Made by a program: the position numbers and the translations under genes | Source of the DNA: Candidatus Latescibacterota bacterium | GTDB lineage: Bacteria > Latescibacterota > UBA2968 > UBA8231 | Length of the DNA: 64,000 nucleotides | Assembly (NCBI GenBank): GCA_965215195.1 | Contig: CBDCDC010000002.1 | Span: forward strand, 4,177,693 to 4,241,692 | Reading direction: 5' to 3' | Shown: positions 1-64,000 of the stretch, one piece after another | Layout: every line of letters begins with the position of its first letter | How positions within the stretch are numbered: the stretch's first letter is position 1 | Notes under the pieces: model-generated | Database searches by the model: none | Told to the model about the DNA's origin: nothing | What the model saw: the letters and a program-made list of their open reading frames with translations, nothing else

Positions 1-1646
1 GCAACGTGGCGGTGGACCCAGTCCACAAGGGCCAAGATGGACGGCGGCGCAAGTACAATGCCGTCTATGTGTGCGCCAACGGCGAATACGCGGTGCGCGA
101 CGCCGTGCCCGCCGGGCTGCCCTGCGGCGTCCAGCCCAAGACCCTGCATCCCAACTACCGATTTTTTGACGACGACCGGCACTTCTTTTCGCTGCGCCAC
201 TTGGCCGAGGCCGAGGGCCGGCCGCTAAAGGACTGGCTGCATCCGTACCGGGTGCGGCGCAAGGATGGGCGGCCCTTTAGCTTTGGTGTGCAACTGTGCG
301 AGGACATGTGGTGCGAAGACTACTGCCACAGCGGCCAGCCCCTCGACACGCTCGCGCTATATAGCGGCCGCGGTGCCGCGGCCGTATTCAACCTCTCGGC
401 CTCGCCCTTTACTTGGCAAAAAAGCGACAAGCGCAACCGCGTGGTGCGCCAGATCCTAGCGCGCTCGCCCCTGCCGTTTTTCTACGTCAACCAAGTTGGG
501 GCGCAAAACAACGGCAAGAATATCATTGTGTTTGACGGCGACAGCACTGCGTACGCGGCCAGCGGGCACATTGCGTGCCGCGCTCATCCGTGGCGGGAAC
601 AGCTCGTGCTCGCGCACCGCGCCGAGATCGCGCCGCCCCAGAGCGAAGTCGAAGCCCAGTACGCGGGCATCCTCACCGGGCTGCGGCACCTCGACGACGT
701 GCGCGGCGCGGAGAGCAAGTTCCTCATTGCGACGAGCGGTGGCGTAGATTCCAGCGTGGTCTGCTGTCTGCTGGAGCGCACCTTTGGCCCGGAGCGCGTG
801 TTTGCGGTCAACATGCCGACGCGCTTCAATGCGGCCGTTACCCAAGACAATGCCCGCTCGCTGTGCGCCGCGCTGGGCGTCGACTACCTCTGCTGCCCGA
901 TCGAATCCCTATACGAGGCCGTAGCCGCCCTCGTGCAGGGCGCGGAATTTTCCGGGGGCCGGGGCGAGTACACTCGGTTGGTGGATGAGAACGTGCAGGC
1001 GCGCATTCGCTTTGCCGACGTGCTCTCCGGCTTAGCAGCCAAATACGGACTCGTGTTCACGGCCAACGGCAATAAGACCGAGGTTGCCTTGGGCTACGCC
1101 ACGCTCTACGGGGATGTCAGCGGCGCGGTGGCGCCGATTGCCGACCTGTACAAGGTGCAGGTTTTTGCGCTAGCCCGCTTTCTCAACGAGGTCGTCTATG
1201 GCCGCCCTGTGGTGCCGGAGAATCTGCTCGACGGATCAGTGGTGCCCAGTGCCGAGCTGTCTGCGGCTCAAGACGTGACGCAGGGCTTGGGCGACCCGAT
1301 CAAGTACGGATACCACGACGCCGTGCTGCGGCAGTTCATTGAATACCGGCGGCACAGCAGCGATTTGTTGCAGTGGTTTATAGAGGGTGTGCTGCTAGAG
1401 CGATTGGGGTGGGACGACGCGGTGCGCTTTCGCGCGTACTTCCCGGACGCGCGCAGTTGGATCGAAGATCTCGAATGGGTAGAGCGCCAAGTGCGGATCA
1501 ACTACTTCAAGCGGATTCAAGCGCCGCCAGTCATCGTCTTGAGCAAGCGCGCCTTTGGCTTTGATTTGCGCGAGACCCAACAGCCCGCATACGCGCCGCG
1601 CCGCTGCGAACAGCTAAAGGCCGAGGCCCTGAAGGTGCGGATTTGA
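1..1646 (+). CDS. nadE: Glutamine-dependent NAD+ synthase; 5' end lies outside the window
   Basis: Carbon-nitrogen hydrolase catalytic Cys context (GVQLCEDMWCED) is followed by the ATP-pyrophosphatase P-loop ATSGGVDSSV. The Cys sits only about 100 aa into the ORF, so the N-terminus is missing. Reading frame is open to the window edge. Confidence 0.85.
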   Translation, partial: NVAVDPVHKGQDGRRRKYNAVYVCANGEYAVRDAVPAGLPCGVQPKTLHPNYRFFDDDRHFFSLRHLAEAEGRPLKDWLHPYRVRRKDGRPFSFGVQLCEDMWCEDYCHSGQPLDTLALYSGRGAAAVFNLSASPFTWQKSDKRNRVVRQILARSPLPFFYVNQVGAQNNGKNIIVFDGDSTAYAASGHIACRAHPWREQLVLAHRAEIAPPQSEVEAQYAGILTGLRHLDDVRGAESKFLIATSGGVDSSVVCCLLERTFGPERVFAVNMPTRFNAAVTQDNARSLCAALGVDYLCCPIESLYEAVAALVQGAEFSGGRGEYTRLVDENVQARIRFADVLSGLAAKYGLVFTANGNKTEVALGYATLYGDVSGAVAPIADLYKVQVFALARFLNEVVYGRPVVPENLLDGSVVPSAELSAAQDVTQGLGDPIKYGYHDAVLRQFIEYRRHSSDLLQWFIEGVLLERLGWDDAVRFRAYFPDARSWIEDLEWVERQVRINYFKRIQAPPVIVLSKRAFGFDLRETQQPAYAPRRCEQLKAEALKVRI

Positions 1647-1655
1647 ATTAAGACA

Positions 1656-1673
1656 GTGATTAGTGGCCAGTTT
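1656..1673 (+). repeat. Stop-proximal heptad-like motif, copy 1 (GTGATTAGTGGCCAGTTT)
   Basis: Begins 9 nt after the nadE stop codon. Matches copies at 22692 and 44591 in 14-15 of 18 positions by hand alignment. Confidence 0.5.
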
Positions 1674-1726
1674 ATTACGCGACCGCCGCTTTTCCCCTAC
1701 CGCCCAATTCACCAAAGGAGATTATT

Positions 1727-3334
1727 ATGACCGACCCAATCCTGCTCACCGACGAGCAGATGCGCGAGTTTATCGTCAATGGCTATCTGGTTTTTGAGCC
1801 GACCGTGCCCGCAGGGACGCACGAAGCGTGCTATGAGCGGCTCAACCAGATCATCGACTCGGAGCCTAATCCGGGCAATAACATCCTGCCGCGCGTACCC
1901 GCCATGCGCCACGTGCTCAACTCGCCCGAGGTGCGCGGCGCACTCATCAGCGTCTTAGGCCCGAACTTTTTGGAGCATCCGCACCGCTACTGCCATCCCC
2001 TCAAGCCAGTGGAGGAACCCGTGCCCGCGGCCGAGGCCGAAGAGAGGCTGCGCCGCAACTGCCATCAGGACGGGTACACGCCCATGGGCCATCCGCGCCA
2101 GCACTATCTGCGCTATGCGCGAATCATGTACTATCCGCAGGATTCGCCGGTCGAGTTGGGGCCGACGCACGTGATCCCGGGCACCCAGTTCAATCGCGGA
2201 CTGACCGACGAGGATCGGGCGCGCGCCTTGCCATTGGCCGGCCGGGCCGGCACGGTGTCCCTGACGCACTTTGACGTGGGCCACGCGGCCGGCGTCAGCC
2301 TGCTACCGGTGCATCGGCACATGATCAAGTTCATCTACATGCGAGCCGCCGAGCCGACGGCCCCGACCTGGGACTGCAAAAGCATGCACTGGCAGAAGCC
2401 CCACTGGAGTGAGGTTCCCTACGATCTGGAACTGGCTTGGGCGCACACTTGGGACTGGCTATGCGGCAAGCGGGATCGCTACGATAGCTGCCCACAGGCC
2501 ACTGGAGATGTGGCGGCACTCATCGCCCAGCTCGATCTAGACGTGGATTTAGCGCAGCGGCTTGCGGCGGCACAGCGATTGGCCGGATTCGGCGTTGATG
2601 CGGCTGCAGCCGTGCCAGTGCTCGTGGAGTGCTTGGGCACCGATCACCAAGCCATGCGCACGGCAGCGACCTACGCGCTAGGCGCGATCGGCGAGCCCGC
2701 GGTCGCGTCGCTGGCCAAAGCCTTGCGCACCGCAGGTCGCGAGGCCGACCAACACGAGGCCCCGCCCGTTTGGAGCGAGGGAGCGACTAACATGGAGGAC
2801 GCGGCCCAAGCACTGGCGGCCGTTGGCGAGCCGGCGGTTGAAGCGCTCTGTGCGCTGTTGGACGACGAAAGCGAGTGGACTCAAGTCAACGCCGCCTTTG
2901 CCCTCGGCGAAATGGATTCGCACGCGGAGGCAGCAGTCCCGGCGCTGACGCGGACCCTTGAAGAGGGCTCGCATCGCTTGGTGCGCACGGCGCTCGTCGC
3001 GCTGGGCAATATCGCGCAAGGCGTACCAGTAGAAGCCTTGGGGCGCATGCTCTCGGCCGATCACCCAAATTGGCAGGAGGAAGCTGGCCGCCGCTGGGTG
3101 CCCCGCGACCAAGTGCGGACCAACGCCGCAATAGCCTGCGCCCAGCTCGGCCCGGCCGCCGCTCCGTTAGAAGCCCAGCTTTTCAGGGCACTCGACGACC
3201 CCTGCGGCCACGTAGGCGCATTCGCGCTCAGTGCCCTGCAGCAGATTGGCTCGCCCACAGCCACGCAGGCCGCGATGGATTATCTCTATTCGCAGCGCTG
3301 GGACGCCGCTATTGACGGCGAGCGGCAGTTTTGA
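1727..3334 (+). CDS. PhyH-family Fe(II)/2-oxoglutarate dioxygenase fused to C-terminal HEAT (PBS-lyase type) repeats
   Basis: N-terminus LLTDEQMREFIVNGYLVFEP and an HxD motif (NCHQDGY) are typical of phytanoyl-CoA dioxygenase-like proteins. The C-terminal half carries repeated AVPxLxxxLxxxxxxxRxxAxxALGxIG units. SD site AAAGGAG lies upstream of the ATG. Confidence 0.7.
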   Translation: MTDPILLTDEQMREFIVNGYLVFEPTVPAGTHEACYERLNQIIDSEPNPGNNILPRVPAMRHVLNSPEVRGALISVLGPNFLEHPHRYCHPLKPVEEPVPAAEAEERLRRNCHQDGYTPMGHPRQHYLRYARIMYYPQDSPVELGPTHVIPGTQFNRGLTDEDRARALPLAGRAGTVSLTHFDVGHAAGVSLLPVHRHMIKFIYMRAAEPTAPTWDCKSMHWQKPHWSEVPYDLELAWAHTWDWLCGKRDRYDSCPQATGDVAALIAQLDLDVDLAQRLAAAQRLAGFGVDAAAAVPVLVECLGTDHQAMRTAATYALGAIGEPAVASLAKALRTAGREADQHEAPPVWSEGATNMEDAAQALAAVGEPAVEALCALLDDESEWTQVNAAFALGEMDSHAEAAVPALTRTLEEGSHRLVRTALVALGNIAQGVPVEALGRMLSADHPNWQEEAGRRWVPRDQVRTNAAIACAQLGPAAAPLEAQLFRALDDPCGHVGAFALSALQQIGSPTATQAAMDYLYSQRWDAAIDGERQF

Positions 3335-3430
3335 GGGGATGAGTTTGAGTGCATCGGCAATGGTCTTCTTCCCTAGAGAACGGTCGATAAAGAAAACAAG
3401 TGGATCAGGCTGCTCGGGTGTATAACTCAC
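3335..3430 (-). pseudogene. Truncated PIN-like (DUF5615-type) toxin remnant downstream of the DUF433 gene
   Basis: From a GTG overlapping the DUF433 3' end, the frame reads ..PLVFFIDRSLGKKTIADALKLIP. This resembles the N-terminal strand-helix of DUF5615/Mut7-C-like PIN proteins that pair with DUF433. After about 30 codons the frame runs antisense into the PhyH gene, so only the N-terminus survives. Confidence 0.3.
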
Positions 3431-4163
3431 AGCGGATCGCTTCTTCGATATCGAGCGTCGGGCGATCATAGTCGTCCGCTAATGCACTGATTGCCTCCCC
3501 GGCCTTGTAGCGTTCGGCAATAATAGCCGTAGGAATCCCAGTGCCTGCGAGCACCGGGCGACCAAAAGATATGCGAGGATCAATGACAATTGCCTTGGGT
3601 TCTTCCATGAGTTGTTGGCTTGGGCGCTTGCGCGTGAAGGGGTATAGCCTCCGGGCATAACCAGCCGAATCCCTATCAATGCGCCGCAGATGCGCCTGCA
3701 ACAGGTTCCTAAGTACCAGTTGTCCAGCTTGAGAGACATTTATGAGTTGACCGTATTCTTCGACAAAGAGGTCCAAGCCGTCGGTTTCGATCTTGTGGTA
3801 TGCGAGAGGGTGATCGGACGTTAGTTCTTCTTTGATGAAATCGATAGCAATCCTAGCCTTGTGCAGCGATATGCAATGGTCGCGGCGAATGGCATCGAGC
3901 ATGTGGATTTCGACCAGATTGATAAAGGATAGAAGGTTCTGGCTATCGTCTGGTAGGTCGATCACAGGCTGGAAGAACTGGTCTCCTCCGCTAGTAGGAT
4001 ATTTGCGGCCTCGCACCCAAGAGCGAAGCGTAGTCACGGGAATGCGCAGGTAGTGGGCAGCCTCGGGAAAGCTGTAACAGGGCATTGCGCGTATGTCATC
4101 TGTTGCGATAGATCTCATGCCATAAGGTCCTTTAGCCGAGAGACGAATGCGCTGATAGACCAT
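3405..4163 (-). CDS. DUF433-domain protein with an N-terminal MerR-like HTH (antitoxin-like)
   Basis: C-terminus IDPRISFGRPVLAGTGIPTAIIAERYKAGEAISALADDYDRPTLDIEEAI matches the DUF433 signature. The N-terminus has the HTH-like YSFPEAAHYLRIPVTTLRSWVR. The start could instead be the internal MRSIATDD. Confidence 0.7.
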   Translation of the reverse strand: MVYQRIRLSAKGPYGMRSIATDDIRAMPCYSFPEAAHYLRIPVTTLRSWVRGRKYPTSGGDQFFQPVIDLPDDSQNLLSFINLVEIHMLDAIRRDHCISLHKARIAIDFIKEELTSDHPLAYHKIETDGLDLFVEEYGQLINVSQAGQLVLRNLLQAHLRRIDRDSAGYARRLYPFTRKRPSQQLMEEPKAIVIDPRISFGRPVLAGTGIPTAIIAERYKAGEAISALADDYDRPTLDIEEAIRCELYTRAA

Positions 4164-4172
4164 TAGTTTGCA

Positions 4173-5078
4173 CTAATGGTCTCTAGGCATTACGCCCTCT
4201 TTCATAGGTTTAAGTGTTCCATCACGCAAGTACATAGCGTATCTCTGGAATTGCCACTCTAGGGAGAAAATTTGTTCTGCCCAATCTCTCAGAGGCTGAC
4301 TGCACGCATTATTGCGAGCAAGAGCCTGTAGGGTTGGAATTTGTTCACCAATTTGTTCAGCTATTTCGTTATAAAAACTGCTTCTTGCTTGTTCTGGAAA
4401 GTGACTACGCTCACGAATACGAAACTGAACTGGATATTTTTGCTTGATTATATTGACCCAATACAGCAGTTTTCGGTTGTTTACGACGTATGGATCCACC
4501 CCTATGAAGCTAACATGTTGGGTTGACAACACACCGTTGGGCACTGTACAGCTAATCTCTGGATCTTGAGTCTTTGTCTTTTGTCTGCCAAATTCCTCAG
4601 CCAACTGATCTCGGAACTTGATATAAGTGCTTTTAGGAGTGCCAGAGTTGCTTGAATACTTGAAGAGACGATTAATATCTTCAAGTGTCTTGAGTGCTTC
4701 ACGTTCGCGGTTGAAGCCTTTCGCTCCTGCTGACCAGAGACATACTGCAACATCGGAGGCTTCCAATAGAGCCGAAGGACGTAGTTGAAATAGTATGGGC
4801 CCGTAGGGATTTGGAACACTTTTTGATCCCTTCGCAAAAGAGCTACCAAAGTCTGACAAGTTTACGAAAACTTTATCCCACATATTGTTTTCACGGTCAA
4901 TAGCGTCGGTCTGAAATGGCGTAAATTCTAATTGTCTACTTTCAAGCAAAGCACGTGAGGGAATTCCTCCAAGACTAATATACGACTCAAAGTCAATTAA
5001 TTGACAGGCATGATAGAGGAATACTTGACGCTCTTCAAATAAATCCACCAAATCTTGAATGTCGTTACCGGTTATCAT
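4173..5078 (-). CDS. Hypothetical protein (301 aa); N-terminal half possibly ADP-ribosyltransferase-like
   Basis: Long ORF in the AT-rich islet, 9 nt upstream of the DUF433 gene. Three segments resemble the H-Y-E ART layout: VFLYHACQ, NPYGPILFQL, and PEISCTV...HVSFIGVD. No family could be assigned by eye. Confidence 0.55.
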   Translation of the reverse strand: MITGNDIQDLVDLFEERQVFLYHACQLIDFESYISLGGIPSRALLESRQLEFTPFQTDAIDRENNMWDKVFVNLSDFGSSFAKGSKSVPNPYGPILFQLRPSALLEASDVAVCLWSAGAKGFNREREALKTLEDINRLFKYSSNSGTPKSTYIKFRDQLAEEFGRQKTKTQDPEISCTVPNGVLSTQHVSFIGVDPYVVNNRKLLYWVNIIKQKYPVQFRIRERSHFPEQARSSFYNEIAEQIGEQIPTLQALARNNACSQPLRDWAEQIFSLEWQFQRYAMYLRDGTLKPMKEGVMPRDH

Positions 5079-5098
5079 GAGATTAGCCTTTCCAACAG

Positions 5099-6037
5099 TT
5101 AAAACAGATTAAGTTGTTTGCTTTCAGGGCCTTTTGTGGGAACTTTATCGCCTATGTCCTGTTCAAGACGAGTTGCTTCCTCTTTTAGAAGCTCAACAAA
5201 TATAGGTTGCGCTTTTGCCCAAATTGCCTCGGCTTCGTCAAATGAAAGTCCTACTTTACCTAGTCTCCACTCTACCTCTTTATCCCACCATCGGGAGGGT
5301 TTGTGTTTTTTTGTGACATGACCGCTTTCACAATAGAAACTAATCCAATTCAGTTGCCTCCAAGAAAATCGAGTCTCCTTTGCAACTTTGTGAAGAGCGG
5401 CTTTTCCTTGAGGGGTGTGTTTATCTAATGCAACCCAAAACGGAAAATTCATTTCACTATTAGTATTAGGATCTGTGTACAGCTCGGGTAATCCATCCCT
5501 AATAGCTAAATATGCTGTTGCTTGTATAAAGGCCCTATCCCAAGGCCATCCGCCCTTTCGATAAACTTTTTCAGCCTGTTCGACGAGTCTAGTTTCAGTT
5601 TCGCGCGTATTTGAACATTGAGAAATTGCCCATTCCCAATATGTGTTAGCATCTGTAATCGCCTCACAAACCCGTTGAATGGTATCATCTTCTTCACAGC
5701 CTGTCAGTACTGACCTATCGCCTTCTGAAAGTGCATATGCCAGAGATCCGAGTCCAGCTGCGTCTTTGAACTTTACAGAGTTGGCAAGTTCGCTGAGAAT
5801 CTCTACCATTGCCACCTGTTCCTCGTGCTTCTTAGGTGGCCTCCATTTAACCATGAGAGGCCAGCATTCTTCAGCGATTATCACACCGATTCGTTGCCTG
5901 AGCCACCTGATGTCCCCTATTTCATAAAGGTGATTGACAACCTTAGTAACAAGGTCAGAGTTACCACGGCGCACTGCTTTTTGAAGTAGAGAACGACAAC
6001 GTTGATCCGTATTCGAATTAACCTTGCGCATGTACAT
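5099..6037 (-). CDS. Hypothetical helical protein (312 aa) with an MgsA/RarA C-terminal-lid-like segment
   Basis: Start chosen at MYMRKV, which has GAAGGA 7 nt upstream; the ORF could extend to 6229. SLLQKAVRRGNSDLVTKVV..WLRQRIGVIIAEECW parallels the RarA lid motif HKSxRGSDxDAALYW...RRLxxxAxEDIG. No AAA+ domain is present. Confidence 0.5.
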   Translation of the reverse strand: MYMRKVNSNTDQRCRSLLQKAVRRGNSDLVTKVVNHLYEIGDIRWLRQRIGVIIAEECWPLMVKWRPPKKHEEQVAMVEILSELANSVKFKDAAGLGSLAYALSEGDRSVLTGCEEDDTIQRVCEAITDANTYWEWAISQCSNTRETETRLVEQAEKVYRKGGWPWDRAFIQATAYLAIRDGLPELYTDPNTNSEMNFPFWVALDKHTPQGKAALHKVAKETRFSWRQLNWISFYCESGHVTKKHKPSRWWDKEVEWRLGKVGLSFDEAEAIWAKAQPIFVELLKEEATRLEQDIGDKVPTKGPESKQLNLF

Positions 6038-6236
6038 CAGTTGGTCCTTCAATTGAAGTTTGATTAAGCTTGACTCTCTGTTTTTCCCAACGTTGTGCGT
6101 CTGGTCGTGATCGGTAAACGGCCAAGGAGGTGTTCTGTGTACCAACGCGTCATTGAAGATAACAACGAAACCAGCCCCGTTACAATTTGTCGAACGCAAT
6201 CCATTCCATCCTCTCTGTGGACAAAACATGGGTAAT

Positions 6237-6288
6237 GCCCATTAGATAGCGCAAGCATCGCTCAGGGCGTCTTGCGTACGCCTTGGAG
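6237..6288. repeat. Direct repeat, copy A: duplicate of the TetR gene 3' end plus its downstream 24 nt
   Basis: Hand alignment to 7540-7590 gives 48 of 51 identical positions plus one 1-nt indel. The minus strand still reads LQGVRKTP-stop. Confidence 0.85.
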
Positions 6289-6321
6289 TATTGGGGGTTG
6301 CAAACCCGTCTAGCCCTACTC

Positions 6322-7425
6322 TTAACGATTGGGGACTAAGGGGCTGCCTTCGGCTTTCTTGCGCTCTATTTCCGCATGGGTTTTGTATAGCTGGAGGTAG
6401 CGGTGTGCAGTCGGCGGATGCGTACCTCTAAAGTTGTTTGACGCAACGGGATTGCGTTCCGCCATGCGTCGCCAGAAGTCGGCCGCCCCCTCGGTATCAA
6501 AGCCAGCCCGGGCCATCAGATAGAGTCCAACGTAGTCGGCTTCTTGCTCAAAGGCTTGGCTAAAGGCGATTGCACCAGCCTCCATTGTGCTTTGTGTGAT
6601 GGTGCCAAAGGTCGGTACGCCCGTTACCGCCCATTCAACAGCCGCTCCCATGATTCCGCCGAGTAGAGCATTCGTTTTCTTTTTATCGACATGTCCCTCG
6701 GTGCAGTGAGCCAACTCGTGGGCGATGACCAAGGCCAATTCACTATCTGTCGCAAAATCAAGCATTCCTGCTGTTAGGACAATATTTTCACCGTCTGTAT
6801 AGGCATTAACATCTTGTCCCTCCGAATGATATACCAAGTGAGAGCAAATCGGCTCCGCCTTTATAGGGATTTCGATAATCGTATCTTTGTTTGCTGCAAC
6901 CTTGCGCTGGACCGTAAAGATCGTCGGCTCCTCTGACGCATGACGTTTAAGCAGCTTGTGAAGATTGCTTTGGTACTCAAGGTCGTATTCGTTCCAGTGG
7001 GGCCATATTGTCTTAATCGGCTCTCCCCCGATCCTCGTAATCTGGTCTCCGGGCTGAAGACCAGACTGTGCGGCTGGGGAGCCGGCTACAAGTTCCACGA
7101 CTATCGGTTGCTCCCGCAACTTCTCTATGCCATAATAGCGCAACCTCAAGAGACGATCCCAAGGCTTCATTTTCTGCGTACTCGCCGAGTCTAAGTAGCT
7201 GAATCCGAATTGGAAGCGAGTCTTTTTGCCACATAGCGCGGCGTTGGCTCGCATGATAGACGGCGCAAGGCGCGCTATTCGCTCTTGCCGCTGCATGGAC
7301 AATCGGAAGATTCTTTCCAATTGATGGAGCATTTCCTCGGTGACTTCAGAAGAAGAAAGCTCAGGGATTTTGTACCTAGGAGCACATGAGCCAAGAATAA
7401 GAAGAATCACGAATAGGGTAGGCAT
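6322..7425 (-). CDS. M48-family zinc metallopeptidase with an internal PDZ domain; lipoprotein
   Basis: HExxH (IAHELAHCTEGH) and a downstream EQEADYVGLYLMARAGFD are typical of M48. The PDZ-like segment is VELVAGSPAAQSGLQPGDQITRIGGEPI. Start set at MPTLFVILLILGSC, which carries a lipobox. Confidence 0.8.
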   Translation of the reverse strand: MPTLFVILLILGSCAPRYKIPELSSSEVTEEMLHQLERIFRLSMQRQERIARLAPSIMRANAALCGKKTRFQFGFSYLDSASTQKMKPWDRLLRLRYYGIEKLREQPIVVELVAGSPAAQSGLQPGDQITRIGGEPIKTIWPHWNEYDLEYQSNLHKLLKRHASEEPTIFTVQRKVAANKDTIIEIPIKAEPICSHLVYHSEGQDVNAYTDGENIVLTAGMLDFATDSELALVIAHELAHCTEGHVDKKKTNALLGGIMGAAVEWAVTGVPTFGTITQSTMEAGAIAFSQAFEQEADYVGLYLMARAGFDTEGAADFWRRMAERNPVASNNFRGTHPPTAHRYLQLYKTHAEIERKKAEGSPLVPNR

Positions 7426-7539
7426 ATAGAGGCACCTTTCATCCTTCTTGGTTGTGCTGCAAGTCGAGTGGGAGGCTGGTCCTCTGCGCCGCCGTGAGCC
7501 AGCGCATTTTGAGCTGCAGCGCAGTTCAAGATAGTTTTG

Positions 7540-7590
7540 GCCCATAGATAGCGCAAGCGTCGCTCAGGGCGTCTTACGCACGCCTTGGAG
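7540..7590. repeat. Direct repeat, copy B: the authentic 3' end of the TetR gene plus downstream sequence
   Basis: Covers the last 8 codons and stop of the TetR CDS and 24 nt beyond. Pairs with 6237-6288. Confidence 0.85.
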
Positions 7591-8142
7591 GAAGATGCGC
7601 ATGATGGTATCGACCATGGCCTCTACGCTCAGGCCCTTTGCGTGGATCATCACCGAGCGCACCATGCCGCGGAGGATAGCAGCTTCGACCTGCGGGTGCT
7701 CAACCGAGAAGACGCCCTGTTCAATGCCATTTTGCAGGACCGTCTCGATCGCGGCGCGCTGGATGCGCCGTTCCTCGTGCCAGCGCCTGCGGTTTTCGCC
7801 CTTGCCGCTCCCGCTCTTGCCGTCCTCGTGCGACATCAAGCGGAAGAAGAAGCGGTTCTGGTTGAAGAAGGAGACAATGGCGTGGACCATCCGGCGGAGT
7901 TCCTCTTCCGGGTCCTGCTGGCGATTGGCCTTGCGCTGAAGCTGCTCGTTGAGCCGCCGGATGCCTTCAAAGACCACCGCAAAGTACAGCTCTTCTTTGT
8001 CGGCAAAGTACGTGTAGATCGTCCCCTTGCCGACGCCGGCTTGGTGGGCAATATCGTCCATGAGCACTTCGTCGAAGCGCTTGGCCGAAAAGAGGCGGGC
8101 CGCCTCTTCAAGGATGAGCTTTCTGCGGTTAGTTCTGGCCAT
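7564..8142 (-). CDS. TetR/AcrR-family transcriptional regulator
   Basis: N-terminal HTH ILEEAARLFSAKRFDEVLMDDIAHQAGVGKGTIYTYFADKEELY. Start set at MARTNRRK. Confidence 0.85.
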   Translation of the reverse strand: MARTNRRKLILEEAARLFSAKRFDEVLMDDIAHQAGVGKGTIYTYFADKEELYFAVVFEGIRRLNEQLQRKANRQQDPEEELRRMVHAIVSFFNQNRFFFRLMSHEDGKSGSGKGENRRRWHEERRIQRAAIETVLQNGIEQGVFSVEHPQVEAAILRGMVRSVMIHAKGLSVEAMVDTIMRIFLQGVRKTP

Positions 8143-8397
8143 AGTATGAAATTTTACGCTGCATCCACCGCAGCGTACACCTTGCCTCTTTTGGTCAACC
8201 AAGCCACATCTTCCCGTGCGGCGTACTCCTTGATCTCCCGCAGGAGTTGAATCGTTGCAGATTCATAGCACGGCTCACTCGGGTCATCGGCTGGGACGAC
8301 CATCACAAACTTAGTCGCGTTCGCTTGATGCGCTGTCCGGGAATGCGCATGGCTTAATCTCCGTTAAAAAAATGTACAGTTACGAGCTTGGCAGGGC

Positions 8398-9030
8398 TTA
8401 TTCCTCAAGAAACACATACCGCTCCAGTCGGGCTAGTTCGTGGTCGTCGACGTATTTTCCGATTTCTCGTCTCCATTGCGCCATGCTCTTATAGGGTCGG
8501 TATTCCTCAAACTCGTGCGCCATGCGCTTGCCAACCCCTGGGATCGTGAGGAAATCCGCCTCGCTGGCGCTGTTGAGTTCGAGCGGCACGAAGACGTACT
8601 GCTCCAGTCGGGCTAGTTCGTGGTCGTCGACGTATTTTCCGATTTCTCGTCTCCATTGCGCCATGCTCTTATAGGGTCGGTATTCCTCAAACTCGTGCGC
8701 CATGCGCTTGCCAACCCCCGGCACTAGTTTCATTTCGGCGTCGCTGGCGGTGTTGAGGTTGATCGGCAGGAAGAGCTTGGCGTACAGTTCGGCTCGGACC
8801 GAGTCCGCCAAAGTCGAATCCAAATAGGCGTTGAAGGCTTCCATGCCGATAAAAGGCCGTTGCGCCACAATCCCCTCGACCAACGCCGAATCGAGTTGCG
8901 CTAGGGCCAATAGCTGTTCGCCGCCGGCTCGGTTGGGATTGAGGACTGTTTCGTTTTTTCCCACCTGCCCTTGGGCGCTGCTGCCGTAGAGACAGACGGC
9001 TAAGATCACGGCTAAAACGACTTGCTGCAT
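8398..9030 (-). CDS. Secreted helix-hairpin-helix (ComEA-like) repeat protein
   Basis: Signal peptide MQQVVLAVILAVCLYGSSAQG. Three LNxASxxxxxxxPGVG HhH-type units are present, and the last two 60-aa units are nearly identical. Confidence 0.65.
   Translation of the reverse strand: MQQVVLAVILAVCLYGSSAQGQVGKNETVLNPNRAGGEQLLALAQLDSALVEGIVAQRPFIGMEAFNAYLDSTLADSVRAELYAKLFLPINLNTASDAEMKLVPGVGKRMAHEFEEYRPYKSMAQWRREIGKYVDDHELARLEQYVFVPLELNSASEADFLTIPGVGKRMAHEFEEYRPYKSMAQWRREIGKYVDDHELARLERYVFLEE
8421..8718. repeat. Tandem in-frame duplication, period 180 bp, inside the ComEA-like gene
   Basis: 8421-8538 and 8601-8718 are identical over 118 bp by direct reading. Confidence 0.9.
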
Positions 9031-9033
9031 TGC

Positions 9034-9474
9034 TTAATCCTTTGTTTGCTCCCGACTCAGGGCCGGGTGTTGGTACGTGTAAAGGAACCCGACTAGTCCT
9101 AGCTGAACCAGTGCCCCGGGTGCCAACGCCGGCATAGCGCCGCCCAACGCCTTAGACAGCAGTTCCAACCCAGTCAGCGTCGGGTACATCTCCAATTCAA
9201 ACTCCATGTTGGCACTAAGGTGAAACCAGAAGCCGACCATGCCGCCTAAGGCGAAAGTTAGCATGGTCAAGCGGAATAGGCGCAGAATGACCCTGCCTCG
9301 GTAGAGGAGCCGCGCCGCCAACAAAACCAACCCAAACGCCAACAAGGCCAAGGGCACCTGTTGACGCCATTCTTCAAAGTGCCCGAGCAGCAGCAATTCG
9401 GTGCCTAGTCCCACAGTTCCTATGACAAAAATCAGCAGGAGACCTCGCCGCAAGGTCGCATGAGCTCTATCCAC
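9034..9474 (-). CDS. Small integral membrane protein (about 4 TM helices), unknown function
   Basis: Hydrophobic segments LLLIFVIGTVGLGTELLLL, LALLAFGLVLLAARLL, LTMLTFALGGMVGFWF and ALAPGALVQLGLVGFLY. Lies 3 nt upstream of the ComEA-like gene. Confidence 0.55.
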   Translation of the reverse strand: MDRAHATLRRGLLLIFVIGTVGLGTELLLLGHFEEWRQQVPLALLAFGLVLLAARLLYRGRVILRLFRLTMLTFALGGMVGFWFHLSANMEFELEMYPTLTGLELLSKALGGAMPALAPGALVQLGLVGFLYTYQHPALSREQTKD

Positions 9475-9486
9475 GAAAGTTTACAC

Positions 9487-9603
9487 CTATGACTCCAATT
9501 GAGCCGTGCCGTTCAATGTTTGGTTGAAGAAACTAATTGTGCGTTCCCAAGCCAGTTTGGCTGCTGCTTCGTCTCGCTTGGGGGTGATGCGGTGGGCGCG
9601 CTC
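9487..9603 (-). pseudogene. C-terminal remnant (about 38 codons) of a dienelactone-hydrolase-like gene
   Basis: The frame directly after the DUF1854 stop reads ERAHRITPKRDEAAAKLAWERTISFFNQTLNGTAQLES-stop. This resembles DLH C-termini (..aaxdAWxRtlxFFxxxL). No upstream body is present. Confidence 0.35.
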
Positions 9604-10119
9604 TCACACCATTTCCTCGACCAAGGCCTGGCTGGCCGGATCTAGATGCCGGTAGTCGGGAATTTCGTAGCGGTTGCCGTCGGCGTCTTGTATTGCGACT
9701 CGCCCGCCGCCCAAAAGGCGGACATCGCTATTTCGGTGGCTGGAATAGATGTCAAAGGTGCGCGGTCCTCGGTCGGTCTCTACCTCCCAGCGCGGCACTC
9801 GGTTGGCCACGGTCACCCTGGCGATGCGCTGGATGCGCGGCGTGAAATAGGCCCGCTCCAACTCGTCTTCCACGGCTTGGCGGCTGGCCCGATCTAGCGC
9901 ATCGAGCCGGGCGAGCGAGCCAATCTCCTTGCCCTCGCGGTCTTGGACGACGATAAAGCAATCGTCGCAGGTGAGGGGAAAAGCCCGTTTGACCCGGACC
10001 CTCGGATAGGTGCGGTCCCCGGCTAACTCCAAGTTCAGGTCTTCGAAAGCATCGACGAAAAAACGCGCTTTATCCGGGTCGAGATAGGCGACTTCAGCAG
10101 CTAACTTACGGCGCTGCAT
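9604..10119 (-). CDS. DUF1854-family protein (partner of the upstream ABC exporter)
   Basis: Size, position 4 nt after an ABC permease/ATPase fusion, and motifs are as remembered for DUF1854: FPLTCDDCFIVVQD..GKEIGSLARLDALD, TPRIQRI, WEVETDRG, DADGNRYEIPD. Confidence 0.6.
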   Translation of the reverse strand: MQRRKLAAEVAYLDPDKARFFVDAFEDLNLELAGDRTYPRVRVKRAFPLTCDDCFIVVQDREGKEIGSLARLDALDRASRQAVEDELERAYFTPRIQRIARVTVANRVPRWEVETDRGPRTFDIYSSHRNSDVRLLGGGRVAIQDADGNRYEIPDYRHLDPASQALVEEMV

Positions 10120-10123
10120 AATG

Positions 10124-12448
10124 TTACCAAGCCCTCAGTTTGGACATTTCGGTTTGCATGCGGCACAGATGCGCGTAGATGCCATCTTGCGCAATCAGCT
10201 CGTCGTGGGTGCCTATTTCGGCGAGTTTGCCCTTGTCGAGGATGAGCAGGCGATGGGCGTTTTTGAGGGTGGATAAGCGGTGGGCAATGGCAAAGGTGGT
10301 GCGCCCTTGGACCAGCCGCTCTAGGGCTTCCTGAATCTGCGCTTCGGTCTGGGTATCGACGTTGGAGGTGGCTTCGTCGAGGATGAGAATGCGCGGGTCG
10401 CGCAAAATGGCCCGGGCAATGGACAGCCGCTGCCGCTCGCCCCCAGACACGCGGGTGCCGCGCTCGCCGACCAAGGTATCGTACCCGTCGGGCATGTTCA
10501 TGATGAAGTCGTGCGCATTGGCGGCCTTGGCCGCGGCCACGATTTGTTCGAGGGAAGCGGCGGGATGGCCGTAGGCAATGTTCTCGGCCACGGTGCCGTT
10601 GAAGAGAAAGGGGTCCTGCAAGACCACGCCGATTTGCTCGCGCAGCGATTGGAGGTTCACTTGGCGGGTGTCGCGGCCGTCGACGAGGATGGTGCCCGCC
10701 TGCGGCTCGTAGAAGCGGCAGATGAGGTTGATCAAGGTGCTCTTGCCCGCGCCGCTGTGGCCGGCCAAGCCGATCATTTCGCCCGGCTCAACCGCGAAAT
10801 TCAAATCCTCAATGACCGGCTTGTCTTCCTCATAGCCAAAGTGGACGCCGCGAAATTCGACTCGGCCCGCGATGGGCGGCATGAGCACCGCGCCGGGCTG
10901 GTCGATCACCTCCGGGTGCGTATCGAGCACGTCAAAGACGCGCTCGGCCGAGGTGGCGGCGCGCTGGAAGCGGTGGTTGAGGCGGCACAAGTTCTCCACC
11001 GGCCCGTAAAAGCGATACATGTAACTGGTAAAGGCGACAAAGGCCCCCAACGTCAGCTCCCCGGCCAAGATGTCGCGGCCGCCGACCCACCAGATGATGA
11101 TGGTGCCGATGGAGGTTATAAAGGCCATGACCGGGCCGAACAGGCTGCGCATCCACGCCACCCGCAGTTCGCCTTGCAGCAGGTCTAGGCTGCGGCCCTT
11201 GAACTTGCCCACTTCCCGCTGTTCTTGGGCAAATGCCTTGACCACGCGCACCCCCGGGATGGTATCGGCCAGCAGGGCACTCAGGCCGGCCCAGCGACGC
11301 CACAACGGCCGGTATATGGCGTGTAGCCGCCGGCCAAAGCGCAGGGTCGCCCACACCAACAGGGGCGTCGGCAGCAGCACGAGAGCTGCTAGCCCGGGAT
11401 TGAGCGCAAAGAGGATGATGCAAATGATGACCAAGGTGAGCACATCGCGGATGGCTTCTTGCAGACCGTCGCCGATAAAATCCTGCAAGCGGCCCACGTC
11501 TTGGGTGACGCTGGCCATAATGCGCCCGGTCTCGTTTTTGTTGTAATAACTAAGCGACAGCGCGTGGAGATGGGTGTACACCTCGTTGCGCAGGCCGTAG
11601 GTGACGCGCTGGCCAATGCGAGCCATGATATAGCTGCGCAGACCCGACAAGACGCTGACGGTGAGGTTCATCGCTATTAACAAGCCCACCAGCCATGTCA
11701 GCGCAGCGACTGGATCGTCCTTGGACACGGGCAAAAGAGATAGCAGATCAAAGCGCACCCCAACGTCCATAGAAGAAGGGGCACCGGCATTTAAGACATC
11801 GTCGATGAGAACGCTCATCAGCAGCGGCTGGCCCAAGCCAATGGTCGTGGCCACCACCATGAGCAACAGGCTCAGGGCAATGAGCCGCCAATGCGGCTGG
11901 GCATAGCCCAACAGCCGGAACAGTAGCTTGCCCTTTTCCAGACAGGCCGGGCATACTCCGTAGTAGCGCGGAATGACTTGGCCGCAGCGGTCGCAGCGCT
12001 TGCGCCCGGCCCGCGCCCCGGCCAACCGCCCGTGCAGCACTTGGCCCTCGGCCTCGGTTGAGCGGGCTTGCTTGACTAGGCGCTCGACCTGATTGGGCAA
12101 TTCGGACAGGGCCGGCACCAAGCTCTTGGAGAATACGGCCATGGTCGCGCCCCGCTCTGCGGTGCGCACCTTGAGGGCCGCAGTCCCCCAATCCTCGCGC
12201 ACCTCCACCCCGTTTATTTGGTTCAGGGGCAGACAGACCATATCGGGCGGGCCCCCGCTGTCCGGGCTGAAGGCCACTAGATGGTCGTCGGTGGCCATCA
12301 GCCACGCCTCGCCGTACTGGCCGTCGAGCTTGATATCGGTAGTTACTGCCAAGCGGAGCTCTTCGTCCGGGCCTACTACCTCGGCCAGTTCGCGTCGCAC
12401 CTGCGGCGGCACGGCCTTTTTTGCCGTGTTGCGTTCAATCTCTTGCAT
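10124..12448 (-). CDS. ABC exporter (TMD-NBD fusion) with an N-terminal PH-like domain and a zinc ribbon
   Basis: Walker A GHSGAGKST, signature VSGGERQR, Walker B ILILDEATS. Six-helix type I exporter TMD. The N-terminal 190 aa hold a beta-rich PH-like region and CDRCGQVIPRYYGVCPAC. Start set at MQEIERN (ATG 12448). Confidence 0.85.
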   Translation of the reverse strand: MQEIERNTAKKAVPPQVRRELAEVVGPDEELRLAVTTDIKLDGQYGEAWLMATDDHLVAFSPDSGGPPDMVCLPLNQINGVEVREDWGTAALKVRTAERGATMAVFSKSLVPALSELPNQVERLVKQARSTEAEGQVLHGRLAGARAGRKRCDRCGQVIPRYYGVCPACLEKGKLLFRLLGYAQPHWRLIALSLLLMVVATTIGLGQPLLMSVLIDDVLNAGAPSSMDVGVRFDLLSLLPVSKDDPVAALTWLVGLLIAMNLTVSVLSGLRSYIMARIGQRVTYGLRNEVYTHLHALSLSYYNKNETGRIMASVTQDVGRLQDFIGDGLQEAIRDVLTLVIICIILFALNPGLAALVLLPTPLLVWATLRFGRRLHAIYRPLWRRWAGLSALLADTIPGVRVVKAFAQEQREVGKFKGRSLDLLQGELRVAWMRSLFGPVMAFITSIGTIIIWWVGGRDILAGELTLGAFVAFTSYMYRFYGPVENLCRLNHRFQRAATSAERVFDVLDTHPEVIDQPGAVLMPPIAGRVEFRGVHFGYEEDKPVIEDLNFAVEPGEMIGLAGHSGAGKSTLINLICRFYEPQAGTILVDGRDTRQVNLQSLREQIGVVLQDPFLFNGTVAENIAYGHPAASLEQIVAAAKAANAHDFIMNMPDGYDTLVGERGTRVSGGERQRLSIARAILRDPRILILDEATSNVDTQTEAQIQEALERLVQGRTTFAIAHRLSTLKNAHRLLILDKGKLAEIGTHDELIAQDGIYAHLCRMQTEMSKLRAW

Positions 12449-12497
12449 GGATTTGCCCCGTACAACGCGACACCAGATTTGCGTCGGTGCGTTGGAT

Positions 12498-15400
12498 TTA
12501 CCGCGCACTGAGCTCGTCCAAGTGCGCGGTCGGTAGGTTGGGAGGGCCGCCCCGGGCCATTTTGTGCGATGTGCGGACTACGCGCTTGCACCACAGGGCC
12601 AGATCGTCCAACAGCGAATAGAGCGTTGGGGCCAGCATCAAGGTCAGCACCGTTGAGGTGGCCAAGCCGCTGGCTACGACCAAGCCCACCGGCCCCCAGC
12701 GGCGGGCAAAACCCTCGGACGTGCCATAGACCATCGGCAGCACGATCGGCATCAGGTTGAGGATGGTGGTAAAGGCGGTCATCAGGATGGGCCGGAGCCG
12801 GTGCTGGCCGCCGAGGCAGATCGCCGCGCGCCGCGACAGCCCGCTCGCCCGCAGGTGGTTGATATGGGCGATCAGCACGATGCCGTTGTTGACGACAATG
12901 CCGAAGAGGATCAAAAGCCCCAAGGCACCGTTGTTGTCAAAGGGGACGTCGAGGACGTATAGCCCCAAGGCCACGCCGATCAAGGAGAAGGGGATGGCGA
13001 GTATGATGGTGAAGGGGTGGATCAGGGATTCGAAGAGCGAGGCCATGATTAGGTAGATCAACAGCACGGCAAAAATGGCGGCGAAGTTGTTGTCGCTGGC
13101 CTCCTCCTGCTCCCAGCGCGCTGCCCGGCCCAAATCCCAGCTATAGCCGGGGGGCAACTGCATTCCTTCCATCATCTCGCTGATCGGTTCCATCAGGGTG
13201 CGGGCTACATGGCGGTTTTCAGTGTTGGCGAAGACGGTGACGTTGAGGACCCGATTCTCGCGCCTGAGATCGCGGGGGCCGCGGCCAAGCTCGAAGTCGG
13301 CCAGCGACGCGAGCTGAACCGAGCTGCCGTCGCGGGTCTCGTAGCGGCTGTTTTTGAGCTGGTCGAGGGAGGTGCGGTCGCCTTCGTTGAGCTGCATGAC
13401 GATGTCGATTTCGCGGTCGTCGCTCTTGAAGCCGCTGGTGCGGCGGGTGCCCAAGGCCGCGGAAATGCCTTGGGCCACCTCGCGCGGCGACAGCCCATAG
13501 CCGAGTGCCTCGGCGCGGTTGATCTCGACGCGGACTTCGTCTTCGCCATCTTCGAGGCTGCTATCGACGTCTTGGACCCCGGGTAGCTGTTCGAGACCGG
13601 CTTTGACGTCTTCCATTAGCACGGCTAAGACTTCTGGGTCGCGGCCGTGGAGCTGGACTTCGACGCCGAGTTGGTTGCCGGTCCAACTGCGCGAGCGGCC
13701 CATTTTGTACGTGTAGCCCACTTTCTCTGGCAGCAGTTCCTTGATTGCATTGCCGGCCTCCATGGTCGAGAGCTGGCCCTCGTCGGCATCGACGAGATAG
13801 GCGCGGATGCTGCCGCGGCGCTGGCCGAAGCGCGTCATGAGCGATTGCAGGTCGAGCGAGTCTTTTTTTGCCAAAATGATGTCTTCGATCTGCTCGAAGT
13901 GTGCGCGGATCTCGTCGAGGCTGTAGCTGCGGTCGATGACCACCGTCATATCCACCCGGCGCTCCGGGGTCCAGGGGGTGCCGCGCTGCTCAATCTGGTT
14001 GTAGAGGTAATAGCCGGTGCCGGTCAGGGCCACCGTGGCCAGCAGCGCGACCCAGCGGTGGTCGAGCGTCCAGTTGAGCAAGCGGCCATACGAGGCGCGC
14101 AGGCCGTGGCGCGAGCAGTACCAGCCGAGCGCGGCCCCGGCCAGCGCAGTGAGCGCACAGCCGAGAATGGTCTGCCACTGCATTCCGCCGATTGAGGCGG
14201 CGATCAGCCCAGACCAGCGGTCCCACCAAGCCTGCAAGCCGCTCCAGCCAAGGTCGCTGATCTGCCAGTAGGCAATGCCCACCACGACTGCGACGACCAG
14301 CAGCTTGAGCCAGCGGTCGAAGCGCTCAACCCCGGCGCGAAGCAGCCGCGAGGACACCAGCGGAATTAGCGACAACGAGACGATCATCGACACCATCACG
14401 GCGAGGCATATCGCGATCCCGGCGTCCTTCATCCACGCGGCCGAGCGGCCATCGGAGAGGAAGAAGAAGGGCACGAAGACGCAGATCGTCGTCAGGGCCG
14501 AGGCTAGCACGGCCATGCCGACTTCGCGGCTGCCCACGTGAGCGGCCTCATCGGCGTCGAGCCCGTCTTCTTGACGGCGGCGGAAGATGCTTTCTAGCAC
14601 CACTACCGCCGGATCGACCAACATCCCCACCGCCAGCATCAGCCCCATCATCGAGACCATATTGAGGGTGATGGTTGATTCAAAAACCTCGCGGGCGACG
14701 TACATGCCGATAAAGACGCACAGCGCCGAGGTGGGGATGGCGAGGGCGATGACGATGGTCGAGCGGATGTTGCGCAGGAAGAGGAAGATGATAGTCATCG
14801 CCAAAAACGCGCCCAGCAGGGCCGAGTTGACGAGCATACCCGCTTCTTTGAGCACGGCCTCGGCGCGATTGCGGTCGATGAAAATTCCGAGTTCGCCATC
14901 GTATTCGTCCTCAATCGCCTGTAACTCGGCGACGACGGCCTCGCCGACATCGACGACATTGGCGGTGGAGGCTTTGAAAATTTCTAGCTCCAGCGCATCG
15001 GTGCCGTTGAGCCGCTCGTAGCGGCGCTTTTCGGGGTAGCCGTAGTTGATCTCGCCGATGTCGCTGAGGCGGAACTGACCGCCCATAAGCGGCATGGAGG
15101 CAATTTCCTCAGCGCGGGTGAACTCGCCGATGGCGCGGGCCATGTAGCGCTGGTCGCCGTCCATGACCCGACCCAGCGAGATGTTGGTGTTGTTCTCGTT
15201 GAGCTGCCAGCCGAGCGAGCCCAGCGATATGTTGTGGGTCTGCAAGCGCTCCTGGTCCAGCTCGACGATGAGCTGTTTTTCCTCAAAGTCGTCGATGACC
15301 ACGTTGACGACGCCATTGAGCCGCAACAGCCGTGGCTCAATGACCTTCTGGATTAGGTCGAGCAGGCGGTCGCCGTCGCCGCGCCACGCCAGATTGGCGT

Positions 15401-15818
15401 CTATAATGGCGCGCTGGTCGGACTGCCAGCGGCGCAGGCTGACGCGATCGACGTCTGAGGGCAGGAGGGCGCGGGCTTGGTCGAGTTTTTCGCGCATTTC
15501 CATGTTGGCCAAGTCCATGTCGGTGCCGGCCTTGAAGTCAACGCGCACCTCGCCCTGATTGCGCCCCGAGCTCGAACTGATGCGGTCGATGTTGTTGAGT
15601 GTGCCCAGCGTCTGCTCCAGCGGCAGGACTACCAAGCGCTCGATCTCTTCGGGGGAGTTGTTGTTGTACTGGACGCGGGCCGTGATCCCAGAAGAGGAAA
15701 TGCTCGGCAACTGCTCTATGGGCAGGCGGTCTAAGGCGACCACACCTACTACCAAGGCGCAGACGGTAATCATCAACGTGGTCACGGGCCGTTTGAGCGA
15801 AAATTCCGACAGGTTCAT
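12498..15818 (-). CDS. RND (AcrB/HAE1-type) efflux transporter, second paralogue
   Basis: More than 1100 aa, 12-TM RND architecture, N-terminus NLSEFSLKRPVTTLMI. SD AGGAGG lies 6 nt upstream of ATG 15818. Confidence 0.9.
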   Translation of the reverse strand: MNLSEFSLKRPVTTLMITVCALVVGVVALDRLPIEQLPSISSSGITARVQYNNNSPEEIERLVVLPLEQTLGTLNNIDRISSSSGRNQGEVRVDFKAGTDMDLANMEMREKLDQARALLPSDVDRVSLRRWQSDQRAIIDANLAWRGDGDRLLDLIQKVIEPRLLRLNGVVNVVIDDFEEKQLIVELDQERLQTHNISLGSLGWQLNENNTNISLGRVMDGDQRYMARAIGEFTRAEEIASMPLMGGQFRLSDIGEINYGYPEKRRYERLNGTDALELEIFKASTANVVDVGEAVVAELQAIEDEYDGELGIFIDRNRAEAVLKEAGMLVNSALLGAFLAMTIIFLFLRNIRSTIVIALAIPTSALCVFIGMYVAREVFESTITLNMVSMMGLMLAVGMLVDPAVVVLESIFRRRQEDGLDADEAAHVGSREVGMAVLASALTTICVFVPFFFLSDGRSAAWMKDAGIAICLAVMVSMIVSLSLIPLVSSRLLRAGVERFDRWLKLLVVAVVVGIAYWQISDLGWSGLQAWWDRWSGLIAASIGGMQWQTILGCALTALAGAALGWYCSRHGLRASYGRLLNWTLDHRWVALLATVALTGTGYYLYNQIEQRGTPWTPERRVDMTVVIDRSYSLDEIRAHFEQIEDIILAKKDSLDLQSLMTRFGQRRGSIRAYLVDADEGQLSTMEAGNAIKELLPEKVGYTYKMGRSRSWTGNQLGVEVQLHGRDPEVLAVLMEDVKAGLEQLPGVQDVDSSLEDGEDEVRVEINRAEALGYGLSPREVAQGISAALGTRRTSGFKSDDREIDIVMQLNEGDRTSLDQLKNSRYETRDGSSVQLASLADFELGRGPRDLRRENRVLNVTVFANTENRHVARTLMEPISEMMEGMQLPPGYSWDLGRAARWEQEEASDNNFAAIFAVLLIYLIMASLFESLIHPFTIILAIPFSLIGVALGLYVLDVPFDNNGALGLLILFGIVVNNGIVLIAHINHLRASGLSRRAAICLGGQHRLRPILMTAFTTILNLMPIVLPMVYGTSEGFARRWGPVGLVVASGLATSTVLTLMLAPTLYSLLDDLALWCKRVVRTSHKMARGGPPNLPTAHLDELSAR

Positions 15819-15828
15819 AACCAACCTC

Positions 15829-18800
15829 CTAAGTGCTGCGATCCATCAGGGTATAGACCACGGGAATGAGCACCAAGGTCAGCAGGGTGGATACCAACAG
15901 CCCGCCGATGACGGTAATGGCCATGGGTGCGCGGATCTCGGCCCCCTCGCCCAGCCCCAAGGCCATGGGCAACAGCCCGAGAGCGGTGGTTGAGGTCGTC
16001 ATCAGAATGGGCCGGAAGCGCACCTCGCCAGCGCGCAACACCGCGGCGAATTTTTCCATGCCCTCGTCGCGGCGCAGGCGGTTGATGTAATCGACGAGCA
16101 CGATGGCGTTGTTGACGACGATGCCAGCGAGCATGATCAGGCCAATGAGCACTACTACGCTGATGGTGGTGCCGGTCGCGAGCAGGCCGAGGGCGCTGCC
16201 GATCAGGCCGAGGGGGATGGTGAACATGATGACCAGCGGGTGCAACAGCGATTCAAATTGCGAGGCCATCACCAGATAGACCAAGAATACGGCCAATAGC
16301 AGGGCGAATTTCATGCTGTCAAAGGAGCGCACCATTTCCTCGTTCTGGCCGCCGATCGACACGGTGAAGCCCTCGGGCAGGGGCAAGTCGGCGAGGGTGG
16401 TTTCGATCTCCTCTGCTACGCCGCCGAGGTCGCGCCCATCGAGGTTGGCCGAGATGACCGCGACGCGCTCTTGGTCGAGGCGGCGGATCTCGGCGGGGCC
16501 GTCCACGGCTTGCACGTCGGCGACCGATTCGAGCGCGACCGGCACCGGGTAGGAGGCCGGGCTGACGACCATCTGCTTGAGGTCGGCGACGGTCTGGCGC
16601 TCCTCCTCGAGCGAGCGGACCCGGATATCGACCTTGCGGTCGCGGCGCGCCAGCTCGGTGGCCACGTCGCCTTGCAGTTTGTTGCGCAACAGCTCGCCGA
16701 TATTCTGCACGGTAGTGCCCAACTCGGCGACGCGCCGGCGGTCGAAGAAAATTTGGATTTCGGGTTGGCCGCCGGCCGTGCTCGAGCGGATGTCGGTCAG
16801 CCCGGGAATGGTGTGCATGCGCTCGACCGCTTCGTCGGCCAACAGATCGAGGGTGCTTAGACTGTAGCCGCTGATTTCCACCTCTATCGGGGTGCGGAAG
16901 GAAAAATACGTCGGCCGCGAGAATTTGAACTTCAGTTCGGGGATGCGCCCGAGGAGGCCGCGCACCGCTTCGATGGCTGCGTCTTCGCCGACTTCCGGCG
17001 CGAGCCGCACGTGGAGGTGAGCGGTGTGTTCCTTTTTATCCGCGGCCGTGCCGCCGGCTTGGGCACTGCTGCCGACGAGGGCAAAGACCGAGGCGATGCC
17101 ATCGAGACTGCGGACCTGCCGGTCAATGGCGGCGACTTGGGCGGCGGTCTGCTCCAGCGGGGTGCCAGCGCGCCATTCCAAATCCACGAGGAATTCGCCC
17201 TGGCTCATCTCTGGGATCAGCTCTAGCCCGAGGCCGCGCGCCCGCTCGAAAACCAAGGCCCCCAGCGCGATAAAGACGGCGAGGACCAGCAAGCGGCGGC
17301 CCAGTGCCCAGCGCAAAAGGAGCGGATACGCTTTGTTGAGCGCGTTGAAGACGAGGTCGAACAGCCAGTACAGGGGAAAAAGCAGGGTGGAGAAGACGCG
17401 ACCGATGCCGCGCGCTAGGGCGCGGATCAGCCGAATGAGCAGCGCGGGGCCTTGGAGTCCGCGTTTGGGACCGATCTCTTCCCGCTCGGCAATCATGCGC
17501 TCGAGGCTCAGCGACGAGAGCATGGGGATTAGCATCAAGGCGACCACGAGGGAGGCGACCAGCGAATAGGTGACGGTCAGGGCCTGATCGCGGAAGAGCT
17601 GGCCGGCAACGCCCTCGACGAAGACGATGGGCAAAAACACGCAGATGGTGGTGGTGGTGGCGGCGATGACGGCGCGGCCGACCTCGCTGGCACCGCGCAC
17701 GGCCGCGGCTAAGACATTGAGCCCTTGGTCGCGGTAGCGCTGCACGCTTTCCAAGACCACAATGGAGTTGTCAACCAGCATTCCGACTCCCAAAGCCAGC
17801 CCGCCCAGCGACATGATGTTGAGGCTCACGTCCGAGCCGAACATCAGGAAAAAGGTCGCCACCACCGAGAGGGGGATCGAGAGGCCGATGATGGCCGTAC
17901 TTTTGAGGTCGCGGAGGAAGAGGAAGAGCACGATGACGGCGAGGATGCCGCCGAGGATGGCGGTGTTGAGTACCTCGTCGACGGCCTGCTGGATAAAGGT
18001 CGCCTGATTGAAGACCACTTCCATGCCGCTGTCTTGGAGTAGCGTGACATTCTCGGCGAGAAATTCGTCCAAGCGTTCTTGGACCGCGGTGCTGACTTGA
18101 ACGGTGTTGGCGTCGCCCTCCTTGAAGACCGAGACCTCGACGCCCTCGCGCCCATTGATGCGGGTGACGAGGTCGCGCTCGCGGTGGCCGCGGAAGACGC
18201 GACCCACGTCCTTGAGCTTGATCGGCGCACGGTCGATCTGACCGACGACGATTTCGCCTATTTCGTCAATGCCTTGGAACTCGTTGAGGGTGCGGACGAG
18301 GAACTCGGCCTCGCCATCCTTGAGCATCCCGCCGGTCAGGTTGACGTTTTCCGCGGCGAGGCGACTGGTGACTTGGCTAATGGAGATGCCGAGGTAGGCG
18401 AGGCGCTGGGCTTCGACCTCGACTTGAATTTCTTCTTCTAGGCCGCCGTTGATTCGGACCGCGGCTACGCCTTCGAGGCTTTCGAGGTCGGGACGCAGCC
18501 GCTCTTCGGCGACGCGCCGCATCTCCATCAGGCTCAACTTGCCGTAAAACGCCAAGCGCATTATGGGGTCGAGTGAGGGGTCGAAGCGCAAGAGGATGGG
18601 CTTGCTGGCGTCGCGCGGGAGGTTGGACAAATCGAGCTTTTCGCGGATGTCGAGCGAAGCAAAGTCCATGTTGGTGCCCCAGCCGAACTCTACTACCACA
18701 TCGGAGATGCCCGGCCGCGAAATCGACGAGACGCGGACCACGTTGCTGACCACGCCGACCAAGCCCTCGACCGGCTCGGAAATGAGGCGCTCGATTTCGA

Positions 18801-18969
18801 GGGGTGCCACGCCCTCGTATTCGGTGCGGACGGTGATGGTGGGATAGGTGATGTCCGGGAGGAGGTTGACTGCGAGGCGCGAAAAACCCACGCCGCCAAA
18901 GGCGATGATCGCCACCATCAGCATCGCCACTGTGACGCGGCGGCGAGTGGAAAACTCGACTAGTTTCAC
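15829..18969 (-). CDS. RND (AcrB/HAE1-type) efflux transporter, first paralogue
   Basis: N-terminus MKLVEFSTRRRVTVAML, 1046 aa, typical RND repeats. The GTG start overlaps the adaptor stop (GTGA). Confidence 0.9.
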   Translation of the reverse strand: MKLVEFSTRRRVTVAMLMVAIIAFGGVGFSRLAVNLLPDITYPTITVRTEYEGVAPLEIERLISEPVEGLVGVVSNVVRVSSISRPGISDVVVEFGWGTNMDFASLDIREKLDLSNLPRDASKPILLRFDPSLDPIMRLAFYGKLSLMEMRRVAEERLRPDLESLEGVAAVRINGGLEEEIQVEVEAQRLAYLGISISQVTSRLAAENVNLTGGMLKDGEAEFLVRTLNEFQGIDEIGEIVVGQIDRAPIKLKDVGRVFRGHRERDLVTRINGREGVEVSVFKEGDANTVQVSTAVQERLDEFLAENVTLLQDSGMEVVFNQATFIQQAVDEVLNTAILGGILAVIVLFLFLRDLKSTAIIGLSIPLSVVATFFLMFGSDVSLNIMSLGGLALGVGMLVDNSIVVLESVQRYRDQGLNVLAAAVRGASEVGRAVIAATTTTICVFLPIVFVEGVAGQLFRDQALTVTYSLVASLVVALMLIPMLSSLSLERMIAEREEIGPKRGLQGPALLIRLIRALARGIGRVFSTLLFPLYWLFDLVFNALNKAYPLLLRWALGRRLLVLAVFIALGALVFERARGLGLELIPEMSQGEFLVDLEWRAGTPLEQTAAQVAAIDRQVRSLDGIASVFALVGSSAQAGGTAADKKEHTAHLHVRLAPEVGEDAAIEAVRGLLGRIPELKFKFSRPTYFSFRTPIEVEISGYSLSTLDLLADEAVERMHTIPGLTDIRSSTAGGQPEIQIFFDRRRVAELGTTVQNIGELLRNKLQGDVATELARRDRKVDIRVRSLEEERQTVADLKQMVVSPASYPVPVALESVADVQAVDGPAEIRRLDQERVAVISANLDGRDLGGVAEEIETTLADLPLPEGFTVSIGGQNEEMVRSFDSMKFALLLAVFLVYLVMASQFESLLHPLVIMFTIPLGLIGSALGLLATGTTISVVVLIGLIMLAGIVVNNAIVLVDYINRLRRDEGMEKFAAVLRAGEVRFRPILMTTSTTALGLLPMALGLGEGAEIRAPMAITVIGGLLVSTLLTLVLIPVVYTLMDRST

Positions 18970-20252
18970 TCGCCCCTACCTTGCCAGCGCCGCGGTGGCG
19001 ACCCGCCGCCCTGCTCGCGCAGTGCGCGCAGAACTTGGCGCAAGCTGTCGGGCAGGGGCTTGCCCGCACGGCGGTACTCGGCTATGACTTGGCGCAAGCT
19101 GTCGGGCAGGCCGCCCGGCCCGCCGCCCCTAGCCCCGGGCGGGCGGGCGCCTTCGCTTGGGGATGCGGCCAATTCCGCCGGAGCCGGTAGGCCCTCGCCG
19201 GCCAAGCGCACAGCCGCACCGTCCTTGAGGCCCTCGTGGCCAATGGTCACTACTTGGTCGCCTTCTTTGAGGCCAGAGACAATCTCGACTTGATCGCCCT
19301 CGACAAAGCCCAACTCCACGGCGACCCGCCGAACGGTGCCGTCCTCGATGAGGAAGACGTCGTCCTCGTCGGTTTCGAGGACTAGGGCCTTCTTGGGGAT
19401 GATCAAGGTGTGGGGCCGCCGCTCGGTAATAATGCGCACCGTGGCGAACATCCCCGGTTTGAGGACGCCGGCACTGGCGACTTCGAGGGTGACCTTGACG
19501 GTGCCGCTGGCGGGATTGACCTCTGGATTAATCATGCGGATGCGGCCGCGGAAGCTCGTGTCGGGCAGGGCCTCAACCGCGATGGTCGCCTCTTGGCCGG
19601 GGTGCAACTGGTACATGCGCTGCTCGGGCGCGAAAATTTTCACCAGCAGCGGGCTGAGGTCGGCGATGACAAAGACTTCTTGGTTGCTGCGAACTAGGTC
19701 GCCCAGTTCGACCAACCGCTCGGTGACAACGCCTGCAATCGGCGCGGCAATGTTCGCGTACGTGAGATTGAGCTGGGCTCCTTCGAGGGTCAACTTGGCA
19801 TTGTCCAAGCGGAGGCGGGCCGTCTCGTATTCGGATTGGCTGACCATGCTGCGCTCGTGCAGCGCCTTGATGCGGTCGTAGTTGGTGCTGGCGTCGGCAA
19901 GAGCCTCTTCGGCTTGACGCCAGTTCAGGCTCAATTCGTCCTTGTTGAGGCGGACCATCGCTTGCCCTTGATGCACTCGGTCGCCCTCTTCGGCCGCTAG
20001 CTCCTCGACTAGGCCAGTCGTGCGCGCCAAGACGCTGACTCGGCGCTCGGCTTCGAGGCGGGAATACGTCTCGATGTAGGCATTCATGTCGCCGCGAGTG
20101 ACCTTTTCGCCTTTGACCGGAATGGCCGCTGCTTCGCGCCCGCCCCAACCGCCGCGCCCGTAGCTGGCGGGTTGCTGTGCTTCCTCCTCGCCGCAGCCTA
20201 GCGCGAGGAGCAAGACGCTGCCGATGGACAGCGCAGATTGGCGAGCGGTCAT
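18966..20252 (-). CDS. RND efflux periplasmic adaptor (MFP/HlyD family), lipoprotein
   Basis: Lipobox LLLALGCG. Barrel-sandwich and coiled-coil motifs (ITAPIAGVV-type NIAAPIAGVVTERLVELGDLV). The C-terminal tail carries a duplicated PDSLRQV unit. Confidence 0.85.
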   Translation of the reverse strand: MTARQSALSIGSVLLLALGCGEEEAQQPASYGRGGWGGREAAAIPVKGEKVTRGDMNAYIETYSRLEAERRVSVLARTTGLVEELAAEEGDRVHQGQAMVRLNKDELSLNWRQAEEALADASTNYDRIKALHERSMVSQSEYETARLRLDNAKLTLEGAQLNLTYANIAAPIAGVVTERLVELGDLVRSNQEVFVIADLSPLLVKIFAPEQRMYQLHPGQEATIAVEALPDTSFRGRIRMINPEVNPASGTVKVTLEVASAGVLKPGMFATVRIITERRPHTLIIPKKALVLETDEDDVFLIEDGTVRRVAVELGFVEGDQVEIVSGLKEGDQVVTIGHEGLKDGAAVRLAGEGLPAPAELAASPSEGARPPGARGGGPGGLPDSLRQVIAEYRRAGKPLPDSLRQVLRALREQGGGSPPRRWQGRGE

Positions 20253-20349
20253 CTGGAGCAGGCCCTAGTTGTGTGTGTTTTGTCCACGGGGTTCCTTTCT
20301 TTTGCGGGGTCGTCAAGAGAGTATAGAGGAGGCTTCGATCCTTGTCAAT

Positions 20350-20369
20350 AAAACTGACTGGTCAGTTTT
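20350..20369. promoter_or_regulatory. Perfect palindrome AAAACTGAC-TG-GTCAGTTTT, TetR-type operator candidate upstream of the RND operon
   Basis: 9-bp perfect inverted arms with a 2-bp spacer, about 100 bp upstream of the adaptor ATG, in a locally AT-rich stretch. Confidence 0.5.
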
Positions 20370-20486
20370 ATTTAGCTATACTATCCATTAGACCATCGCT
20401 TGATTCTATTCATTCCCGTGCGTTTCATTTTTTTGCCGCTGCCGCACGATGGCAGGGTACACGACTGCGCCGGGCGTAGTATCTAG

Positions 20487-20655
20487 TCGGGGATTCACTT
20501 AGGCGGGGTGTTGGGGAAGACCGGGATGACCTACGACAAACTCGCCGGTTTTTGCTTGGAGACCCAACACTACAACCAACCGAGCTTTCCGTCGGTGGTG
20601 TTGCGGCTTGGGGTGCGCTAGCGGTCGGTGACGGGGTATAGGTTTTTGGTGACTT
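20487..20655 (+). pseudogene. 3'-terminal remnant of an aldose 1-epimerase (galactose mutarotase)-like gene
   Basis: Translation GKTGMTYDKLAGFCLETQHYNQPSFPSVVLRLGVR-stop resembles the mutarotase C-terminus (..Y..xxGxCLETQxxPDSPNxPxFPSxxLxPGE). A shifted frame then reads RSVTGYRFLVT-stop. No 5' body is present. Confidence 0.45.
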
Positions 20656-21973
20656 AGGGCTGCTTTTCCAAGGCCGCCAACCGCTCTGCCAAGTCCGTAG
20701 GGACGGCGAATATCATGGGTCGGCCCTTTTTGACCATTTCGAGGACGCCGCGTTCTACGAGGTCCAACAAATCGGTTCGCGCTGTCTGGTGGACGACGGC
20801 GTGGCTTTGTTGGTGGCTGGCGATGGTATAGCGTTGTCCTGGATTGCTCAGGGCGTGGCGGATGAGTGCGACCTGCCGGTGGTTGAACAGCGCAAGTGCT
20901 TGGATATCCTGCTCTGCTTGGCGCAGTTGAGCCGCTTTTCTCTCGATGTAGCGGTGTAACTCACCTATAGCTTGGGCAATCACCTCGGTCTGGGCAACCA
21001 AAAAGTAGGTCAAGTCGTTGTCGTCCGTCTCGGTGTACAAAAACGAACGGCCGTATTTCACCGGTGCCTTGCGCAGAATAGTAGAAATCGAAATAAACTC
21101 GAAGAGCCAATAGCCGCTCCGCAGCATGGACCAGTAGAAAAGCGCCCTTGCGGTCCGCCCGTTGCCATCGACAAATGGATGGTCGTAAGCCAACCAGAAG
21201 TGCAAAATTATGGCCCGCACAGTCGGGTGAATGAAGTGGCTAGGCGTTTCGCCATTGGCAAAATCACACATGGCGTTCATCCGCTCCGCCAGTTCACCAG
21301 CGGACGGCGGGTCGTGAAAAATTTGGCCGGAATCATCGCCGACGACGCATCGCTCATCGGGCCTGCGGAAGCGACCTGCTGCTAGGGTATCGGCGGTGAT
21401 TAGACGGTGGATCTCCAACACAAGCTCCGGCGAGAGAGCCGAGGATTTTAACTCCCGGATGCGCTGCATAGTCAGATAGTTGTTCAAGATCATCTGCTCA
21501 CTCGTATCGTGCGGGCGGCGGCCCGTGCGGATCATATCTTTGGCTACCTCGCGCGTAGTCGCCGCACCTTCGAGCTGACTCGAAGTGATGGCTTCTTCCA
21601 TCAGTGAACGCACCAAATAGCGGTCGCGAGTCTGAGGATTGACAATGGGTTCCGGTATGCTCACCAGCCCGCCCGTGCCCAAATCAATCTGGTGTAACTC
21701 CTGCAAGACTCCCTCTGGCACGGCAAACTGGAACGGCCTTCCTTCCTTGTCTTTGAGGCTGATCGGTTGCAGCGCGTTGATGCGAAATATCTTCAATGCC
21801 AGCCACCACTCGCGGTGGGAAAAGTTCTCAGGCGGCGGGCGATACCGGACTTTATCCCAATGCAGGTAGTGTCCAGCGCCAGTCCGCATACGGCGGGCAA
21901 GCTGAAGCATCCGCTCTGGCGAGACTTCGGCTATCAGGTCTTCGAGCTTGGGAGGGGACTGAGGGAGATTCAT
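20654..21973 (-). CDS. Fic-family protein (AMPylase-type) with an N-terminal inhibitory motif and a C-terminal wHTH-like region
   Basis: Fic motif HPFVDGNGRTARAL. An upstream SSQLEG matches the (S/T)xxxE(G/N) auto-inhibition helix. Start set at MNLPQSPP (ATG 21973). Confidence 0.85.
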   Translation of the reverse strand: MNLPQSPPKLEDLIAEVSPERMLQLARRMRTGAGHYLHWDKVRYRPPPENFSHREWWLALKIFRINALQPISLKDKEGRPFQFAVPEGVLQELHQIDLGTGGLVSIPEPIVNPQTRDRYLVRSLMEEAITSSQLEGAATTREVAKDMIRTGRRPHDTSEQMILNNYLTMQRIRELKSSALSPELVLEIHRLITADTLAAGRFRRPDERCVVGDDSGQIFHDPPSAGELAERMNAMCDFANGETPSHFIHPTVRAIILHFWLAYDHPFVDGNGRTARALFYWSMLRSGYWLFEFISISTILRKAPVKYGRSFLYTETDDNDLTYFLVAQTEVIAQAIGELHRYIERKAAQLRQAEQDIQALALFNHRQVALIRHALSNPGQRYTIASHQQSHAVVHQTARTDLLDLVERGVLEMVKKGRPMIFAVPTDLAERLAALEKQP

Positions 21974-22004
21974 GGAAAAGTCAATTAAGGAACAGGTTAA
22001 TACT

Positions 22005-22087
22005 AATGAATTACTAATTAATACTAAATTAGTAATAAGAAAAGAGAGCAATGTCAATGAATTACTAATTAATACTAAATTAGTAAT
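22005..22087. repeat. Two copies of a 32-bp AT-rich unit (22005-22036, 22056-22087), each containing the palindrome ATTACTAATT-N7-AATTAGTAAT
   Basis: Read directly. The units are identical and spaced 51 bp start to start, immediately upstream of the Fic start codon in the Fic/DUF151 divergent intergenic region. Confidence 0.85.
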
Positions 22088-22218
22088 TAAACTCCCGCGA
22101 TTGAGCGTATTCGTCGACGTTGCAATCCGCGTCCCGTTCGCTTTTGCAGGCCGCAGCCACAGCCCCTATAATTGGGCCGTGTGCAAAAAACCCAACACCG
22201 CAAAACAGGAGCGATGTC

Positions 22219-22686
22219 ATGCAACAGCTCCTCGTGGCCTTGGCGGCCCTTGCGCTGGCCGCCTGTGGCCGAGAACCCCCCGCTGATCTCATCCCCGCCC
22301 GAATTGTCGATGTGCGCGACTTCGGTGCCGATGGGGTGGCCGTCGTGCTCAAAGGGGACGACGTGCCGCCGTTGCCCATCATCATCGGCCACTGCGAGGC
22401 GCGGGCGTTGGTCGGGGCCATGCGGGACGAAGATTTCCCGCGCCCGCTCGCGTACGATCTGTTGGAAGCGATGCTGGAGAAGCTGCAAGGCGAGGTGATG
22501 CACCTCGTCGTCCACAGCATTGAGGACAACACCTTTCACGCCAACTTGTACATTGAGACCGCGGCTGGCGAGTGGGTGCTCGACTGCCGGCCCAGCGACG
22601 GCATGGTGCTGGTGACGCGCCTCGGAGCACCCATCTACTTGCGGCCGCGGCTTTTTGAACCCAAAGACCTAAGCCCACAGGTATAA
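22219..22686 (+). CDS. DUF151 bifunctional nuclease-domain protein with a lipoprotein signal
   Basis: PLPIIIGHCEARALVGAM...PRPLAYDLLEAMLEKLQGEV..VVHSIEDNTFHANLYI matches the BFN/DUF151 pattern. N-terminus MQQLLVALAALALAACG carries a lipobox. Confidence 0.7.
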   Translation: MQQLLVALAALALAACGREPPADLIPARIVDVRDFGADGVAVVLKGDDVPPLPIIIGHCEARALVGAMRDEDFPRPLAYDLLEAMLEKLQGEVMHLVVHSIEDNTFHANLYIETAAGEWVLDCRPSDGMVLVTRLGAPIYLRPRLFEPKDLSPQV

Positions 22687-22691
22687 TCAAC

Positions 22692-22709
22692 GTGGTCAGT
22701 GGTCAGTCC
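22692..22709 (+). repeat. Stop-proximal heptad-like motif, copy 2 (GTGGTCAGTGGTCAGTCC)
   Basis: Begins 5 nt after the DUF151 stop. Can pair, with G-U wobbles, with CACTGACTGCTGGCCA at 22738-22753. Confidence 0.5.
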
Positions 22710-22789
22710 CTGCCTCGCTCTAGGGGGTGGAACTAAGCACTGACTGCTGGCCATTCCACTAGCTAACCACCAACCGCGAGGAGGGTGCC

Positions 22790-23791
22790 GTGGCCTATCG
22801 CGTCGGCCTCGTGGGCACGGGTGGCATTGCCCGCGCCCACGGCAAGGCCTGCCAGCAGATCGCCGAAGCCGAACTCGTCGCTGTCTGCGACGTGTCCGCA
22901 GAGCAGCTAGCGCGCTACGGCGAGGAGTTCGGCGTTGCCGCGCGCTATACCGAACTCGACGCCATGCTGCACGCGGCCGAGCTGGACATTGCCATTATCT
23001 GCACTTGGGGTGCCTTTCACGCGGAGACCGGGATCCGCATCTGCGATTCGGGACGGGTAAAAGCCGTGCTCTGCGAAAAACCCTTCACCCAAAACGCCGC
23101 CCAAGCAGCGGCCTTTGCCGCGGCCGGCCGGAAAAACCGCGTCCTCGTGGCCGAGGCGTTTAAGTTTCGCCATCACCCCATGCACTTGCGGGCCAAGGCC
23201 ATGATCGACGCTGGCGCAATCGGCGACCTAGTCGGCGTGCGGAGCACGTTTTGCACCAGTGCCGGAGGCGCACTCAAAGAGCGCACACCCGAGTCGAATT
23301 GGCGCTTCAACAAGGCCAAAGGCGGCGGCAGCATGTACGACTTGGCCTGTTACAACATTCACCACGCGCGGTTTGTGTTTGGCCAAGAGCCGGAGCGGGT
23401 GTTTGCCGCACAGCAGCCGGGCTTGGAGACCGACGATGCCGCGTCGATTGTGCTCGTCTTTTCCGGGGGCCGCACCGCGCAGATCGCCGTAGGGTTTAAT
23501 GCGTTCAGCTCGCAGTACGCGGAAATTTCCGGGCACCGCGGGATGCTGCGACTAGACCAAGTGTGGAACAACGAGAATCGGGCCGTGGCCATAGAGCATC
23601 GCACGCCGAGCGGGGCGGAGGTCGTCGAATTCGCGCCTTGCTTTCAGTTTGCATTGCAGTTGCAGCACCTGTGCGAATGCTTGGCCGAGGGACGGGAGCA
23701 TCGGATCGCGCCGGAGCACAGCGTCGCGCAGATGCGGGTGTTAGACGCGGTGAAGGAGTCTATGGAGACCGGGCGGGCAGTGGAGTGTTAG
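22790..23791 (+). CDS. Gfo/Idh/MocA-family NAD(P)-dependent oxidoreductase
   Basis: N-terminal Rossmann fold YRVGLVGTGGIARAH and the EKP motif (VLCEKPF). GTG start. Confidence 0.8.
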   Translation: MAYRVGLVGTGGIARAHGKACQQIAEAELVAVCDVSAEQLARYGEEFGVAARYTELDAMLHAAELDIAIICTWGAFHAETGIRICDSGRVKAVLCEKPFTQNAAQAAAFAAAGRKNRVLVAEAFKFRHHPMHLRAKAMIDAGAIGDLVGVRSTFCTSAGGALKERTPESNWRFNKAKGGGSMYDLACYNIHHARFVFGQEPERVFAAQQPGLETDDAASIVLVFSGGRTAQIAVGFNAFSSQYAEISGHRGMLRLDQVWNNENRAVAIEHRTPSGAEVVEFAPCFQFALQLQHLCECLAEGREHRIAPEHSVAQMRVLDAVKESMETGRAVEC

Positions 23792-23825
23792 GGAATTAAA
23801 ACTTTAACCAAAGAAAGGACGAATC

Positions 23826-24914
23826 ATGCGCGTTGGCATTATTGGACACACTGGCCGCGGCCACTACGGCCACTACCTCGACATGGCGTTTGTCGGGGTA
23901 GAAGGCGCGGAGATTGTGGCGCTGGCCGATCCCGATGACGAGGGAAGAAAGGCCGCTGTCGCCAAGACCGGAGCACCCCAAGGATACGCCGATTACGTGC
24001 AGATGTTAGAGGAGCAGCAGCCGGATATTGCGGTGGTGGCCTCGCGGGAGATCGGCGATCACTTGGCGTTGGTGCTCAATTGTGTGGCGCGCGGGGCGCA
24101 CGTGTACCTCGAAAAGCCAGTGGCGGCTTCGGTCGCCCAAGTTGACCAGATGATCGCAGCGTGCGATAAGGCTGGAGTAACGGTGGTGGTGGCGCATCCT
24201 TGGCGGGGGCATCCGCCCGTCCAGCGAGTGGCGATTCCGGCGATTAAGGCGGGGAAGATCGGCCAGCCGCGGCTGTGCCGGATCTATGGGATGGGCGGCG
24301 CGCACGGCGGGGATCAACTGTTTTTGGACTTGTATCCGCATTTCTTTGACTTTCTCTATCAGTTGTTTGGTGCGCCGCTGTGGTGCCATGCACATCTGAC
24401 GCAAGATGGGCGCAGCGCGACGCCGGCCGATGTACAGGAAGGCGTTGAAGGGATGGGCTTGGTGGCCGGCGACGGCATCAAGGCGTACTACGAGTTCCCG
24501 GGCGGCGTGGCTGCCGATTTTGAATCCTACCGGGGCGATGGGAAGGAAAACCCCTATCGCATCGACATTCACGGTACGGAAGGGACCTTGTCGCTGCCGG
24601 GGCCGATGGTCAACTTGCCGGACATTTACTACCACCCGCTGGTCAACCCCGGGCTGATCGGCGATCCGCGCTGGGAGGTCATGCCCTCGTCGCCGCCGCC
24701 GGATGAGCACAAGTGGCTCAACGCCCACCGCCGCATGGCGCGGTCCATGATCGACATGCTCGAAGGCCGCGACCCGCAGTGGGAGTTGGTGGAGTTGGAA
24801 AATGCGCGGCTCTATCTGGAAATGGCGATGATGGCGCATGCCTCGCACAAGGCCGGAGCGCGGGTAGGGCTGCCGCTGGCGAGCACGGCGAACCCGTTTG
24901 ACGAGTGGGAGTGA
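23826..24914 (+). CDS. Gfo/Idh/MocA-family oxidoreductase (second copy)
   Basis: MRVGIIGHTGRGHYG Rossmann start and a YLEKP motif. Confidence 0.75.
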   Translation: MRVGIIGHTGRGHYGHYLDMAFVGVEGAEIVALADPDDEGRKAAVAKTGAPQGYADYVQMLEEQQPDIAVVASREIGDHLALVLNCVARGAHVYLEKPVAASVAQVDQMIAACDKAGVTVVVAHPWRGHPPVQRVAIPAIKAGKIGQPRLCRIYGMGGAHGGDQLFLDLYPHFFDFLYQLFGAPLWCHAHLTQDGRSATPADVQEGVEGMGLVAGDGIKAYYEFPGGVAADFESYRGDGKENPYRIDIHGTEGTLSLPGPMVNLPDIYYHPLVNPGLIGDPRWEVMPSSPPPDEHKWLNAHRRMARSMIDMLEGRDPQWELVELENARLYLEMAMMAHASHKAGARVGLPLASTANPFDEWE

Positions 24915-24954
24915 TGGTTGCCGGGACCAACATCGTTCAAAATTCCAAGCGGCG

Positions 24955-26547
24955 ATGATGGCAGTGCGCTGGGTTTTGGTGCTGTTTTGCCTGTGGGGCG
25001 CGGCCGCGGTCGCCCAGCCTCGGTACGTGGATGTGGCCGCGGCGGCTGGCATTGAATTCGAGCACCGCAATGGGGCTAGCGGGCACAAGCAATTGCCCGA
25101 GACTATGGGGTCGGGCGTGGCCCTTTTCGACTATGACGACGACGGCTGGCTCGACCTGTATTGGGTCAATGTCGCGGGCCCGGCCGCGCTCTACCGCAAC
25201 GAAGGGAATGGCCGTTTTGCCGAGCAGACGCAAGCGGCCGGTGTGGGGAATTCCGGGTGCGGCATGGGCGCGGTGGCCGCAGACTACGACAATGACGGCG
25301 ATGCAGACCTGTACATCACCTGCTACGGCGCGAACATCCTCTACCGCAATCGCGGCGACGGCCGCTTTGCCGATGCCACGGCCACAGCCGGCGTGGGCGA
25401 CGAGGGCTTCGGCACGGGCGCGGCCTTTGGCGACTGGGATCTCGATGGCGACTTGGATTTGTATGTGGCCAACTATCTAAACTTCCGCGCCGACCCAGAC
25501 CGCGCCTGTTTTCGCCAAGATAGCGTCCGGGTCTATTGCGCGCCGTGGACCTATGCGCCCGAAGCGGACGCTTTCTACCGCAACGACGGCGGTCGCTTCG
25601 CCGAGGTCGGTGCGGAAGTGGGGTTTGCCGCGGGTCGAGCGCGGGAGCTGGGCGCGGTCTTTGTCGATTGGGATCTCGACGGCGACTTGGACCTATTTGC
25701 CGCGGGCGATGGTACGCCCAATTTGCTCTACCAAAACGAGGGCGGCCACTTCGCGGAAGTGGGTTTGCTCGCCGGGGTTTCCCACAATCGGCAGGGCCAA
25801 TCCGAAGCCGGCATGGGCGTGGCCGCGGGCGACTACGACAACGACGGAGCCTTTGATTTTTTCGCGACTAATTTCTACTTGGAGAGCAATACCTTGTACC
25901 GCAACGAGGGCGCGGGGTTTTTCCGCGACCAGACGACGGACGCCAAATTAGGCAAGCCCTCGCTGGCGCACCTGTCTTGGGGCACGGCTTTCTTCGACTG
26001 GGATCTCGACGGCGACGAGGATCTCTTCGTGGCCAATGGCCACATCGACGACAACGTAGAACGCTTCGCCGAGACCACGTACGCGCAGCCCAATCAGTTG
26101 TTCCGAAACGACGGCCCGGCTGGGTTTGCCGATGTCAGTGCCGCGGCCGGGCTGGGCGCTGTGCAGTCGAGCCGAGGGGCGGCCTTGGGCGATTGCGACA
26201 ACGACGGCGATCTCGATATTGCGGTGGCCCATATCAATGCGCGCCCTTCGCTCCTGCGCAACGACATGGGGGGCGAGCGCAACTACTTGGCCGTCCGCAC
26301 GGTAGGCGTGGAGAGCAACCGCGACGGCGTCGGCGCGCGCATTCGCGTGCGCACCGGACCTCGGGTGCAAGTGCGGGAGGTGCGCCGCGGCGGCAGCTAT
26401 CTGTCGAGCCACGACCCGCGCGTCTTTTTTGGCCTCGGGGCCAGCGCGCAGGCCGACGCAGTGGAGATTCGCTGGCCCAGCGGCAAGGTGCAGCGGCTCG
26501 GCCGGGTGCTGGGCGGACAGGTGTTGACCGCAAAGGAGCCGCAGTAG
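24955..26547 (+). CDS. CRTAC1-family protein (FG-GAP/VCBS repeats plus ASPIC/UnbV C-terminal domain)
   Basis: Repeated DxDxDGDxDLY motifs (DYDNDGDADLY, DWDLDGDLDLY and others). C-terminus NRDGVGARIRV...GGSYLSSHDPRVFFGLG. Signal peptide from MMAVRWVLVLF. Confidence 0.85.
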   Translation: MMAVRWVLVLFCLWGAAAVAQPRYVDVAAAAGIEFEHRNGASGHKQLPETMGSGVALFDYDDDGWLDLYWVNVAGPAALYRNEGNGRFAEQTQAAGVGNSGCGMGAVAADYDNDGDADLYITCYGANILYRNRGDGRFADATATAGVGDEGFGTGAAFGDWDLDGDLDLYVANYLNFRADPDRACFRQDSVRVYCAPWTYAPEADAFYRNDGGRFAEVGAEVGFAAGRARELGAVFVDWDLDGDLDLFAAGDGTPNLLYQNEGGHFAEVGLLAGVSHNRQGQSEAGMGVAAGDYDNDGAFDFFATNFYLESNTLYRNEGAGFFRDQTTDAKLGKPSLAHLSWGTAFFDWDLDGDEDLFVANGHIDDNVERFAETTYAQPNQLFRNDGPAGFADVSAAAGLGAVQSSRGAALGDCDNDGDLDIAVAHINARPSLLRNDMGGERNYLAVRTVGVESNRDGVGARIRVRTGPRVQVREVRRGGSYLSSHDPRVFFGLGASAQADAVEIRWPSGKVQRLGRVLGGQVLTAKEPQ

Positions 26548-26752
26548 CCGATCCCGTGTAAGAGTACCCCCTTACTACACGACACCAGCCCTCAGCGAGG
26601 GCGGGACGCCCTCGATCCCGGACCCAGCGGAAACCGCAGAAAAGGCGTACTCAAAGTAAGGGGCGCCTACTTTAGGGGTCGGGTACTAAGGAGTACCCCT
26701 ACCGACGCCCTATAATATGTAAGGGCACCTCTTGTAGGGAAAATTGTCCTTT

Positions 26753-27934
26753 ATGAGATGGCTTCTAGTGATTCTGCTCATCGGCTGCAAGGAGCAGGAG
26801 TCGCCCTCGGCTGTAGGGCGCGCGCATTTTGAGCAGGGCCTTGCACACGCCCAACGCGGGCGTTTCCACGAAGCCATTGCCGCGTATAGGCAGGCGGCCG
26901 CGCAGATGCCGGACGCGCCCCAAGTCCACTACAATCTGGCCAATGCCTATTTTTCGACCGATGCCCTCGGCCAAGCCGAGGCCGCGTACCAAAAGGCCAT
27001 CGCACTCAAGCCCGACTACGCGGACGCGCACTACCAACTCGGCGGCGTGTACATTCGGCAAAAAAAGTACGACGCGGCCTACGCGCCGCTCGGCAAGGCA
27101 TTGGAAAGCGACCCCGGGCACGTTGCCGCGTACAATGCCTTGGGCCTGCTGCACATCCGGCAGGGCGCATACCAAGAGGCCGCCGCCCTGTACGAGCGCG
27201 CCTTGCAGGTGGATTCGACGCGCTCTGAACTCTGGTATCATCTCGGCCAAGTCGAAGTCAGGCGCGGCGAGCGCGAAGCAGCGAAAACGGCCTTTGCCCG
27301 TGCAATTCGCACGGACACGACCCAAGCGGGCGCGTACGCGGGCTTGGGTGCCCTGTATGTGGAGGAGCAACGCTACGAGGAGGCCGAGGGTTTTTTGCTG
27401 CGGGCCGTTGCGCTGCGCCCGTTTTGGGCGCGCCCCCACTACGACTTGGGGCAGGTCTATATGCGCTTGGGCGAGCGGCAAAAGGGCCGCGAGGTATTGG
27501 AGCGATTTGCGCGCCTCGAAGAAGAGGAAAAAATGATCAAGAGCTTGGAGTTTACGCTCTTGAGCGAGGCCGAGGACGCACGCCGCCACTACGACTTGGG
27601 GGTGCTCTACGGCCAGCGTCGCCAATTCGCCAAGGCCGCGGCGCGCTACGGCCGCGCACTCGCACTCGACTCAACTTTTGCGGCGGCCTATGTGAACTTG
27701 GGCAACATCTACTTGCGCGAGGAGCACTTTGAAGCGGCCCAGCAGCTTTTTGCCCAAGCGCTCGCCGCGGATTCGACCCACGCCAACGCGCACAATAGCC
27801 TCGGCAACCTGCACCTGATGCGCCGGGACTTTGCGGCCGCCGCAGCCGCGTTTGCCAGCGCAGTGCGCTTGGCCCCGGATGCCCCGGGCTTCCGCGAAAA
27901 TTTGGACATCGCCCGGGGGTTGGCAGGGAAATAA
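26753..27934 (+). CDS. TPR-repeat lipoprotein
   Basis: MRWLLVILLIGC lipobox. Multiple 34-aa TPR units (AxxxYxxAlxxxPxxaxahynLGxvY). Confidence 0.8.
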   Translation: MRWLLVILLIGCKEQESPSAVGRAHFEQGLAHAQRGRFHEAIAAYRQAAAQMPDAPQVHYNLANAYFSTDALGQAEAAYQKAIALKPDYADAHYQLGGVYIRQKKYDAAYAPLGKALESDPGHVAAYNALGLLHIRQGAYQEAAALYERALQVDSTRSELWYHLGQVEVRRGEREAAKTAFARAIRTDTTQAGAYAGLGALYVEEQRYEEAEGFLLRAVALRPFWARPHYDLGQVYMRLGERQKGREVLERFARLEEEEKMIKSLEFTLLSEAEDARRHYDLGVLYGQRRQFAKAAARYGRALALDSTFAAAYVNLGNIYLREEHFEAAQQLFAQALAADSTHANAHNSLGNLHLMRRDFAAAAAAFASAVRLAPDAPGFRENLDIARGLAGK

Positions 27935-28104
27935 GGGGCTTCTTACTATAAATGACTAACGTTGCAGTTTTGAGGGTTGCGCACCCCGATGCGGCGGGTC
28001 GCCCCGTCGCCCGCGCCCCCGTTTTCACGGCCGCAAGCCGGCGGCTGCGCAGGACGAACAACCTTAAAGCGCGTACCACCAGTTAGTTAGTCAAAGGAGA
28101 GAAT

Positions 28105-29943
28105 ATGCCGAAAGTTAGAATGTTCACAGTGGCCGCTTGGTTGGGCATCTGCGTCGCCGGCCATGCCGCTGCGGAGGAAGGGGCGTGGGAGGTGGTGGAG
28201 AAAATTCTCATGAGTACCAAGGATATCGTCGTACTCGACGGCACCGAAAAGGTGCCGCTGCGCTACGAGGGGGGAGCAGAGCCGACCCACGGCGACTGGA
28301 TGGTGCGCCACATGCTGTCCGATCCCGAAAAACTCAATCCGTACACCTCCAGCGATGCCGGTGCCAGCCGGGTGCTAGAGCTTATCTTTGAGAGCCTACT
28401 CGACACCGAGCATGAGCCGCCGTACAACCTGCGGGGTTGGGTGGCTGTCGGATATCCAGAGGTTGCGGCGGACAAACTCGCGTACACGTTTGAGTTGCGC
28501 GACGGGGTTTACTTCTCAGACGGCAAGCCGCTGACGGCCGCGGATGTCGTCTTCAGCATGAAGGTCATCCACAACCCCCAAGTGCTAGCGCCGCATCTGC
28601 GCAACTACTATGCTACCGTCCGAGACGTGCAGATCGTGGAGGCCAATAAGGTCCGCTTCCTTTGCCGCGAGCCTTATTTCCGCAATGACCTGATCTTGGG
28701 CGGCTTCTCCATTCTGCCCAAGCATTTCTACGACCCGGAGGGGCTGATGGAGCCGGTCGAGCTCAAGAGCTTGGTGGATGGCTCTTGGGAGGAGGGGCCT
28801 CACAAGGAACGGGTTGAGCGCTTTGCCGAACAGTTCAACCAAAATTTCAATCGCACGGCGCTTGGCTCGGGGCCGTACCGGATCGCAGATCCAGAGCGCG
28901 ATTTGGTCACCCAGCAGAAAGTCGTGCTGACGCGGAATGCAAACTACTGGGGTCGGGACGTGGAAGGGCTGCTGCCGCCCGGCTTTGTCGATAAGATCGT
29001 CTTTAACATCATCAACAATACCGACGCGGCATTCATCGAGTTGACCAACGGCAACCTCGATTACTACGCTCTGCGCCCGTTGCAATTTAAGGAAAAGAGC
29101 TGGTCGGAAGACTTCAATCGCCGCTTCCTCAAAGGCGTCAGCTACTCCAGCGGCTATATGTACATAGGGTGGAACAACAACCATCCGATCTTCGGCGACA
29201 AGCGGGTGCGCCAAGCCATGACCTATTTGACCGACCGCGAGGGCATGGTAGAGAACTTCATGTTCGGCTTGGCCGAGACGGTAGAGGGGCCGATTAACAA
29301 GTTTCGCCCGGAGTACAACCACGACCTCGCGCCGTACCCCTACGATCCCGACCGCGCCCTCGACCTGCTCGCGGAGGCTGGCTGGGAGGACGCCGATGAG
29401 GACGGCATTCTCGACAAGACCATCGACGGAGAGTTGGTGCCATTTCGCTTTGAGATCTTGGTCAACTCGGGCAACCAGATCCGCAAAGACATCGCCCTGA
29501 CGGTCCAATACGAGCTGCAAGATATCGGCATTGACTGCCAAGTGCGCGAGCTAGACTGGTCGATTTTCCTGCAAAAGGTCAAGAGCAAAGCTTTCGACGC
29601 CATGGTGTTGGGCTGGACCGGCAGCCTGCGCGTCGCACCCGACAGCTACCAGATCTGGCATTCTTCCCAGACCGTAGAGAACGGCTCCAACCACGTGAGC
29701 TTTATCAACGACGAAGTTGACAACATCTTGGAGACCTATCGCCGCGAGTTCGACATGGACAAGCGCATTGAGCTCTACCGCCGCTTTCAGGAGATCCTGT
29801 ACGCGGAACAGCCGTACACCTTCATGTGGAAATCGCGCTCGCCCCAAGCCTATAGCCGGCGCTTCAGTGGCGTCACTTGGTATCCCCCCGGCGTCCGCTT
29901 GCAGGACTGGTGGGTTGCGCGGGAAGAGCAGATGTACCAATAG
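28105..29943 (+). CDS. ABC transporter substrate-binding protein, family 5 (peptide/nickel, OppA/DppA-like)
   Basis: Signal peptide, 612 aa. Typical family-5 segments: YTFELRDGVYFSDGKPLTAADVVFS and GSGPYRI. SD AAAGGAG. Confidence 0.85.
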   Translation: MPKVRMFTVAAWLGICVAGHAAAEEGAWEVVEKILMSTKDIVVLDGTEKVPLRYEGGAEPTHGDWMVRHMLSDPEKLNPYTSSDAGASRVLELIFESLLDTEHEPPYNLRGWVAVGYPEVAADKLAYTFELRDGVYFSDGKPLTAADVVFSMKVIHNPQVLAPHLRNYYATVRDVQIVEANKVRFLCREPYFRNDLILGGFSILPKHFYDPEGLMEPVELKSLVDGSWEEGPHKERVERFAEQFNQNFNRTALGSGPYRIADPERDLVTQQKVVLTRNANYWGRDVEGLLPPGFVDKIVFNIINNTDAAFIELTNGNLDYYALRPLQFKEKSWSEDFNRRFLKGVSYSSGYMYIGWNNNHPIFGDKRVRQAMTYLTDREGMVENFMFGLAETVEGPINKFRPEYNHDLAPYPYDPDRALDLLAEAGWEDADEDGILDKTIDGELVPFRFEILVNSGNQIRKDIALTVQYELQDIGIDCQVRELDWSIFLQKVKSKAFDAMVLGWTGSLRVAPDSYQIWHSSQTVENGSNHVSFINDEVDNILETYRREFDMDKRIELYRRFQEILYAEQPYTFMWKSRSPQAYSRRFSGVTWYPPGVRLQDWWVAREEQMYQ

Positions 29944-29952
29944 GGCGCGTCC

Positions 29953-30369
29953 GTGTCCTCCGCAGACGCCCTCCGCTGGGAGAGCCACCCCCTGCGCCGG
30001 GAGAAGCCGGCCAAGTCCATGCTACTGGTCGCGCTCATCGTCGCTTCCGCAGCGGCTGCGGCCTTTGGCTTTGAGCATTGGTTTTACGGGGTGTTTTCAC
30101 TCGGAGCATTGACCGTCTCGCTGTCGCGCTATTTCTTCCCTACGCGCTACGCGCTCAACGGCGAGGGGGTCCGCAGCGAACACCTCGGCCTTAAACAGCG
30201 CCGTTCTTGGGCGGAATTCCGTCGAGTAGAAGAGCATCGGGACGGCATTTTTTTACGTCCGTCCGTCCGCCCAAGTCGGCTGGATTCCTTTCGCGGCGTT
30301 TTTTTGCGCTGCGATCAAAACCGCACAGAGGTTGCGCGTTTCGTCCGGTGCCATGTTCCGAGTCAATAG
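29953..30369 (+). CDS. Small 2-TM protein with a C-terminal PH-like (bPH-type) domain
   Basis: Hydrophobic MLLVALIVASAAAAAFGF and FYGVFSLGALTVSL, then YALNGEGVRSEHLGLKQRRSWAEFRRVEEHRDGIFLRP. GTG start 9 nt after the binding-protein stop. Confidence 0.55.
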   Translation: MSSADALRWESHPLRREKPAKSMLLVALIVASAAAAAFGFEHWFYGVFSLGALTVSLSRYFFPTRYALNGEGVRSEHLGLKQRRSWAEFRRVEEHRDGIFLRPSVRPSRLDSFRGVFLRCDQNRTEVARFVRCHVPSQ

Positions 30370-30688
30370 CTTAAAAGCGCGGTGGCGGCACGCTTTTGCC
30401 CTTGAAGATCCAGCGGCGGGTTGGTCTGAAGACGAGCGTGCGCTGGCCGAGCGGCTGGCCGAGTTTATAGTGCGCCGCCGCATGGGAGCGGCCGCGTCCA
30501 TGGCGTTGGAGGCTTGCCGCCCTCTCAACTTTTTGGGCAGCCAAGCCCTGACCTTTTTGGCCCCGTTTGCCACGCTGGTTTTTTCGCGCGACGAGTACCA
30601 GCGCTTTACGCGCATGTTGGAGCGACGCCAGTGCATAGATTTGCTCGCCGAGGCCATTGCCCGGCGCGAAAGCCAAAAGCATGGATGA
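30353..30688 (+). CDS. Small hypothetical protein (111 aa)
   Basis: The ORF overlaps both neighbours (17 nt and 8 nt), consistent with translational coupling. No recognisable family. Confidence 0.45.
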   Translation: MFRVNSLKARWRHAFALEDPAAGWSEDERALAERLAEFIVRRRMGAAASMALEACRPLNFLGSQALTFLAPFATLVFSRDEYQRFTRMLERRQCIDLLAEAIARRESQKHG

Positions 30689-32462
30689 CCTCAACGTAGT
30701 TATCGCCACGGACTGCGGCAGTACGACGACCAAGGCGATCCTGATCGAAAAGAAGGACGAAGGGTATCGCCAGACCTTTCGCGGCGAGGCCCCCACTACG
30801 GTGGAGGCCCCCTTTGAGGACGTCACCCGGGGGGTGCTCAACGCCATTCAAGAGGTTGAGGAGCTTTCCGGGCGGCAAATTCTCGCTGGCGAGCAGATCA
30901 TCACTCCGGCAGACGGCGCTGTCGGGGTCGATATGTACATCTCCACGAGCAGTGCCGGCGGCGGGTTGCAGATGGTAGTGGCCGGCGTGGTCTTGGCGAT
31001 GACTGGCGAGAGCGCACAGCGCTGCGCCTTGGGGGCCGGGGCAATTGTCATGGACGCGCTCGCTGCCAACGATGGGCGCTTGCCGCACGAGAAAATAGAG
31101 CGCATCCGCCAACTGCGCCCCGATATGGTGTTGCTGTCGGGCGGCACCGATGGCGGCACCGTCAGCCACGTGGTCGAGCTGGCCGAATTCATCAGCGCGG
31201 CCGATCCCAAGCCCCGCTTTGGCGCGGGCTTCAAGTTGCCGGTTATTTTTGCGGGCAATCAGAGCGCGTGCGAGGCGGTCAAAAAGGCGTTGGGAGGGAA
31301 GATGGCCCTGACCGTCGCCGAGAATATCCGCCCAGTGCTCGAAGAGGAAAACTTGGACCCGGCGCGGCGCGTCATTCACGACCTCTTCCTCGAACACGTC
31401 ATGGCGCAGGCACCTGGCTACCGCAAGCTGATGGGCTGGACCGGTGCGCCGATTATGCCGACGCCCGGGGCAGTGGGCGAGATCATGCAGACTATTGCCC
31501 GCCAGCAGGAGCTCAATGTCGTTGGCGTGGATATCGGCGGGGCGACGACCGATGTATTCAGCGTCTTCGATGGCGCGTTCAACCGCACGGTCAGTGCCAA
31601 TTTAGGCATGTCCTATAGCGTCTCCAACGTGCTGGCCGAGGCCGGGCTCGACCGCATCATGCGCTGGGTTCCTTTTGACATTGAGGAAGCCGACCTCCGC
31701 GACCGGATCAAAAACAAGATGATCCGCCCGACGACCATCCCGCAGCTCATGCAGGAACTGCAAGTTGAGCAAGCCATTGCCCGCGAGGCCCTGCGCCTGG
31801 CCTTTGAGCAACACCGGGCGTTGGCAGTGGGATTGAAGGGGGTGCAGAGCAAGCGCACGCTGGCCGATGTGTTTGAGCAGGGTGCCACCGGCGAGAGTTT
31901 AGTCGAGATGATGGCGCTGGACATGCTGGTCGGCAGCGGCGGCGTACTCTCGCACGCGCCCCGCCGCGAGCAGAGTTGCGCCATGCTCATAGATGCCTTC
32001 CAGCCCGAAGGCGTCACTCGCTTGGCGGTCGATAGCATCTTTATGATGCCCCACTTGGGGGTGCTCTCGACCGTTGACGAGCGGGCCGCGACCGAGGTTT
32101 TTGAGCGCGATTGCCTGATCTACTTGGGCACTTGTGTAGCTCCCGTCGGCGAGGGTAAGGACGGCGAGGTTTGCCTCCAGTACGAGATAGAACTGCCCAG
32201 CGGGCGTCAAACTGGCCAAGTACAGGTCGGCCAGCTACAGTGGATGCCCTTGGCCGATGGCGAGGAGGTCGAAGTCTCACTCCAGCCGGCGCGGCGTTGG
32301 GATGTGGGTGCTGGTCCGGGGCAAGCCCTAAACGCGCGGGTGCGCGGCGGGGTTGTAGGGCTAGTGCTGGACGGTCGCGGGCGGCCCATCCAGATGGCGA
32401 CAGACCGCGATCGCCAGCGGCAGATAAGCGACTGGCAGCGGGCGTTAAACCTATACGAGTAG
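30681..32462 (+). CDS. GlmL/MutL-like ASKHA-superfamily ATPase (593 aa), with no mutase partner present
   Basis: Phosphate-binding motifs ATDCGSTTTKAIL, LLSGGTDGG, GVDIGGATTDVFSV and LVGSGGVL, in the order seen in glutamate mutase L-type proteins. Confidence 0.7.
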   Translation: MDDLNVVIATDCGSTTTKAILIEKKDEGYRQTFRGEAPTTVEAPFEDVTRGVLNAIQEVEELSGRQILAGEQIITPADGAVGVDMYISTSSAGGGLQMVVAGVVLAMTGESAQRCALGAGAIVMDALAANDGRLPHEKIERIRQLRPDMVLLSGGTDGGTVSHVVELAEFISAADPKPRFGAGFKLPVIFAGNQSACEAVKKALGGKMALTVAENIRPVLEEENLDPARRVIHDLFLEHVMAQAPGYRKLMGWTGAPIMPTPGAVGEIMQTIARQQELNVVGVDIGGATTDVFSVFDGAFNRTVSANLGMSYSVSNVLAEAGLDRIMRWVPFDIEEADLRDRIKNKMIRPTTIPQLMQELQVEQAIAREALRLAFEQHRALAVGLKGVQSKRTLADVFEQGATGESLVEMMALDMLVGSGGVLSHAPRREQSCAMLIDAFQPEGVTRLAVDSIFMMPHLGVLSTVDERAATEVFERDCLIYLGTCVAPVGEGKDGEVCLQYEIELPSGRQTGQVQVGQLQWMPLADGEEVEVSLQPARRWDVGAGPGQALNARVRGGVVGLVLDGRGRPIQMATDRDRQRQISDWQRALNLYE

Positions 32463-32465
32463 CTC

Positions 32466-33581
32466 ATGGCCCACGCCTATACCCCTGGACTGCGCGTGAC
32501 GCAACACGCAGTCGTCCACAAAGAGCGGCGTTTGCCCCTCAAAGGCGAAGTTGTCGTCGAGCGCGGCCAAGCGGTGCGGCGAAACCAAGTCGTGGCCCGC
32601 ACCGAACTGCCGGGCGAGGTGGCAATCCTCAACTTGGTAAACCGCTTGGGCATCTCGCCGCAAGAGTTATCCGGCTATATGCTCAAAAAAGAGGGCGACC
32701 GCGTCGAAGCCGGCGAGCCGCTCGCCGAGACCAAGCCCTTTATTCGGTGGTTCAAGACCACGGTCGAAGCCCCGGTCAGCGGCACGGTCGAGAGCATTTC
32801 GCCGGTTACCGGGCAGGTGATGCTGCGCCAAGCCCCTAAGCCGGTCGAAGTGCTCGCTTACGTCGATGGGGTCGTCGAGGAAGTTTTTGCCGCGGAGGGC
32901 GTGCGCGTCGCAGCGCAAGGTGCGTATATCCAGGGCATTTTCGGCGTGGGGGGCGAGTGCTGGGGTGCGCTGCACTTGGCGGTTGCAGCCCCGGACGCCA
33001 TTGCCGGGCCGCTGGGCCCGGAAGTGGCGGGCAAAATCGCGGTGGTCGGTAGCCTGATTAGCGCGGAGACCGTGGAACAGGCCCGGCAGGCCGGGGCCGT
33101 GGGGTTGATCGGCGGCGGCCTGCGCGACCGCGACTTGCGCGACCTGCTCGGCCGCGATTTGGGCGTGGCCATCACCGGGACCGAGCAAATCGGCCTGACC
33201 GTGGTAGCTACCGAGGGCTTCGGCCGCGTCGCCATGGCCCGCAAGACCTTCGACATTCTGCGCGCCTGCGCCGGCATGGATGCGTCCATGGCCGGCGCGA
33301 CCCAGATCCGCGCTGGCGTATTGCGGCCGGAGATCATCGTTCCCACAGCCGCTGACAAAGAGGAAGAAGAGGTGCGGCCGAGTGCGGGCGGGTTGCAGGT
33401 GGGCGATTTGTTGCGGGTGATTCGGATGCCCTATTTTGGGCGCATTGGGCGCGTCAGCGACTTGCCGACCGAATTGTGCGCGGTGGAATCTGGGGCGCGG
33501 GTGCGGGTCTTGGCCGTGGAGTTTGAAGACGGGGAGCAGGCGGTAGTGCCGCGGGCAAATGTGGAGCTGATTGAGGAATAA
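32466..33581 (+). CDS. Soluble protein with barrel-sandwich (biotinyl/lipoyl-like) motifs and a KOW/SH3-like C-terminus, unknown function
   Basis: LPLKGEVVVERGQAV; KKEGDRVEAGEPLAE...VEAPVSGTVESI; glycine-rich GKIAVVGSL..AGAVGLIGGG; C-terminal VGDLLRVIRMPYFGRIGRV. Starts 3 nt after the ATPase stop. Confidence 0.6.
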   Translation: MAHAYTPGLRVTQHAVVHKERRLPLKGEVVVERGQAVRRNQVVARTELPGEVAILNLVNRLGISPQELSGYMLKKEGDRVEAGEPLAETKPFIRWFKTTVEAPVSGTVESISPVTGQVMLRQAPKPVEVLAYVDGVVEEVFAAEGVRVAAQGAYIQGIFGVGGECWGALHLAVAAPDAIAGPLGPEVAGKIAVVGSLISAETVEQARQAGAVGLIGGGLRDRDLRDLLGRDLGVAITGTEQIGLTVVATEGFGRVAMARKTFDILRACAGMDASMAGATQIRAGVLRPEIIVPTAADKEEEEVRPSAGGLQVGDLLRVIRMPYFGRIGRVSDLPTELCAVESGARVRVLAVEFEDGEQAVVPRANVELIEE

Positions 33582-33585
33582 AGGT

Positions 33586-34830
33586 ATGAGAGCAAAAAGC
33601 TGGCTGGCTGCATTCGTCTTGGCTTGGCCGTTGGCGAGCGCGGCGGAGAATGCGGAACAGGGGCTTGGCGCGTTGCTGGCACCCCCTAGGCCGCCGATTG
33701 AGGTGCAAGCCTTTGACACGCCCAATGACGACGGGGGCAGCATTACGCTGACTTGGCCGCGAGATCGTCAGATCAGTGAAAATGCGATGTATCAGGTCGC
33801 CATTGCCGACTCGCCCAGCGGGCCTTTTCGCGTCGCGGCCGAGGTTGCGGCAACGGAGAATTTGATGTCCGAGGCACCGGCCCTCTTTGGGCACGGGGAT
33901 GATCTGGAGAATCACCACTATGTCAACGTTGAGGAATTCGCCGGCGCGAGCGGCAAGGTGCCGTTAGAAGACGGCAAGACGTATTACTTTCACGTGGATG
34001 TGCGGTCGGCCGGGGGCGCGATCCGCGGCAAGGTGATCGTCAACGCCGAGTCGGCCGGCAATTTTTTTAATCGCGCCAAGACCAACAATCTGATGTTGTG
34101 CCTCGTGTTTTCAGGGCTAATCATGGGCTACATTGGCATCGCACGGCGGCGCGCGCTCAAAATTCGCCGCATCGCCGGACTAGAGGCGCTCGACGAGGCG
34201 CTGGGGCGGGCGACCGAGATGGGCAAGCCGGTGCTCTTCATCCACGGCCTGCGCGGCATGGACTCGATATCGACTATTGCCGCGGTCAATATCTTGGGCC
34301 GGGTCGCGCGGCGCACGGCCGAGTACGAGACCGCGCTGCGGGTGGTGGCCCCAGACCCGGTGGTCATGTCCGTGAGTCAGGAGACGATGAAGGCATCTTA
34401 TGTGGAGGCCGGCCGGCCCCACGACTTCAACCCGGAGCACGTGTTCGTCGCTAGTACCGATCAGTTCAGCTATGCGGCGGCGGTTGAAGGCATCATGGTG
34501 CGCGAGCGGCCGGCGGCTCACATTATGATGGGGTACTTCTACGCTGAGTCCCTGCTGTTGGCCGAGACGGGTTCGACGACCGGGGCGATCCAGATCGCCG
34601 GTACGGACGCCTTCACCCAACTGCCTTTTTTTATTACGACTTGCGATTATACCCTACTCGGCGAAGAGCTGTACGCGGCCAGTGCCTATCTGTCGGGTGA
34701 GCCGCGAATGCTGGGCACGCTCAAGGGCCAGGACATGAGCAAGGCCATTATTTTGATCGTTTTGGTGGTGGGCACGATCTTAGCGACATTGGGGATGCCG
34801 CAATTCGCACACGTGTTCGCCCCGTACTGA
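33586..34830 (+). CDS. Membrane protein (414 aa): signal peptide, Fn3-like exposed N-domain, TM helix, soluble domain, C-terminal TM helix
   Basis: MRAKSWLAAFVLAWPLASA; IEVQAFDTPNDDGGSITLTWP; TM helices LMLCLVFSGLIMGYIGI and AIILIVLVVGTILATL. Confidence 0.6.
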   Translation: MRAKSWLAAFVLAWPLASAAENAEQGLGALLAPPRPPIEVQAFDTPNDDGGSITLTWPRDRQISENAMYQVAIADSPSGPFRVAAEVAATENLMSEAPALFGHGDDLENHHYVNVEEFAGASGKVPLEDGKTYYFHVDVRSAGGAIRGKVIVNAESAGNFFNRAKTNNLMLCLVFSGLIMGYIGIARRRALKIRRIAGLEALDEALGRATEMGKPVLFIHGLRGMDSISTIAAVNILGRVARRTAEYETALRVVAPDPVVMSVSQETMKASYVEAGRPHDFNPEHVFVASTDQFSYAAAVEGIMVRERPAAHIMMGYFYAESLLLAETGSTTGAIQIAGTDAFTQLPFFITTCDYTLLGEELYAASAYLSGEPRMLGTLKGQDMSKAIILIVLVVGTILATLGMPQFAHVFAPY

Positions 34831-34839
34831 GGAGATGCC

Positions 34840-35496
34840 ATGTTGTTTTTCAGCCGCACCCTACCACTGGCTGTCGCCTTTGTCTTTGGTTTGCTGGGCA
34901 TTGCCATTTACTACATACCGCACAGCTATGCCCAGAGCTTTGAGCGGGAGATGTCGCTGTGGGTGCGGATCATTTTTGCTTTTTCCTACCTCCTCGGGCT
35001 GTACAGCTTACTCAACCTGCACTGGCAGCGCATCCGCCAGCAGGTCGCCGGCTGGGGGTATAGCTTCGTGGCGATTGTCAGCTTTGCGGTGATGATGGTC
35101 TTCGTGGCGTACAACGACGGGGCCGGTCCGTTTGCTCCGCAAGCCGGAGCCGGGGCCTACAAGTGGATGTTCGACTACATTCACTTCCCCTGCGCCGCCA
35201 CCATGTTCTCGATCTTGGCCTTCTTCATTGCGTCGGCGGCCTACCGGACCTTCCGCGCCCGTACGCCCGAAGCCGCCTTGTTGCTCGTCGCCGCCGTGAT
35301 CGTCATGTTGGGCCGGGTGCCCATTGGCCGGGAGATCTCCGAGTATTTTCCGCTGGTGAGCGAGTGGCTGATGAGCGTACCGAATTTAGCAGCCAAGCGC
35401 GGCATCCTGCTTGGGGTATCCCTAGGGGCCATTGCAACCTCGCTGCGGATCATCTTCGGTATTGAGCGTTCGTACTTGGGAGGGGGAGACAAGTGA
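34840..35496 (+). CDS. Polytopic membrane protein (218 aa), unknown function
   Basis: Five to six hydrophobic helices. SD GGAG upstream. Confidence 0.6.
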   Translation: MLFFSRTLPLAVAFVFGLLGIAIYYIPHSYAQSFEREMSLWVRIIFAFSYLLGLYSLLNLHWQRIRQQVAGWGYSFVAIVSFAVMMVFVAYNDGAGPFAPQAGAGAYKWMFDYIHFPCAATMFSILAFFIASAAYRTFRARTPEAALLLVAAVIVMLGRVPIGREISEYFPLVSEWLMSVPNLAAKRGILLGVSLGAIATSLRIIFGIERSYLGGGDK

Positions 35497-36311
35497 TGCA
35501 GATAGATCGCCGCATCCTCTTCGCCTTGATGTTTCTCGGAGTGGCCGTGCCGCTCTTGGTGGGGCTAGACCTGCCGATCACGCCGTCCAAGCGGGTGAGA
35601 GCGGCTTACGACCGGATTGAGCAACTTGCCGCCGGGCAGGTCGTCTTAGTCTCCTTCTCCTACGGCGCCAGTACAGCTCCTGAGATGCAGCCCATGGCGC
35701 GGGCGATTTTGCGCCACGCCTTCCGCCGCGACCTCAAGGTGGTTGCCATTTGCCTGTGGCCGGAAGCGACCGGCTTGGCCCAGGAGGTGCTCGACGAGAT
35801 GGCGGCTGAATTCGACTTGGAGTACGGGGTGGATTACACCTTTATGGGCTACAAGCCGGGCAATTTTAGCGTCATTCTCAATATGGGGCACGACATGCAC
35901 GGCACCTTTCCACAGGACAATTGGGGCGCCGGTGTTGGCACTTTGGAATTGATGCGGAATTTGCGCTCGCTGAGGGATTTCGATCTCGTCTTTGACTTGG
36001 GGGCCGGAGATTCGATTGAGTTTTGGTGGATTCCCTACGGGCAGGAGAAATACGGCTTTCCCTTTGCCGCCGGCTGCACCGCGGTGATGGCCCCGGATCT
36101 CTACCCCTTCCTCGGCTCGGGCCAACTCGTGGGTCTGCTCGGGGGCTTGGCCGGTGCAGCCGACTACGAGGTCCTGATTGATCACCGCGATGAGGCGAAC
36201 AAGAGCATGTCTCCCCAGTCGGTGACGCACTTGATCATTGTCGTCTTCGTGATTTTTGGCAATATCGCCTACTTCGTCGGTCGGCGGGGCCGATCGCAGC
36301 AGGAGAGCTAA
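35493..36311 (+). CDS. Bitopic membrane protein (272 aa) with a central soluble domain, unknown function
   Basis: GTGA start/stop overlap with the preceding gene. N-terminal TM ILFALMFLGVAVPLLVGL and C-terminal TM LIIVVFVIFGNIAYFVG. Confidence 0.6.
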   Translation: MMQIDRRILFALMFLGVAVPLLVGLDLPITPSKRVRAAYDRIEQLAAGQVVLVSFSYGASTAPEMQPMARAILRHAFRRDLKVVAICLWPEATGLAQEVLDEMAAEFDLEYGVDYTFMGYKPGNFSVILNMGHDMHGTFPQDNWGAGVGTLELMRNLRSLRDFDLVFDLGAGDSIEFWWIPYGQEKYGFPFAAGCTAVMAPDLYPFLGSGQLVGLLGGLAGAADYEVLIDHRDEANKSMSPQSVTHLIIVVFVIFGNIAYFVGRRGRSQQES

Positions 36312-36314
36312 GCC

Positions 36315-37028
36315 GTGCGCGATACCTATATCTTTCTGGGTTTGCTCCTGCTGTTTGCGGCCGTCAACATCGGCTTAGTGGCCAGCGGCACCTTGGCGGC
36401 GGATTGGACGGGTTTCGGCGTCATCGTCGCCGCGGGAATGACCTTGGCGCTCTACAGCTTCCTCTACAAGGACAACCCGCTCTTCAAATTTGCCGAGCAC
36501 GTCTTCGTCGGCGTGGCAGCGGCCTACGTATTCGGCCAGTACTGGTATCCGACGCTTTACGGCGAGCTCATCGCCGAATGGACCGATCCGGGGGAAGGGG
36601 AGTCGCCCGATTGGTGGCTGTTGGCCCCGACGGCGCTCGGGCTTTTGATGTTGACGCGCTTTTCGCTGCGCTTTGGTTGGCTCAGCCGCTATGCTTTTGC
36701 ATTTTTCGTGGGGTTGAGTGCCGGCCTGACGATTCCCCGCTATATTTCTTCTTTTATTTTGGCCCAAGTTGAACCTACATTACAACCACTAACTGGGAGC
36801 TGGGAGGGACTCAATTTGCTGATCGTCCTAGTGGGGGTCGTCGGGGTGTTGGTTTATTTCTTCTTTTCCGTTGAGCACACTGGCGCGGCCGGCCACATCT
36901 CCAAGGTGGGGATATGGTTTTTGATGGTCTCGTTTGGGGCTTCGTTTGGTTACACTATTATGGCGAGGGTCTCGCTGTTGATCGGGCGCGCGACCTTTCT
37001 CTTAGAAGATTGGCTGCACCTGATGTAG
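36315..37028 (+). CDS. Polytopic membrane protein (237 aa), unknown function
   Basis: GTG start 3 nt after the preceding stop. About six hydrophobic helices. Confidence 0.55.
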   Translation: MRDTYIFLGLLLLFAAVNIGLVASGTLAADWTGFGVIVAAGMTLALYSFLYKDNPLFKFAEHVFVGVAAAYVFGQYWYPTLYGELIAEWTDPGEGESPDWWLLAPTALGLLMLTRFSLRFGWLSRYAFAFFVGLSAGLTIPRYISSFILAQVEPTLQPLTGSWEGLNLLIVLVGVVGVLVYFFFSVEHTGAAGHISKVGIWFLMVSFGASFGYTIMARVSLLIGRATFLLEDWLHLM

Positions 37029-37062
37029 CGATATTGAGAACTACCCTACAAAGGAGGGATAT

Positions 37063-40000
37063 ATGACCAAGTTTGCAGGCGTTTTTCGCGCCCTGATTGC
37101 ACTTGGCGTCTTGCTCGCGCTGAGCTTGGCTCCGGCCGAGGCCAGCACCGGCGGCAAGATCGCCGGTGTAGTAAAGGATGCCACCACCGGGGATGGGCTG
37201 CCCCATGCCAATGTCGTGGTGGTGGATGCCAAGCTGGGGACCACGGCGGACGAAAGGGGCCGCTTTTTTATTCTCAACGTGCCGGCGGGCACCTACACCC
37301 TCAAGGTCACGTATATCGGCTACGCGGATTATACGGTCGAGGATGTGCGGGTTTCCGCCGACCTGACCACGAATCTCGACATCGACCTGACTTCTTCGGA
37401 TATCCAAGTCGAGGAGGTGATAATTCGCGCCGAGCGGCCTATTATCGACAAGACCGCCACGAATGCGGTGCGCATTGTCGGGGCCGAGGACATAGAGATT
37501 CTGCCGTTCAGAGGCGTTGGCCAAGTCTTGTCCCTGCAGGCTGGCGTGGTCGAAGACGAGGGTGCGCTGCACATCCGCGGCTCGCGCAGCGACGAAATTG
37601 GCTATTACGTTGATGGGGCCAGCGTCCGCAACATAATCACCGGCAGCAGTGCTGTGGCCCTGATCGACGAAGCCCTAGAGGAAATTCAGCTACAGGCCGG
37701 CGGCTTCAACGCCGAGTACGGCGGGGCCAACGCCGGCATCGTCTTGCAGGAACTGCGCACCGGAGGCAGCGATTGGGACTTCAAGGTCGTCGCCGAGTCG
37801 GACAATTTCACTTCCGACTTTGAGGAGCGCTTCGGCTCGTACTCATACGGCTATTCCAACCAAGTGGTCACGGCCGGCGGCCCGGTCGCGGGCAACCAAA
37901 ATATCCGCGCCTTTCTCGCCGGTCAGCGGTTGAGCCGGGACTACCGACCGACCTTCTGGTCGGGGTTTGAGTTCGAGGATCTGGTCGATACGGGCAACCG
38001 CCAAGGCCGCGTACATTGGGAAAAGGACGAGGAGGGCAATCCCATCCCAGACGCGGTCGAGCGGCTGGAAGTGAAACCGGGCAATATCCCGCACACCGGC
38101 AGCGAGTTCCTCGGCTTTAACAGCACCCTGCACTTCAACTACAATCCCATCCAGTTCCGGGTCACGGGCCTGCACTCCACCGGGGACCGCGATCTCAACA
38201 TCAATCCCATCAAAAACATCCTCAATCAAGAACGCCTCAACGAGCAGACGTACTCTTCGAGCTTGGTCAACGTAAAGGCCATCCACTTGCTCGACCCGAG
38301 CCTGTTCTACGAAATGAACGTCAGCTTCTACGGTCAGGGGCGCGAGAGTTTCGACGGGGTGTTCAAAGAGCGTTGGTGGGTTTACAACGACAGCGTGGCC
38401 GTCCAGCGCGCCTTGGAAGGCGGCCTGGAGTACACCCCTTATACGGCCAACGGATCGATACCCGAGCCTTACGACCTGAGCGGGTTTCCGTTCAACCGCC
38501 CGGGGTCGCCTACCAATTCTGCGTCCGGGAACAGCACGGGCGCTTGGTACGCCAAGGAAGAGGATCGCTATTGGGGCTTGGCCGGCAGCATTACCAAGCA
38601 GACCGCGGTCCATCAACTCAAGGCCGGCTTTGACTACCAGATGTGGACGTCGCGCCGCTACGCCATCTTCAACGGATCCATTCGCTCGCGTATCGCAGCG
38701 ACATATCCCAAGCTAGACGAAGTGTATCAGCGGTACTACAGCGACGCGCTCAACGAGGGCGAAATTCTCGACGAGCTGATCGAGACTGCCAAGGGCCTGC
38801 CCGATGACGAAGGTAGCCTCGAGGACCTCAAGAAGTCCCTACGCCTCAGTTCTGGCGACTTCTATGGCTACGACGAATTCGGCCGCTCCATCGACTCGTC
38901 GGACGACCCGCTGCAAGACCCGCGCAAGCCCGTGGTCGGCTCGGCCTACGTCCAAGACAAGATCGAATACAACGATCTGATCATCAACGCCGGGCTGCGC
39001 TTGGATTACTTTGATGCGGCGAGTTGGCGCTTTGTCGATCAATCGGCGCCGAAGATAGACAAAGACGCACGCACCATAGTAATCGCAGACACGACCGGCA
39101 CGTACATGGAGAAGACGCCTACATACGCGGAGATCAGCCCGCGCTTGGGCTTTTCGTTCCCGGTGTCGGACCTGACGGTCTTCCACGTGCAGTACGGGCG
39201 CTTCTCGCAGATGCCGCGGATGCGCGATATGTTCACCGGCGGTGCGCGGCTGGCCATCGAGTTGGGTGGGCAAAACTTCATTCCCACGCCCACGGCCTTT
39301 GACGTCGAGCCGGTGCGCACGACCCAATACGAGATCGGCTTTGAGCGTCAGTTCGCCGATTTTGCCTCGTTTGACGTGACGAGTTTTTACCGCGACATCA
39401 AGGGCCAGCTCCAGATCAGGCGTCAAGATGTGTCGGCCGGGAACGCCGGTTCGTTTACGTACTTGCAGAACGGCGATTTCGCCACGACCAAGGGCATTGA
39501 GTTCCAGTTCAAGGTGCGGCGGTTCAACCGCTTGCAGGCCGAGTTGAACTACACGCTGTCCGACGCACGCGGCACGGGTTCGACCCTGATATCGGCGCAG
39601 TCGGGCGTGGAGAACGACACCACCGTGCCGACGATCATCTCCCCGCTCGACTTCAACCAGACGCACCGCGGCTCTTTGTTCTTGGACTACCGCTTTGCCG
39701 ACAACGAGGCGAACCCGCTTCTCCGCAGCTTGGGGGCCAACCTGTTAGCGCGCTTTGCCAGCGGCTACAGCTTCACGCTGGTGGAGGGTTCCATCGGCCA
39801 GCGCGGGCCGGAAGAAGGCGGCATCCTCGCCAGCGACGACCCGCGCTCGCGCAAGCCGGTTGAGTCCATCAATCGCTCTTCGACGCCCTGGACTTTTCAG
39901 ACGGACTTGCGGATTGACAAGGGCTTTTCGCTCATGGGGGTCAATGCCCAGATTTACACGTACGTGCAGAACCTGTTCAACCGCCAGAACGTAATTAACG

Positions 40001-40212
40001 TGTACGGCCGGACCGGCAACGACAAGGACGACGGCTTTTTGACGAACCCGGACTTGAGCCAGCAGATCGTCGAGGCCAGCGGCGGTTGGGAGTACCAGCA
40101 GCTCTACGAGGCGATCAACTTGCTCAACCGCCAGCACTACTGGTCCACCGAGGGCGGCGACATCTACGACTCACCGCGGCAGATCCGCTTCGGGCTACAA
40201 TTCGACTTCTAG
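37063..40212 (+). CDS. TonB-dependent receptor-like outer-membrane protein with an N-terminal CarboxypepD_reg domain
   Basis: GKIAGVVKDATTGDGLPHANVVV...GTYTLKVTYIGY; plug motif LHIRGSRSDEIGYYVDGASV; C-terminal RQIRFGLQFDF. SD AAAGGAGGG. Confidence 0.85.
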   Translation: MTKFAGVFRALIALGVLLALSLAPAEASTGGKIAGVVKDATTGDGLPHANVVVVDAKLGTTADERGRFFILNVPAGTYTLKVTYIGYADYTVEDVRVSADLTTNLDIDLTSSDIQVEEVIIRAERPIIDKTATNAVRIVGAEDIEILPFRGVGQVLSLQAGVVEDEGALHIRGSRSDEIGYYVDGASVRNIITGSSAVALIDEALEEIQLQAGGFNAEYGGANAGIVLQELRTGGSDWDFKVVAESDNFTSDFEERFGSYSYGYSNQVVTAGGPVAGNQNIRAFLAGQRLSRDYRPTFWSGFEFEDLVDTGNRQGRVHWEKDEEGNPIPDAVERLEVKPGNIPHTGSEFLGFNSTLHFNYNPIQFRVTGLHSTGDRDLNINPIKNILNQERLNEQTYSSSLVNVKAIHLLDPSLFYEMNVSFYGQGRESFDGVFKERWWVYNDSVAVQRALEGGLEYTPYTANGSIPEPYDLSGFPFNRPGSPTNSASGNSTGAWYAKEEDRYWGLAGSITKQTAVHQLKAGFDYQMWTSRRYAIFNGSIRSRIAATYPKLDEVYQRYYSDALNEGEILDELIETAKGLPDDEGSLEDLKKSLRLSSGDFYGYDEFGRSIDSSDDPLQDPRKPVVGSAYVQDKIEYNDLIINAGLRLDYFDAASWRFVDQSAPKIDKDARTIVIADTTGTYMEKTPTYAEISPRLGFSFPVSDLTVFHVQYGRFSQMPRMRDMFTGGARLAIELGGQNFIPTPTAFDVEPVRTTQYEIGFERQFADFASFDVTSFYRDIKGQLQIRRQDVSAGNAGSFTYLQNGDFATTKGIEFQFKVRRFNRLQAELNYTLSDARGTGSTLISAQSGVENDTTVPTIISPLDFNQTHRGSLFLDYRFADNEANPLLRSLGANLLARFASGYSFTLVEGSIGQRGPEEGGILASDDPRSRKPVESINRSSTPWTFQTDLRIDKGFSLMGVNAQIYTYVQNLFNRQNVINVYGRTGNDKDDGFLTNPDLSQQIVEASGGWEYQQLYEAINLLNRQHYWSTEGGDIYDSPRQIRFGLQFDF

Positions 40213-40237
40213 CCGCTTAAAAGCGAGGAAGCACACC

Positions 40238-43200
40238 ATGCGAAAACTCATTTTTGGATATATAGCTGCGGCTGGGCTGGCAATCGGCCCGGCCGAGGCG
40301 CGCGAGCCGTTCTACGGCCGTGCAGCCAAATCCCTCCAAGAGGAGGCCGTTGAGATCTCGACCGATCGGACGATGCTCAACATCAACAACATGGCGATGT
40401 GGATTCTGAGCGATGGCGAGTCGGCTCACAACCCGATCAGCGGTAGCGCGGGCGTGACTTTTCCGCGCTCGACCGACCAAGTCATCTTTCAGGACGGACT
40501 GATTTGGGGCGGGCGGGTCATTGACGGCAACCCGCAGGAGTTGCGAGTCGGCGGCCAGACTTATGCCGTTGGCACGGTCCCGGGTGTCATTGAGTCGAGG
40601 GGGGTGGCCCAAGACCGCGATACAGCGCGCCTGTACCGAATTCGTCGCGACTATGCGACCGCTGATTTGCGGCTCGACGCCTCCGAGATCCTCAACAAGC
40701 GCCTGAGCGAAGTCACCGACGCCGATGAGGAGGCCGTGCGCACCCAATACGAGCGCGACTGGATGGAGTGGCCAGCCGAGTTGGGCGCGCCCTTTTACGA
40801 TAACGACGGAAACGGGCAGTACGACCCCGCAGTTGACGAGCCGGGGCTGGCCAATGCCGACCAAGTGATCTGGTTAGCCATCAACGACTTGGACCCAGGG
40901 GCTGTCGCCAGTCTCTATGGCTCCTTACCGATTGGCATGGAGACGCAGGTGACGCTGTGGGGTTACGCCCGCACGGACGCGCTGGGCGACGCGATTTTCA
41001 AGAAGTACAAGGTCATTTACAAGGGCACCGAGAGCACGCCGGACACGGCGCGCATTGAGGACATGTACTTGGCCCAATGGTCCGATCCCGACTTGGGCGA
41101 CTTTGGCGACGACTTTGCCGGCGCCGATGTCGATCTGAGCTTGGGCTACGTCTACAACTCGATTGACGACGACTCGCACTACGTGAATTTTGAATTGGCC
41201 CCGCCGGCCGCGGGCTACGATTTTTTGCAAGGCCCAGTCGTGCCGGTGTACCTACTCGACGAGGAGGGTAATGTCGCCGTAGATGAGGAAGGCAACTCCC
41301 TGCTCGACGAGAGCTCGGTGGCGATCTTCAACGACGGCATGAGGCCCGGTTACAAGAACTTGCCGATGACCGCTTTCGTGTACTTCGCGGCTGGTTCGTC
41401 GATTAGTGACCCGGACTTGAACGAGTACGACGGCACCTTGCAGTGGTACAACCTGCTGCAAGGCTTCCAGCCGCAGGCCGACATTGAAAATCCCGTGCCC
41501 TACACCAATCCCCTGACCAACGAGGATACCAAGTTCACGCTCGACGGCGACCCAACGCGGGCCACTGGCTGGAACGACGGAATCCCATTGCCGGCCGGCG
41601 ATCGGCGCATCGTAATGGCGACCGGCCCGTTTGAGATGGCATTGGGTGACACGCAAGAAGTGGTGGTCGCACTCTTGGGCGCGAGCAGCACCGACCGCTT
41701 GCGCAGCGTCTCCAAGCTCAAGTTTACCGACCAGTTCGTGCAGGACGCGTACAACAGCTTCTTTCAGGTTCCCAAGCCGCCGGTCCGGCCCAATGTTCGC
41801 CTAATTGAGCTGGATCAGACCATCGTACTCAACTGGGGTTGGGACCCAGAGTCGGTGTCTAAGACCGAAGGCGTGGGTTCGCCCGGTTTTGATTTTGAAG
41901 GCTATAACGTCTATCAATTGCCTTCAGCCGAGGCCACGCTGAGCCAAGGCACTAGGGTCGCCACTTTTGATTTAGTCAACGGCGTGACGACCATATTGGG
42001 GATCGCTCTCGACGAGCAGTCCGGCGTGGTGCTGGACGTGCCTTTGCAGATCGGCAATGACAGCGGCCTCCAGCGCTATATCGCCCTGAGCCACGACGCG
42101 TTGCGCGGCGGCCCGCTGGTCAACGGCCAGCAGTACTATTTCACAGTGACCGCCTACAACCGCGCCACTTCGGAAGATGCGGCCACGACCACCACCCTAG
42201 AAAGCAGCCCGCAGACCATCACTTGTGTGCCGCAAATCGCGCCGCCGGGTATCACGCGCACCCATGAGGACCCCGGGGATACGCTGTCTGTCGAACACAC
42301 CAAGGGCATCGGCGACGCCAGCGTATGGCCGCTGGTGATCGATCCTACGGCCCTGCAGCAGGCCACCTACAAGGTCACCTTCAACGACGACGCGACTTGG
42401 AGTCTGTCGCGGGACGGGGAGAGGATAGTCGACCGGGAGAGCAACATTTCCCTCGACGAGAGCTATCCCATCGTCGAAGGCCTCCAAGTGAAGGTGGGCG
42501 ATCTGGTCTTCACCCATCCGACGACCTACATCCGTTCCAAAGTGACCAACGACGCCAACTTAGACGATGGCCCCCTCAGCCTTTGGGGCGACGGTACGCT
42601 CTTCGGCTTTGCCGACGGCTATGGCTCAACTTTCTGGGACGGCGGCGGCGCTGGGGACAATCGGCTGGTGCGCGATATTGAGTTCCGCTTCACCGGCGTG
42701 TGGAACGCCGATTCGACCGCAATTGCCGAGGGCGGCTCAATTGCGACCCTCGGTGGCGTCAGTGCCGGCAGCGGCGAGCGCGACATCGCGGCGCATCCCT
42801 TCAAGCCCGCCGAGGTGTCGGATTCGACCGGTGCCTTCCTCCAGCGCGTGCCCTTTGAGGTTTGGGACGTGGAGGATCCGGACAATCCGCGCCAGTTGAA
42901 CGCCGTGTTTTACGACCGCGGTGCCGACGGGTCCAGAGACGAAGGCAGCGTTGTCTATCACCAGACTTACAACATGCCGGGTCGCGACTATATCACCATC
43001 GTCCACACCGACTACGATCCGACCAAGATCCACGAGTTGACGGACGAGAACACCACGTGGGTTTACTTCTTCACGCAGGGAGGTTCTTCGGTCTGGTCGA
43101 CGGGCGACGTACTAAGGATTACCATCGGCAATACCGTAGTGGCCGGTGAGGACGAGTTTGAGTTCAAGGTGACGGCCGAGACGTACTCCGAAGCCTTGGC

Positions 43201-43528
43201 CAAGGAAAGCGTCAAAAAGATCAACGTCTTTCCCAATCCCTACCTCGGCGTCAATTCGGCCGAGACCAGCCGCTACAACCACTTCGTGACCTTCAGCCAC
43301 CTGCCGCCCAAGGCGAATATCCGCATCTTCGACATGAGCGGCACGCTGGTGCGCACCATTGAGAAAGACGATCCGGCGCAATTTATGCGCTGGGATCTGC
43401 AAAACCACAACGAACTGCCGGTGGCCAGCGGCATGTACATCGCCCATATCGAGTTGCCGGAAACCGGCATGAGTCGGATTCTCAAGCTGGCCGTCATCCA
43501 AGAGCAGCAGTTTTTGGAAAACTTCTAG
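40238..43528 (+). CDS. Large secreted protein (1096 aa) with Fn3-like segments and a T9SS C-terminal sorting domain
   Basis: Signal peptide. YYFTVTAYN Fn3-like signature. C-terminal about 80 aa INVFPNPYLG...IRIFDMSGTLVRTIE...GMYIAHIEL...ILKLAVIQ is typical of the Por secretion tail. Confidence 0.75.
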   Translation: MRKLIFGYIAAAGLAIGPAEAREPFYGRAAKSLQEEAVEISTDRTMLNINNMAMWILSDGESAHNPISGSAGVTFPRSTDQVIFQDGLIWGGRVIDGNPQELRVGGQTYAVGTVPGVIESRGVAQDRDTARLYRIRRDYATADLRLDASEILNKRLSEVTDADEEAVRTQYERDWMEWPAELGAPFYDNDGNGQYDPAVDEPGLANADQVIWLAINDLDPGAVASLYGSLPIGMETQVTLWGYARTDALGDAIFKKYKVIYKGTESTPDTARIEDMYLAQWSDPDLGDFGDDFAGADVDLSLGYVYNSIDDDSHYVNFELAPPAAGYDFLQGPVVPVYLLDEEGNVAVDEEGNSLLDESSVAIFNDGMRPGYKNLPMTAFVYFAAGSSISDPDLNEYDGTLQWYNLLQGFQPQADIENPVPYTNPLTNEDTKFTLDGDPTRATGWNDGIPLPAGDRRIVMATGPFEMALGDTQEVVVALLGASSTDRLRSVSKLKFTDQFVQDAYNSFFQVPKPPVRPNVRLIELDQTIVLNWGWDPESVSKTEGVGSPGFDFEGYNVYQLPSAEATLSQGTRVATFDLVNGVTTILGIALDEQSGVVLDVPLQIGNDSGLQRYIALSHDALRGGPLVNGQQYYFTVTAYNRATSEDAATTTTLESSPQTITCVPQIAPPGITRTHEDPGDTLSVEHTKGIGDASVWPLVIDPTALQQATYKVTFNDDATWSLSRDGERIVDRESNISLDESYPIVEGLQVKVGDLVFTHPTTYIRSKVTNDANLDDGPLSLWGDGTLFGFADGYGSTFWDGGGAGDNRLVRDIEFRFTGVWNADSTAIAEGGSIATLGGVSAGSGERDIAAHPFKPAEVSDSTGAFLQRVPFEVWDVEDPDNPRQLNAVFYDRGADGSRDEGSVVYHQTYNMPGRDYITIVHTDYDPTKIHELTDENTTWVYFFTQGGSSVWSTGDVLRITIGNTVVAGEDEFEFKVTAETYSEALAKESVKKINVFPNPYLGVNSAETSRYNHFVTFSHLPPKANIRIFDMSGTLVRTIEKDDPAQFMRWDLQNHNELPVASGMYIAHIELPETGMSRILKLAVIQEQQFLENF

Positions 43529-43550
43529 GGGAGAAACAGGAGGCCATTCC

Positions 43551-44585
43551 ATGATTCGACACAAGCTTAGCATCTCGACGATCCTGCTGGCGCTGGTTTT
43601 CGCCTCGGCTGCGGCCTTTGCCGATGGCTATGATCGCGCCGGTACGGCCGCGGCCCCGGAACTGCTGATTCCGGTTGGCGCACGCGACATGGCCTTGGGC
43701 GGTGCCTCAATCGCCACCAGTTCCGGTCTGGAAGCCCTACACTGGAACCCGGCAGGTCTGTCCAAGTCCGAATCCAACGCGGGCATCATGTTCTCGACGA
43801 TGTCCTATCTGGCGGATACCCGCATCAACTATCTGGCCACCGGTGCCAACTTCAAGAACCTCGGCTCGCTGGCCCTCAACATCAAGGCCCTAGATTTCGG
43901 CGAAATCCCGGTGACAACCGAGGCCAATCCCGACGGCACCGGCGCGACCTATTCGCCGACCTTTTTCACCTTGGGCCTGACCTTCGCACGGGAACTGACC
44001 GATCGCATCGCCGTCGGGATTACCAGCCATTATGTCGTCAACCGCATCCAGCGCGTCGAGGCCACTGCGACCTCGCTGAGTGCCGGTCTGCAATACGCCA
44101 ATCTGGGCGGAATTGCCGGCTTGGACTTGGGGGTGGCGCTCAAGCACATCGGTACGCAGATGCAGTTTGAAGGGTCCGGCCTGTTGCGCCGCGGTCAGAT
44201 CGACGGGTTGCGCCGCGGCCCCTCTGATTACAATGTACAGGCTAGCGCGGCCGACCTGCCCTCGACGTTTGAACTCGGTTTGAGCTACCGCTACACGCCC
44301 GCTGGTCTGGGCGCGGTCAACTTGTCCTCGGTCTTCCGGCACAACAACTTCGCCTACGACCAGTACCGGTTGGGCGCTGAGTATCTGTTGAGCGATTTCT
44401 TCGCCGTGCGCGCTGGCTTCGACTACGCGCCCAACTCGACCGACGACTACATCTACGGCACCAGCTTCGGCTTTGGTATGAATCTGGAGGCCGGGACGCT
44501 CGAGGATTTGCGCGTTGATTACGCCTACACTACGGTCGACTATTTCGACGCGCTCAATACTTTCACCTTTCAGTTCGGTTTTTGA
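43551..44585 (+). CDS. PorV/PorQ-family outer-membrane beta-barrel protein
   Basis: AAPELLIPVGARDMALGGASIATSSGLEALHWNPAGL matches the PorV-family N-terminal signature. Ends in the barrel-type TFTFQFGF. Confidence 0.7.
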   Translation: MIRHKLSISTILLALVFASAAAFADGYDRAGTAAAPELLIPVGARDMALGGASIATSSGLEALHWNPAGLSKSESNAGIMFSTMSYLADTRINYLATGANFKNLGSLALNIKALDFGEIPVTTEANPDGTGATYSPTFFTLGLTFARELTDRIAVGITSHYVVNRIQRVEATATSLSAGLQYANLGGIAGLDLGVALKHIGTQMQFEGSGLLRRGQIDGLRRGPSDYNVQASAADLPSTFELGLSYRYTPAGLGAVNLSSVFRHNNFAYDQYRLGAEYLLSDFFAVRAGFDYAPNSTDDYIYGTSFGFGMNLEAGTLEDLRVDYAYTTVDYFDALNTFTFQFGF

Positions 44586-44590
44586 AATTA

Positions 44591-44608
44591 GTGGTTAGTG
44601 GTCCGTTT
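44591..44608 (+). repeat. Stop-proximal heptad-like motif, copy 3 (GTGGTTAGTGGTCCGTTT)
   Basis: Begins 5 nt after the PorV-like stop. AGTGGTTAGTGG can pair with the downstream CCACTGCCACT. Confidence 0.5.
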
Positions 44609-44672
44609 CCCACTGCCACTCCGCGGGGATGGGTTGGGGCTGGCCACTGGCGGTCTCCAAAGGAGATTTTTT

Positions 44673-45677
44673 ATGAGGTTTGCAGGTTGGCTAGCGGTGC
44701 TCGTCGCCGTCGCCGGATTGGGATGTCAGAGTTCGACCATGACCGCGGCCAAGCTCTATATCAAGCAAGAGCAGCCGCAAAAGGCCAAAGAACAACTCGC
44801 CCTAGTCTTGCAGACCGAGCCAGAGAATTTCGAGGCTCACTTGCTCATGGGCCAGCTTTTAGGGGACGAGGGCCGCTATGGCGAAATGGCCGATCACTTG
44901 GCGCATGCCGAGCGCGAGCCCAAGTTTCAGAGCGAGGTTGAGCAAACGCGCCGCCAGTTTTGGACGCACGAGTACAATGCCGGCGTCTTCCATGCCCAAG
45001 GCGAGGTGCCGAATTACGTCATGGCGCGGCATTCGTTTCACAACGCTACCCTCATCGACGAGAGTGCGCTCGACGCTTGGCGCAACCTCGCGTACGTCTA
45101 TTACCAGATCGACAGCACGGATGCGGCCATTGCCACCTACCAGAAGATCGCGTCGGCCGATCCAGAAGACGAGCGCACCTTTTTCAGCTTGGGGTCGCTT
45201 TACTTGGGAAAAGGCGACCTTGATGCGGCCATCCGCGCCTTGTCGCAGGTGGTCAAGATCAATCCGGCAAACCTCAATGGCCTGACCAATCTCGCCATCG
45301 CCCAAGTCCAAGCCGAGGATTACGAGAGTGCCGAGGCCAATTATCGCAAGGTCATTGAGCTAAACCCCGATGATTTCAAGCCCTACTTCAACTTGGGCAA
45401 CCTCTACTGGCAGCAGGAAAAATATACCGCGGCTCAGCGGGCCTATGAGCAGGCCCTCCAGCTCGAACCCGACGACGGGGACGTGCGCTACAACCTCGCC
45501 ATGGTCCACTTGGCCACCGAGGACATGGATGGCGCGTTGCCGCTCTTGGAACAGCTCGCCGAACAAACGCCAGACAATGCGTTGGTGTGGATGCACTTGG
45601 GCACGGTTTACGCCCACAAGGACTTGGTTGCAGAGAGCGAGGCGGCGTTTGCGCGGGCCGAGGAACTAGAGGAGTAA
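44673..45677 (+). CDS. TPR-repeat lipoprotein
   Basis: MRFAGWLAVLVAVAGLGCQ lipobox; about six TPR units. SD AAAGGAG. Confidence 0.8.
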   Translation: MRFAGWLAVLVAVAGLGCQSSTMTAAKLYIKQEQPQKAKEQLALVLQTEPENFEAHLLMGQLLGDEGRYGEMADHLAHAEREPKFQSEVEQTRRQFWTHEYNAGVFHAQGEVPNYVMARHSFHNATLIDESALDAWRNLAYVYYQIDSTDAAIATYQKIASADPEDERTFFSLGSLYLGKGDLDAAIRALSQVVKINPANLNGLTNLAIAQVQAEDYESAEANYRKVIELNPDDFKPYFNLGNLYWQQEKYTAAQRAYEQALQLEPDDGDVRYNLAMVHLATEDMDGALPLLEQLAEQTPDNALVWMHLGTVYAHKDLVAESEAAFARAEELEE

Positions 45678-45699
45678 AGCGCCGGCGCTGTAACCCACC

Positions 45700-46995
45700 A
45701 TGCTGCAGTACACCATCCAGCGCATTCTGCTCGCCATCCCGACCCTCCTCGGCATCACCCTACTGACCTTTCTGATTATGCGTTTGGCACCCGGCGACCC
45801 GGTCGATCTGTTCTTGGGCGGGGCCGCCGCTGGCGAGGGGATCTCCACCGATCACCAAGCGGATATGGAGAAGACGCGCCGGGATTTGCGCCGCCAACTC
45901 GGGCTGGACCAACCGCTGCACATCCAGTATTTGCACTGGCTTTCCAACTTGGTCTTGCGCGTAGAAGACCTAGGCGCATTCGACCGCGGGGCCTTGTTGG
46001 CCGACGCCGTGCTCGACGAGCTACCAGACGCGGCGCGGGCCGAGCTGGCCGCGCTCGAAGGCGCGGAGCGCAAGGCACGCTTCTTGGAGCACTTTCGCGG
46101 CTGGCGTCCCGGGCGCGTCGACGAGCTAGTTGAGTCGCCTTTCTGGCAGAGCCGCCTGTTCTCGCCAGTCAAAAACTACGCGTATGCCGGGTCTGGCTTG
46201 GAGCTGGTGCAGGCGGGGGACTGGCGTTTGGTGACGCTGAATCTGGGGCGTTCCTTCAAAGACCAAGAGCCGGTCATCGACCACATCCTCGACCGGCTGC
46301 CCATCACGCTGGAAATCAACCTCATCAGCCTCGTCTTTGCCTATCTAGTCGGCGTACCGCTGGGCATCGTGATCGCAGTCAAGCAAAATACCGCTATCGA
46401 CCGCTTGGCTACCATCGGAACCTTCATGCTGTGGTCGATGCCTTCGTTTTGGGTCGGCATGCTGTTGATCTTGTTTTTCTGCAACAAGGAATTCTTCCAC
46501 TGGTTTCCGGCCTCTGGGATCCAATCCATAGAAGCTGGGGAAGACTGGGGGTTCTGGCGGCTGCTGACCGACCACGCCCACCACATGGTGTTGCCGGTAC
46601 TGGCTTCGACCTACTCCAGCTTCGCCGGCATCTCGCGCTATATGCGCACCAGCATGCTGGAGAATTTGCGGCTGGACTACGTGCGCACCGCTCAAGCCAA
46701 GGGGTTGCGCTACCGCGTCGTGGTGCTGCGCCACGTGCTGCGCAACTCCCTGATTCCCATTGTGACGCTACTGGCCGGGCTTTTGCCGGGGATGATCGCG
46801 GGTTCGGTGTTTATCGAGACGATCTTCACCATTCCGGGCATGGGCTTTTTGGCTTTCCAGTCGGTCATCGCGCGCGACTATCCGGTGGCCATGGCGCTCT
46901 TCACGGTTGGCGCGGCCCTGTCGCTGGCGGGGATCTTGGTGGCGGATATTCTGCTCAAGGTGGCGGATCCGCGCATCGACTTTGCGAGTATGTAG
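45700..46995 (+). CDS. ABC transporter permease (DppB/OppB-like) with an enlarged first periplasmic loop
   Basis: N-terminus MLQYTIQRILLAIPTLLGITLLTFLIMRLAPGDP and the EAA-loop region DYVRTAQAKGL. About 100 extra residues sit after TM1 compared with typical family members. Confidence 0.85.
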   Translation: MLQYTIQRILLAIPTLLGITLLTFLIMRLAPGDPVDLFLGGAAAGEGISTDHQADMEKTRRDLRRQLGLDQPLHIQYLHWLSNLVLRVEDLGAFDRGALLADAVLDELPDAARAELAALEGAERKARFLEHFRGWRPGRVDELVESPFWQSRLFSPVKNYAYAGSGLELVQAGDWRLVTLNLGRSFKDQEPVIDHILDRLPITLEINLISLVFAYLVGVPLGIVIAVKQNTAIDRLATIGTFMLWSMPSFWVGMLLILFFCNKEFFHWFPASGIQSIEAGEDWGFWRLLTDHAHHMVLPVLASTYSSFAGISRYMRTSMLENLRLDYVRTAQAKGLRYRVVVLRHVLRNSLIPIVTLLAGLLPGMIAGSVFIETIFTIPGMGFLAFQSVIARDYPVAMALFTVGAALSLAGILVADILLKVADPRIDFASM

Positions 46996-46996
46996 C

Positions 46997-48040
46997 ATGA
47001 ACGCGAAGGCCGTTGCGCAAGGGCAATCCTACGGGCGGATCGTCTGGAGGCAGTTCAAGAAAAACAAACCCGCTCTGCTCAGTCTCTTGGGCATCGTCTT
47101 GCTGGGAATTGTGGCCTTAAGTGCCGACTTACTGGCCGGCGACAAGCCTTACTATATGAAGTACAAGGGCGAGACCTACTTTCCGGCCTTCCGCCAGTAC
47201 GCAGTCTATCTGGGGGTAATGGACTGGCCGGCCGAATTGAAGCGCCGCCGCAACTTCAAAAAGCTCAAGACAGATGAGGCCATCTTCCCGCCGGTGCCTT
47301 ATGCCCCAGGCGAAATCCGCTTGCGGGAGAAGTACCAGCCCCCCGGGGCCGAGCACTATCTGGGCACGGACCGCTTGGGCCGCGACGTGCTCTCGGGATT
47401 GATTCACGGCACGCGCTACGCCTTGACCATCGGCCTAGTGGCCGTGGGCATATCGCTGGTCATTGGCTTGGTCTTAGGGGCGTTGGCTGGCTACTTTGGA
47501 GGCTGGATCGACTTGGCGCTCTCGCGCCTTTTCGAGCTGTGGGCCGCGATTCCCAGCTTCTTCCTGATCCTGACGGCCGCGGCGTTTTTCCCGCCGAACC
47601 TGTTCTTCGTCATGATCATTATCGGCCTTACGAGTTGGGTCGGTATCGCCCGCTTGACGCGCTCGCAGTTTTTGCAGGTGCGCAGCTACGATTACGTGGC
47701 CGCCGCTCGCAGCCTCGGGTACTCAAACGGGCGGATCATGTTCCGCCACATTTTGCCCAACGCCATCGGACCGATCCTGATCCCGGCGGCCTTCGGAGTC
47801 GCGGGTGCCATACTCGCCGAGTCGGGACTGAGCTTTTTGGGGGTGGGAGTGCCGGCAGAAGTGATCACTTGGGGTGCCCTGCTGGCTGGGGCGCGCAGCA
47901 ATGCGGCGGCGTGGTGGCTGGTGGTCGTGCCGGGCGTGGCCATTTTTGCGACCGTGACCCTGTACAACCTGCTGGGCGACGGCCTGCGCGACGCGCTGGA
48001 CCCGAAGCTGCGCGGATCAGGCGCGGAGGAAAGCGGGTAG
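46997..48040 (+). CDS. ABC transporter permease (DppC/OppC-like)
   Basis: HYLGTDRLGRDVLS motif and the EAA-loop DYVAAARSLGYS. ATG lies 1 nt after the preceding stop. Confidence 0.85.
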   Translation: MNAKAVAQGQSYGRIVWRQFKKNKPALLSLLGIVLLGIVALSADLLAGDKPYYMKYKGETYFPAFRQYAVYLGVMDWPAELKRRRNFKKLKTDEAIFPPVPYAPGEIRLREKYQPPGAEHYLGTDRLGRDVLSGLIHGTRYALTIGLVAVGISLVIGLVLGALAGYFGGWIDLALSRLFELWAAIPSFFLILTAAAFFPPNLFFVMIIIGLTSWVGIARLTRSQFLQVRSYDYVAAARSLGYSNGRIMFRHILPNAIGPILIPAAFGVAGAILAESGLSFLGVGVPAEVITWGALLAGARSNAAAWWLVVVPGVAIFATVTLYNLLGDGLRDALDPKLRGSGAEESG

Positions 48041-49288
48041 GGACTCGTTGGCTACGATCTGGTCGAGGGTCTGTCGCTGGCGCAGCAGATGGAGCTCGCC
48101 GTCTGTGCCGAGCAGCACTTCGCATGCTTCCGGGAAGGAATTGTAGTTTTTGGCTGCCATGCCAGCGCAATAGGCCCCGCTGCCGCCGATAAAGACCGCG
48201 TCGCCGATGCGCGGCTCGGTGAGTACGCGGGGTCCCAGCTCTTCGGGGTTGCCGGGTACTGGCGTGAGAATATCCCCGCTTTCACAGCAATGGCCGGCGA
48301 TTAGGTACTCGCCTTGGCCGCGCGCCTCTGGTGTGGCCGGGACCACGACGATGGGGTGTTGCGCCCCGTACAGGCTGGGACGCAGCACTTCAGTCATTCC
48401 GCTATCGACCTTGATGAAGGAATAGCCCTGCCGGCCGGTATCGACTACGTCGACGACGCAGCACACGATGGCACCGGCGTTGCCCACCAAGAAGGTCCCA
48501 GGTTCGATTTCGAGATGCAGTTTGCGGCCGTGCTCGCGGGCGAAGCGGTTGAATTCGTCGGCCACAGGTTGGCCAGCTTTGTGCAAGTCGGTCGATGCTT
48601 CGCCCGCCATGCGCCCCACCCTGAAACCGCCGCCCATACTCACGCGCCGGACCTCGGGCAGCTTGGCGGCCACGCCCAGCGTCAGCCGGGCGCAGTGCTG
48701 CCACACTTCTGGGTCGCTGCCCGAGCCGATATGGCTGTGCAAGCCGGTGATGTGGAGGTCGCAGGTAGCGGCCGTTGCGAGCACTTGGTCGAGATGCTCG
48801 TGCCAGATGCCGAAGCTCGCCGAAGGGCCGCCCGTGTTGGTGCGATTGCTGTGTCCCGAGCCTAGGCCTGGGTTGACGCGCACCGAGACCTCGCGGCCCG
48901 CAAAGAGCCGGCCGTAGGTTTCGAGCTGGTGCAGGGAGCAGGCGTTAAAGAGGACGCCTTGGCGCACTAGGTCTGCTAAATTGTCGGGTAGTTGTTGGGC
49001 CGTGAGCTGAATCTGGGCCGCGGGGACGCCAGCGCGCATGGCCCGCAGCGCTTCGTACCCACTACTGGCGTCGATGTGCAGGCCAGCGCGGTTGAGAATG
49101 CGGATCACGCCGGCGGCCGGGCAGGCTTTCACAGCGTAGCGAACCGTCAGGCCGTGTGCATTGGGGAAGGCAAGAGCCTTTTGGGCTTGGGATTCCAACG
49201 CCTTTTGATCATAGACAAAAGTGGGCGTCCCAAACTGGCGCTGGACGGTGCGAACTTGCTCTTCAGACAGGAGTGAAAGCCGTTCCAT
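48017..49288 (-). CDS. lysA: PLP-dependent Orn/DAP/Arg-type decarboxylase, probably diaminopimelate decarboxylase
   Basis: GTPTFVYD start, PLP-lysine context YAVKACP, and the C-terminal CESGD motif (GHCCESGDIL). Confidence 0.7.
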   Translation of the reverse strand: MERLSLLSEEQVRTVQRQFGTPTFVYDQKALESQAQKALAFPNAHGLTVRYAVKACPAAGVIRILNRAGLHIDASSGYEALRAMRAGVPAAQIQLTAQQLPDNLADLVRQGVLFNACSLHQLETYGRLFAGREVSVRVNPGLGSGHSNRTNTGGPSASFGIWHEHLDQVLATAATCDLHITGLHSHIGSGSDPEVWQHCARLTLGVAAKLPEVRRVSMGGGFRVGRMAGEASTDLHKAGQPVADEFNRFAREHGRKLHLEIEPGTFLVGNAGAIVCCVVDVVDTGRQGYSFIKVDSGMTEVLRPSLYGAQHPIVVVPATPEARGQGEYLIAGHCCESGDILTPVPGNPEELGPRVLTEPRIGDAVFIGGSGAYCAGMAAKNYNSFPEACEVLLGTDGELHLLRQRQTLDQIVANESLPAFLRA

Positions 49289-49380
49289 TAAATGACCCTA
49301 ACTTGATATTTTTCAATAGAATCCATAGGTTATGAAAACTCTTTAGTATCGCTGCTACATCCCATTTTGTCAAGCTCCCT

Positions 49381-51204
49381 ATGGCCACCCACATCCTCGG
49401 CATTTCCGCGTTCTACCACGATAGCGCGGCCTGTTTGGTGCGCGACGGAGAGATCGTCGCGGCTGCGCAGGAGGAGCGATTCACGCGCGTTAAACACGAT
49501 CCAGATTTTCCCGCTCGCGCCGTCGCCTACTGTCTGCGAGAAGGCGGTATTGAGGCCAAAGACCTGCACTGCGTGGGGTTTTACGACAAACCCCTGCTGA
49601 CCTTTGAACGCCTGCTAGAGACTCATCTGGGCACGGTGCCGTTGGGCCTCCGCCTCTACTGGAAGAGCATGAAGGTCTGGCTGGAAAAGAAGCTGTGGAT
49701 CCCGCAGTTAATCCAAGAGCAGCTAGGCTGCGATGTACCGGTGCTGTTCGGCGACCACCACGAGTCGCACGCCGCGTCGGCCTTCTATCCGTCGCCGTAT
49801 CGAGAAGCGGCAATCGCAACCTTAGACGGGGTTGGCGAGTGGACCACGACCAGCTATGGCTACGGCCGAGATGCCGAAATTCACACGCTGGCCGACCTCA
49901 AGTTTCCCCACTCGCTCGGTTTGTTCTATTCGGCCTTTACCTATTTTGCGGGCTTCAAGGTCAACTCCGGCGAGTACAAGCTGATGGGGCTGGCCCCTTA
50001 CGGCGAGCCAAAATACGTCGATCTAATGCTCGAAGAGATAATCGACCTCAAGGACGACGGCTCCTTCAAGCTCAACACTCGTTATTTCAACTACTTATCC
50101 GGCCTGACGATGACCAGTCGGGCAATGGACAAGCTCTTCGGGGGAGGGCCGCGGCGGCCGGAGACGCCGCTGACCCAGCGCGAAATGGATATCGCGCGCT
50201 CCTGTCAGGTCGTCACCGAGGAAGTCATGTTGCGCATTGCCCGCACGGTCCACAGAGAAACCAAGATCAAAAACTTGTGCATGGCCGGTGGCGTGGCACT
50301 CAATTGCGTCGGCAATGGCCGCATCTTGCGCGAGGGCCCCTTTGAAAACATCTGGATCCAGCCGGCTGCGGGCGATGCCGGCGGGGCCTTGGGCGTGGCG
50401 CTGGCGCTGTGGTATAACCACTTGGGCCACGAGCGGGTGGCAGACGGCGCAAACGACGCGATGCGGGCGTCGCTGTTAGGGCCTGAATACGGAGACGAAG
50501 AAATCCACCAGTGCATTGAGCAGCAGGCGGGGGTGGCGCAAAAGATCGCCGCGGACGAGTTGCCGGTGCGCGTGGCCGAGCTTTTGGCTGCGGGCAAAGT
50601 CGTGGGCTTTTTTCAGGGGCGGATGGAATTTGGGCCGCGTGCGCTCGGTGCCCGCTCAATTCTCGGCGACCCGCGCTCAGCCGAGATGCAGTCGCTGATG
50701 AACCGCAAGATCAAGTTCCGCGAGAGCTTCCGCCCCTTTGCCCCGACGGTCCTGCGCGAATGCGTACGCGAGTTCTTTGAGCTGGATGCCGACTCGCCTT
50801 ACATGCTGCAAGTGGCTCCACTTAAAGCGGAACGGCAGATTCCCATGAGCGAGGGCCAGCAGCGGCTGTTCGGCATTGACAAGCTAAACGTGCCGCGCTC
50901 GGATATTCCGGCCGTCACCCACGTGGACTACTCGGCGCGGGTGCAGACGCTGCGCCGGCGAGATCACCCTCGCTACTACGACGTGATTCGCGCCTTTCAG
51001 AGCCTGACCGGATATCCAGTGGTGGTCAACACGTCCTTCAACGTGCGCGGCGAACCCATCGTCCAAAGCCCAGAAGACGCCTATCGCTGCTTCATGCGGA
51101 CCGAGATGGATTTTTTGGTCCTAGGCTCTTATGTCTTGGACAAGAGGGACCAACCGCAGTGGCAGGAGGAACGGGATTGGCAAGAGGAGTTTGAGCTTGA
51201 CTGA
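49381..51204 (+). CDS. Carbamoyltransferase (NodU/CmcH family)
   Basis: ILGISAFYHDSAACLVRDGEIVAAAQEERFTRVKHD N-terminus; 607 aa. Confidence 0.85.
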   Translation: MATHILGISAFYHDSAACLVRDGEIVAAAQEERFTRVKHDPDFPARAVAYCLREGGIEAKDLHCVGFYDKPLLTFERLLETHLGTVPLGLRLYWKSMKVWLEKKLWIPQLIQEQLGCDVPVLFGDHHESHAASAFYPSPYREAAIATLDGVGEWTTTSYGYGRDAEIHTLADLKFPHSLGLFYSAFTYFAGFKVNSGEYKLMGLAPYGEPKYVDLMLEEIIDLKDDGSFKLNTRYFNYLSGLTMTSRAMDKLFGGGPRRPETPLTQREMDIARSCQVVTEEVMLRIARTVHRETKIKNLCMAGGVALNCVGNGRILREGPFENIWIQPAAGDAGGALGVALALWYNHLGHERVADGANDAMRASLLGPEYGDEEIHQCIEQQAGVAQKIAADELPVRVAELLAAGKVVGFFQGRMEFGPRALGARSILGDPRSAEMQSLMNRKIKFRESFRPFAPTVLRECVREFFELDADSPYMLQVAPLKAERQIPMSEGQQRLFGIDKLNVPRSDIPAVTHVDYSARVQTLRRRDHPRYYDVIRAFQSLTGYPVVVNTSFNVRGEPIVQSPEDAYRCFMRTEMDFLVLGSYVLDKRDQPQWQEERDWQEEFELD

Positions 51205-51622
51205 GGCCAAGACCTACTGGGGGGTTGCAACTCCCACGCGCGGCGATTTGCGCCGATTTGGACTCGTGCTGGCGGCGTTGCTGGCCTTGCTAGGCGGCTA
51301 TCTGTGGTATGTGGAAGCTGTCGGCTTCGCCCAGCTTGTACACGCGGCCTCGTTGGTATTGCTCGGGGTCGGATTGGTGCTGCCCATTGCGCTGACGCCG
51401 ATCTACTTTCCCTATATGTGGCTGGCCAGAATCGTGGCCTTTGTCAATATCCACCTGCTTTTAGGGCTGGTTTTCTACACACTTTTTACCCTGATCGGGC
51501 TTGGCATGCGCCTTTTGGGACGCGATCCGCTCGACCGCAAAATCGCTCCCGACGCGGAGAGTTACTGGCAGCGTCGGGCCTCTTCTCTGTTTCCCCGCGA
51601 CCACTATCGCAAGCGGTTCTGA
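51191..51622 (+). CDS. Small membrane protein, SxtJ-like; start uncertain (TTG at 51191 or 51197)
   Basis: Overlaps the end of the carbamoyltransferase gene, which is the usual position of SxtJ-family genes. Three hydrophobic helices. No ATG lies before the helices. Confidence 0.45.
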   Translation: MSLTEAKTYWGVATPTRGDLRRFGLVLAALLALLGGYLWYVEAVGFAQLVHAASLVLLGVGLVLPIALTPIYFPYMWLARIVAFVNIHLLLGLVFYTLFTLIGLGMRLLGRDPLDRKIAPDAESYWQRRASSLFPRDHYRKRF

Positions 51623-51690
51623 GCCTTGCTCTTGTTTTGGGCAGCCGTTATATTTACACCGCTTGGGAGGCCCCTTAAAAACGGCCTCAA

Positions 51691-52179
51691 ATGGAATCTA
51701 CGGAAGAACTTAGCTCATTTGCCGCAGACGGTCGTTGGATGCGCGAGGCCCTGCGCGAGGCCGAGCGAGCTGGCCGTCGTGGCGAGGTGCCCGTCGGTGC
51801 TGTCGTCGTCGGGGGCGGGCGGGTTTTGGGCCGGGCCGGCAACGCCATTGAAGCGACGCAGGATCCCACGGCTCACGCGGAGATGCTGGCTTTGCGCCAA
51901 GCTGCGGCGGCACTGGGGACGCGGCGTCTGTTGGCGACGACGCTCTACGCCACCTTGGAACCTTGCGCCATGTGCGCTGGGGCCGCAGTCTTGGCCCGGG
52001 TGCCGCGGCTGGTCTTTGGGGCCGCGGATCCCAAATCCGGTGCTTGCGGTTCGTTGCGCAATGTTGCGGAGGATCCTCGGCTCAATCATCGCTGTAAGGT
52101 CCGCGGCGGGGTGCTAGAGCGAGAATGTGCCGAGTTGCTCAAGGGTTTTTTTGCGGCCCTGCGAGCGGCCAAAAATTGA
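51691..52179 (+). CDS. tadA: tRNA-specific adenosine deaminase
   Basis: CDA zinc motifs HAEMLAL and PCAMCAGA. Confidence 0.9.
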   Translation: MESTEELSSFAADGRWMREALREAERAGRRGEVPVGAVVVGGGRVLGRAGNAIEATQDPTAHAEMLALRQAAAALGTRRLLATTLYATLEPCAMCAGAAVLARVPRLVFGAADPKSGACGSLRNVAEDPRLNHRCKVRGGVLERECAELLKGFFAALRAAKN

Positions 52180-52269
<90 letters not shown>

Positions 52270-52275
52270 TTTTGT

Positions 52276-52366
52276 GGAGAGATGGCCGAGTGGTCGAAGG
52301 TGCACGACTGGAAATCGTGTGTAGGGCAACCCCCTACCGAGGGTTCGAATCCCTCTCTCTCCGCCA
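52276..52366 (+). tRNA. tRNA-Ser (anticodon GGA)
   Basis: Acceptor GGAGAGA/TCTCTCC, anticodon loop CTGGAAA, long variable arm, T-loop GGTTCGAATCC, encoded CCA. Confidence 0.9.
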
Positions 52367-52380
52367 TTATTGATCCGGAT

Positions 52381-52456
52381 GGGGCAGTAGCTCAGCTGGG
52401 AGAGCGCCAGGTTCGCAATCTGGAGGTCGTGGGTTCGATCCCCATCTGCTCCACCA
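52381..52456 (+). tRNA. tRNA-Ala (anticodon CGC)
   Basis: Acceptor GGGGCAG/CTGCTCC with the G3:U70 Ala identity pair, anticodon loop TTCGCAA, encoded CCA. Confidence 0.9.
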
Positions 52457-52474
52457 TTTTTTCCGGATACTCGC

Positions 52475-52483
52475 TGGTAAAAT
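52475..52483 (+). promoter_or_regulatory. Extended -10 promoter candidate (TGGTAAAAT) for the SRP RNA
   Basis: TGn-TAAAAT lies about 10 nt upstream of the first base of the SRP RNA terminal helix. No clear -35 element. Confidence 0.4.
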
Positions 52484-52493
52484 GCAGTGTTTT

Positions 52494-52766
52494 AGGTCGT
52501 GCTAGATGGGGAGATAGCGGTGCCCTGTACCCGCAATCCGCTATAGCGGGATTGAATTCCCATCGAGAGGCTTTCGCACCTCTTGTTCGACCGGAGCAAA
52601 GTGGCGCTGAAGACCGGATTCTGCGCAATCAAGAGCTTCTGAACCCCGTCAGGACCGGAAGGTAGCAGCGGTAGGAATGTCTCTTGGTGTGCCGTAGAGC
52701 TGTCCGGTTGGAGCTAACTGGCACTGGGCAGACCTGAGGACGGGGTCGAAGATGGGTGCACGGCCT
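52494..52766 (+). ncRNA. ffs: Signal recognition particle RNA, large Bacillus-type (with Alu domain)
   Basis: Near-colinear match, from memory, to B. subtilis scRNA. Shared segments: GGTCGTGCTAG..GGGGAG.TAGCGGTGCCCTGTACC.GCAATCCGCT.TAGC; domain IV GTCAGGACCGGAAGGTAGCAGC; GAGCTAACTG; 3' GGTGCACGG closing helix. A U-tract follows. Confidence 0.9.
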
Positions 52767-52815
52767 TCTAATTTTTTGTTTACTCCCTTCATCTTAGCTG
52801 TGTCGAGCAACGCAA

Positions 52816-54429
52816 ATGGCCTATCAGGTAACAGCGCGCAAGTGGCGTCCTCGCCAATTCGACGAAGTAGTAGGGCAGGAGCACATCACTACCACCTTAA
52901 AGAATGCCGTCTATTCCGGGCGCATTGCGCAGTGCTACCTGTTTTGCGGCCCCCGCGGCGTGGGCAAGACCACGACCGCGCGAATCCTCGCCAAGGTCCT
53001 CAACTGCGCCGCTCGCCGCGACGGCAATCCCTGCGGGGCGTGCGATTCCTGCAAGAGCATTGCCGCCTCCACCAGCATGAACGTGCTGGAGATCGACGGG
53101 GCCTCCAACAACAGCGTCGATGACATCCGCGAGTTGCGCGAAGTCGTGCGCTACGCCGCGACCGCAGGCGTCTATAAAATTTACATCATCGACGAGGTTC
53201 ACATGCTCTCAACCGCGGCGTTCAATGCGCTGTTGAAGACGCTGGAGGAGCCGCCGGAGCACGTGGTTTTCATCTTCGCCACCACCGAGGTGCAGTCGGT
53301 CCCCGACACCATTCTCTCGCGCTGTCAGCGCTTCAATTTTCGCCGCATCTCAAGCGGACAGATCGCCGCCCACCTCGGCATCATTGCCCAAGCCGAGGGC
53401 ATCGCAGTCGAAGAGGGGGCACTCCACCTGCTGGCCAGCCGCGCAGATGGTGCTTTGCGCGACGCCGAGAGCCTACTCGATCAAGTGGCCTCCTTGGGCG
53501 CGGAGGTATCGCAGCAAGCCGTGGTGCAGGTGTTGGGTCTCGTCGATCGCGGCCTCTACTTTGAATTGCTCGACGCCATGCGCGAAGCGGCGCCCGCACG
53601 GGTGCTGGACATCGTCGCCCAAGCCATCGACGAAGGGGCCGACATCGAGGAGTTCGTCTATGGCCTAGTCGAGCTTTTGCGCCACCTGCTCTTCGCCAAG
53701 ATACAGGGTGGGACCGACGAGCTGGATATGGCCGAAGATGCCCGCCGCCGCTGTGGCGAGCTCGCGGCCGTTATGGAGGTCGAGGACCTGCTCCGCATGA
53801 TGCAGTCGCTCTTGGATTTAGAAGCGGATATAAAGCGCTCGGTACAGCCGCGCTTTCGCGTGGAAATCGCCTTGGTGCATCTGGCGCTGATGGGCCGGTC
53901 GGTCGATGTGGGCGAGCTGCTCCGCCGCTTGCAGTCGCTCGAAAGTGCCGCGCCACCTCCAAGCAGGGGTCGCAGCGAACAAGTCGTGCGTCCGTCTCCA
54001 AGTAGTCTCAATAAACAGGCCGCGCCGCCGCCCCCGGCCCCGCAGCAAGCCGCCGCCCCGGCGGTGCCGAGCAATGCCGCTGCTGGCCTGAGCTTTGATC
54101 AGGTGCGCACCACTTGGGCCGAGCTAGTCCATGCCGTGCGAGCCGCCAAGCCGTCGCTGGCCCACTTTCTCAATGGGGCGGCCTTAGTCGGCTTGGAGGG
54201 CCACGTGCTCAAGCTGAGCTTTGGTGCTGCCGACCGCTTTGCTAAGGACTACGTGCTCAACAACCGAGAAAGCGTAGAGGCCATAGCCGAGGAGAAATAC
54301 GGGCGGCGGCTGCGCTTAGAGGCCGTAGTAAAGAAGGGCGACCAGCCAGCCCCGCAGGCGGCGAGCCAGCCCGAGTCCGACCCCACCCTGCGCTCGGTGC
54401 TCGACACTTTTGACGGCGAGTTAGTCTGA
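52816..54429 (+). CDS. dnaX: DNA polymerase III subunits gamma/tau
   Basis: YQVTARKWRPRQFDEVVGQEHI, Walker A GPRGVGKTT, zinc module CGACDSC, SRC motif LSRCQRF. Confidence 0.95.
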   Translation: MAYQVTARKWRPRQFDEVVGQEHITTTLKNAVYSGRIAQCYLFCGPRGVGKTTTARILAKVLNCAARRDGNPCGACDSCKSIAASTSMNVLEIDGASNNSVDDIRELREVVRYAATAGVYKIYIIDEVHMLSTAAFNALLKTLEEPPEHVVFIFATTEVQSVPDTILSRCQRFNFRRISSGQIAAHLGIIAQAEGIAVEEGALHLLASRADGALRDAESLLDQVASLGAEVSQQAVVQVLGLVDRGLYFELLDAMREAAPARVLDIVAQAIDEGADIEEFVYGLVELLRHLLFAKIQGGTDELDMAEDARRRCGELAAVMEVEDLLRMMQSLLDLEADIKRSVQPRFRVEIALVHLALMGRSVDVGELLRRLQSLESAAPPPSRGRSEQVVRPSPSSLNKQAAPPPPAPQQAAAPAVPSNAAAGLSFDQVRTTWAELVHAVRAAKPSLAHFLNGAALVGLEGHVLKLSFGAADRFAKDYVLNNRESVEAIAEEKYGRRLRLEAVVKKGDQPAPQAASQPESDPTLRSVLDTFDGELV

Positions 54430-54437
54430 GAGAGCCC

Positions 54438-55034
54438 ATGGAACCCCTAGCCCTCGAAGACTTGATCGTCGCATTTGCCAAGCTGCCCGGTATTGGCCGC
54501 AAGACAGCCCAGCGCTTGGCGCTCTATGTGGTCAAGAGGCCGCGCGAGGAAGCCGAGCTGCTCGCCAAGGCGCTCGTTGCCGCCAAAGACCAGATCGAAC
54601 ACTGCGCCACCTGCCGCAATTTCACCCAAAAGGGCGAGCCCCTATGCGAAGTCTGCCGCGACCCCCGGCGCGACCAGCAGTTCCTCTGCGTAGTGGCCGA
54701 AGCCAGCGATGTGCTGGCCTTTGAGATGAGTCAGTTTTACTCCGGGGCGTATCACGTGCTCGGCGGGGTGCTTTCCCCGCAAGACGGCGTACTGCCCGAG
54801 GATTTGCACATCGACTCCTTGGTCGAGCGCGTGCGCCAGCAGGGCGTACAGGAGGTACTGCTCGCGCTCAATGCCAACGCCGAGGGCGATGCCACCGCTC
54901 ACTTCATCGCTCAGCAACTCGTGCCGCTGACCAAGGTGTCGAGGCTGGCGCGCGGCCTGCCGGTGGGCGCGGATTTGGACTTGGCCGACAGCGTCACCCT
55001 CTCGCTGGCCTTTGCCGGCCGGTCTTCGCTGTAA
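54438..55034 (+). CDS. recR: Recombination protein RecR
   Basis: HhH LPGIGRKTAQRLA, C4 zinc finger CATCRN...CEVC, Toprim domain. Confidence 0.95.
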   Translation: MEPLALEDLIVAFAKLPGIGRKTAQRLALYVVKRPREEAELLAKALVAAKDQIEHCATCRNFTQKGEPLCEVCRDPRRDQQFLCVVAEASDVLAFEMSQFYSGAYHVLGGVLSPQDGVLPEDLHIDSLVERVRQQGVQEVLLALNANAEGDATAHFIAQQLVPLTKVSRLARGLPVGADLDLADSVTLSLAFAGRSSL

Positions 55035-55041
55035 GGTAGAA

Positions 55042-55644
55042 ATGGAGCGGCGCGATATCTTTAATTTGCCCAATGGGCTGACCGCACTCAGGATCGGCTT
55101 GACGCCGCTGTTTTTGCTGCTGCTCTTCACCGATACTTGGTATTGGAAAAGCCTTGCCTTCGTGGTCTTCAGCGCGGCCTCGCTGACCGATTTCTACGAT
55201 GGCAAACTAGCGCGCGCCGGCAATCAAGTAACGCCGCTGGGGCGCTTCTTGGACCCGTTGGCCGACAAGATCTTGGTGACGTCGGCACTCGTCGCCCTAG
55301 CGTTGGACGAAATGGTCAATTTTTGGCTGGTCTTGCCCATCGTCGGGCGCGACATCCTGATCACGGGCATGCGCCTCTACGGGCTGTACCGGGGCCGTCC
55401 CATGGTCACTTCGCGCTTGGCCAAGTGGAAGACCGCAGTCCAGCTTTTCACGGTTATCTTCATACTTTTCGTCATTGGCCTCGAGGAGGCGATGGGGCGT
55501 TTTGCCGCAGGTCATCTCTTCTTTCTCGACGACCAGCTAATCCAGCTTTTGGCCAATGCACTGTTGGCGGGGGTGCTGTTGCTGACGCTGCTGTCGGGTT
55601 TCCACTACCTGTTCCGCGCGACCTCTTCCTACAAGGAATCCTGA
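55042..55644 (+). CDS. pgsA: CDP-diacylglycerol--glycerol-3-phosphate 3-phosphatidyltransferase
   Basis: CDP-alcohol phosphatidyltransferase motif DGKLAR...G..LDPLADK. Confidence 0.85.
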   Translation: MERRDIFNLPNGLTALRIGLTPLFLLLLFTDTWYWKSLAFVVFSAASLTDFYDGKLARAGNQVTPLGRFLDPLADKILVTSALVALALDEMVNFWLVLPIVGRDILITGMRLYGLYRGRPMVTSRLAKWKTAVQLFTVIFILFVIGLEEAMGRFAAGHLFFLDDQLIQLLANALLAGVLLLTLLSGFHYLFRATSSYKES

Positions 55645-55670
55645 GCGCGGCATAGAGGAACGCGTTTCTT

Positions 55671-56135
55671 CTGAACCGACTGATCGCCACGCTCTTTTTC
55701 GTCGGCTATGCCCCGTGGGCACCCGGTACGGCTGGTACCGCGCTCGTCGCCCTGTTATATTGGCTATTTTTTCCTCGTTTGGATTTGGGGATGCTGGAGT
55801 GGCTCGGTGTGCTTTTGGTCGCCTCGGCCATTGGGGTGTACAGCGCGGGCCGGGCGGCCCCGGAATGGGGCGAGGACCCCGGGCAGGTCGTCGTTGACGA
55901 GGGGGTGGGCTTTCTCTTTGCAGTGGCACTTTTGCCTCCGGGCGCAGGGACGGCCATCGCCGGCTTCTTCGTCTTTCGCGCCCTCGATATTGTCAAGCCG
56001 CCCCCGGCGCGGCAGCTAGAAGCCCTGCCGCGGGGATGGGGCATTGTGGCCGACGACGTGGTCGCCGGTCTGTACAGCAACGCGGTCATTCGCTCGTCGT
56101 CCTATTTGATCGAGTGGGCGCGATACCACACTTAA
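55671..56135 (+). CDS. pgpA: Phosphatidylglycerophosphatase A; start codon uncertain (only CTG available)
   Basis: IATLFFVGYAPWAPGTAGT and VVVDEGVG / FRALDIVKPPP / GWGIVADDVVAG match PgpA. The conserved N-terminus lies upstream of the first ATG (55779). Confidence 0.75.
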   Translation: MNRLIATLFFVGYAPWAPGTAGTALVALLYWLFFPRLDLGMLEWLGVLLVASAIGVYSAGRAAPEWGEDPGQVVVDEGVGFLFAVALLPPGAGTAIAGFFVFRALDIVKPPPARQLEALPRGWGIVADDVVAGLYSNAVIRSSSYLIEWARYHT

Positions 56136-56147
56136 GAGGGGATTTCC

Positions 56148-57212
56148 ATGGCCAAAGCGAACGGACGCAGCCCAGCCGGCAACAAGGTTAGGGCGCTGGA
56201 ACTGGCGATGTCGCAGATTGAAAAGCAGTACGGCAAGGGGTCGATCATGCGCCTCGGCGATGAGGGTGGGGTGCAAGAAGTGGAGGCAATTTCTACTGGG
56301 TCGCTGGCTGTAGATGCCGCGCTGGGCATCGGCGGCTTGCCCAAGGGGCGAATCGTCGAAATATCCGGTCCAGAGGGGGCGGGCAAGACCATGCTCTCGC
56401 TGCACGCGATCCGCGAGTCGCAGAAGCAGAACGGCACGGCGGCCTTTATCGACGCCGAACACGCCCTCGACGTCAGCTTTGCCCGGCGCATTGGCGTCGA
56501 TGTAGAAAACCTAATCATATCGCAGCCGGATTCGGGCGAGCAGGCCCTCGAAATCGTCGATACCTTGGTGCGCAGCGGTGCCTTCGATATCATCGTGGTC
56601 GATTCGGTGGCCGCGCTGGTGCCCCAGGCCGAGCTGGAGGGCGACATGGGCGATTCGCACGTGGGCTTGCACGCGCGGCTGATGTCCCAAGCCCTGCGCA
56701 AACTCGCTGGCTCGATCAACCGCTCGCACACCTGTCTGATTTTTCTCAACCAGTTGAGGATGAAAATTGGCGTGATGTTCGGCAACCCAGAGACCACCAC
56801 CGGCGGCCGCGCCCTGCCCTTCTACTCCTCGGTGCGCATCGACATCCGCCGCATCGCCCGCGTCAAAGACGGAGACCTCGATATCGGCAATCGCACTCGG
56901 GTCAAGGTCGTCAAAAACAAGGTGGCCCCCCCCTTTCGCGAGGCCGAATTCGACCTGATTTTCCACGGCGACCAGATCGGCATTTCCCATGAGGGCGACC
57001 TGCTCGATATCGGCGTCGCCAAAGGGCTTGTCGACAAGAGCGGGGCGTGGTTCTCCTACAATGGCGCGCGATTGGGGCAGGGCCGAGACAATGCCCGGGT
57101 CTTTCTGCGCGAAAATCCAACAGTAGCCGCAGAGATAGAGCACAAGCTGCGCGTCGAGTTGGGCCTCAAGGTCGCGGCAGGCCAAGACGAAGCCAGCGAG
57201 GCAGGCGAATAG
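56148..57212 (+). CDS. recA: Recombinase RecA
   Basis: [23 protein letters not shown], Walker A GPEGAGKT. Confidence 0.97.
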
Positions 57213-57701
57213 GTGGAAGACCAACTGCAAAAGGCCAAGGATGCGGCCTATCGCTATCTCAGCTATAGGGCGCGGTCCACAGCGGAGGTGCGCGACAAGC
57301 TGCGGGAGAAGGAGTTTGCCGCCGAGGTCGTCGCCGAGGTCGTCGCCGACTTGCAGCGCCAGAAGCTCCTCGACGACCGCGAGTTCGCCCGGCGCTGGGT
57401 TGAGGCGCGATTGCCGCGGGCTTATGGCGCACGTAAACTAGTCCAAGATCTCAGGCACAAAGGCGTGGCCGCCGGCGTAGTGGACGAGGTCCTCGCCGAA
57501 TACGCCTCAGCGCTCAATTCGGGCGAGCGGGCGGTCCAACTGCTGAGCAAGCAGGCTTGGCGCTACCGGGGGTTAGCACCCGACAAGGCCAAGCGTCGGA
57601 TGCTGGGCTTTTTGGCCCGGCGCGGTTGCGATCAGGAAATGGCCAGAGCAGCGGTTGAACAGGTATGGCAGGAGTTAGCCAATGAAGTCGAGGGAAATTA
57701 G
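57213..57701 (+). CDS. recX: RecA regulator RecX
   Basis: Directly follows recA. AYRYLSYRARSTAEVRDKL repeat architecture. GTG start. Confidence 0.85.
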   Translation: MEDQLQKAKDAAYRYLSYRARSTAEVRDKLREKEFAAEVVAEVVADLQRQKLLDDREFARRWVEARLPRAYGARKLVQDLRHKGVAAGVVDEVLAEYASALNSGERAVQLLSKQAWRYRGLAPDKAKRRMLGFLARRGCDQEMARAAVEQVWQELANEVEGN

Positions 57702-60291
57702 GGAGACGTTCCTCCATTTTTTTGAGGGTAAGGGCCACGTGCGCGTACCGAGTGCGCCGGTCGTACCGCAGGACGACCCCACGCTCTATTTTACCAACGC
57801 CGGCATGAATCAGTTCAAGGACGTCTTCTTGGGCTTGGGCCGGCGCGACTACACCCGAGCGGTCGATACGCAGAAGATCTTGCGGGTGTCGGGCAAGCAC
57901 AACGACCTCGACGAAGTCGGCTACAGCCCTTGGCACCACACCTTCTTTGAGATGCTGGGCAACTGGTCCTTTGGCGATTACTTCAAAAAAGAGGCCATTG
58001 AGTGGGGCTGGGAGTTAATTACCGAGCACTTTGGCCTCGAAAAGGAGCGGCTCTGGGCCACCGTCTTTGCTGGCGGCGACCGCCTCGAAGCCGACGCCGA
58101 GGCCGAGGCGCTGTGGTACGAATGCACCGACCTGCGGCCGGGCCGCGTCGTGCGCCTGCCGGCCAAGGAAAACTTCTGGGAAATGGGCGCGACCGGCCCC
58201 TGCGGCCCCTGTTCCGAGATTCACTACTACTTAGGCGACGATCTGGCCGCGCAGGACAGCCGCATGCTCATCGACGATACCGGCGATCTGGTTGAAATAT
58301 GGAACTTGGTCTTCATCCAGTACAACCGCGACGATACGGGTGCGCTACAGCCGCTGCCCGAGAAGCACGTGGATACCGGCATGGGCTTTGAGCGGATGTG
58401 CAGCCTGTTACAGGGGGCCGCGAGCAACTACGAGACCGATGTCTTTCAGCCGCTCATCGGCCGCATCGCCGAGCTAACGGGCAAAGAGTACGGCCGCGAG
58501 CACCGCATCCCCATGCAGGTCGTCGCCGACCACGTCCGCGCCCTCAGCTTCGCCATGGCCGACGGCGCAATGCCCTCCAACGAGGGCCGTGGCTACGTCC
58601 TGCGCCGCATCCTGCGCCGCGCCGCGCGCTACGCCCGCCAGCTCGATCAGCACGACCCCTTCATTCATCAGTTAGTTGGCACGGTGGGCGAAACCATGGG
58701 CCACGTCTTCCCGGAGGTCGCCGCTAGGAAGGACCACAGCGCCCGAGTCATCCACTCCGAGGAGGAGGGTTTTGGCAAGACCCTCGACCGCGGCTTGGAC
58801 ATCTTCGCGCGGTTCGCCGCCAAGGGGCAGATCACCGGCGGCGATGCCTTCCAGCTCTACGACACCTACGGCTTTCCACAGGACCTGACCGAGCTGATGG
58901 CCCGCGAGCAGGGGATCCCGCTGGTCGAGCAGGGGGAATTCGACCGCGCACTCGCCGCTCAGAGGCAGCGGGCGCGCCAAGCTACCCGCGCACAGTTTAG
59001 TGCCACCGAAGGCGTCGGCCATACCTTGGAGGGAGCGCATTCGCTCTTCGTAGGCTACGACGAATTGGAAATAGACGCTCAGGTGATACGTGCCGAAGGA
59101 GGCAAAGATAGCCGGGTGTGGCTCGTGTTAGATCGAACTCCTTTCTACGCCGAGGCAGGGGGGCAAGTCGGCGATCGAGGACGGATTGAGGGCAACGGTT
59201 TTGTCGTCGAAGTCCAAGACGTGCAGAAAGCGCGCGGCGGCATCGTCCACAAAGGTTGCTTAGTGGAAGGTGATACCCAAGCGTTGACAGGTCCAGTAGT
59301 AGCCCGCGTTGATGGCCAAGCTCGCATTGACGCCGAGCGCAACCACACCGCAACTCATCTGTTGCACGAGTCGCTGCGGCGGACCCTCGGCGATCACGTA
59401 GGGCAGATGGGTTCGCTGGTTGCGCCGGACCGCTTGCGCTTTGACTTTTCGCATTTTGCCGCGGTTGCGCCCGAGCCGTTGCGCGAAATTGAGGAGCGGG
59501 TCAACGAGCAGATTCGCGCCGATCTAGAAGTGAGCACCTTTCAAGAGGAATTGGAAAAGGCCAAGGCCATGGGGGCGCAGGCGCTCTTCGGCGAAAAATA
59601 CGAGGACCGAGTGCGCGTGGTGCGGATCGGCGGCTTCAGCTTAGAGCTGTGCGGCGGGACCCACGTGCGCTCAACCGGCGAGATCGGTGCTTTCGATTTG
59701 GTCTCCGAAAGCGGCATTGCCGCTGGCGTCCGCCGCAGCGAGGCATTGACCGGCGCAGGGGCCGAGTGCGCCGCACGCCAGCGACGGCAGGTATTGGCGG
59801 GCTTGGGCACTCGGCTCAACGCCGCGCCCGAAGAGTTAGCAGACAAAATCGAGGCGCTCTTGGGGCGCAATCGCCAGTTGGAGCGAACCCTCGACGAGTT
59901 GCGACGTAGGGTTGCGGCGCTAGAGACGAGCGATCTAGCGAGTGGAGCGCGCCAAGTGAAAGGGGTTGCGGTCGTGGCGCGCCGCACCCAAGCGGAGGAC
60001 GTGCCCAGCCTGCGGGCCATGGCCGACGGACTGCGCGAGAGCCTCGGCTCGGGCGTCGCCGTCTTGGGGGCGGATATCGGCGGCAAGGTTTCCTTTGTCG
60101 CCGTTGTTACCGACGACCTAATCAAGGGCCGCGGGCTGAAGGCCGGCGACATTGTGCGCGGCGTGGCCCAGCTAGCCGGCGGCTCGGGCGGCGGCAAGGC
60201 GCACTTGGCCCAGGCTGGCGGCCGCGACCGGGGCAAACTCGACGAAGCACTAGGGCAAGTGGCGCACATCGTCGAGCAGCAGCTAAAATAG
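57682..60291 (+). CDS. alaS: Alanine--tRNA ligase
   Basis: REIRETFLHFFEGKGHVRVPSAPVVP, FTNAGMNQFK, HxxxH/CGGTH editing and zinc motifs; 869 aa. Confidence 0.97.
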   Translation: MKSREIRETFLHFFEGKGHVRVPSAPVVPQDDPTLYFTNAGMNQFKDVFLGLGRRDYTRAVDTQKILRVSGKHNDLDEVGYSPWHHTFFEMLGNWSFGDYFKKEAIEWGWELITEHFGLEKERLWATVFAGGDRLEADAEAEALWYECTDLRPGRVVRLPAKENFWEMGATGPCGPCSEIHYYLGDDLAAQDSRMLIDDTGDLVEIWNLVFIQYNRDDTGALQPLPEKHVDTGMGFERMCSLLQGAASNYETDVFQPLIGRIAELTGKEYGREHRIPMQVVADHVRALSFAMADGAMPSNEGRGYVLRRILRRAARYARQLDQHDPFIHQLVGTVGETMGHVFPEVAARKDHSARVIHSEEEGFGKTLDRGLDIFARFAAKGQITGGDAFQLYDTYGFPQDLTELMAREQGIPLVEQGEFDRALAAQRQRARQATRAQFSATEGVGHTLEGAHSLFVGYDELEIDAQVIRAEGGKDSRVWLVLDRTPFYAEAGGQVGDRGRIEGNGFVVEVQDVQKARGGIVHKGCLVEGDTQALTGPVVARVDGQARIDAERNHTATHLLHESLRRTLGDHVGQMGSLVAPDRLRFDFSHFAAVAPEPLREIEERVNEQIRADLEVSTFQEELEKAKAMGAQALFGEKYEDRVRVVRIGGFSLELCGGTHVRSTGEIGAFDLVSESGIAAGVRRSEALTGAGAECAARQRRQVLAGLGTRLNAAPEELADKIEALLGRNRQLERTLDELRRRVAALETSDLASGARQVKGVAVVARRTQAEDVPSLRAMADGLRESLGSGVAVLGADIGGKVSFVAVVTDDLIKGRGLKAGDIVRGVAQLAGGSGGGKAHLAQAGGRDRGKLDEALGQVAHIVEQQLK

Positions 60292-60303
60292 GCGAGCTGG
60301 TTC

Positions 60304-61059
60304 GTGACTAGCAGTGTACTGCAACACCTATTAGACATCCGCCACCGCCGCGGTGCTGGCTACCTGCCCTTGCTAGATCCAGATCGGTTGACCCCAGACG
60401 AATTGGAGACTCGCGCCCAGTGCTGCGTTGCGGCCGGGGCCGACGCCATCCTCATCGGCACGAGCCTGATGTTCTCGTCTCGCACCGCGGTCTGTTTCGA
60501 GCGCGTGCGGGCCAAGGTCGATGTGCCGGTGATCAGCTTCCCCGGGAGCTGGGGCCAAGTGGTGCCTACGGCCGATGCGATCCTCTTCCTGTCGCTGGTC
60601 AGCGGGCGCAATCCCGAGCTCTTGATCGGCGAGCACGTCAAGGCCGCCCCCTTGATCCGCGAGTACGGCATTGAGGTCATCCCCACCGGATATATGCTGG
60701 TCGAGTCCGGGACCCTGACCTCCGTGGAATTTATGAGCGATACCCGGCCCATTCCGCGCGATAAGATCGACATTGCCATGGCCCACGCCTTGGCGGCCGA
60801 GTACTTGGGCATGCGCCTCATTTACCTAGAGACCGGCAGCGGCGCGTGCGCTGCTGTGCCCGACGAAATGGTCAGCGCGGTAGCCGATTGCGTGTCGGTG
60901 CCGGTCGTGGTCGGCGGCGGCATCCGCGATCCAGGGGTGGCGCAGGCCAAGGTAGAGGCCGGCGCGGGTTTCGTGGTCACCGGCAGCGTCGTCGAAGACG
61001 ATCAGCAGCGCTTGTGCGCCCTGAGCCGAGCAGTACACGCAAAAGAACGACAGGAGTAG
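60304..61059 (+). CDS. Geranylgeranylglyceryl/heptaprenylglyceryl phosphate synthase family protein (GGGPS/PcrB homologue)
   Basis: TIM-barrel motifs LLDPD, ADAILIGTS, LSLVSGRNPELLIG, LIYLETGSGA and VVVGGGIR are characteristic of this family. GTG start. Confidence 0.75.
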   Translation: MTSSVLQHLLDIRHRRGAGYLPLLDPDRLTPDELETRAQCCVAAGADAILIGTSLMFSSRTAVCFERVRAKVDVPVISFPGSWGQVVPTADAILFLSLVSGRNPELLIGEHVKAAPLIREYGIEVIPTGYMLVESGTLTSVEFMSDTRPIPRDKIDIAMAHALAAEYLGMRLIYLETGSGACAAVPDEMVSAVADCVSVPVVVGGGIRDPGVAQAKVEAGAGFVVTGSVVEDDQQRLCALSRAVHAKERQE

Positions 61060-61068
61060 CAATGGGCC

Positions 61069-61341
61069 ATGGTTGAAAAGACGGCCACGATCAACAATCC
61101 GCTGGGCATTCACGCTCGTCCGGCCGCGCTCTTGGTGCAGATGGCGGCGCAGTTCAAGGCCGACATTTACCTCTCCAAAGGCGACGTCGATGGGGTCAAC
61201 GGCAAGAGCATCATGGGCGTGATGATGCTGGCGGCCGAGCAAGGGGCCCAAGTCGCCGTCCGGGCCGAGGGCGAGGACGCGGCCGCGGCCGTTGCGGCCA
61301 TGGTCTCACTGCTGGAAAGCACATTTGAGGGGCAGTGTTGA
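61069..61341 (+). CDS. ptsH: Phosphocarrier protein HPr
   Basis: Active-site His context GIHARPA and regulatory Ser context NGKSIMGVM. Confidence 0.9.
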   Translation: MVEKTATINNPLGIHARPAALLVQMAAQFKADIYLSKGDVDGVNGKSIMGVMMLAAEQGAQVAVRAEGEDAAAAVAAMVSLLESTFEGQC

Positions 61342-63104
61342 GCACGGCGAGCGCACATCGAGTTTTCGCTGGGATATGCGTCTCCCCCGGCATTGGCATT
61401 GGCCGGGCTTTCGCGTACCACAAGCGGGCCCCGGTCATCACCCGCCGGCGCGTAGCGCAGCACTTGGTTGGGGAGGAGGTCGAGCGCTTTCGCAACATAC
61501 TCCACCAGGCCGGGGACGAGATTCGGCGCACTCGCCGCTGGGTCGCCAGCGAGCAAGGAGAGGAACTAGCGCAGATATTCGACGCCCAGCTAGCCATGCT
61601 AGAGGATCCGTCCATCAAAGAGCGCACCGAGGCCTTGATCCGCGAAAAGCACTATTCGGCCGAGCGGGCGTACGCCGAGGAGCTGGAGAAAGTCAAAGAG
61701 GCCTTCGGCAACATTGAGAACGAATACCTGCGGGCGCGGATAAGCGACGTAGCGGATATCGAAAATCAGGTGTTGATGCGGTTAGCCGGAGGCGAGGTCA
61801 AGGCGCTCGATTCGCTCCGCGCCAACACAATTGTCCTCGCCCACGACTTGCTGCCCTCCGAGATGGTGCGCCTAGAGCGCCGCCGGATCAAAGGCGTGGT
61901 GCTCGACATCGGCGGCGCGGCTTCGCACGCGGCCATCATCGCCCGCTCGTTGCAGCTACCCACGGTCGTCGGCACTGGCGACTGTTCGCGGCAAGTGGCA
62001 GACGGCGACTTGGTGGTCGTCGATGGCAACGAAGGCTGGGTCCACGTGCGGCCCGATGCCCCCGACGAGCGGCGCTATCGGGCGCGTCGCCGGCGTCAGC
62101 TCCGGCGCGAGCGCAACCTAGAGGCGCGGCGCAACTTGCCCGCCATTACCCGAGACGGGCGGGAAATCGCATTGATGGCCAACGTCGATGTGCCAACCGA
62201 AGTGCAGACGGCACTCGACCACGGTGCCCGCGGCGTGGGCATGTACCGCACCGAATTCCTGTATCTCAACTACCGCTTGCCCTCCGAGGAGGAGCAGCTC
62301 AGGGTCTATTCTACCCTTGTCAAATCGCTGGCCCCGCATCCCGTAGTGATCCGCAGCATGGACTTGGGCGGCGACAAGCTGTCCCATGTCTTGGAGGTGC
62401 CGCCCGAGGCCAATCCCTTCTTGGGGTGGCGCGGCATCCGCATTTGCCTCGATACCCCAGACCTGTTTAAGACGCAGTTGCGCGCCCTGCTGCGGGCCGG
62501 AGTACAGGGCGAGGTTCACATTTTGTTGCCGATGATCTCTAGCCTGAACGAGCTGCGGTGCGCCCAAGCGCTAGTGGAGGAAGCCAAAGACGAGCTGCGG
62601 GCGGCGGGGCGGCCCTTTGCCGATCATTGCAAGCTGGGCATCATGGTCGAAGTGCCGTCCGTGGCCTTGATGGCCGATCACTTTGCCGGCGAAGTAGATT
62701 TTTTTAGCCTCGGCACCAACGACCTGACCCAGTACGCGTTGGCCGTGGATCGCGGCATGAGCAAAGTGGCTTGGCTCTACGACCCGTTTCATCCGGCGGT
62801 CTTGCGCTTGATCGAGATGGTCGCCGACAGCGGCCAGCGCACGAACACGCCCGTGAGCATCTGCGGCGAGATGGCCGGCGACCCCTTGGCCACGACGCTC
62901 TTGCTCGGGCTCGGGCTGGATTGTCTGAGCCTAAGCCCGGGTCTCATCCCGGAAGTCAAGGAGGTCATTCGCGCCATCCGCGCTGAAAAGGCGCGGCAGA
63001 TCGCCAGCGAATGCTTGGCTATGGACACGGGTGCTGAGGTGCGCCAGCACTTGGAGGATGCCGTTGGCGAGTACGTACCTTTCTGGCGTCAGAGGCATCG
63101 CTGA
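61335..63104 (+). CDS. ptsI: Phosphoenolpyruvate-protein phosphotransferase (PTS enzyme I)
   Basis: Phospho-His context [13 protein letters not shown] and C-terminal PEP-utilising TIM motifs ([19 protein letters not shown]). Confidence 0.9.
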
Positions 63105-63123
63105 AGGAGCTCGAGAATACACC

Positions 63124-64000
<877 letters not shown>

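What the first reader, a model, noticed from the sequence alone, without database searches (positions are those of the whole stretch)
3335..7590. AT-richer accessory islet wedged between the PhyH-HEAT gene and a TetR gene
Base composition drops visibly between about 3335 and 7540. It is most extreme over 4173-6230 and intermediate over the M48 gene.

All five reading frames in the islet are on the minus strand with small gaps. They are the M48/PDZ peptidase, a 312-aa unknown, a 301-aa unknown, DUF433, and a PIN-like stub.

The left edge falls exactly at the PhyH stop codon and cuts the PIN-like gene. The right side contains a duplicated TetR 3' end. No integrase, transposase or tRNA target is present, so the acquisition mechanism is not obvious.
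Basis: seen in the sequence. Interest (0 to 1): 0.6.

Follow-up and report, generated by a model that had tools for sequence, protein, structure and literature searches.

The report
Mosaic accessory islet in a recombination hotspot
A 4.2-kb low-GC insert between two core genes of a sponge-type Latescibacterota genome is a patchwork of three separately acquired gene modules that come and go among close relatives, and one module is an undescribed gene pair whose second protein has the fold of the DNA-modifying toxin DarT.

Summary
GC is 0.615 ± 0.026 in background 1-kb windows. It falls to 0.52 over the PIN stub and DUF433 gene, 0.435 over 4164-6235, and 0.52 over the M48 unit. All 15 lowest-GC 1-kb windows of the 64-kb window lie in the islet.

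The islet fills a spacer of about 28 nt between the convergent core genes PhyH-HEAT and TetR. Relatives at about 90% identity carry an empty spacer, other cargo, or subsets of this cargo. Contigs from the same metagenomes also show the empty site and a DUF433|TetR form.

There are three layers.
1. A DUF433 antitoxin gene with its PIN_10 toxin cut to 42 of 151 codons. Relatives show at least five different cut points.
2. A 2.1-kb cassette: a RarA/MgsA-lid-like helical protein followed by a DarT-like ADP-ribosyltransferase-fold protein. The pair stays together in Poribacteria and Ktedonobacteria. Neither protein matches Pfam, NCBIfam, PADLOC or PHROGs.
3. An M48/PDZ lipoprotein gene bracketed by a 53-nt duplication of the TetR 3' end. 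In other strains it sits at the opposite end of the islet.

There is no integrase, transposase or tRNA. The most likely mechanism is allele exchange by homologous recombination through the conserved flanks and the duplicated TetR end, plus local deletions. The islet itself is ordinary; the cassette is the new item.

The parts
3335..3340 (.). GGGGAT, the retained left part of the ancestral spacer of about 28 nt between the PhyH stop (3332-3334) and the TetR stop.
   Evidence: In the empty-site relatives L005/8/9/10 the sequence reads TGA GGGGATT.TGAGATAGCGCGAGCGTCGC TCA. Homology to all relatives ends at 3338-3340.
3344..3469 (-). Stub of a PIN_10 (PF18478) toxin gene, with 42 of 151 codons left. 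The open frame then runs on as antisense of PhyH to 3167.
   Evidence: tblastn with the full-length PIN of L032 matches residues 1-42 at 3469-3344. L032 PIN matches PF18478 at E 8.5e-20. Other relatives are cut at residues 23, 35-37, 40 and 46.
3405..4118 (-). DUF433 plus HTH_66 protein, the antitoxin-type partner of the PIN gene. It is most likely 237 aa starting at the ATG at 4118; the ORF is open to 4163.
   Evidence: Pfam PF04255 E 1.7e-10 and PF21321 E 3.4e-6. Relatives' products are 235-237 aa and start M(G/R)SIATDD. GC 0.53, GC3 0.56.
4146..6235 (-). Low-GC two-gene cassette, the core of the composition drop. It is a discrete unit of about 2.1 kb that also occurs at an unrelated locus elsewhere.
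   Evidence: GC 0.435, z -7.0. Read joint 4145->7562. Relatives that have DUF433 but no cassette lose homology at 4143-4148. L069 carries window 4166-6093 at 84% nt at another locus, beside an MTase-HNH gene and a DDE_3 transposase.
4173..5078 (-). u301: a 301-aa protein with an ADP-ribosyltransferase fold closest to DarT. It is the proposed toxin or effector.
   Evidence: AF2 pLDDT 94.8. Foldseek against PDB: DarT1 8baq E 1e-5, Thermus DarT 7omv/7omy E 1.6e-3 to 1.8e-3, SopF. H23, R17, S41, D58, D61, K69, N73 and R124 are invariant; E174 is near-invariant at the start of a strand. No Pfam, NCBIfam, PADLOC or PHROGs match.
5099..6037 (-). u312: a 312-aa all-helical protein. Its N-terminal ~100 residues resemble the MgsA/RarA C-terminal lid; the rest has no solved relative. 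It is the proposed antitoxin or regulator.
   Evidence: AF2 pLDDT 90.7. PDB profile hits 8g28/2qw6 (AAA ATPase, MgsA type) at E 0.14-0.25 over residues 4-55. Foldseek 2r9g_E prob 0.82 and 3pvs_A. Full-length fold matches to uncharacterised giant-virus proteins at E 1.7e-4, TM about 0.5, one of them named RarA. 34 invariant columns.
6121..6230 (-). Remnant of the 3' end of a small PhyH-family gene, carried at the upstream end of the cassette. It is a scar of the donor locus and explains the spurious 376-aa ORF.
   Evidence: 16/26 residues identical to the 264-aa PhyH of L069, E 5e-8. blastn matches L069 839-947 at 75%.
6236..6288 (-). DR1: a non-functional copy of the TetR 3' end (last 8 codons plus stop, then 26 nt of spacer).
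   Evidence: Direct-repeat family D2, 89% identical to 7538-7590. In L002 and L070 the homologous sequence is the real TetR end, joined to the cassette. The same M48-plus-remnant junction occurs in L065/L066/L067.
6289..7537 (-). M48 unit: a 33-nt spacer, the M48/PDZ lipoprotein gene (6322-7425, 367 aa from the ATG at 7425) and a 112-nt upstream region.
   Evidence: Pfam PF01435 E 1.9e-22 and PDZ_6 E 1.7e-8. The HELAH motif and the signal MPTLFVILLILGSC can be read in the translation. Absent from all 57 loci fetched (L001-L057). Closest homologues are 74-75% aa. GC 0.52.
7538..7590 (-). DR2: the functional TetR 3' end plus spacer.
7564..8142 (-). TetR-family regulator, a core gene and the right anchor of the hotspot. 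All cargo lies downstream of it in the same orientation.
   Evidence: Pfam TetR_N E 1.5e-14. Conserved at 79-95% aa in 25 of the loci, and present at about 86-88% nt in L067 and L070.

Best explanation
Region 3341-7537 is horizontally acquired, strain-variable cargo. It sits in a recombination hotspot: the spacer of about 28 nt between two convergent core genes of sponge-type Latescibacterota.

It is a nested mosaic of three modules.
1. A DUF433-PIN_10 toxin-antitoxin pair. It is widespread at this site in relatives. Here the toxin is reduced to 42 codons by a deletion that runs up to the PhyH spacer.
2. A 2.1-kb cassette of much lower GC, inserted between DUF433 and the TetR end. It encodes a RarA-lid-like helical protein followed by a DarT-like ADP-ribosyltransferase-fold protein. 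I infer that this is a two-gene toxin-antitoxin or defence-type module. The second protein would transfer ADP-ribose from NAD+ to a nucleic-acid target, and the first would neutralise or reverse that.
3. An M48/PDZ envelope lipoprotein protease gene that travels with a dead copy of the TetR 3' end.

No module carries a recombinase. I infer that whole islet alleles and single modules are exchanged between co-occurring lineages by homologous recombination. The anchors would be the conserved PhyH and TetR flanks and the 53-nt TetR-end repeat. Local illegitimate deletions then trim the cargo, toxin genes above all.

Shown: composition, boundaries, presence or absence in relatives and in the same samples, the folds, and conservation of the gene pair. 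Inferred: the biochemical activity, the toxin-antitoxin relationship, and the recombination route.
For: Foreign composition in three strata.

Empty site with an intact spacer in L005, L008, L009 and L010.

Haplotype series:
- L032: DUF433-PIN only.
- L070: TetR-u312-u301-DUF433-stub-PhyH.
- L002: the same, plus other cargo.
- L067/68: TetR-u312-u301-DUF433-PIN-M48-remnant-PhyH.
- Window: TetR-M48-remnant-u312-u301-DUF433-stub-PhyH.

On trees of either flank, the 4 cassette carriers need 4 changes and the 6 empty sites need 6 changes, the maximum possible. Each carrier has a cassette-free sister; three of these pairings are well supported (win+L011 99, L070+L019 99-100, L002+L003 97-99) and L067's is weaker (82-84).

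Contigs from the same metagenome runs carry the joints 3342->7562 (empty site, depth 76 against about 350-450 in X5) and 4145->7562 (DUF433|TetR) beside the full form.

The PIN gene is cut at five or more different codons in relatives.

The M48-remnant junction is homologous in the window and in L065/66/67, although M48 lies at opposite ends of the islet.

Cassette: the pair is adjacent and in the same order at all eight distinct genomic places examined (L058-60, L061/62, L063, L064, L067/68, L069, L070, L002), and in the window itself. It has lower GC than its flanks in most of them. The two proteins diverge at equal rates. u301 has a DarT-like fold.
Against: No recombination event was observed directly.

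Cassette divergence between carriers (88-90% nt) is about the same as flank divergence. Ancient presence with many losses is therefore not formally excluded.

The DarT similarity is seen only at the fold level. There is no HMM match to DUF4433 or to the PADLOC DarT models, and no superposition of catalytic residues was possible.

In Ktedonobacteria the pair sits stably between trmD and ftsK in more than 12 similar places. That looks more like a housekeeping gene pair than a defence island.

There are no plasmid, phage or IMG/VR copies.
Confidence: 0.8

Rival explanations
1. The islet, or at least the M48 unit, is a small integrative element. It would be mobilised by a site-specific recombinase encoded elsewhere in the genome. 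The TetR 3' end would be attB, and the two 53-nt copies would be attL and attR.
For: The 53-nt imperfect direct repeat brackets M48 exactly. In L067/68 a TetR-end remnant next to PhyH and the real TetR end bracket the whole five-gene island. Three different cargo types (the M48 unit, the cassette and DUF433) all join the spacer at the same point...GCGCTATCT(A)ATG|. The functional gene end is restored, as with elements that target gene 3' ends.
Against: There is no recombinase in the islet or in the conserved flanks. The M48 unit was found only at this locus, and its closest homologues are all here. No circular or M48-only excision joint appeared in the contigs of four runs, although contigs drop rare forms. 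The DUF433|TetR and cassette|TetR junctions in relatives show no second repeat copy.
Confidence: 0.2
2. The block is ancestral to the clade and has simply been lost many times. The low GC would reflect function (AT-rich toxin-antitoxin or defence genes) rather than import.
For: Cassette and DUF433 divergence between carriers (88-92% nt) is similar to core divergence. Deletions are clearly frequent here, as shown by the PIN cut points.
Against: GC3 is 0.36-0.38 against 0.72-0.81 in core genes of the same strand and region. The same cassette occurs at 84% nt at an unrelated locus (L069), and at 64-65% aa in Poribacteria. Empty sites have an intact, scar-free spacer. The cassette carries a fragment of a foreign PhyH gene. 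Cargo requires the maximal number of state changes on both flank trees.
Confidence: 0.07
3. The DR1-M48-DR2 arrangement is a chimeric assembly of two co-existing strain haplotypes.
For: The samples contain several haplotypes of this site. In other strains M48 lies at the other end of the islet.
Against: A 3,529-nt contig of run X4 spans 4093-7621 with zero differences. Contigs of X3, X5 and X6 reproduce each junction. The window's contig is a 4.86-Mb assembly.
Confidence: 0.03

Closest known systems
Chromosomal integration hotspots or 'islets' between conserved core genes (accessory-gene hotspots in bacterial pangenomes; from my own knowledge of that literature, not checked here)
   Same: The cargo is variable and compositionally foreign. 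It is rich in toxin-antitoxin and defence-type genes and sits between two conserved core genes. Empty and differently filled alleles occur among relatives. No integrase is present.
   Different: The hotspot is very small, a 28-nt spacer between convergent genes. All cargo is co-oriented downstream of the TetR gene. One module is linked to a duplicated gene end and occupies either end of the islet in different strains.
DarTG toxin-antitoxin and anti-phage systems (DarT2-DarG macrodomain; DarT1-NADAR; PMC5179494, PMC11543638)
   Same: It is a two-gene operon. One product has the DarT-type ART fold (best PDB match DarT1 8baq). It has a conserved His in strand 1, conserved acidic and basic residues where DarT1 has R35, D49, R52 and D54, and a near-invariant Glu at the start of a late strand. 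The module is mobile, with GC lower than its host.
   Different: There is no sequence-level match to DUF4433 or to the PADLOC DarT models. The protein is about 90 residues longer, with an extra helical C-terminal part. The partner is neither a macrodomain nor a NADAR, but an all-helical protein with a RarA/MgsA-lid-like N-terminus. Gene order is partner first. No activity data exist.
DUF433-PIN (PIN_10/DUF5615-type) type II toxin-antitoxin pairs
   Same: A DUF433/HTH protein is encoded immediately upstream of, and overlapping, a PIN-like gene. The pair is intact in L012 and L032.
   Different: Here the toxin gene is truncated to 42 codons, which leaves an orphan antitoxin gene.
M48 lipoprotein metalloproteases of the BepA/LoiP/YcaL group
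   Same: M48 domain with HExxH, a lipoprotein signal peptide, and a predicted envelope location.
   Different: It carries a PDZ domain in place of the TPR domain of BepA. It scores far below the NCBIfam equivalog cut-offs (68.9 against 570 bits). It is accessory and strain-specific here.

Membership tests
Classical genomic island / integrative element | Own integrase or recombinase gene | tested here: not met
   Pfam scans of all islet ORFs and neighbours show no recombinase or transposase domain. The flanks are conserved core genes in relatives.
Classical genomic island / integrative element | Insertion at a tRNA/tmRNA gene or at a gene 3' end with flanking direct repeats | tested here: inconclusive
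   No tRNA lies within 44 kb. A 53-nt repeat of the TetR 3' end brackets only the M48 unit here and the whole island in L067. No repeat is seen at the other module junctions.
Classical genomic island / integrative element | Atypical composition and variable presence among relatives | tested here: met
Integron cassette array | IntI integrase and attI next to the array, with attC sites between cassettes | tested here: not met
   The gene upstream of the array is a TetR regulator, not IntI. No recurring imperfect inverted repeats appear at cassette junctions. Only the co-orientation of the cargo resembles an integron.
DarT (DUF4433, PF14487) ADP-ribosyltransferases | Sequence match to the family model | tested here: not met
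   No Pfam hit for u301 or any of 59 family members at E<=1. No PADLOC hit.
DarT (DUF4433, PF14487) ADP-ribosyltransferases | DarT-type ART fold | tested here: met
   Foldseek: 8baq E 1e-5 (TM to target 0.63), 7omu/7omy/7omv/7omw/7omx E 1e-3 to 7e-3, prob 0.99-1.0. The model is confident, pLDDT 94.8.
DarT (DUF4433, PF14487) ADP-ribosyltransferases | Catalytic glutamate and NAD+-binding residues in place (E152, R52, D54, N104 in DarT1; PMC11543638) | tested here: inconclusive
   H23 is invariant in strand 1. R42, D58, D61 and F77 are invariant or near-invariant at DarT1-like spacing. E174 is >=90% conserved (Asp in one subclade) at the start of strand 174-178. No coordinate superposition was possible.
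DarTG toxin-antitoxin system | Antitoxin is an ADP-ribose hydrolase (macrodomain DarG or NADAR) | tested here: not met
   u312 has no macro or NADAR match in Pfam, PADLOC or PDB fold search.
DarTG toxin-antitoxin system | Toxicity of the transferase and rescue by the partner | not testable with these tools
   This needs expression in a laboratory strain.
DUF433-PIN_10 toxin-antitoxin pair | Intact DUF433 gene followed by an intact PIN_10 gene | tested here: not met
   DUF433 is intact. PIN is reduced to residues 1-42 of 151.
Peptidase family M48 | M48 domain above the Pfam threshold, with an HExxH zinc motif | tested here: met
   PF01435 80.5 bits against a cut-off of 20.3. HELAH is present in the translation.

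The most novel reading that the evidence does not exclude
The u312-u301 cassette (4146-6235) would be a new class of ADP-ribosylation-based toxin-antitoxin or defence module. u301 would be a DarT-like enzyme that modifies DNA or RNA. It would be controlled by a new kind of partner: a RarA/MgsA-lid-like helical protein, possibly a new ADP-ribosyl hydrolase or a replication-fork-associated regulator. That partner also has full-length structural relatives in giant viruses.
Probability: 0.4. Interest if true: 0.7.

Novelty: new variant of a known kind. Interest (0 to 1): 0.5.

Why it matters
The islet as such is a textbook accessory hotspot, but it is unusually well resolved. More than 25 related genomes and contigs from the same samples show module-by-module gain, loss, truncation and reordering in a 28-nt spacer, without any dedicated mobility gene. 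That makes it a useful natural example of how uncultured sponge symbionts shuffle toxin-antitoxin and defence-type genes.

The practical gain is the low-GC core. It is a conserved, cross-phylum gene pair with no family assignment, and its second protein has the DarT fold. If it is active, it would add a third partner type to DNA/RNA ADP-ribosylation systems, after the macrodomain and NADAR. It would also give a function to about 490 clusters of unannotated proteins.

Tried and rejected
I could not search the whole genome for recombinases or for further copies of the modules.
- PADLOC, NCBIfam, Pfam and PHROGs gave nothing for u301 or u312.
- A PDB sequence-profile search with the u301 family found only coiled-coil noise, even at E 10.
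- tblastn of u301 against plasmids and phages found nothing, and an IMG/VR scan with the family alignment found nothing.
- Long family members were scanned for informative fusions. Only one has a known domain, HTH_40.
- The promoter and terminator scan of 3000-8500 found no more than chance.
- The search for RNA runs returned only runs of unknown type, so expression could not be judged.
- I considered an integron-like array, because the cargo is co-oriented and closely packed. I rejected it for lack of IntI and attC.
- I considered a 7-nt target-site duplication (CCATTAG at 4162 and 6240) for the cassette. L002 has CCCATAG at the right junction, so it is at best microhomology.
- I considered that L070 or L016 share the window's PIN|PhyH junction. 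Alignment shows different breakpoints, so these are independent deletions.


Full report
**Observation**

A sliding GC profile and a computed test confirm the drop. Background 1-kb windows of the 64-kb window have GC 0.615 ± 0.026 (minimum 0.536).
- 3335-4163 has 0.524 (z -3.5).
- 4164-6235 has 0.435 (z -7.0).
- 6289-7537 has 0.521 (z -3.6).

Tetranucleotide distance from the background gives z 8 to 15. Third-codon GC is 0.72-0.81 in the neighbouring core genes. It is 0.56 in DUF433, 0.38 and 0.36 in the two unknowns, and 0.55 in M48. The 15 lowest-GC 1-kb windows of the whole window all lie here.

- M48+PDZ;
- a 312-aa unknown;
- a 301-aa unknown;
- DUF433/HTH_66;
- a PIN-like stub that reads on as antisense of PhyH.

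A 53-nt direct repeat lies at 6236-6288 and 7538-7590 (47/53 identical). It duplicates the last 27 nt of TetR plus 26 nt of spacer and brackets the M48 gene. No integrase or transposase domain was found. The only tRNA genes are at 52 kb.

**Organism and empty site**

A scan of species-representative genomes with the PhyH-HEAT protein returned about 25 Latescibacterota MAGs (some labelled Gemmatimonadota) at 90-95% aa. They share the same flanks: NAD synthase-PhyH on one side and TetR-ComEA-like-membrane protein on the other. Many record names are of the sponge-metagenome type.

In L005, L008, L009 and L010 the PhyH stop and the TetR stop are separated by about 28 nt: TGA GGGGATT.TGAGATAGCGCGAGCGTCGC TCA. 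In the window the cargo lies between GGGGAT (3335-3340) and the ...ATAGATAGCG part of that spacer.

**Three layers**

*Layer 1: the DUF433-PIN pair.* It lies next to TetR in L012, L015, L016, L019, L021, L032, L039 and L041. The full-length partner (151 aa in L032) is a PIN_10 protein, PF18478, E 8.5e-20. It is complete only in L012 and L032. Elsewhere it is cut at residue 23, 35-37, 40, 42 (the window) or 46, or it is frameshifted. Alignment shows that the breakpoints of L016, L070 and the window differ. The toxin gene has therefore been destroyed independently many times, while the DUF433 gene persists.

*Layer 2: the low-GC cassette.* Window 3345-6288 is collinear with L002 at 90% nt, ending at L002's real TetR end. 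L070 has TetR-u312-u301-DUF433-stub-PhyH. Relatives with DUF433 but without the cassette lose homology at 4143-4148. The unit of about 2.1 kb from roughly 4146 to 6235 is thus an insertion between DUF433 and the TetR end.

The same unit (window 4166-6093, 84% nt) lies at an unrelated locus in L069, beside an MTase-HNH gene and a DDE_3 transposase. Its upstream end (6121-6230) is a fragment of a small PhyH-family gene: 16/26 aa match the L069 PhyH, E 5e-8. This is a scar of a donor locus, and it explains the spurious 376-aa ORF.

*Layer 3: the M48 unit (6289-7537).* It has no counterpart in any of the 57 loci from the genome scan. Its closest homologues are only 74-75% aa. They lie on L065, L066 and L067/68, at the same chromosomal site but at the PhyH end of the islet. 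The order in L067 is TetR-u312-u301-DUF433-PIN(138 aa)-M48-TetR remnant-spacer-PhyH.

The junction between M48 and the dead TetR end is homologous in all of them. M48 and its remnant are therefore one old unit. In the window that unit sits between TetR and the cassette instead. The gene most likely starts at the ATG at 7425, giving a lipoprotein signal (MPTLFVILLILGSC). It carries HELAH and a PDZ domain.

**Population evidence**

Logan contigs of four runs from one study reproduce the window. One contig spans 4093-7621 without a difference, which rules out a chimeric DR1-M48-DR2. These runs were found by their shared words with this stretch and may include the sample the window was assembled from.

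The same runs also contain contigs with other forms:
- 3342 joined to 7562, the empty site (depth 76 against about 350-450 in X5);
- 4145 joined to 7562, DUF433 next to TetR (X4, X6);
- loose ends at 4145 and 6340.

The contig graph breaks exactly at the module boundaries. These variants were laid at >=90% likeness, so they may be co-occurring close lineages rather than strains of one clone.

**Cargo against flank phylogeny**

I built trees from 2.2 kb of either flank. On both, the four cassette carriers (window, L002, L067, L070) need four state changes and the six empty or near-empty sites need six, the maximum possible. Each carrier has a sister without the cassette. Three of these pairings are well supported: window+L011 at 99, L070+L019 at 99-100, and L002+L003 at 97-99. 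L067's pairing with L009 or L015 has weaker support, 82-84.

The window's closest right-flank relative, L011, carries entirely different cargo: a 121/134-aa gene pair. Other cargo at this site in relatives includes LRR lipoproteins, a 1,133-aa PD40-repeat protein and two further unannotated small gene pairs.

**Mechanism of acquisition (inferred)**

Nothing in the islet or its flanks encodes a recombinase. Five patterns stand out:
- scar-free empty alleles;
- cargo uncoupled from flank phylogeny;
- alternative alleles in the same samples;
- many different deletion breakpoints;
- one module tied to a 53-nt (originally about 75-nt) copy of the TetR end.

This combination is what exchange of alleles by homologous recombination would produce. 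The anchors would be PhyH, TetR and the TetR-end repeat, with illegitimate deletions on top.

One concrete route to the window needs only homologous crossovers. The recipient would be TetR-M48-remnant-PhyH. The donor would be TetR-cassette-DUF433-stub-PhyH. One crossover would fall in the remnant or TetR end and the other in PhyH. I cannot order the events.

The origin of the first duplication is open. It could be homology-facilitated illegitimate recombination or a site-specific event. A trans-acting recombinase that uses the TetR end as attB remains the main rival, at about 0.2.

**The cassette proteins**

Both proteins belong to sizeable families with no annotation. The word-indexed search gave 260 and 1,166 hits. 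For u301 the exhaustive search found 488 clusters at 50% identity. There are no matches in Pfam, NCBIfam, PADLOC or PHROGs.

In every context examined the two genes are adjacent and in the same order, u312 first. These are Ktedonobacteria (L058-60), Poribacteria (L061/62), L063/64 and the Latescibacterota loci. The two proteins diverge by the same amount, for example 48.7% and 49.3% or 63.9% and 65.0% identity to the window's proteins. In most contexts the pair has lower GC than its flanks.

*u301.* The model is confident (pLDDT 94.8). Its best PDB matches are the DNA ADP-ribosyltransferases DarT1 (8baq, E 1e-5) and Thermus DarT, followed by the ART effector SopF. Invariant residues include H23 in strand 1, and R42, D58, D61 and F77. 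Their spacing resembles that of R35, D49, R52/D54 and F72 in DarT1. A near-invariant E174 opens a late strand. The DarT1 residues are taken from PMC11543638. This is a resemblance in pattern, not a superposition.

*u312.* It is all-helical (pLDDT 90.7). Its first ~100 residues resemble the C-terminal lid of MgsA/RarA. Over its full length it matches uncharacterised giant-virus proteins, one of them annotated RarA, at E 1.7e-4 and TM about 0.5. It is as conserved as u301 and has 34 invariant columns, many of them polar. That fits an enzyme or a specific binding partner better than a fast-evolving plug-type antitoxin.

*My reading.* This is a DarTG-like two-gene module with a new partner type, at about 0.4-0.5.

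*Evidence against this reading.*
- There is no sequence-level link to DarT.
- The chromosomal position in Ktedonobacteria is stable, between trmD and ftsK.
- There are no plasmid, phage or IMG/VR copies.

**Verdict**

The islet is an ordinary kind of feature, an accessory hotspot, resolved here into three independently moving modules and a plausible recombination-based history. The new element is the DarT-fold and RarA-lid-like gene pair at its core.

Noticed in passing
window 8143-8397: The spacer between TetR and the ComEA-like gene holds a second decayed toxin-antitoxin module. It contains the last 12 codons of a DUF4258 toxin gene (..AKLVTVHFFNGD*) followed by a broken copy of its 75-aa partner. 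Both genes are intact in L067 and L070.
   Followed up: partly
window 9475-9603 and relatives (L001, L003, L005, L008, L015, L020, L030, L032): The gap between the 146-aa membrane protein gene and DUF1854 is about 130 nt here, but 1-6 kb in many relatives. It is therefore a second variable hotspot, about 2 kb from the first. Window 9512-9573 matches the 3' end of a dienelactone-hydrolase gene of L067/L070 at 87-90%, so it is a gene stub.
   Followed up: partly
L001-L003, L006, L007, L011, L013, L015, L019, L030, L039, L041 (between PhyH and the PIN/TetR side): A recurrent plus-strand gene pair (about 139-163 aa, MGQIHVARNT..., then 134 aa, MQAGNYGIEEIPD...) with GC 0.45-0.50 and no Pfam match. 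It is another unannotated two-gene module that uses the same hotspot.
   Followed up: partly
L002, L006, L019, L039 and L012 (cargo at the same hotspot): Eukaryote-like repeat proteins occur as hotspot cargo: LRR lipoproteins of 369-506 aa whose repeat number varies between relatives, and a 1,133-aa PD40/dockerin protein.
   Followed up: partly
window 8411-8541 and 8591-8721: A 131-nt in-frame tandem duplication (97% identical, period 180) lies inside the ComEA-like helix-hairpin-helix gene. It is also present in relatives, where the two copies are about 80-82% identical.
   Followed up: no
L063 7488-12942: In one unrelated genome the u312-u301 pair lies next to an HTH-Peptidase_M78 pair, a thymidylate-kinase/HMUDK_hel protein, a TCAD9-like protein and a MazG protein. 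This is a neighbourhood of the nucleotide-modification or defence type.
   Followed up: no

Follow-up and report, generated by a model that had tools for sequence, protein, structure and literature searches.

A horizontally acquired gene pair encoding a predicted DarT-like ADP-ribosyltransferase fold and an all-helical partner, a candidate toxin-antidote module, in a Candidatus Latescibacterota genome

Layout and base composition of the locus

The window (the whole stretch of DNA analysed, 64,000 nucleotides of a Candidatus Latescibacterota contig) contains two adjacent minus-strand genes, here termed A and B, followed on the same strand by a gene for a DUF433 protein. All three ORFs lie at the positions given in a preliminary description that was made from the sequence alone. 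Gene B (4173-5078, minus strand) is defined from its ORF and sequence, extends from an ATG at 5078 to a TAG at 4175-4173 and encodes 301 aa. Gene A (5099-6037, minus strand), defined in the same way, ends in a stop codon at 5101-5099 and can be read from an ATG at 6037, giving 312 aa. A start at 6031, giving 310 aa, is more likely, since homologues of A begin with MRK.NP.TH and the gene call on an identical contig is of 310 aa. A 376-aa ORF reaching 6229 was rejected as the true A gene, as the homologues give it no support. The spacer between A and B (5079-5098, minus strand) is of 20 nt and contains GGAAAGG, a sequence resembling a Shine-Dalgarno or ribosome-binding site; a terminator scan predicted none between the two genes. 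In other genomes, A and B overlap by 4 bp or are separated by a gap of up to about 200 nt. A model of the operon with a sigma-70 promoter and a terminator was discarded, the sites being no more numerous than in shuffled sequence.

A and B together form an island of 42-47% GC in a genome with a background of about 62% GC, and are a horizontally acquired pair. No repeats flanking the A-B cassette were found. The sole strong repeat in the region brackets a neighbouring M48 gene. Neither a macrodomain nor an ATPase domain was found in A, in B or in the neighbouring genes, which bears out the earlier remark that a macrodomain is absent.

The DUF433 gene (minus strand) encodes a 252-aa protein with HTH_66 and DUF433 domains. 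Its first ATG, at 4163, is 9 nt from the stop codon of B, and an alternative start lies at about 4118. The preliminary description took the three genes for a single unit, and the unit could indeed be a block A-B-DUF433 in which the HTH_66+DUF433 protein would serve as antitoxin or regulator of B. The short distance on the same strand fits such a block, as does the retention of this arrangement in a syntenic Latescibacterota genome (locus L009), and DUF433 proteins are often annotated as antitoxin-like. However, a phmmer search of all fetched loci detected a close homologue of the 252-aa protein beside the pair only in the same genome (L001) and in L009, and in none of the other loci; moreover, the DUF433 gene has a GC content of 50-56%, compared with 42-47% for A and B. 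A three-gene unit is therefore considered very improbable, and the DUF433 gene was excluded from the unit for want of co-occurrence outside these two loci. Just downstream of it is a remnant, LVFFIDRSLGKK, which by eye, and without a profile match, resembles the N-terminus of a DUF5615/Mut7-C-like protein, the usual partner of DUF433. This suggests that the DUF433 gene belongs to a separate, decayed pair of its own.

Predicted fold and conserved residues of protein B

The AF2 model of B has a pLDDT of 94.2 and a pTM of 0.91. When it was compared with the PDB using Foldseek, the best ten matches were all ADP-ribosyltransferases, namely eight DarT entries and two of SopF, with probabilities of 0.99-1.00. 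The DarT matches include 8baq, 7yk3, 7omy, 7omu, 7omw, 7omv and 7omx, with E-values from 3.9e-5 to 3.6e-3. The top match is DarT1 of E. coli C7 (8baq; E 3.9e-5), with 18% identity over an alignment of 239 columns against the 208-residue DarT1, and TM scores of 0.46 on the query and 0.64 on the target; DarT2 provides the second- and third-best matches. DarT1 is a guanine-N2 single-stranded DNA ADP-ribosyltransferase with a NADAR antitoxin (DarTG1; E. coli C7, PDB 8baq), while DarT2/DUF4433 is a thymidine single-stranded DNA ADP-ribosyltransferase with the macrodomain antitoxin DarG (Thermus, M. tuberculosis and EPEC; PDB 7omy and 7yk3). As modelled, B thus has a DarT-like ADP-ribosyltransferase (ART) fold, closest to the DarT structures, in agreement with the guess made earlier for the 301-aa protein from short motifs.

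Secondary structure, the order of elements, conservation and the Foldseek matches place the ART-like catalytic domain in approximately residues 1-200 of B (4479-5078, minus strand). Its motifs are LYHACQ in beta1, TDxxDxxN, WDKVFVNLSDFG, NPYGP and the PEISC strand, followed by the VDPY strand with D195. The strings singled out in the preliminary description are present in B (VFLYHACQ, residues 19-26; NPYGPILF, 90-97; PEISCTV, 173-179; SFIGVD, 190-195), and these motifs are invariant or nearly invariant columns of the B family. Conservation was assessed in 86 diverse members, with a mean column identity of only 31%. The proposed histidine, H23, is found in 86/86, as are D61, N73 and D76, while Y33 and F71 are each found in 85/86 and F81 in 84/86. 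The proposed glutamate, E174, is acidic in all 86 (84 Glu, two Asp), and D195 is Asp in 84 and Glu in two. The putative catalytic codons are at 5010-5012 (H23) and 4557-4559 (E174) on the minus strand. In the model, H23, Y33/F71/F81 and E174 are located on the secondary-structure elements expected for ARTs of the H-Y-E class, and the conservation of H23 and E174 inside the family is as strict as in active ARTs.

Comparison with DarT2 reveals further likeness in beta1, where IYHITH..NL.SI...G.L of DarT2 corresponds to LYHACQ..DF.SY..LGGI of B, and in a glutamate that opens a strand and is followed some 15-20 residues on by a hydrophobic GV strand. The catalytic residues of DarT1 include Arg52 (PMC11543638), and the R52/D54 pair is not evident in B, although the invariant D61 would, judging from the spacing, be situated roughly there. 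B also differs from DarT1 in its extra C-terminal domain of about 100 aa. This helical extension (approximately residues 201-301; 4176-4478, minus strand), delimited from the model and the conserved columns, is predicted to contain helices at 204-213, 230-242 and 250-294, and includes a conserved R224 and the motif RY..YL..GT. DarT chains are of about 200-220 residues and lack an extension of this type. It is possibly a substrate- or partner-binding domain. Longer homologues of B have C-terminal extensions without a Pfam domain, with the exception of one protein that carries two HTH_40 domains.

A corresponding link was not detected in sequence profiles. DUF4433 (Pfam PF14487) has no match in the window B at E <= 1 nor in any of the 86 members at E <= 10, and B does not match the PADLOC DarT models. 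Alignment of the B family with 11 bona fide plasmid DarT2 proteins by hhalign gave a probability of 1.8%, and that of a shorter homologous family, B2, with the same set was negative; the set was obtained with a DarT2-like consensus that served only as bait and retrieved 82 plasmid DUF4433 genes, of which 11 were fetched and aligned. In these respects B differs from DarT2, as in its lack of sequence-profile similarity it differs from DarT1. Scans of A and B against Pfam, NCBIfam, PADLOC and PHROGs yielded no match for either, and in PADLOC-DB v2 there was none at E <= 1 for A, B or the DUF433 protein. A MADF match of B (E 0.0012), which fell short of the cut-off, and a RecD match of A (E 0.012; cut-off 671 bits) were dismissed as noise. 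Searches of PDB sequences with phmmer and with B family profiles returned only designed coiled coils (E > 0.3), and the B2 profile returned nothing. The DarT assignment therefore depends on the predicted structure. A lead in the same direction is the automatic UniRef name of the Comamonas guangdongensis member of the B family, 'DUF4433 domain-containing protein'.

Protein A and its pairing with B

The AF2 model of A (pLDDT 90.5) is all-alpha, with 16 helices. None of its 1166 relatives has a Pfam domain, and Pfam reveals no AAA+ ATPase module, AAA hit, macrodomain or NADAR in A. The resemblance to the MgsA lid noted in the preliminary description is real but weak. It concerns the N-terminal part of A (approximately residues 10-110; 5708-6010, minus strand; motifs CRSLLQKAVRRG, IAEECWP and KFKDAAGLG), which weakly resembles the C-terminal, post-AAA+ helical domain of MgsA/RarA. 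The top three matches of the A family profile among PDB sequences are MgsA-family C-domains (8g28, 2qw6 and 2r9g; E 0.13-0.64, profile positions 4-55), and Foldseek gives local matches to 2r9g and 3pvs (probability 0.6-0.95, E of about 2, about 105-134 columns). Pfam MgsA_C matches 0/58 members of A at E <= 10, and when the A family was aligned with E. coli RarA by hhalign the probability was 1%. Thus, the A profile can be aligned over its first 50 or so residues with the beginning of the MgsA/RarA/WRNIP1 C-domain, with the motif h.S.hQKAhRRG...L...GD....RR..VI..E, but no match is individually significant, the AAA+ module is missing and about two-thirds of A (residues ~110-312, including WPWD and DKHT) have no counterpart in MgsA.

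No known hydrolase fold is found among the matches of A, whether by Foldseek or by the family profile against PDB sequences. The antidote of DarTG1 is a NADAR protein, and A differs in this respect, with no Pfam NADAR match and no NADAR name among its listed fold matches. Invariant residues of A are D42, R49, E56, K89, K91, D92, WPWD at 164-167, DKHT at 205-208 and six further Trp. Folds like that of A are encoded in giant viruses, as stand-alone or fused domains, and one structural relative is annotated as RarA.

Relatives of B number 260, and those of A 1166, in a collection clustered at 90%, and there are 487 representatives of B at the 50% clustering level. In 28 of 36 full-length genome loci, from at least eight phyla, the gene immediately preceding B on its strand is A, and in 52/72 metagenome loci A is immediately followed by B. 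Homologues that are never adjacent elsewhere would have spoken against the pair in the preliminary description; instead, the A-B arrangement is conserved across phyla. The two proteins diverge together: across 64 pairs, the pairwise identities of A rise and fall with those of B (r = 0.87, Mantel p = 0.001). With mean pairwise identities of 47% for A and 44% for B, A is as conserved as B. Taking the relatives, the motif conservation and the GC island together, the two-gene observation is far beyond chance.

Each gene also occurs without the other. B lacks A in 7/36 genome loci, which indicates that B is not always lethal in the absence of A. Orphan A genes are present in 9/72 metagenome loci, and A genes with no ART are found beside genes for helicases, HD and AAA proteins. 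This occurrence of A without any ART suggests that it has a function of its own. A further 11 A genes in the metagenome loci are paired instead with B2, which is homologous to B (hhalign probability 99.2%, E 2.7e-19) and lies upstream of A, the order seen in darT-darG. In the hhalign alignment, the B2 position corresponding to E174 of B is Met or His. Either the alignment of B and B2 is unreliable at this position or the glutamate is not universally needed.

The B2 residues raise the possibility that B is ART-like without being a transferase (an NAD+ or ADP-ribose sensor, a NADase or a pseudoenzyme), in which case the effector proper would be A, or both proteins would form an obligate complex acting on nucleic acids. 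The many invariant polar and aromatic residues of A, its ART-less copies beside helicase, HD and AAA genes and the A-like folds in giant viruses are consistent with this. However, H23 and E174 are strictly conserved among the members of the B family, and the closest folds are those of active DarT enzymes. In addition, decay affects the two genes unequally: of 82 pairs, about seven have a split or truncated B and none a disrupted A. That B is preferentially lost while A is kept agrees with B being the harmful partner. A non-transferase role for B is accordingly regarded as quite improbable.

Genomic neighbourhood and proposed role

The distribution of A-B across phyla is patchy. Genes adjoining B homologues include those for a dGTPase (three loci), the DRT reverse transcriptase RT_UG34, a ThsB-like TIR protein/PDC-S66, PD-T4-5 and McrBC, of which dGTPase, DRT, ThsB/PDC-S66 and PD-T4-5 are PADLOC matches among the neighbours in other genomes. 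One further locus (L007) has SLFN_AlbA_2, UvrD and a STAND-like gene as neighbours. The defence-island context whose presence had been left for checking is thus found in several loci. No copies of A or B were found in IMG/VR viral contigs or in plasmids.

In Poribacteria, the pair lies between atpG and atpD in the F1Fo ATP synthase operon of at least 13 distinct genomes or contigs, and these B proteins have about 51-76% identity to the window B. Such stable embedding is unusual for a selfish module. It could indicate long vertical retention and co-transcription with housekeeping genes, as would be expected if the pair were a housekeeping or regulatory NAD+-dependent modification system. B would then reversibly ADP-ribosylate a cellular target (a protein, a nucleic acid or a small molecule) and A would act as reader, eraser or specificity factor, in physiological control like that of DraT/DraG or the control of growth by DarTG in M. 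tuberculosis. The conservation of A to the same degree as B, its occurrence on its own and the failure to find phage or plasmid copies would also suit such a system. Against it are the patchy distribution, the atypical GC content of the pair in the window genome, the known defence genes that neighbour several non-poribacterial loci and the preferential decay of B, which is frameshifted in two of the atp-operon copies themselves (L025 and L034). The same poribacterial operons carry other inserted, selfish-looking genes (a methyltransferase, Uma2 and an Asp protease), which suggests a hotspot for insertions and not a functional connection. A regulatory system of this kind is considered improbable.

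The favoured reading, held with slightly more confidence than doubt, is that A and B constitute a mobile module in which, as in DarTG, a toxin is paired with an antidote, the latter being unrelated to the known ones. We infer the enzymatic activity of B, its target and toxicity, and its neutralisation by A and the manner of this, as follows. B would be an NAD+-dependent ADP-ribosyltransferase of the H-Y-E class, in which NAD+ would be bound by His23, on the first strand, together with Tyr33, Phe71 or Phe81 as the aromatic residue, and Glu174, which opens the fifth core strand, would act as the catalyst of transfer. By analogy with DarT1 and DarT2, the target would most likely be a base in single-stranded DNA, or possibly RNA. 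The modification could stall replication and arrest growth, and so be of use in abortive-infection defence or as an addiction function. A would be made first, from the shared transcript, and would keep B harmless. It might do so as an enzyme that removes the modification, as macrodomain DarG and NADAR do, or as an oligomeric antitoxin of type II that binds and blocks B. The former is slightly preferred because A is as conserved as B and rich in invariant polar and aromatic residues.

Like type II/IV toxin-antitoxin systems, the putative module consists of two small genes in the same orientation that overlap by 4 bp or lie a short distance apart, with the putative antidote first. It also resembles them in its horizontal spread, its location in defence or toxin-antitoxin islands, the existence of orphan antidotes and the greater tendency of the putative toxin to decay. 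It differs in that A is large (about 310 aa), as conserved as the putative toxin and without a recognisable DNA-binding antitoxin domain. With DarTG1 it has in common two genes for an ART toxin and a largely helical antidote that is not a macrodomain, and the defence-island ecology (PMC11543638, PMC11825919). Unlike DarTG1, A-B has the partner gene first, and phage-borne orphan copies were not found in IMG/VR. Nor does it correspond to DarTG2, since there is no macrodomain partner and A lies upstream. Of the 11 plasmid DarT2 genes, by contrast, 10 are followed immediately by a macrodomain gene; the eleventh (L137) appears frameshifted and lacks one.

DarT enzymes pair with different reversing hydrolases, either macrodomain or NADAR (PMC11543638). 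An A protein that reverses the modification would be another class of ADP-ribosyl hydrolase, new in its structure, while one that acts by binding alone would represent a new antitoxin fold derived from an AAA+ collar domain. In either case, A is the more interesting half of the pair. A broader proposal is that A belongs to a new superfamily of enzymes that free nucleic acids of ADP-ribose or of a related adduct derived from NAD. Such enzymes would be built on an MgsA_C-like scaffold unrelated to macrodomains, ARH and NADAR, would act as antidotes to both B and B2 and would stand alone in some bacteria, with the fold also in giant viruses. This is put forward tentatively, and is doubtful.

A search of the literature on DarT-like and DarT3 families, MgsA-type antitoxins and new DarT-linked hydrolases found no description of the A-B pair, which looks like an undescribed toxin-antidote or anti-phage module with an A protein unlike any known antidote. 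To our knowledge, no transferases other than those of the DarT type ADP-ribosylate DNA bases. Work on these enzymes concerns their roles as toxins, in phage defence and, in M. tuberculosis, in growth regulation, and recently also their use in genome editing (PMC13368585). The B family, with hundreds of members that have a predicted DarT-like fold but are missed by Pfam, NCBIfam and PADLOC profiles, would widen this class, and may bring new base or sequence specificity. Members are encoded by the cultured strains Pseudomonas endophytica, P. zeae, P. yamanorum, Comamonas guangdongensis and Psychroflexus gondwanensis, and the hypothesis is therefore directly testable.

Fold and predicted active site of B

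The B gene (4173-5078, minus strand) is an ORF of 301 aa. Its AlphaFold2 model, built from a 58-sequence alignment, has a pLDDT of 94.2 and a pTM of 0.91. Comparison of this model with the PDB in Foldseek reveals ADP-ribosyltransferases (ARTs) in all of the best ten matches, after which the scores collapse. The best match is 8baq, E. coli C7 DarT1 with NAD+ (E 3.9e-5, 239 aligned columns; TM 0.64, normalised on the 208-residue target). The other DarT structures are 7yk3 (M. tuberculosis), 7omy/7omw/7omv/7omx (Thermus) and 7omu (Thermosipho DarTG), and the ten also include the arginine ART SopF (7dn8, 7dn9). In the model, the order of elements fits an ART core: a first strand, LYHAC, bearing His23; a loop-helix, TDxxDxxN; a strand, KVFVN; a short helix, DFGxxFA; NPYGP, then a strand; PEISC at the start of the strand with Glu174; and a hairpin partner strand with VDPY at its end. 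Unlike DarT, B has about 100 more residues, which are helical and lack a DarT counterpart.

In a set of 86 B representatives, with a mean column identity of only 31%, His23, Asp61, Asn73 and Asp76 are each present in all 86, Tyr33 and Phe71 in 85 and Phe81 in 84. Position 174 is Glu in 84 and Asp in two, and position 195 is Asp in 84 and Glu in two. This is the pattern to be expected of an active enzyme, and it agrees with the His and Glu residues picked out in the preliminary description, whose quoted motif strings are all present where it placed them. Functional residues of DarT1 are F18, R35, N48, D49, R52, D54, S63, M71, F72, N104 and E152 (PMC11543638). Judged by spacing, possible counterparts of the DarT1 residues R35, N48-D49, F72 and E152 are R42, T57-D58, F81 and E174 in B, and the catalytic R52 would map near the invariant D61 of B.

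The Pfam DUF4433 profile matches none of the 86 B members even at E <= 10, and the PADLOC DarT models do not match B. Eleven genuine DUF4433 genes from plasmids were aligned as a DarT2 control; a macrodomain gene follows 10 of these, and the eleventh (L137), apparently frameshifted, is without one. Profile-profile comparison of the B family with this control gives a probability of 1.8%. One B member, from Comamonas guangdongensis, carries the automatic UniRef name 'DUF4433 domain-containing protein'. As the link to DarT is structural only and the sequence profiles are negative, B is best described, from its model, as a new family, outside DUF4433, whose ART fold resembles that of DarT. The predicted fold is very probably a true ART fold, and this putative transferase family is undetected by current DarT profiles.

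Four B homologues (P0373, P0257, P0298 and P0272) carry 100-250 extra C-terminal residues. One extended homologue has two HTH_40 domains; two others appear by eye to have in common a TPR-like region and, after it, a conserved C-terminal part, and neither of these two extensions matches Pfam.

Conservation of the A-B pair

In the window, A (5099-6037, minus strand; stop codon TAA at 5101-5099, ATG at 6037) is separated from B by 20 nt, and a GGAAAGG ribosome-binding-like site precedes B. Because A homologues start MRK.NP.TH and the gene call on an identical public contig is 310 aa, the real start codon of A is probably at 6031. Nine nt after its stop, B is followed by a gene that encodes 252 aa when read from its first ATG (3405-4163, minus strand), with HTH_66 and DUF433 domains by profile. 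GC content is 42-47% over A and B (about 4150-6250), against about 62% for the genome, and intermediate (50-56%) in the DUF433 gene. A scan for sigma-70 promoters and terminators gave sites no more numerous than in shuffled sequence and placed no terminator in the A-B spacer.

A is directly upstream of B in all eight loci from exact-protein look-ups, where the spacing varies from a 4-bp overlap to about 85 nt, and in 28 of 36 full-length cases in an HMM search of six-frame ORFs from genome-scan loci. A metagenome search from A gave 72 loci, each with enough downstream sequence to judge: a full B is directly downstream of A in 52, no ART gene adjoins A in nine, and in 11 a shorter gene, B2, is directly upstream. 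B2 proteins (about 217-230 aa) are homologous to B (hhalign probability 99.2%, E 2.7e-19) and have no match in Pfam or PDB sequences. Their motifs are LYHANS, GGLASR, QT.Q.TD..D..GIW.DIFLD.VDIH.R, N.YGPVLF and LD[DE]P, with a C-terminal R.C..C.C cluster. Since A is tied to two ART-like families that are related to each other, with a different gene order for each, there is strong evidence of a functional link between A and B/B2. Across loci with both genes, pairwise identity among A proteins correlates with that among B proteins (r = 0.87, Mantel p = 0.001, 64 pairs).

In the hhalign alignment, B2 has Met or His at the Glu174 column of B, and Asp195 of B aligns with an invariant Asp. The missing Glu in B2 and the enzyme-like look of A suggest an alternative, considered quite improbable, in which B is a non-catalytic sensor or an NADase and A is the effector. 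B2 lies upstream of a divergent A in L093, L097, L100, L105, L107, L109, L111, L121, L122 and L123, and locus L126 encodes an apparent B2-A fusion.

The preliminary description had joined the DUF433 gene to the pair. Among the loci analysed, a close homologue of its product adjoins the pair only in the window's own genome (L001) and in L009, a syntenic Latescibacterota chromosome with A and B about 85-88% identical. The core of the earlier reading is supported, the extension to a three-gene unit is hardly credible, and the conserved unit is the A-B pair without the DUF433 gene. The usual partners of DUF433 proteins are DUF5615/Mut7-C-type PIN-like toxins. Just past the DUF433 gene, a 100-aa ORF (3167-3469, minus strand), which starts ...LVFFIDRSLGKKTIADAL, resembles by eye the N-terminus of such toxins, matches no profile and runs into the 3' end of a convergent HEAT/PhyH gene (1727-3334). 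This ORF may be what remains, after truncation, of a toxin gene that belonged with the DUF433 gene.

A 53-nt direct repeat (6236-6288 and 7538-7590, 89% identical, with only these two copies in the window) flanks an M48-peptidase/PDZ gene (6322-7545), which is missing from the otherwise syntenic L009, where a TetR gene runs directly to A. As the M48 gene is bracketed by the repeat, one copy lies just upstream of A and may be part of its promoter or leader region. At 8398-9030 (minus strand), a 210-aa HHH_3-type protein has a near-exact internal duplication of about 65 residues, with the string …PGVGKRMAHEFEEYRPYKSMAQWRREIGKYVDDHELARLE.YVF… occurring twice; the same is seen in L009.

Nature of A and proposed mechanism

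The AlphaFold2 model of A (pLDDT 90.5) has 16 helices and no strands, and no PDB entry matches it at full length. In Foldseek, no matches are both recurrent and locally good except those to the C-terminal domain of MgsA/RarA-type ATPases (2r9g, 3pvs), which cover about 105-134 columns with probability 0.6-0.95 and E about 2. The best three PDB sequences for the A-family profile are likewise MgsA-family C-domains (8g28, 2qw6 and 2r9g, E 0.13-0.64), all aligning profile positions 4-55 with the domain start. Pfam MgsA_C does not match A members, and hhalign comparison with E. coli RarA is negative. The resemblance to an MgsA lid proposed earlier is thus real, reproducible by structure and profile, and covers only about the first third of A; the evidence is consistent but weak, and homology is unproven. 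A has no ATPase signature, and none of macrodomain, NADAR or ARH type. It has many invariant polar and aromatic residues, among them D42, W45, R49, E56, C58, K89, K91, D92, D205, H207 and T208, with a WPWD motif (164-167) and several more Trp. A is as conserved as B (mean pairwise identity 47% and 44%, respectively).

When the A model is compared with predicted viral structures (BFVD), uncharacterised proteins of giant viruses match its fold over the full length (Pithovirus LCPAC202, Hyperionvirus, Cedratvirus, Pandoravirus, Megaviridae and Orpheovirus; E 1e-4 to 4e-2, TM about 0.45-0.55). One is annotated RarA, and some are domains in proteins of 620-730 aa.

From the gene anatomy, fold, conservation and comparative genomics, which are established, we infer each biochemical step of a possible mechanism. 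B would be an NAD+-using ART with a DarT-like active site of His23, an aromatic residue and Glu174; by analogy, its target could be a nucleic-acid base and its activity could cause growth arrest. A, translated first from a shared message, would be the antidote. It might reverse the adduct enzymatically, like DarG for DarT2 and NADAR for DarT1, or, as an oligomer, sequester B, a mode in keeping with a collar-domain-like N-terminus. Reversal is slightly favoured because A is conserved, has invariant polar and aromatic residues and occurs independently; that A is a new class of hydrolase is a tentative and rather doubtful proposal. The toxin-antidote or defence reading as a whole is considered somewhat probable, and the remaining probability, beyond the specific alternatives, falls to a misleading fold prediction or an unforeseen explanation. 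A DarTG-like system, an ART toxin with a cognate antidote, is of a kind already known. A matches no described antidote or hydrolase, and no paper describing the pair was found in the literature searched, coverage of which was incomplete.

Distribution, decay and neighbourhoods

In a 90%-clustered protein collection, B has 260 relatives and A 1166; all names shown are 'hypothetical protein', and none has a precomputed Pfam domain. An exhaustive profile search gave 487 representatives of B after clustering at 50%, and 226 of these match at E <= 1e-30. Searches of A and B against Pfam, NCBIfam, PADLOC, PHROGs and PDB sequences gave no meaningful match. When one genome was scanned for each species, 38 loci emerged, many in Poribacteria and others in Latescibacterota, Planctomycetota, Chloroflexota, Cyanobacteria, Acidobacteriota, Pseudomonadota (Pseudomonas endophytica, Comamonas guangdongensis) and Bacteroidota (Psychroflexus gondwanensis). 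A search for copies on plasmids or viral contigs found none.

Of 82 two-gene loci, about seven (L025, L034, L040, L050, L053, L064 and L073) have a split or truncated B that is not at a contig end, and none has a disrupted A. Assembly errors should strike both genes alike, so this asymmetry fits B as the costly partner, subject to preferential decay. Defence genes neighbouring B homologues include dGTPase (three loci), DRT RT_UG34, ThsB-like TIR (PDC-S66), PD-T4-5 and McrBC; SLFN_AlbA_2, UvrD and a STAND-like gene are further neighbours. The dGTPase genes (PADLOC E 1e-68 to 1e-76) are no more than about 1-2 kb from B, and their three hosts are unrelated: C. guangdongensis (L042), P. endophytica (L043) and a cyanobacterium (L029). 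In L042 and L043, the dGTPase is accompanied by a 199-266-aa protein without a Pfam match.

Of 36 genome loci, seven have B without A. Three planctomycete loci (L037, L039 and L041; Sedimentisphaerales, Pirellulales) have, in place of A, two other genes ahead of B. One encodes a multi-pass membrane protein of about 205-260 aa and the other a conserved 88-aa protein with the pattern …LKEMYVEYN.ACDRLVS…GGLPRLRRAY.GRN; together they may form an alternative set of partners for B. Orphan A genes without an ART gene (L068, L120; L070, L077, L080; L091) occur in three contexts, with neighbours named by reading their translations alone: immediately after a 1328-aa helicase-like gene; with a T7-like single-subunit RNA polymerase look-alike (by eye) and MoxR-like AAA and VWA genes; and between HD phosphohydrolase-like and AAA/CYTH-like genes.

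In at least 13 distinct poribacterial genomes or contigs (L010, L011, L013, L015, L016, L019-L023, L025, L034, L047 and L078; also L002, L005/L006), the pair is embedded in the operon for the F1Fo ATP synthase, with atpG (gamma) on one side and atpD (beta) on the other, and B ends within a few tens of nt of atpD. As poribacterial B proteins are about 51 to 76% identical to that of the window, the insertion looks old and stably inherited. Such a stable position would suit a physiological, non-conflict modification system, which is nevertheless thought unlikely. Other small insertions in the same operons are an N6/N4 methyltransferase with a 188-aa ORF, Uma2, an Asp protease-like gene and DJC28_CD.

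Follow-up and report, generated by a model that had tools for sequence, protein, structure and literature searches.

A Dpp/Opp-type importer array enclosing a GlmL-like/DUF6754 gene module in a Latescibacterota genome, with its ATPases probably encoded at a distant ancestral site

The locus described here raises the question of how a peptide-type ABC importer comes to be encoded with its binding protein and its permeases at opposite ends of a long gene array, apparently without an ATPase, and what the genes in between have to do with it. An ORF survey of the window, i.e. the whole 64-kb stretch of DNA that was analysed, places every supported ORF between 28105 and 48040 on the plus strand (Table 1). 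A preliminary description had counted 17 genes here, a number that has to be reduced to 15: the solute-binding protein (SBP), eight module genes (g02 to g09), a TonB-dependent receptor (TBDR), a protein with a type IX secretion (T9SS) tail, a PorV-like barrel, a TPR lipoprotein and two permeases (permB and permC). Its other statements on the layout hold, namely the common strand, the binding protein in first and the DppB/DppC-like permeases in last position, a separation of about 15.7 kb (15.76 kb from the SBP stop at 29943 to the permB start at 45700), the absence of gaps above about 90 nt (the largest is 87 nt) and the 24-nt overlap of the convergent lysA-like gene with the last permease. 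Intergenic spacings range from -38 to +34 nt, the sole exception being the gap between the PorV-like and the TPR gene. There, the GTG start at 44598 gives 12 nt, while the likelier lipoprotein start at 44673, with M26 as the likely first residue and a lipobox LGC after it, gives 87 nt. For permC the most likely start is the ATG at 46997, 1 nt past the permB stop; a start at 46907 is probably wrong, as relatives align only from residue 31. The operon-like packing (-38 to +87 nt) suggests that the array may form a single transcription unit. A Shine-Dalgarno sequence precedes the SBP gene, terminator-like and promoter sites occur at chance level in a scan of 26.4-46.3 kb, and the 170-nt leader 5' of the SBP gene shows no significant fold (z = -0.76). 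Plus-strand genes extend upstream of the array to 22790; the four genes directly upstream are unconserved even inside the genus, hence the conserved array starts at 28105. On the other side, the lysA-like gene opens a conserved anchor, lysA-carbamoyltransferase-tadA-dnaX, which is kept across the family regardless of what adjoins it. All tested genomes of the genus share the gene order of the array, and in 23 genomes from the genus the DUF6754 gene (g06) and permB are spaced by 11.9-12.5 kb.

Table 1. Features of the array and the adjoining convergent gene (positions in the 64-kb window)
Feature	Coordinates	Strand	Basis
SBP, family-5 periplasmic solute-binding protein, peptide type, 612 aa, signal peptide	28105..29943	+	PF00496 253 bits
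g02, small protein, one TM-like segment, 138 aa	29953..30369	+	no family match
g03, small protein, 118 aa	30332..30688	+	no family match
g04, GlmL/MutL-like actin-fold (ASKHA) ATPase, 601 aa	30657..32462	+	PF13941 424 bits, full length
g05, soluble partner, barrel-sandwich hybrid domain, 371 aa	32466..33581	+	weak RnfC_N, Biotin_lipoyl, NqrA_N matches, residues 68-116
g06, DUF6754 membrane protein	33571..34830	+	PF20539 370 bits
g07, polytopic membrane protein, 218 aa, ~6 TM	34840..35496	+	hydropathy; no family match
g08, bitopic membrane protein, large domain between two TM segments, 272 aa	35493..36311	+	hydropathy; no family match; order conserved
g09, polytopic membrane protein, last module gene, 237 aa	36315..37028	+	no family match
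TBDR, TonB-dependent outer-membrane receptor, SusC-like N-terminus, 1049 aa	37063..40212	+	CarbopepD_reg_2 (PF13715) 67.3 bits, Plug (PF07715) 30.8 bits
Secreted protein, T9SS C-terminal sorting domain, 1096 aa	40238..43528	+	TIGR04183 23.1 bits vs cut-off 23, borderline, residues 997-1072
PorV/PorQ-family outer-membrane beta-barrel, 344 aa	43551..44585	+	NF033709 149 bits vs cut-off 90; PF19572 39.5 bits
TPR lipoprotein	44673..45677	+	many TPR family matches; ORF open from 44598
permB, DppB/OppB-type permease, 431 aa	45700..46995	+	BPD_transp_1 127 bits + BPD_transp_1_N
permC, DppC/OppC-type permease	46997..48040	+	BPD_transp_1 99 bits + OppC_N
lysA-like PLP decarboxylase, convergent	48017..49288	-	TIGR01048 264 bits, < 298 cut-off

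The two ends of the array belong together. Among solved structures, AppA of B. subtilis (1xoc, E=1.4e-57) gives the best match to the SBP, the signal peptide of which is visible in the sequence. Similarity to such peptide binders makes a peptide-type substrate plausible, though family-5 proteins are also known to take nickel, opines, haem and oligosaccharides as ligands. PermB combines the domains PF00528 and PF19300, PermC PF00528 and PF12911, and the best NCBIfam models for both are those of Opp/Nik/Dpp B and C, all under their equivalog cut-offs. PermB further carries a periplasmic insert of ~93 aa that aligns in all orthologues and is missing from outgroup and paralogous permeases. This special permB is a single-copy gene in 80 of the 168 genomes of the phylum, and orthologues of the SBP (59-91% identity) always go with these special permeases. 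SBP-permB-permC orthologues are contiguous in two genomes (G032 and G132) and in all type-B clusters. By these contiguous orthologues and by the clade-specific insert, SBP and permeases are judged to be cognate.

A profile search of the 64-kb window found no oligo_HPY ATPase. The apparent lack of an ATPase thus stands for the window and falls for the genome, in which the search for orphan DppD/DppF genes yields one pair, at C2:3830056-3832058, 375 kb upstream of the array. Both proteins contain ABC_tran and oligo_HPY domains, and this is the only dppD-dppF pair of the genome that lacks permeases or an SBP nearby. Its flanks are fabF, rnc and an LplA/B-like gene as well as a PpiD-like gene. The same site can be followed through the relatives. 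Outgroup classes without the module have a plain contiguous SBP-permB-permC-DppD-DppF operon there, families f2-f4 (28 loci) have orthologous fabF-rnc-lplA before the module and orthologous dppD-dppF after it, and five other genera of the host's own family show the same 'empty' fabF-rnc-lplA/dppD-dppF site. The orphan D and F proteins share a clade with the module-linked D and F proteins, and orthologous dppD-dppF genes are kept in all 31 same-genus genomes, this one included. We infer that the ATPases of the array importer were not lost: a positionally orthologous pair would have stayed at the ancestral site, where it would still encode the physical partners of the permeases. Orthology with the array permeases was also considered for the permeases that outgroups have at the fabF site, and rejected; with only 33-41% identity these are no closer than paralogues, and for this reason positional orthology is claimed for DppD/DppF alone.

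The genome encodes two further Opp-type permease sets that fall short of a full ATPase pair, set b with none and set e with a lone F that ranks as the nearest paralogue of the orphan F protein. These sets may share the orphan pair, or be the ones that it serves. One could go further and assign the pair to sets b and e altogether, so that the array permeases use another ATPase or, together with the SBP, have a non-transport function such as sensing. We regard this as improbable, because positional orthology links the pair to the sister-family cluster that holds the array SBP/permease clade, the genome has no other unpaired oligo_HPY ATPase pair, and the array permeases, which are intact, occur in single copy and share 91-97% identity across the genus, fit a working transporter. 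Still far less credible is a direct energization of the permeases by the GlmL-like actin-fold ATPase g04 in place of ABC ATPases. The idea has some appeal since the array is devoid of an ABC ATPase while the module ATPase is always close, however BPD_transp_1 permeases are known to couple to ABC nucleotide-binding domains, and dppD-dppF orthologues are present throughout the genus and form part of the same cluster in the sister families. In addition, the module is found in many lineages without such permeases.

The eight-gene module itself is a conserved entity. The order PF13941 ATPase, barrel-sandwich partner, DUF6754 protein and three further membrane proteins is the same in 80 loci, Brocadiales included. 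Within this order g05 always directly follows g04, save where the two are parted by an island or by the SBP-permease trio, and g09 directly precedes dppD-dppF in sister families. The head gene g02 is found in Latescibacterota (40-93% identity), g03 is conserved out to Brocadiales (34-46%) and g07, again with Brocadiales included, at 46-90% identity. The DUF6754 protein, present in 143 of the 168 genomes of the phylum, consists of a signal peptide, a periplasmic FN3-like domain, a TM segment and a conserved C-terminal region. An AF2 model of g06 built from 35 sequences is confident for the FN3-like domain (residues 45-160) and of low to moderate confidence for the remainder; Foldseek returned FN3 matches only and gave no functional clue, and the matches listed in a homologue search with the DUF6754 protein are all close Latescibacterota relatives. 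Neither DUF6754 nor PF13941 turned up in a search of the literature.

The relation of module and importer is best seen across the phylum. Among the 62 genomes in which a single contig carries both the special permB and DUF6754, the two genes lie no more than 13 kb apart and on one strand in 58, with the permease downstream in 33 and upstream in 25. The 58 of 62 partly reflects shared ancestry; independent rearrangements behind the linkage are few, with two or three orders. In three sister families the fabF-rnc-lplA and dppD-dppF flanks enclose the module, with or without SBP and permeases inside, and the interleaved order reads g02-g04, SBP-permB-permC, g05-g09, dppD-dppF. The two parts are also separable. 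G032, a genome of the same family, has SBP-permB-permC adjacent at the tadA-dnaX anchor and the module 0.7 Mb away, and importer permease and module lie more than 400 kb apart in G032, G140, G136 and G138. G131 and G132 possess the SBP-permease trio and no DUF6754 gene, while genus g8 and many others possess module and dppDF and lack this permease clade. G132 also answers whether the binding protein adjoins the permeases where the intervening block is missing: it does, at the tadA-dnaX anchor in a genome of the same family that is devoid of the module.

Of the two readings offered initially, that of a canonical operon split by an insertion is broadly supported by the contiguous outgroup operon, by the adjacency in G032 and G132 and by the absence of the outer-membrane cassette from some relatives (L072). 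It fails where the insertion is taken to be random, as the inserted block is the very module that is interleaved with the importer in three sister families. A neutral scenario nevertheless deserves weight. The SBP/permease junction could be a tolerant insertion site, module, TPR gene and cassette unrelated passengers, and the linkage inherited synteny. Insertions of this kind do occur: a second Opp operon of the genome (set a, C1:216.7-237 kb) is interrupted by a 14-kb defence island, Gabija among its contents (this insert had been considered as a second outer-membrane cassette, which it is not), and in G037 a restriction/toxin island lies between g04 and g05, so that interleaving alone is no proof of function. 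The separability of trio and module, and the fact that the module in other phyla mostly lacks Opp genes alongside (only L111 and L131 among the Brocadiales loci have them), fit this scenario too. However, the known neutral insertion varies among close relatives, with a gap of 0.08 to 82 kb in the set a operon, while the array is invariant in the genus, although the upstream flanking genes are already unconserved there. Linkage is moreover retained across families at 57-60% protein identity and in two orders, and the insert after relocation is the same module as before, which would hardly be expected of a random passenger. We consider neutral juxtaposition rather unlikely. The other initial reading, the whole array as one functional unit, gains partial support from the same contrast, in that a genus-fixed order favours a functional or regulatory unit.

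The outer-membrane genes appear to be a more recent and optional part. The cassette of TBDR, T9SS-tailed protein and PorV-like barrel is conserved after g09 in several genera (53-67% identity); in L072 it is absent, and in L066 an unrelated TBDR of 936 aa takes the place of the receptor. The TPR orthologue lies directly 5' of permB even where the cassette genes are missing (L072, L066, L123). Over the length expected for a 22-strand barrel, family models match the TBDR only in part (TIGR04056 at residues 32-157 of the N-terminus, TIGR01783 at 678-838), both far under their cut-offs. The 1096-aa protein has no sequence relative in the PDB, and its AF2 model from a 15-sequence alignment is unusable (pLDDT 38). 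What marks a type IX cargo is present: the borderline sorting domain, the PorV-family barrel and, in the genome, the translocon protein SprA (C1:253047-258179, above cut-off). A Latescibacteria paper from 2015 mentions oligopeptide ABC transporters and TonB uptake in generic terms only.

These observations are probably best accommodated if the array encodes one Dpp/Opp-type importer in its periplasmic and membrane components, which flank the module and the TPR/outer-membrane set, with remote ATPases and with the module in the same pathway. A canonical SBP-permB-permC-dppD-dppF operon beside fabF-rnc-lplA, the state that outgroup classes keep, would have become interleaved with the module in the class of the host. 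In the host's own family SBP, permeases and module would then have relocated to the lysA-tadA-dnaX anchor, with module and TPR gene now between SBP and permeases, and the outer-membrane cassette would have been inserted later, between module and TPR gene. In the cell, surface protein and TBDR would take up a peptide-like substrate through the outer membrane, the SBP would pass it to the permease pair and the remotely encoded DppD/DppF would power the permeases, while the co-expressed module would work in the same uptake or processing pathway. The persistence of the linkage throughout the phylum, in two orders and after relocation, suggests that the module acts in peptide uptake or handling. 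Only tentatively, and with more doubt than conviction, we entertain the idea that it is a dedicated accessory machine of the importer, which may dock on the PermB insert and form a trans-envelope uptake system with the TBDR cassette. If true, this would give the module, which occurs in many bacterial and archaeal phyla, its first assigned role; the linkage in related families is in any case a first functional lead on it. An apparently ATPase-less split importer can be accounted for by traceable rearrangements, which is useful for the annotation of uncultured genomes, where calls of incomplete transporters are common. The contrast with set a also provides a practical criterion, in that variability among close relatives tells neutral operon splits from retained ones.

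Compared with the Dpp/Opp/App importers (E. coli DppABCDF, B. subtilis AppABCDF; PepT, TC 3.A.1.5), the system shares the family-5 SBP, the B and C permeases and two oligo_HPY ATPases. Contiguity in one operon, a usual trait of the PepT family and not a strict requirement, is absent here: the genes are found in three places, with the SBP separated from the permeases by 15.7 kb and the ATPases 375 kb away, and in addition to the PermB insert the SBP exceeds the usual length by ~80-100 aa. Known cases of shared or orphan ABC ATPases include MsiK of Streptomyces and MsmK of streptococci, single MalK-type ATPases that serve CUT1 sugar systems. Here too, permease and SBP genes lack an adjacent ATPase gene and several incomplete Opp-type sets coexist with one orphan pair, but the orphan is a DppD/DppF pair and its orphaning can be traced through conserved flanks. 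Like the operons that combine a TonB receptor with an ABC importer (fhuACDB, btuB with btuCDF) and the Bacteroidota PULs, the array pairs a TBDR with periplasmic and inner-membrane uptake genes, and its TBDR has the SusC-like CarboxypepD_reg N-terminus. In contrast to these systems the cassette is optional among relatives and the operon is devoid of an ATPase; in contrast to PULs no array protein has a SusD-family match, and the TBDR is instead partnered by the T9SS-sorted 1096-aa protein and the PorV-family barrel. Finally, g04 shares the full-length PF13941 match with GlmL/MutL, the accessory protein of glutamate (methylaspartate) mutase. It is not a true GlmL, as it scores under every NCBIfam GlmL cut-off (229.7 vs 475, 212 vs 600, 157.7 vs 204) and a profile search of the neighbouring genes found no mutase domains; unlike GlmL, it is always accompanied by its barrel-sandwich partner and four membrane proteins.

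We show here the composition and gene order of an importer gene array, its conservation across the phylum Latescibacterota, and the site at which the ATPase genes missing from it are located, together with their positional orthology. Gene content was taken from the ORF listing together with Pfam and NCBIfam scans, which support 15 genes from 28105 to 48040, all on the plus strand. The preliminary description was right that all genes share the plus strand, that the solute-binding protein (SBP) comes first and that the permeases come last, but it counted 17 genes. Its statement that the array has no ATPase is borne out, as the window encodes none with the oligopeptide-type C-terminal region, and so is the convergent lysA-like gene, which lies on the minus strand and overlaps permC by 24 nt. 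Spacings within the array range from -38 to +34 nt with a single larger gap of 87 nt, and this spacing, together with a terminator signal not above chance, suggests that the array is one transcription unit. Within the module of eight genes, the GlmL-like ATPase (g04) scores below every NCBIfam GlmL cut-off, and the predicted model of the DUF6754 protein (g06) is confident only for a periplasmic FN3-like domain. Upstream of the array (22790-27934) lie four plus-strand genes, encoding two GFO/IDH/MocA oxidoreductases, an FG-GAP/ASPIC protein and a TPR protein.

Features of the array, with positions in the window
Feature	Position	Strand	Remark
Family-5 solute-binding protein (SBP)	28105-29943	+	Pfam/NCBIfam
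Module g02-g09, eight uncharacterised genes	29953-37028	+	two small proteins; PF13941 GlmL/MutL-like actin-fold ATPase; barrel-sandwich-domain partner; DUF6754 protein; three more membrane proteins
TonB-dependent receptor (g10)	37063-40212	+	SusC-like N-terminus
1096-aa protein (T9SS protein)	40238-43528	+	type IX secretion sorting tail, borderline match
PorV/PorQ-family barrel (g12)	43551-44585	+
TPR lipoprotein	44673-45677	+
DppB-type permease, permB	45700-46995	+
DppC-type permease, permC	from 46997	+	this ATG, one base past the permB stop, is the better placed start

The 40 kb around the DUF6754 gene in 20 relatives were compared, together with 80 further loci from public genomes, and four arrangements recur. 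Type A, seen in the same genus and in several other genera of the family, runs SBP, g02-g09, TonB-dependent receptor, T9SS protein, PorV-like protein, TPR, permB, permC and convergent lysA; type A' (e.g. locus L072) has the same order minus the three outer-membrane genes. In type B, found in the sister families f3 and f4 and in two genera of f2, SBP-permB-permC stands inside the module (g02-g03-g04, SBP-permB-permC, g05-g09, dppD-dppF). Type C (genus g8 and others) consists of g02-g09 followed by dppD-dppF, and genomes of this type hold no orthologue of the array permease clade. Brocadiales also carry the module by itself. At two loci from Brocadiales MAGs, g09 is directly followed by dppD-dppF (L111) or, in L131, by dppD only, which is on the opposite strand. 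Neither locus has a permease or binding-protein gene, and the arrangement recalls type C of Latescibacterota.

Between its first two membrane segments, PermB itself has about 93 aa of inserted periplasmic sequence (residues about 87-180). This insert can be aligned across all orthologues of types A, A' and B and of the genomes that have only SBP-permB-permC. Outgroup permeases lack it, as do the orphan permease of a type-C genome and the paralogues in the genome of the window (G000). The insert marks the clade. Its occurrence does not depend strictly on the module, because G132, a relative without the module, keeps it. Among the 168 Latescibacterota genomes of the searched collection, this permB occurs as a single copy in 80 and DUF6754 is present in 143. 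Both genes share a contig in 62 genomes, and in 58 of these they are no more than 13 kb apart and on the same strand, with permB downstream in 33 and upstream in 25; the distance exceeds 400 kb in the other 4.

Downstream of the array follow lysA on the minus strand, a carbamoyltransferase gene, a small gene, tadA and dnaX, an anchor that is kept through the family. At this anchor, SBP, permB and permC are adjacent in G132, a genome without a DUF6754 gene, and in G032 the three genes stand beside tadA-dnaX with the module 0.7 Mb off. Locus L081 has the module only, L072 has SBP, module, TPR and permeases, and the genus of G000 has the full array. Hence, where the block is absent the SBP does lie next to the permeases, the comparison that the preliminary description had proposed, and this adjacency supports an insertion between SBP and permB in this family.

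A second conserved site concerns the ATPases. At 28 loci of families f2-f4, the module is immediately preceded by orthologues of fabF-rnc-lplA and immediately followed by dppD-dppF; in these families the dppD orthologue is found 3.3-3.6 kb past the DUF6754 start, which places it right behind g09. Within the family of the array, dppD is detached from the module in every case, and five other genera of this family have fabF-rnc-lplA-dppD-dppF-ppiD with nothing between, as does G000. The search for orphan DppD/DppF genes, also proposed beforehand, recovered this pair at C2:3830056-3832058, 375 kb upstream of the array and with no permease or SBP nearby; fabF, rnc and an LplA/B-like gene precede it, and a PpiD-like gene follows. 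In the tree of D and F proteins the orphan pair groups with the module-linked pairs, apart from two other sets of G000. This placement and the flanking synteny identify the pair as positionally orthologous to the ATPases with which this SBP and permease clade shares a cluster elsewhere. DppD and DppF would then probably energise the array permeases. Two outgroup classes, represented by genomes without DUF6754, have a contiguous SBP-permB-permC-dppD-dppF behind fabF-rnc-lplA; their permeases are no closer to the array permeases than paralogues are, and we do not treat them as orthologues.

G000 (6.13 Mb, two contigs) has nine oligo_HPY ATPase genes. By the tblastn inventory of Opp-type sets, an ATPase pair belongs to sets c, d and a, in the last apart from its permeases; set e has an F-type ATPase only, and no ATPase was found for set b or the set in the window. 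At C2:1165238-1170036, a single F-type ATPase gene without a D-type partner stands ahead of an Opp-type SBP-permB-permC. Its product is the closest paralogue of the orphan DppF (67% identity), and this set may share the orphan DppD. At C1:287186-298295, an Opp-type SBP and permB lie on the minus strand with permC 9 kb off on the plus strand and no ATPase nearby. Dispersal of Opp-family genes seems to be common in G000.

The inserted block might be a mere passenger. We argue that it is not a random one, because the same module is interleaved with the importer in the sister families, because the arrangement is fixed while the genes upstream of the SBP are unconserved within the genus, and because G000 provides its own control in another split Opp operon, whose gap is variable. 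In 23 genomes of the same genus the spacing from DUF6754 to permB is 11.9-12.5 kb, and the four genes 5' of the SBP are not kept beside the array even within the genus. The control is a second Opp-type operon (SBP-permB-permC ... dppD-dppF, C1:216726-237028), in which a 14-kb defence island with SNF2/PLD-like, large methyltransferase-like, HNH-like and DprA-like genes and Gabija GajA/GajB separates permC from dppD. In eleven relatives this gap measures 0.08, 0.13, 0.7, 0.8, 2.2, 6.1, 6.1, 9.3 or 11.2 kb, or 82 kb with an inversion. Such variability is the mark of neutral insertion, and the permC/dppD junction is a variable hot spot of insertion in the relatives. However, relative G037 (C1, about 898.8-906.3 kb) has a 7.5-kb defence island between g04 and g05, the exact position of SBP-permB-permC in type B, which by eye encodes a 1113-aa type IIG-like restriction-modification enzyme and PIN-like, DUF433-like and Uma2-like proteins. 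This junction therefore tolerates insertions, and interleaving is no proof in itself. Few independent rearrangement events underlie the linkage of module and importer.

The outer-membrane cassette is a later addition to the array. Its three genes follow g09 in several genera (53-67% identity) and are missing from L072; the TPR gene stands directly ahead of permB even without them (L072, L066, L123). In L066, from a relative of the same genus (G023), an unrelated 936-aa TonB-dependent receptor (13714-16524) replaces the cassette between g09 and the TPR gene. This replacement by another receptor, the retained TPR gene and the presence of the T9SS translocon SprA in G000 suggest that the importer may benefit from an outer-membrane receptor encoded at this point. 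Paralogous cassettes that pair a TonB-dependent receptor with a PorV-like barrel occur in G000 (C1:384314-390794) and in G053, where the module ends 13 kb upstream of the cassette; they are 23-38% identical to g10 and g12, with the genes 2.6-5.6 kb apart. Cassettes of this type seem to recur in Latescibacterota.

The importer plausibly takes up a peptide-like substrate, as AppA is the best-matching relative of the SBP with a solved structure. The TonB-dependent receptor and the secreted protein would feed the importer, and the module would act in the same pathway. The main value of the finding is a functional lead on the module. The system is a Dpp/Opp-type importer whose genes have been dispersed by traceable rearrangements. 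Its linkage to an unstudied membrane module is persistent, and in this lineage it is also linked to an outer-membrane uptake cassette.
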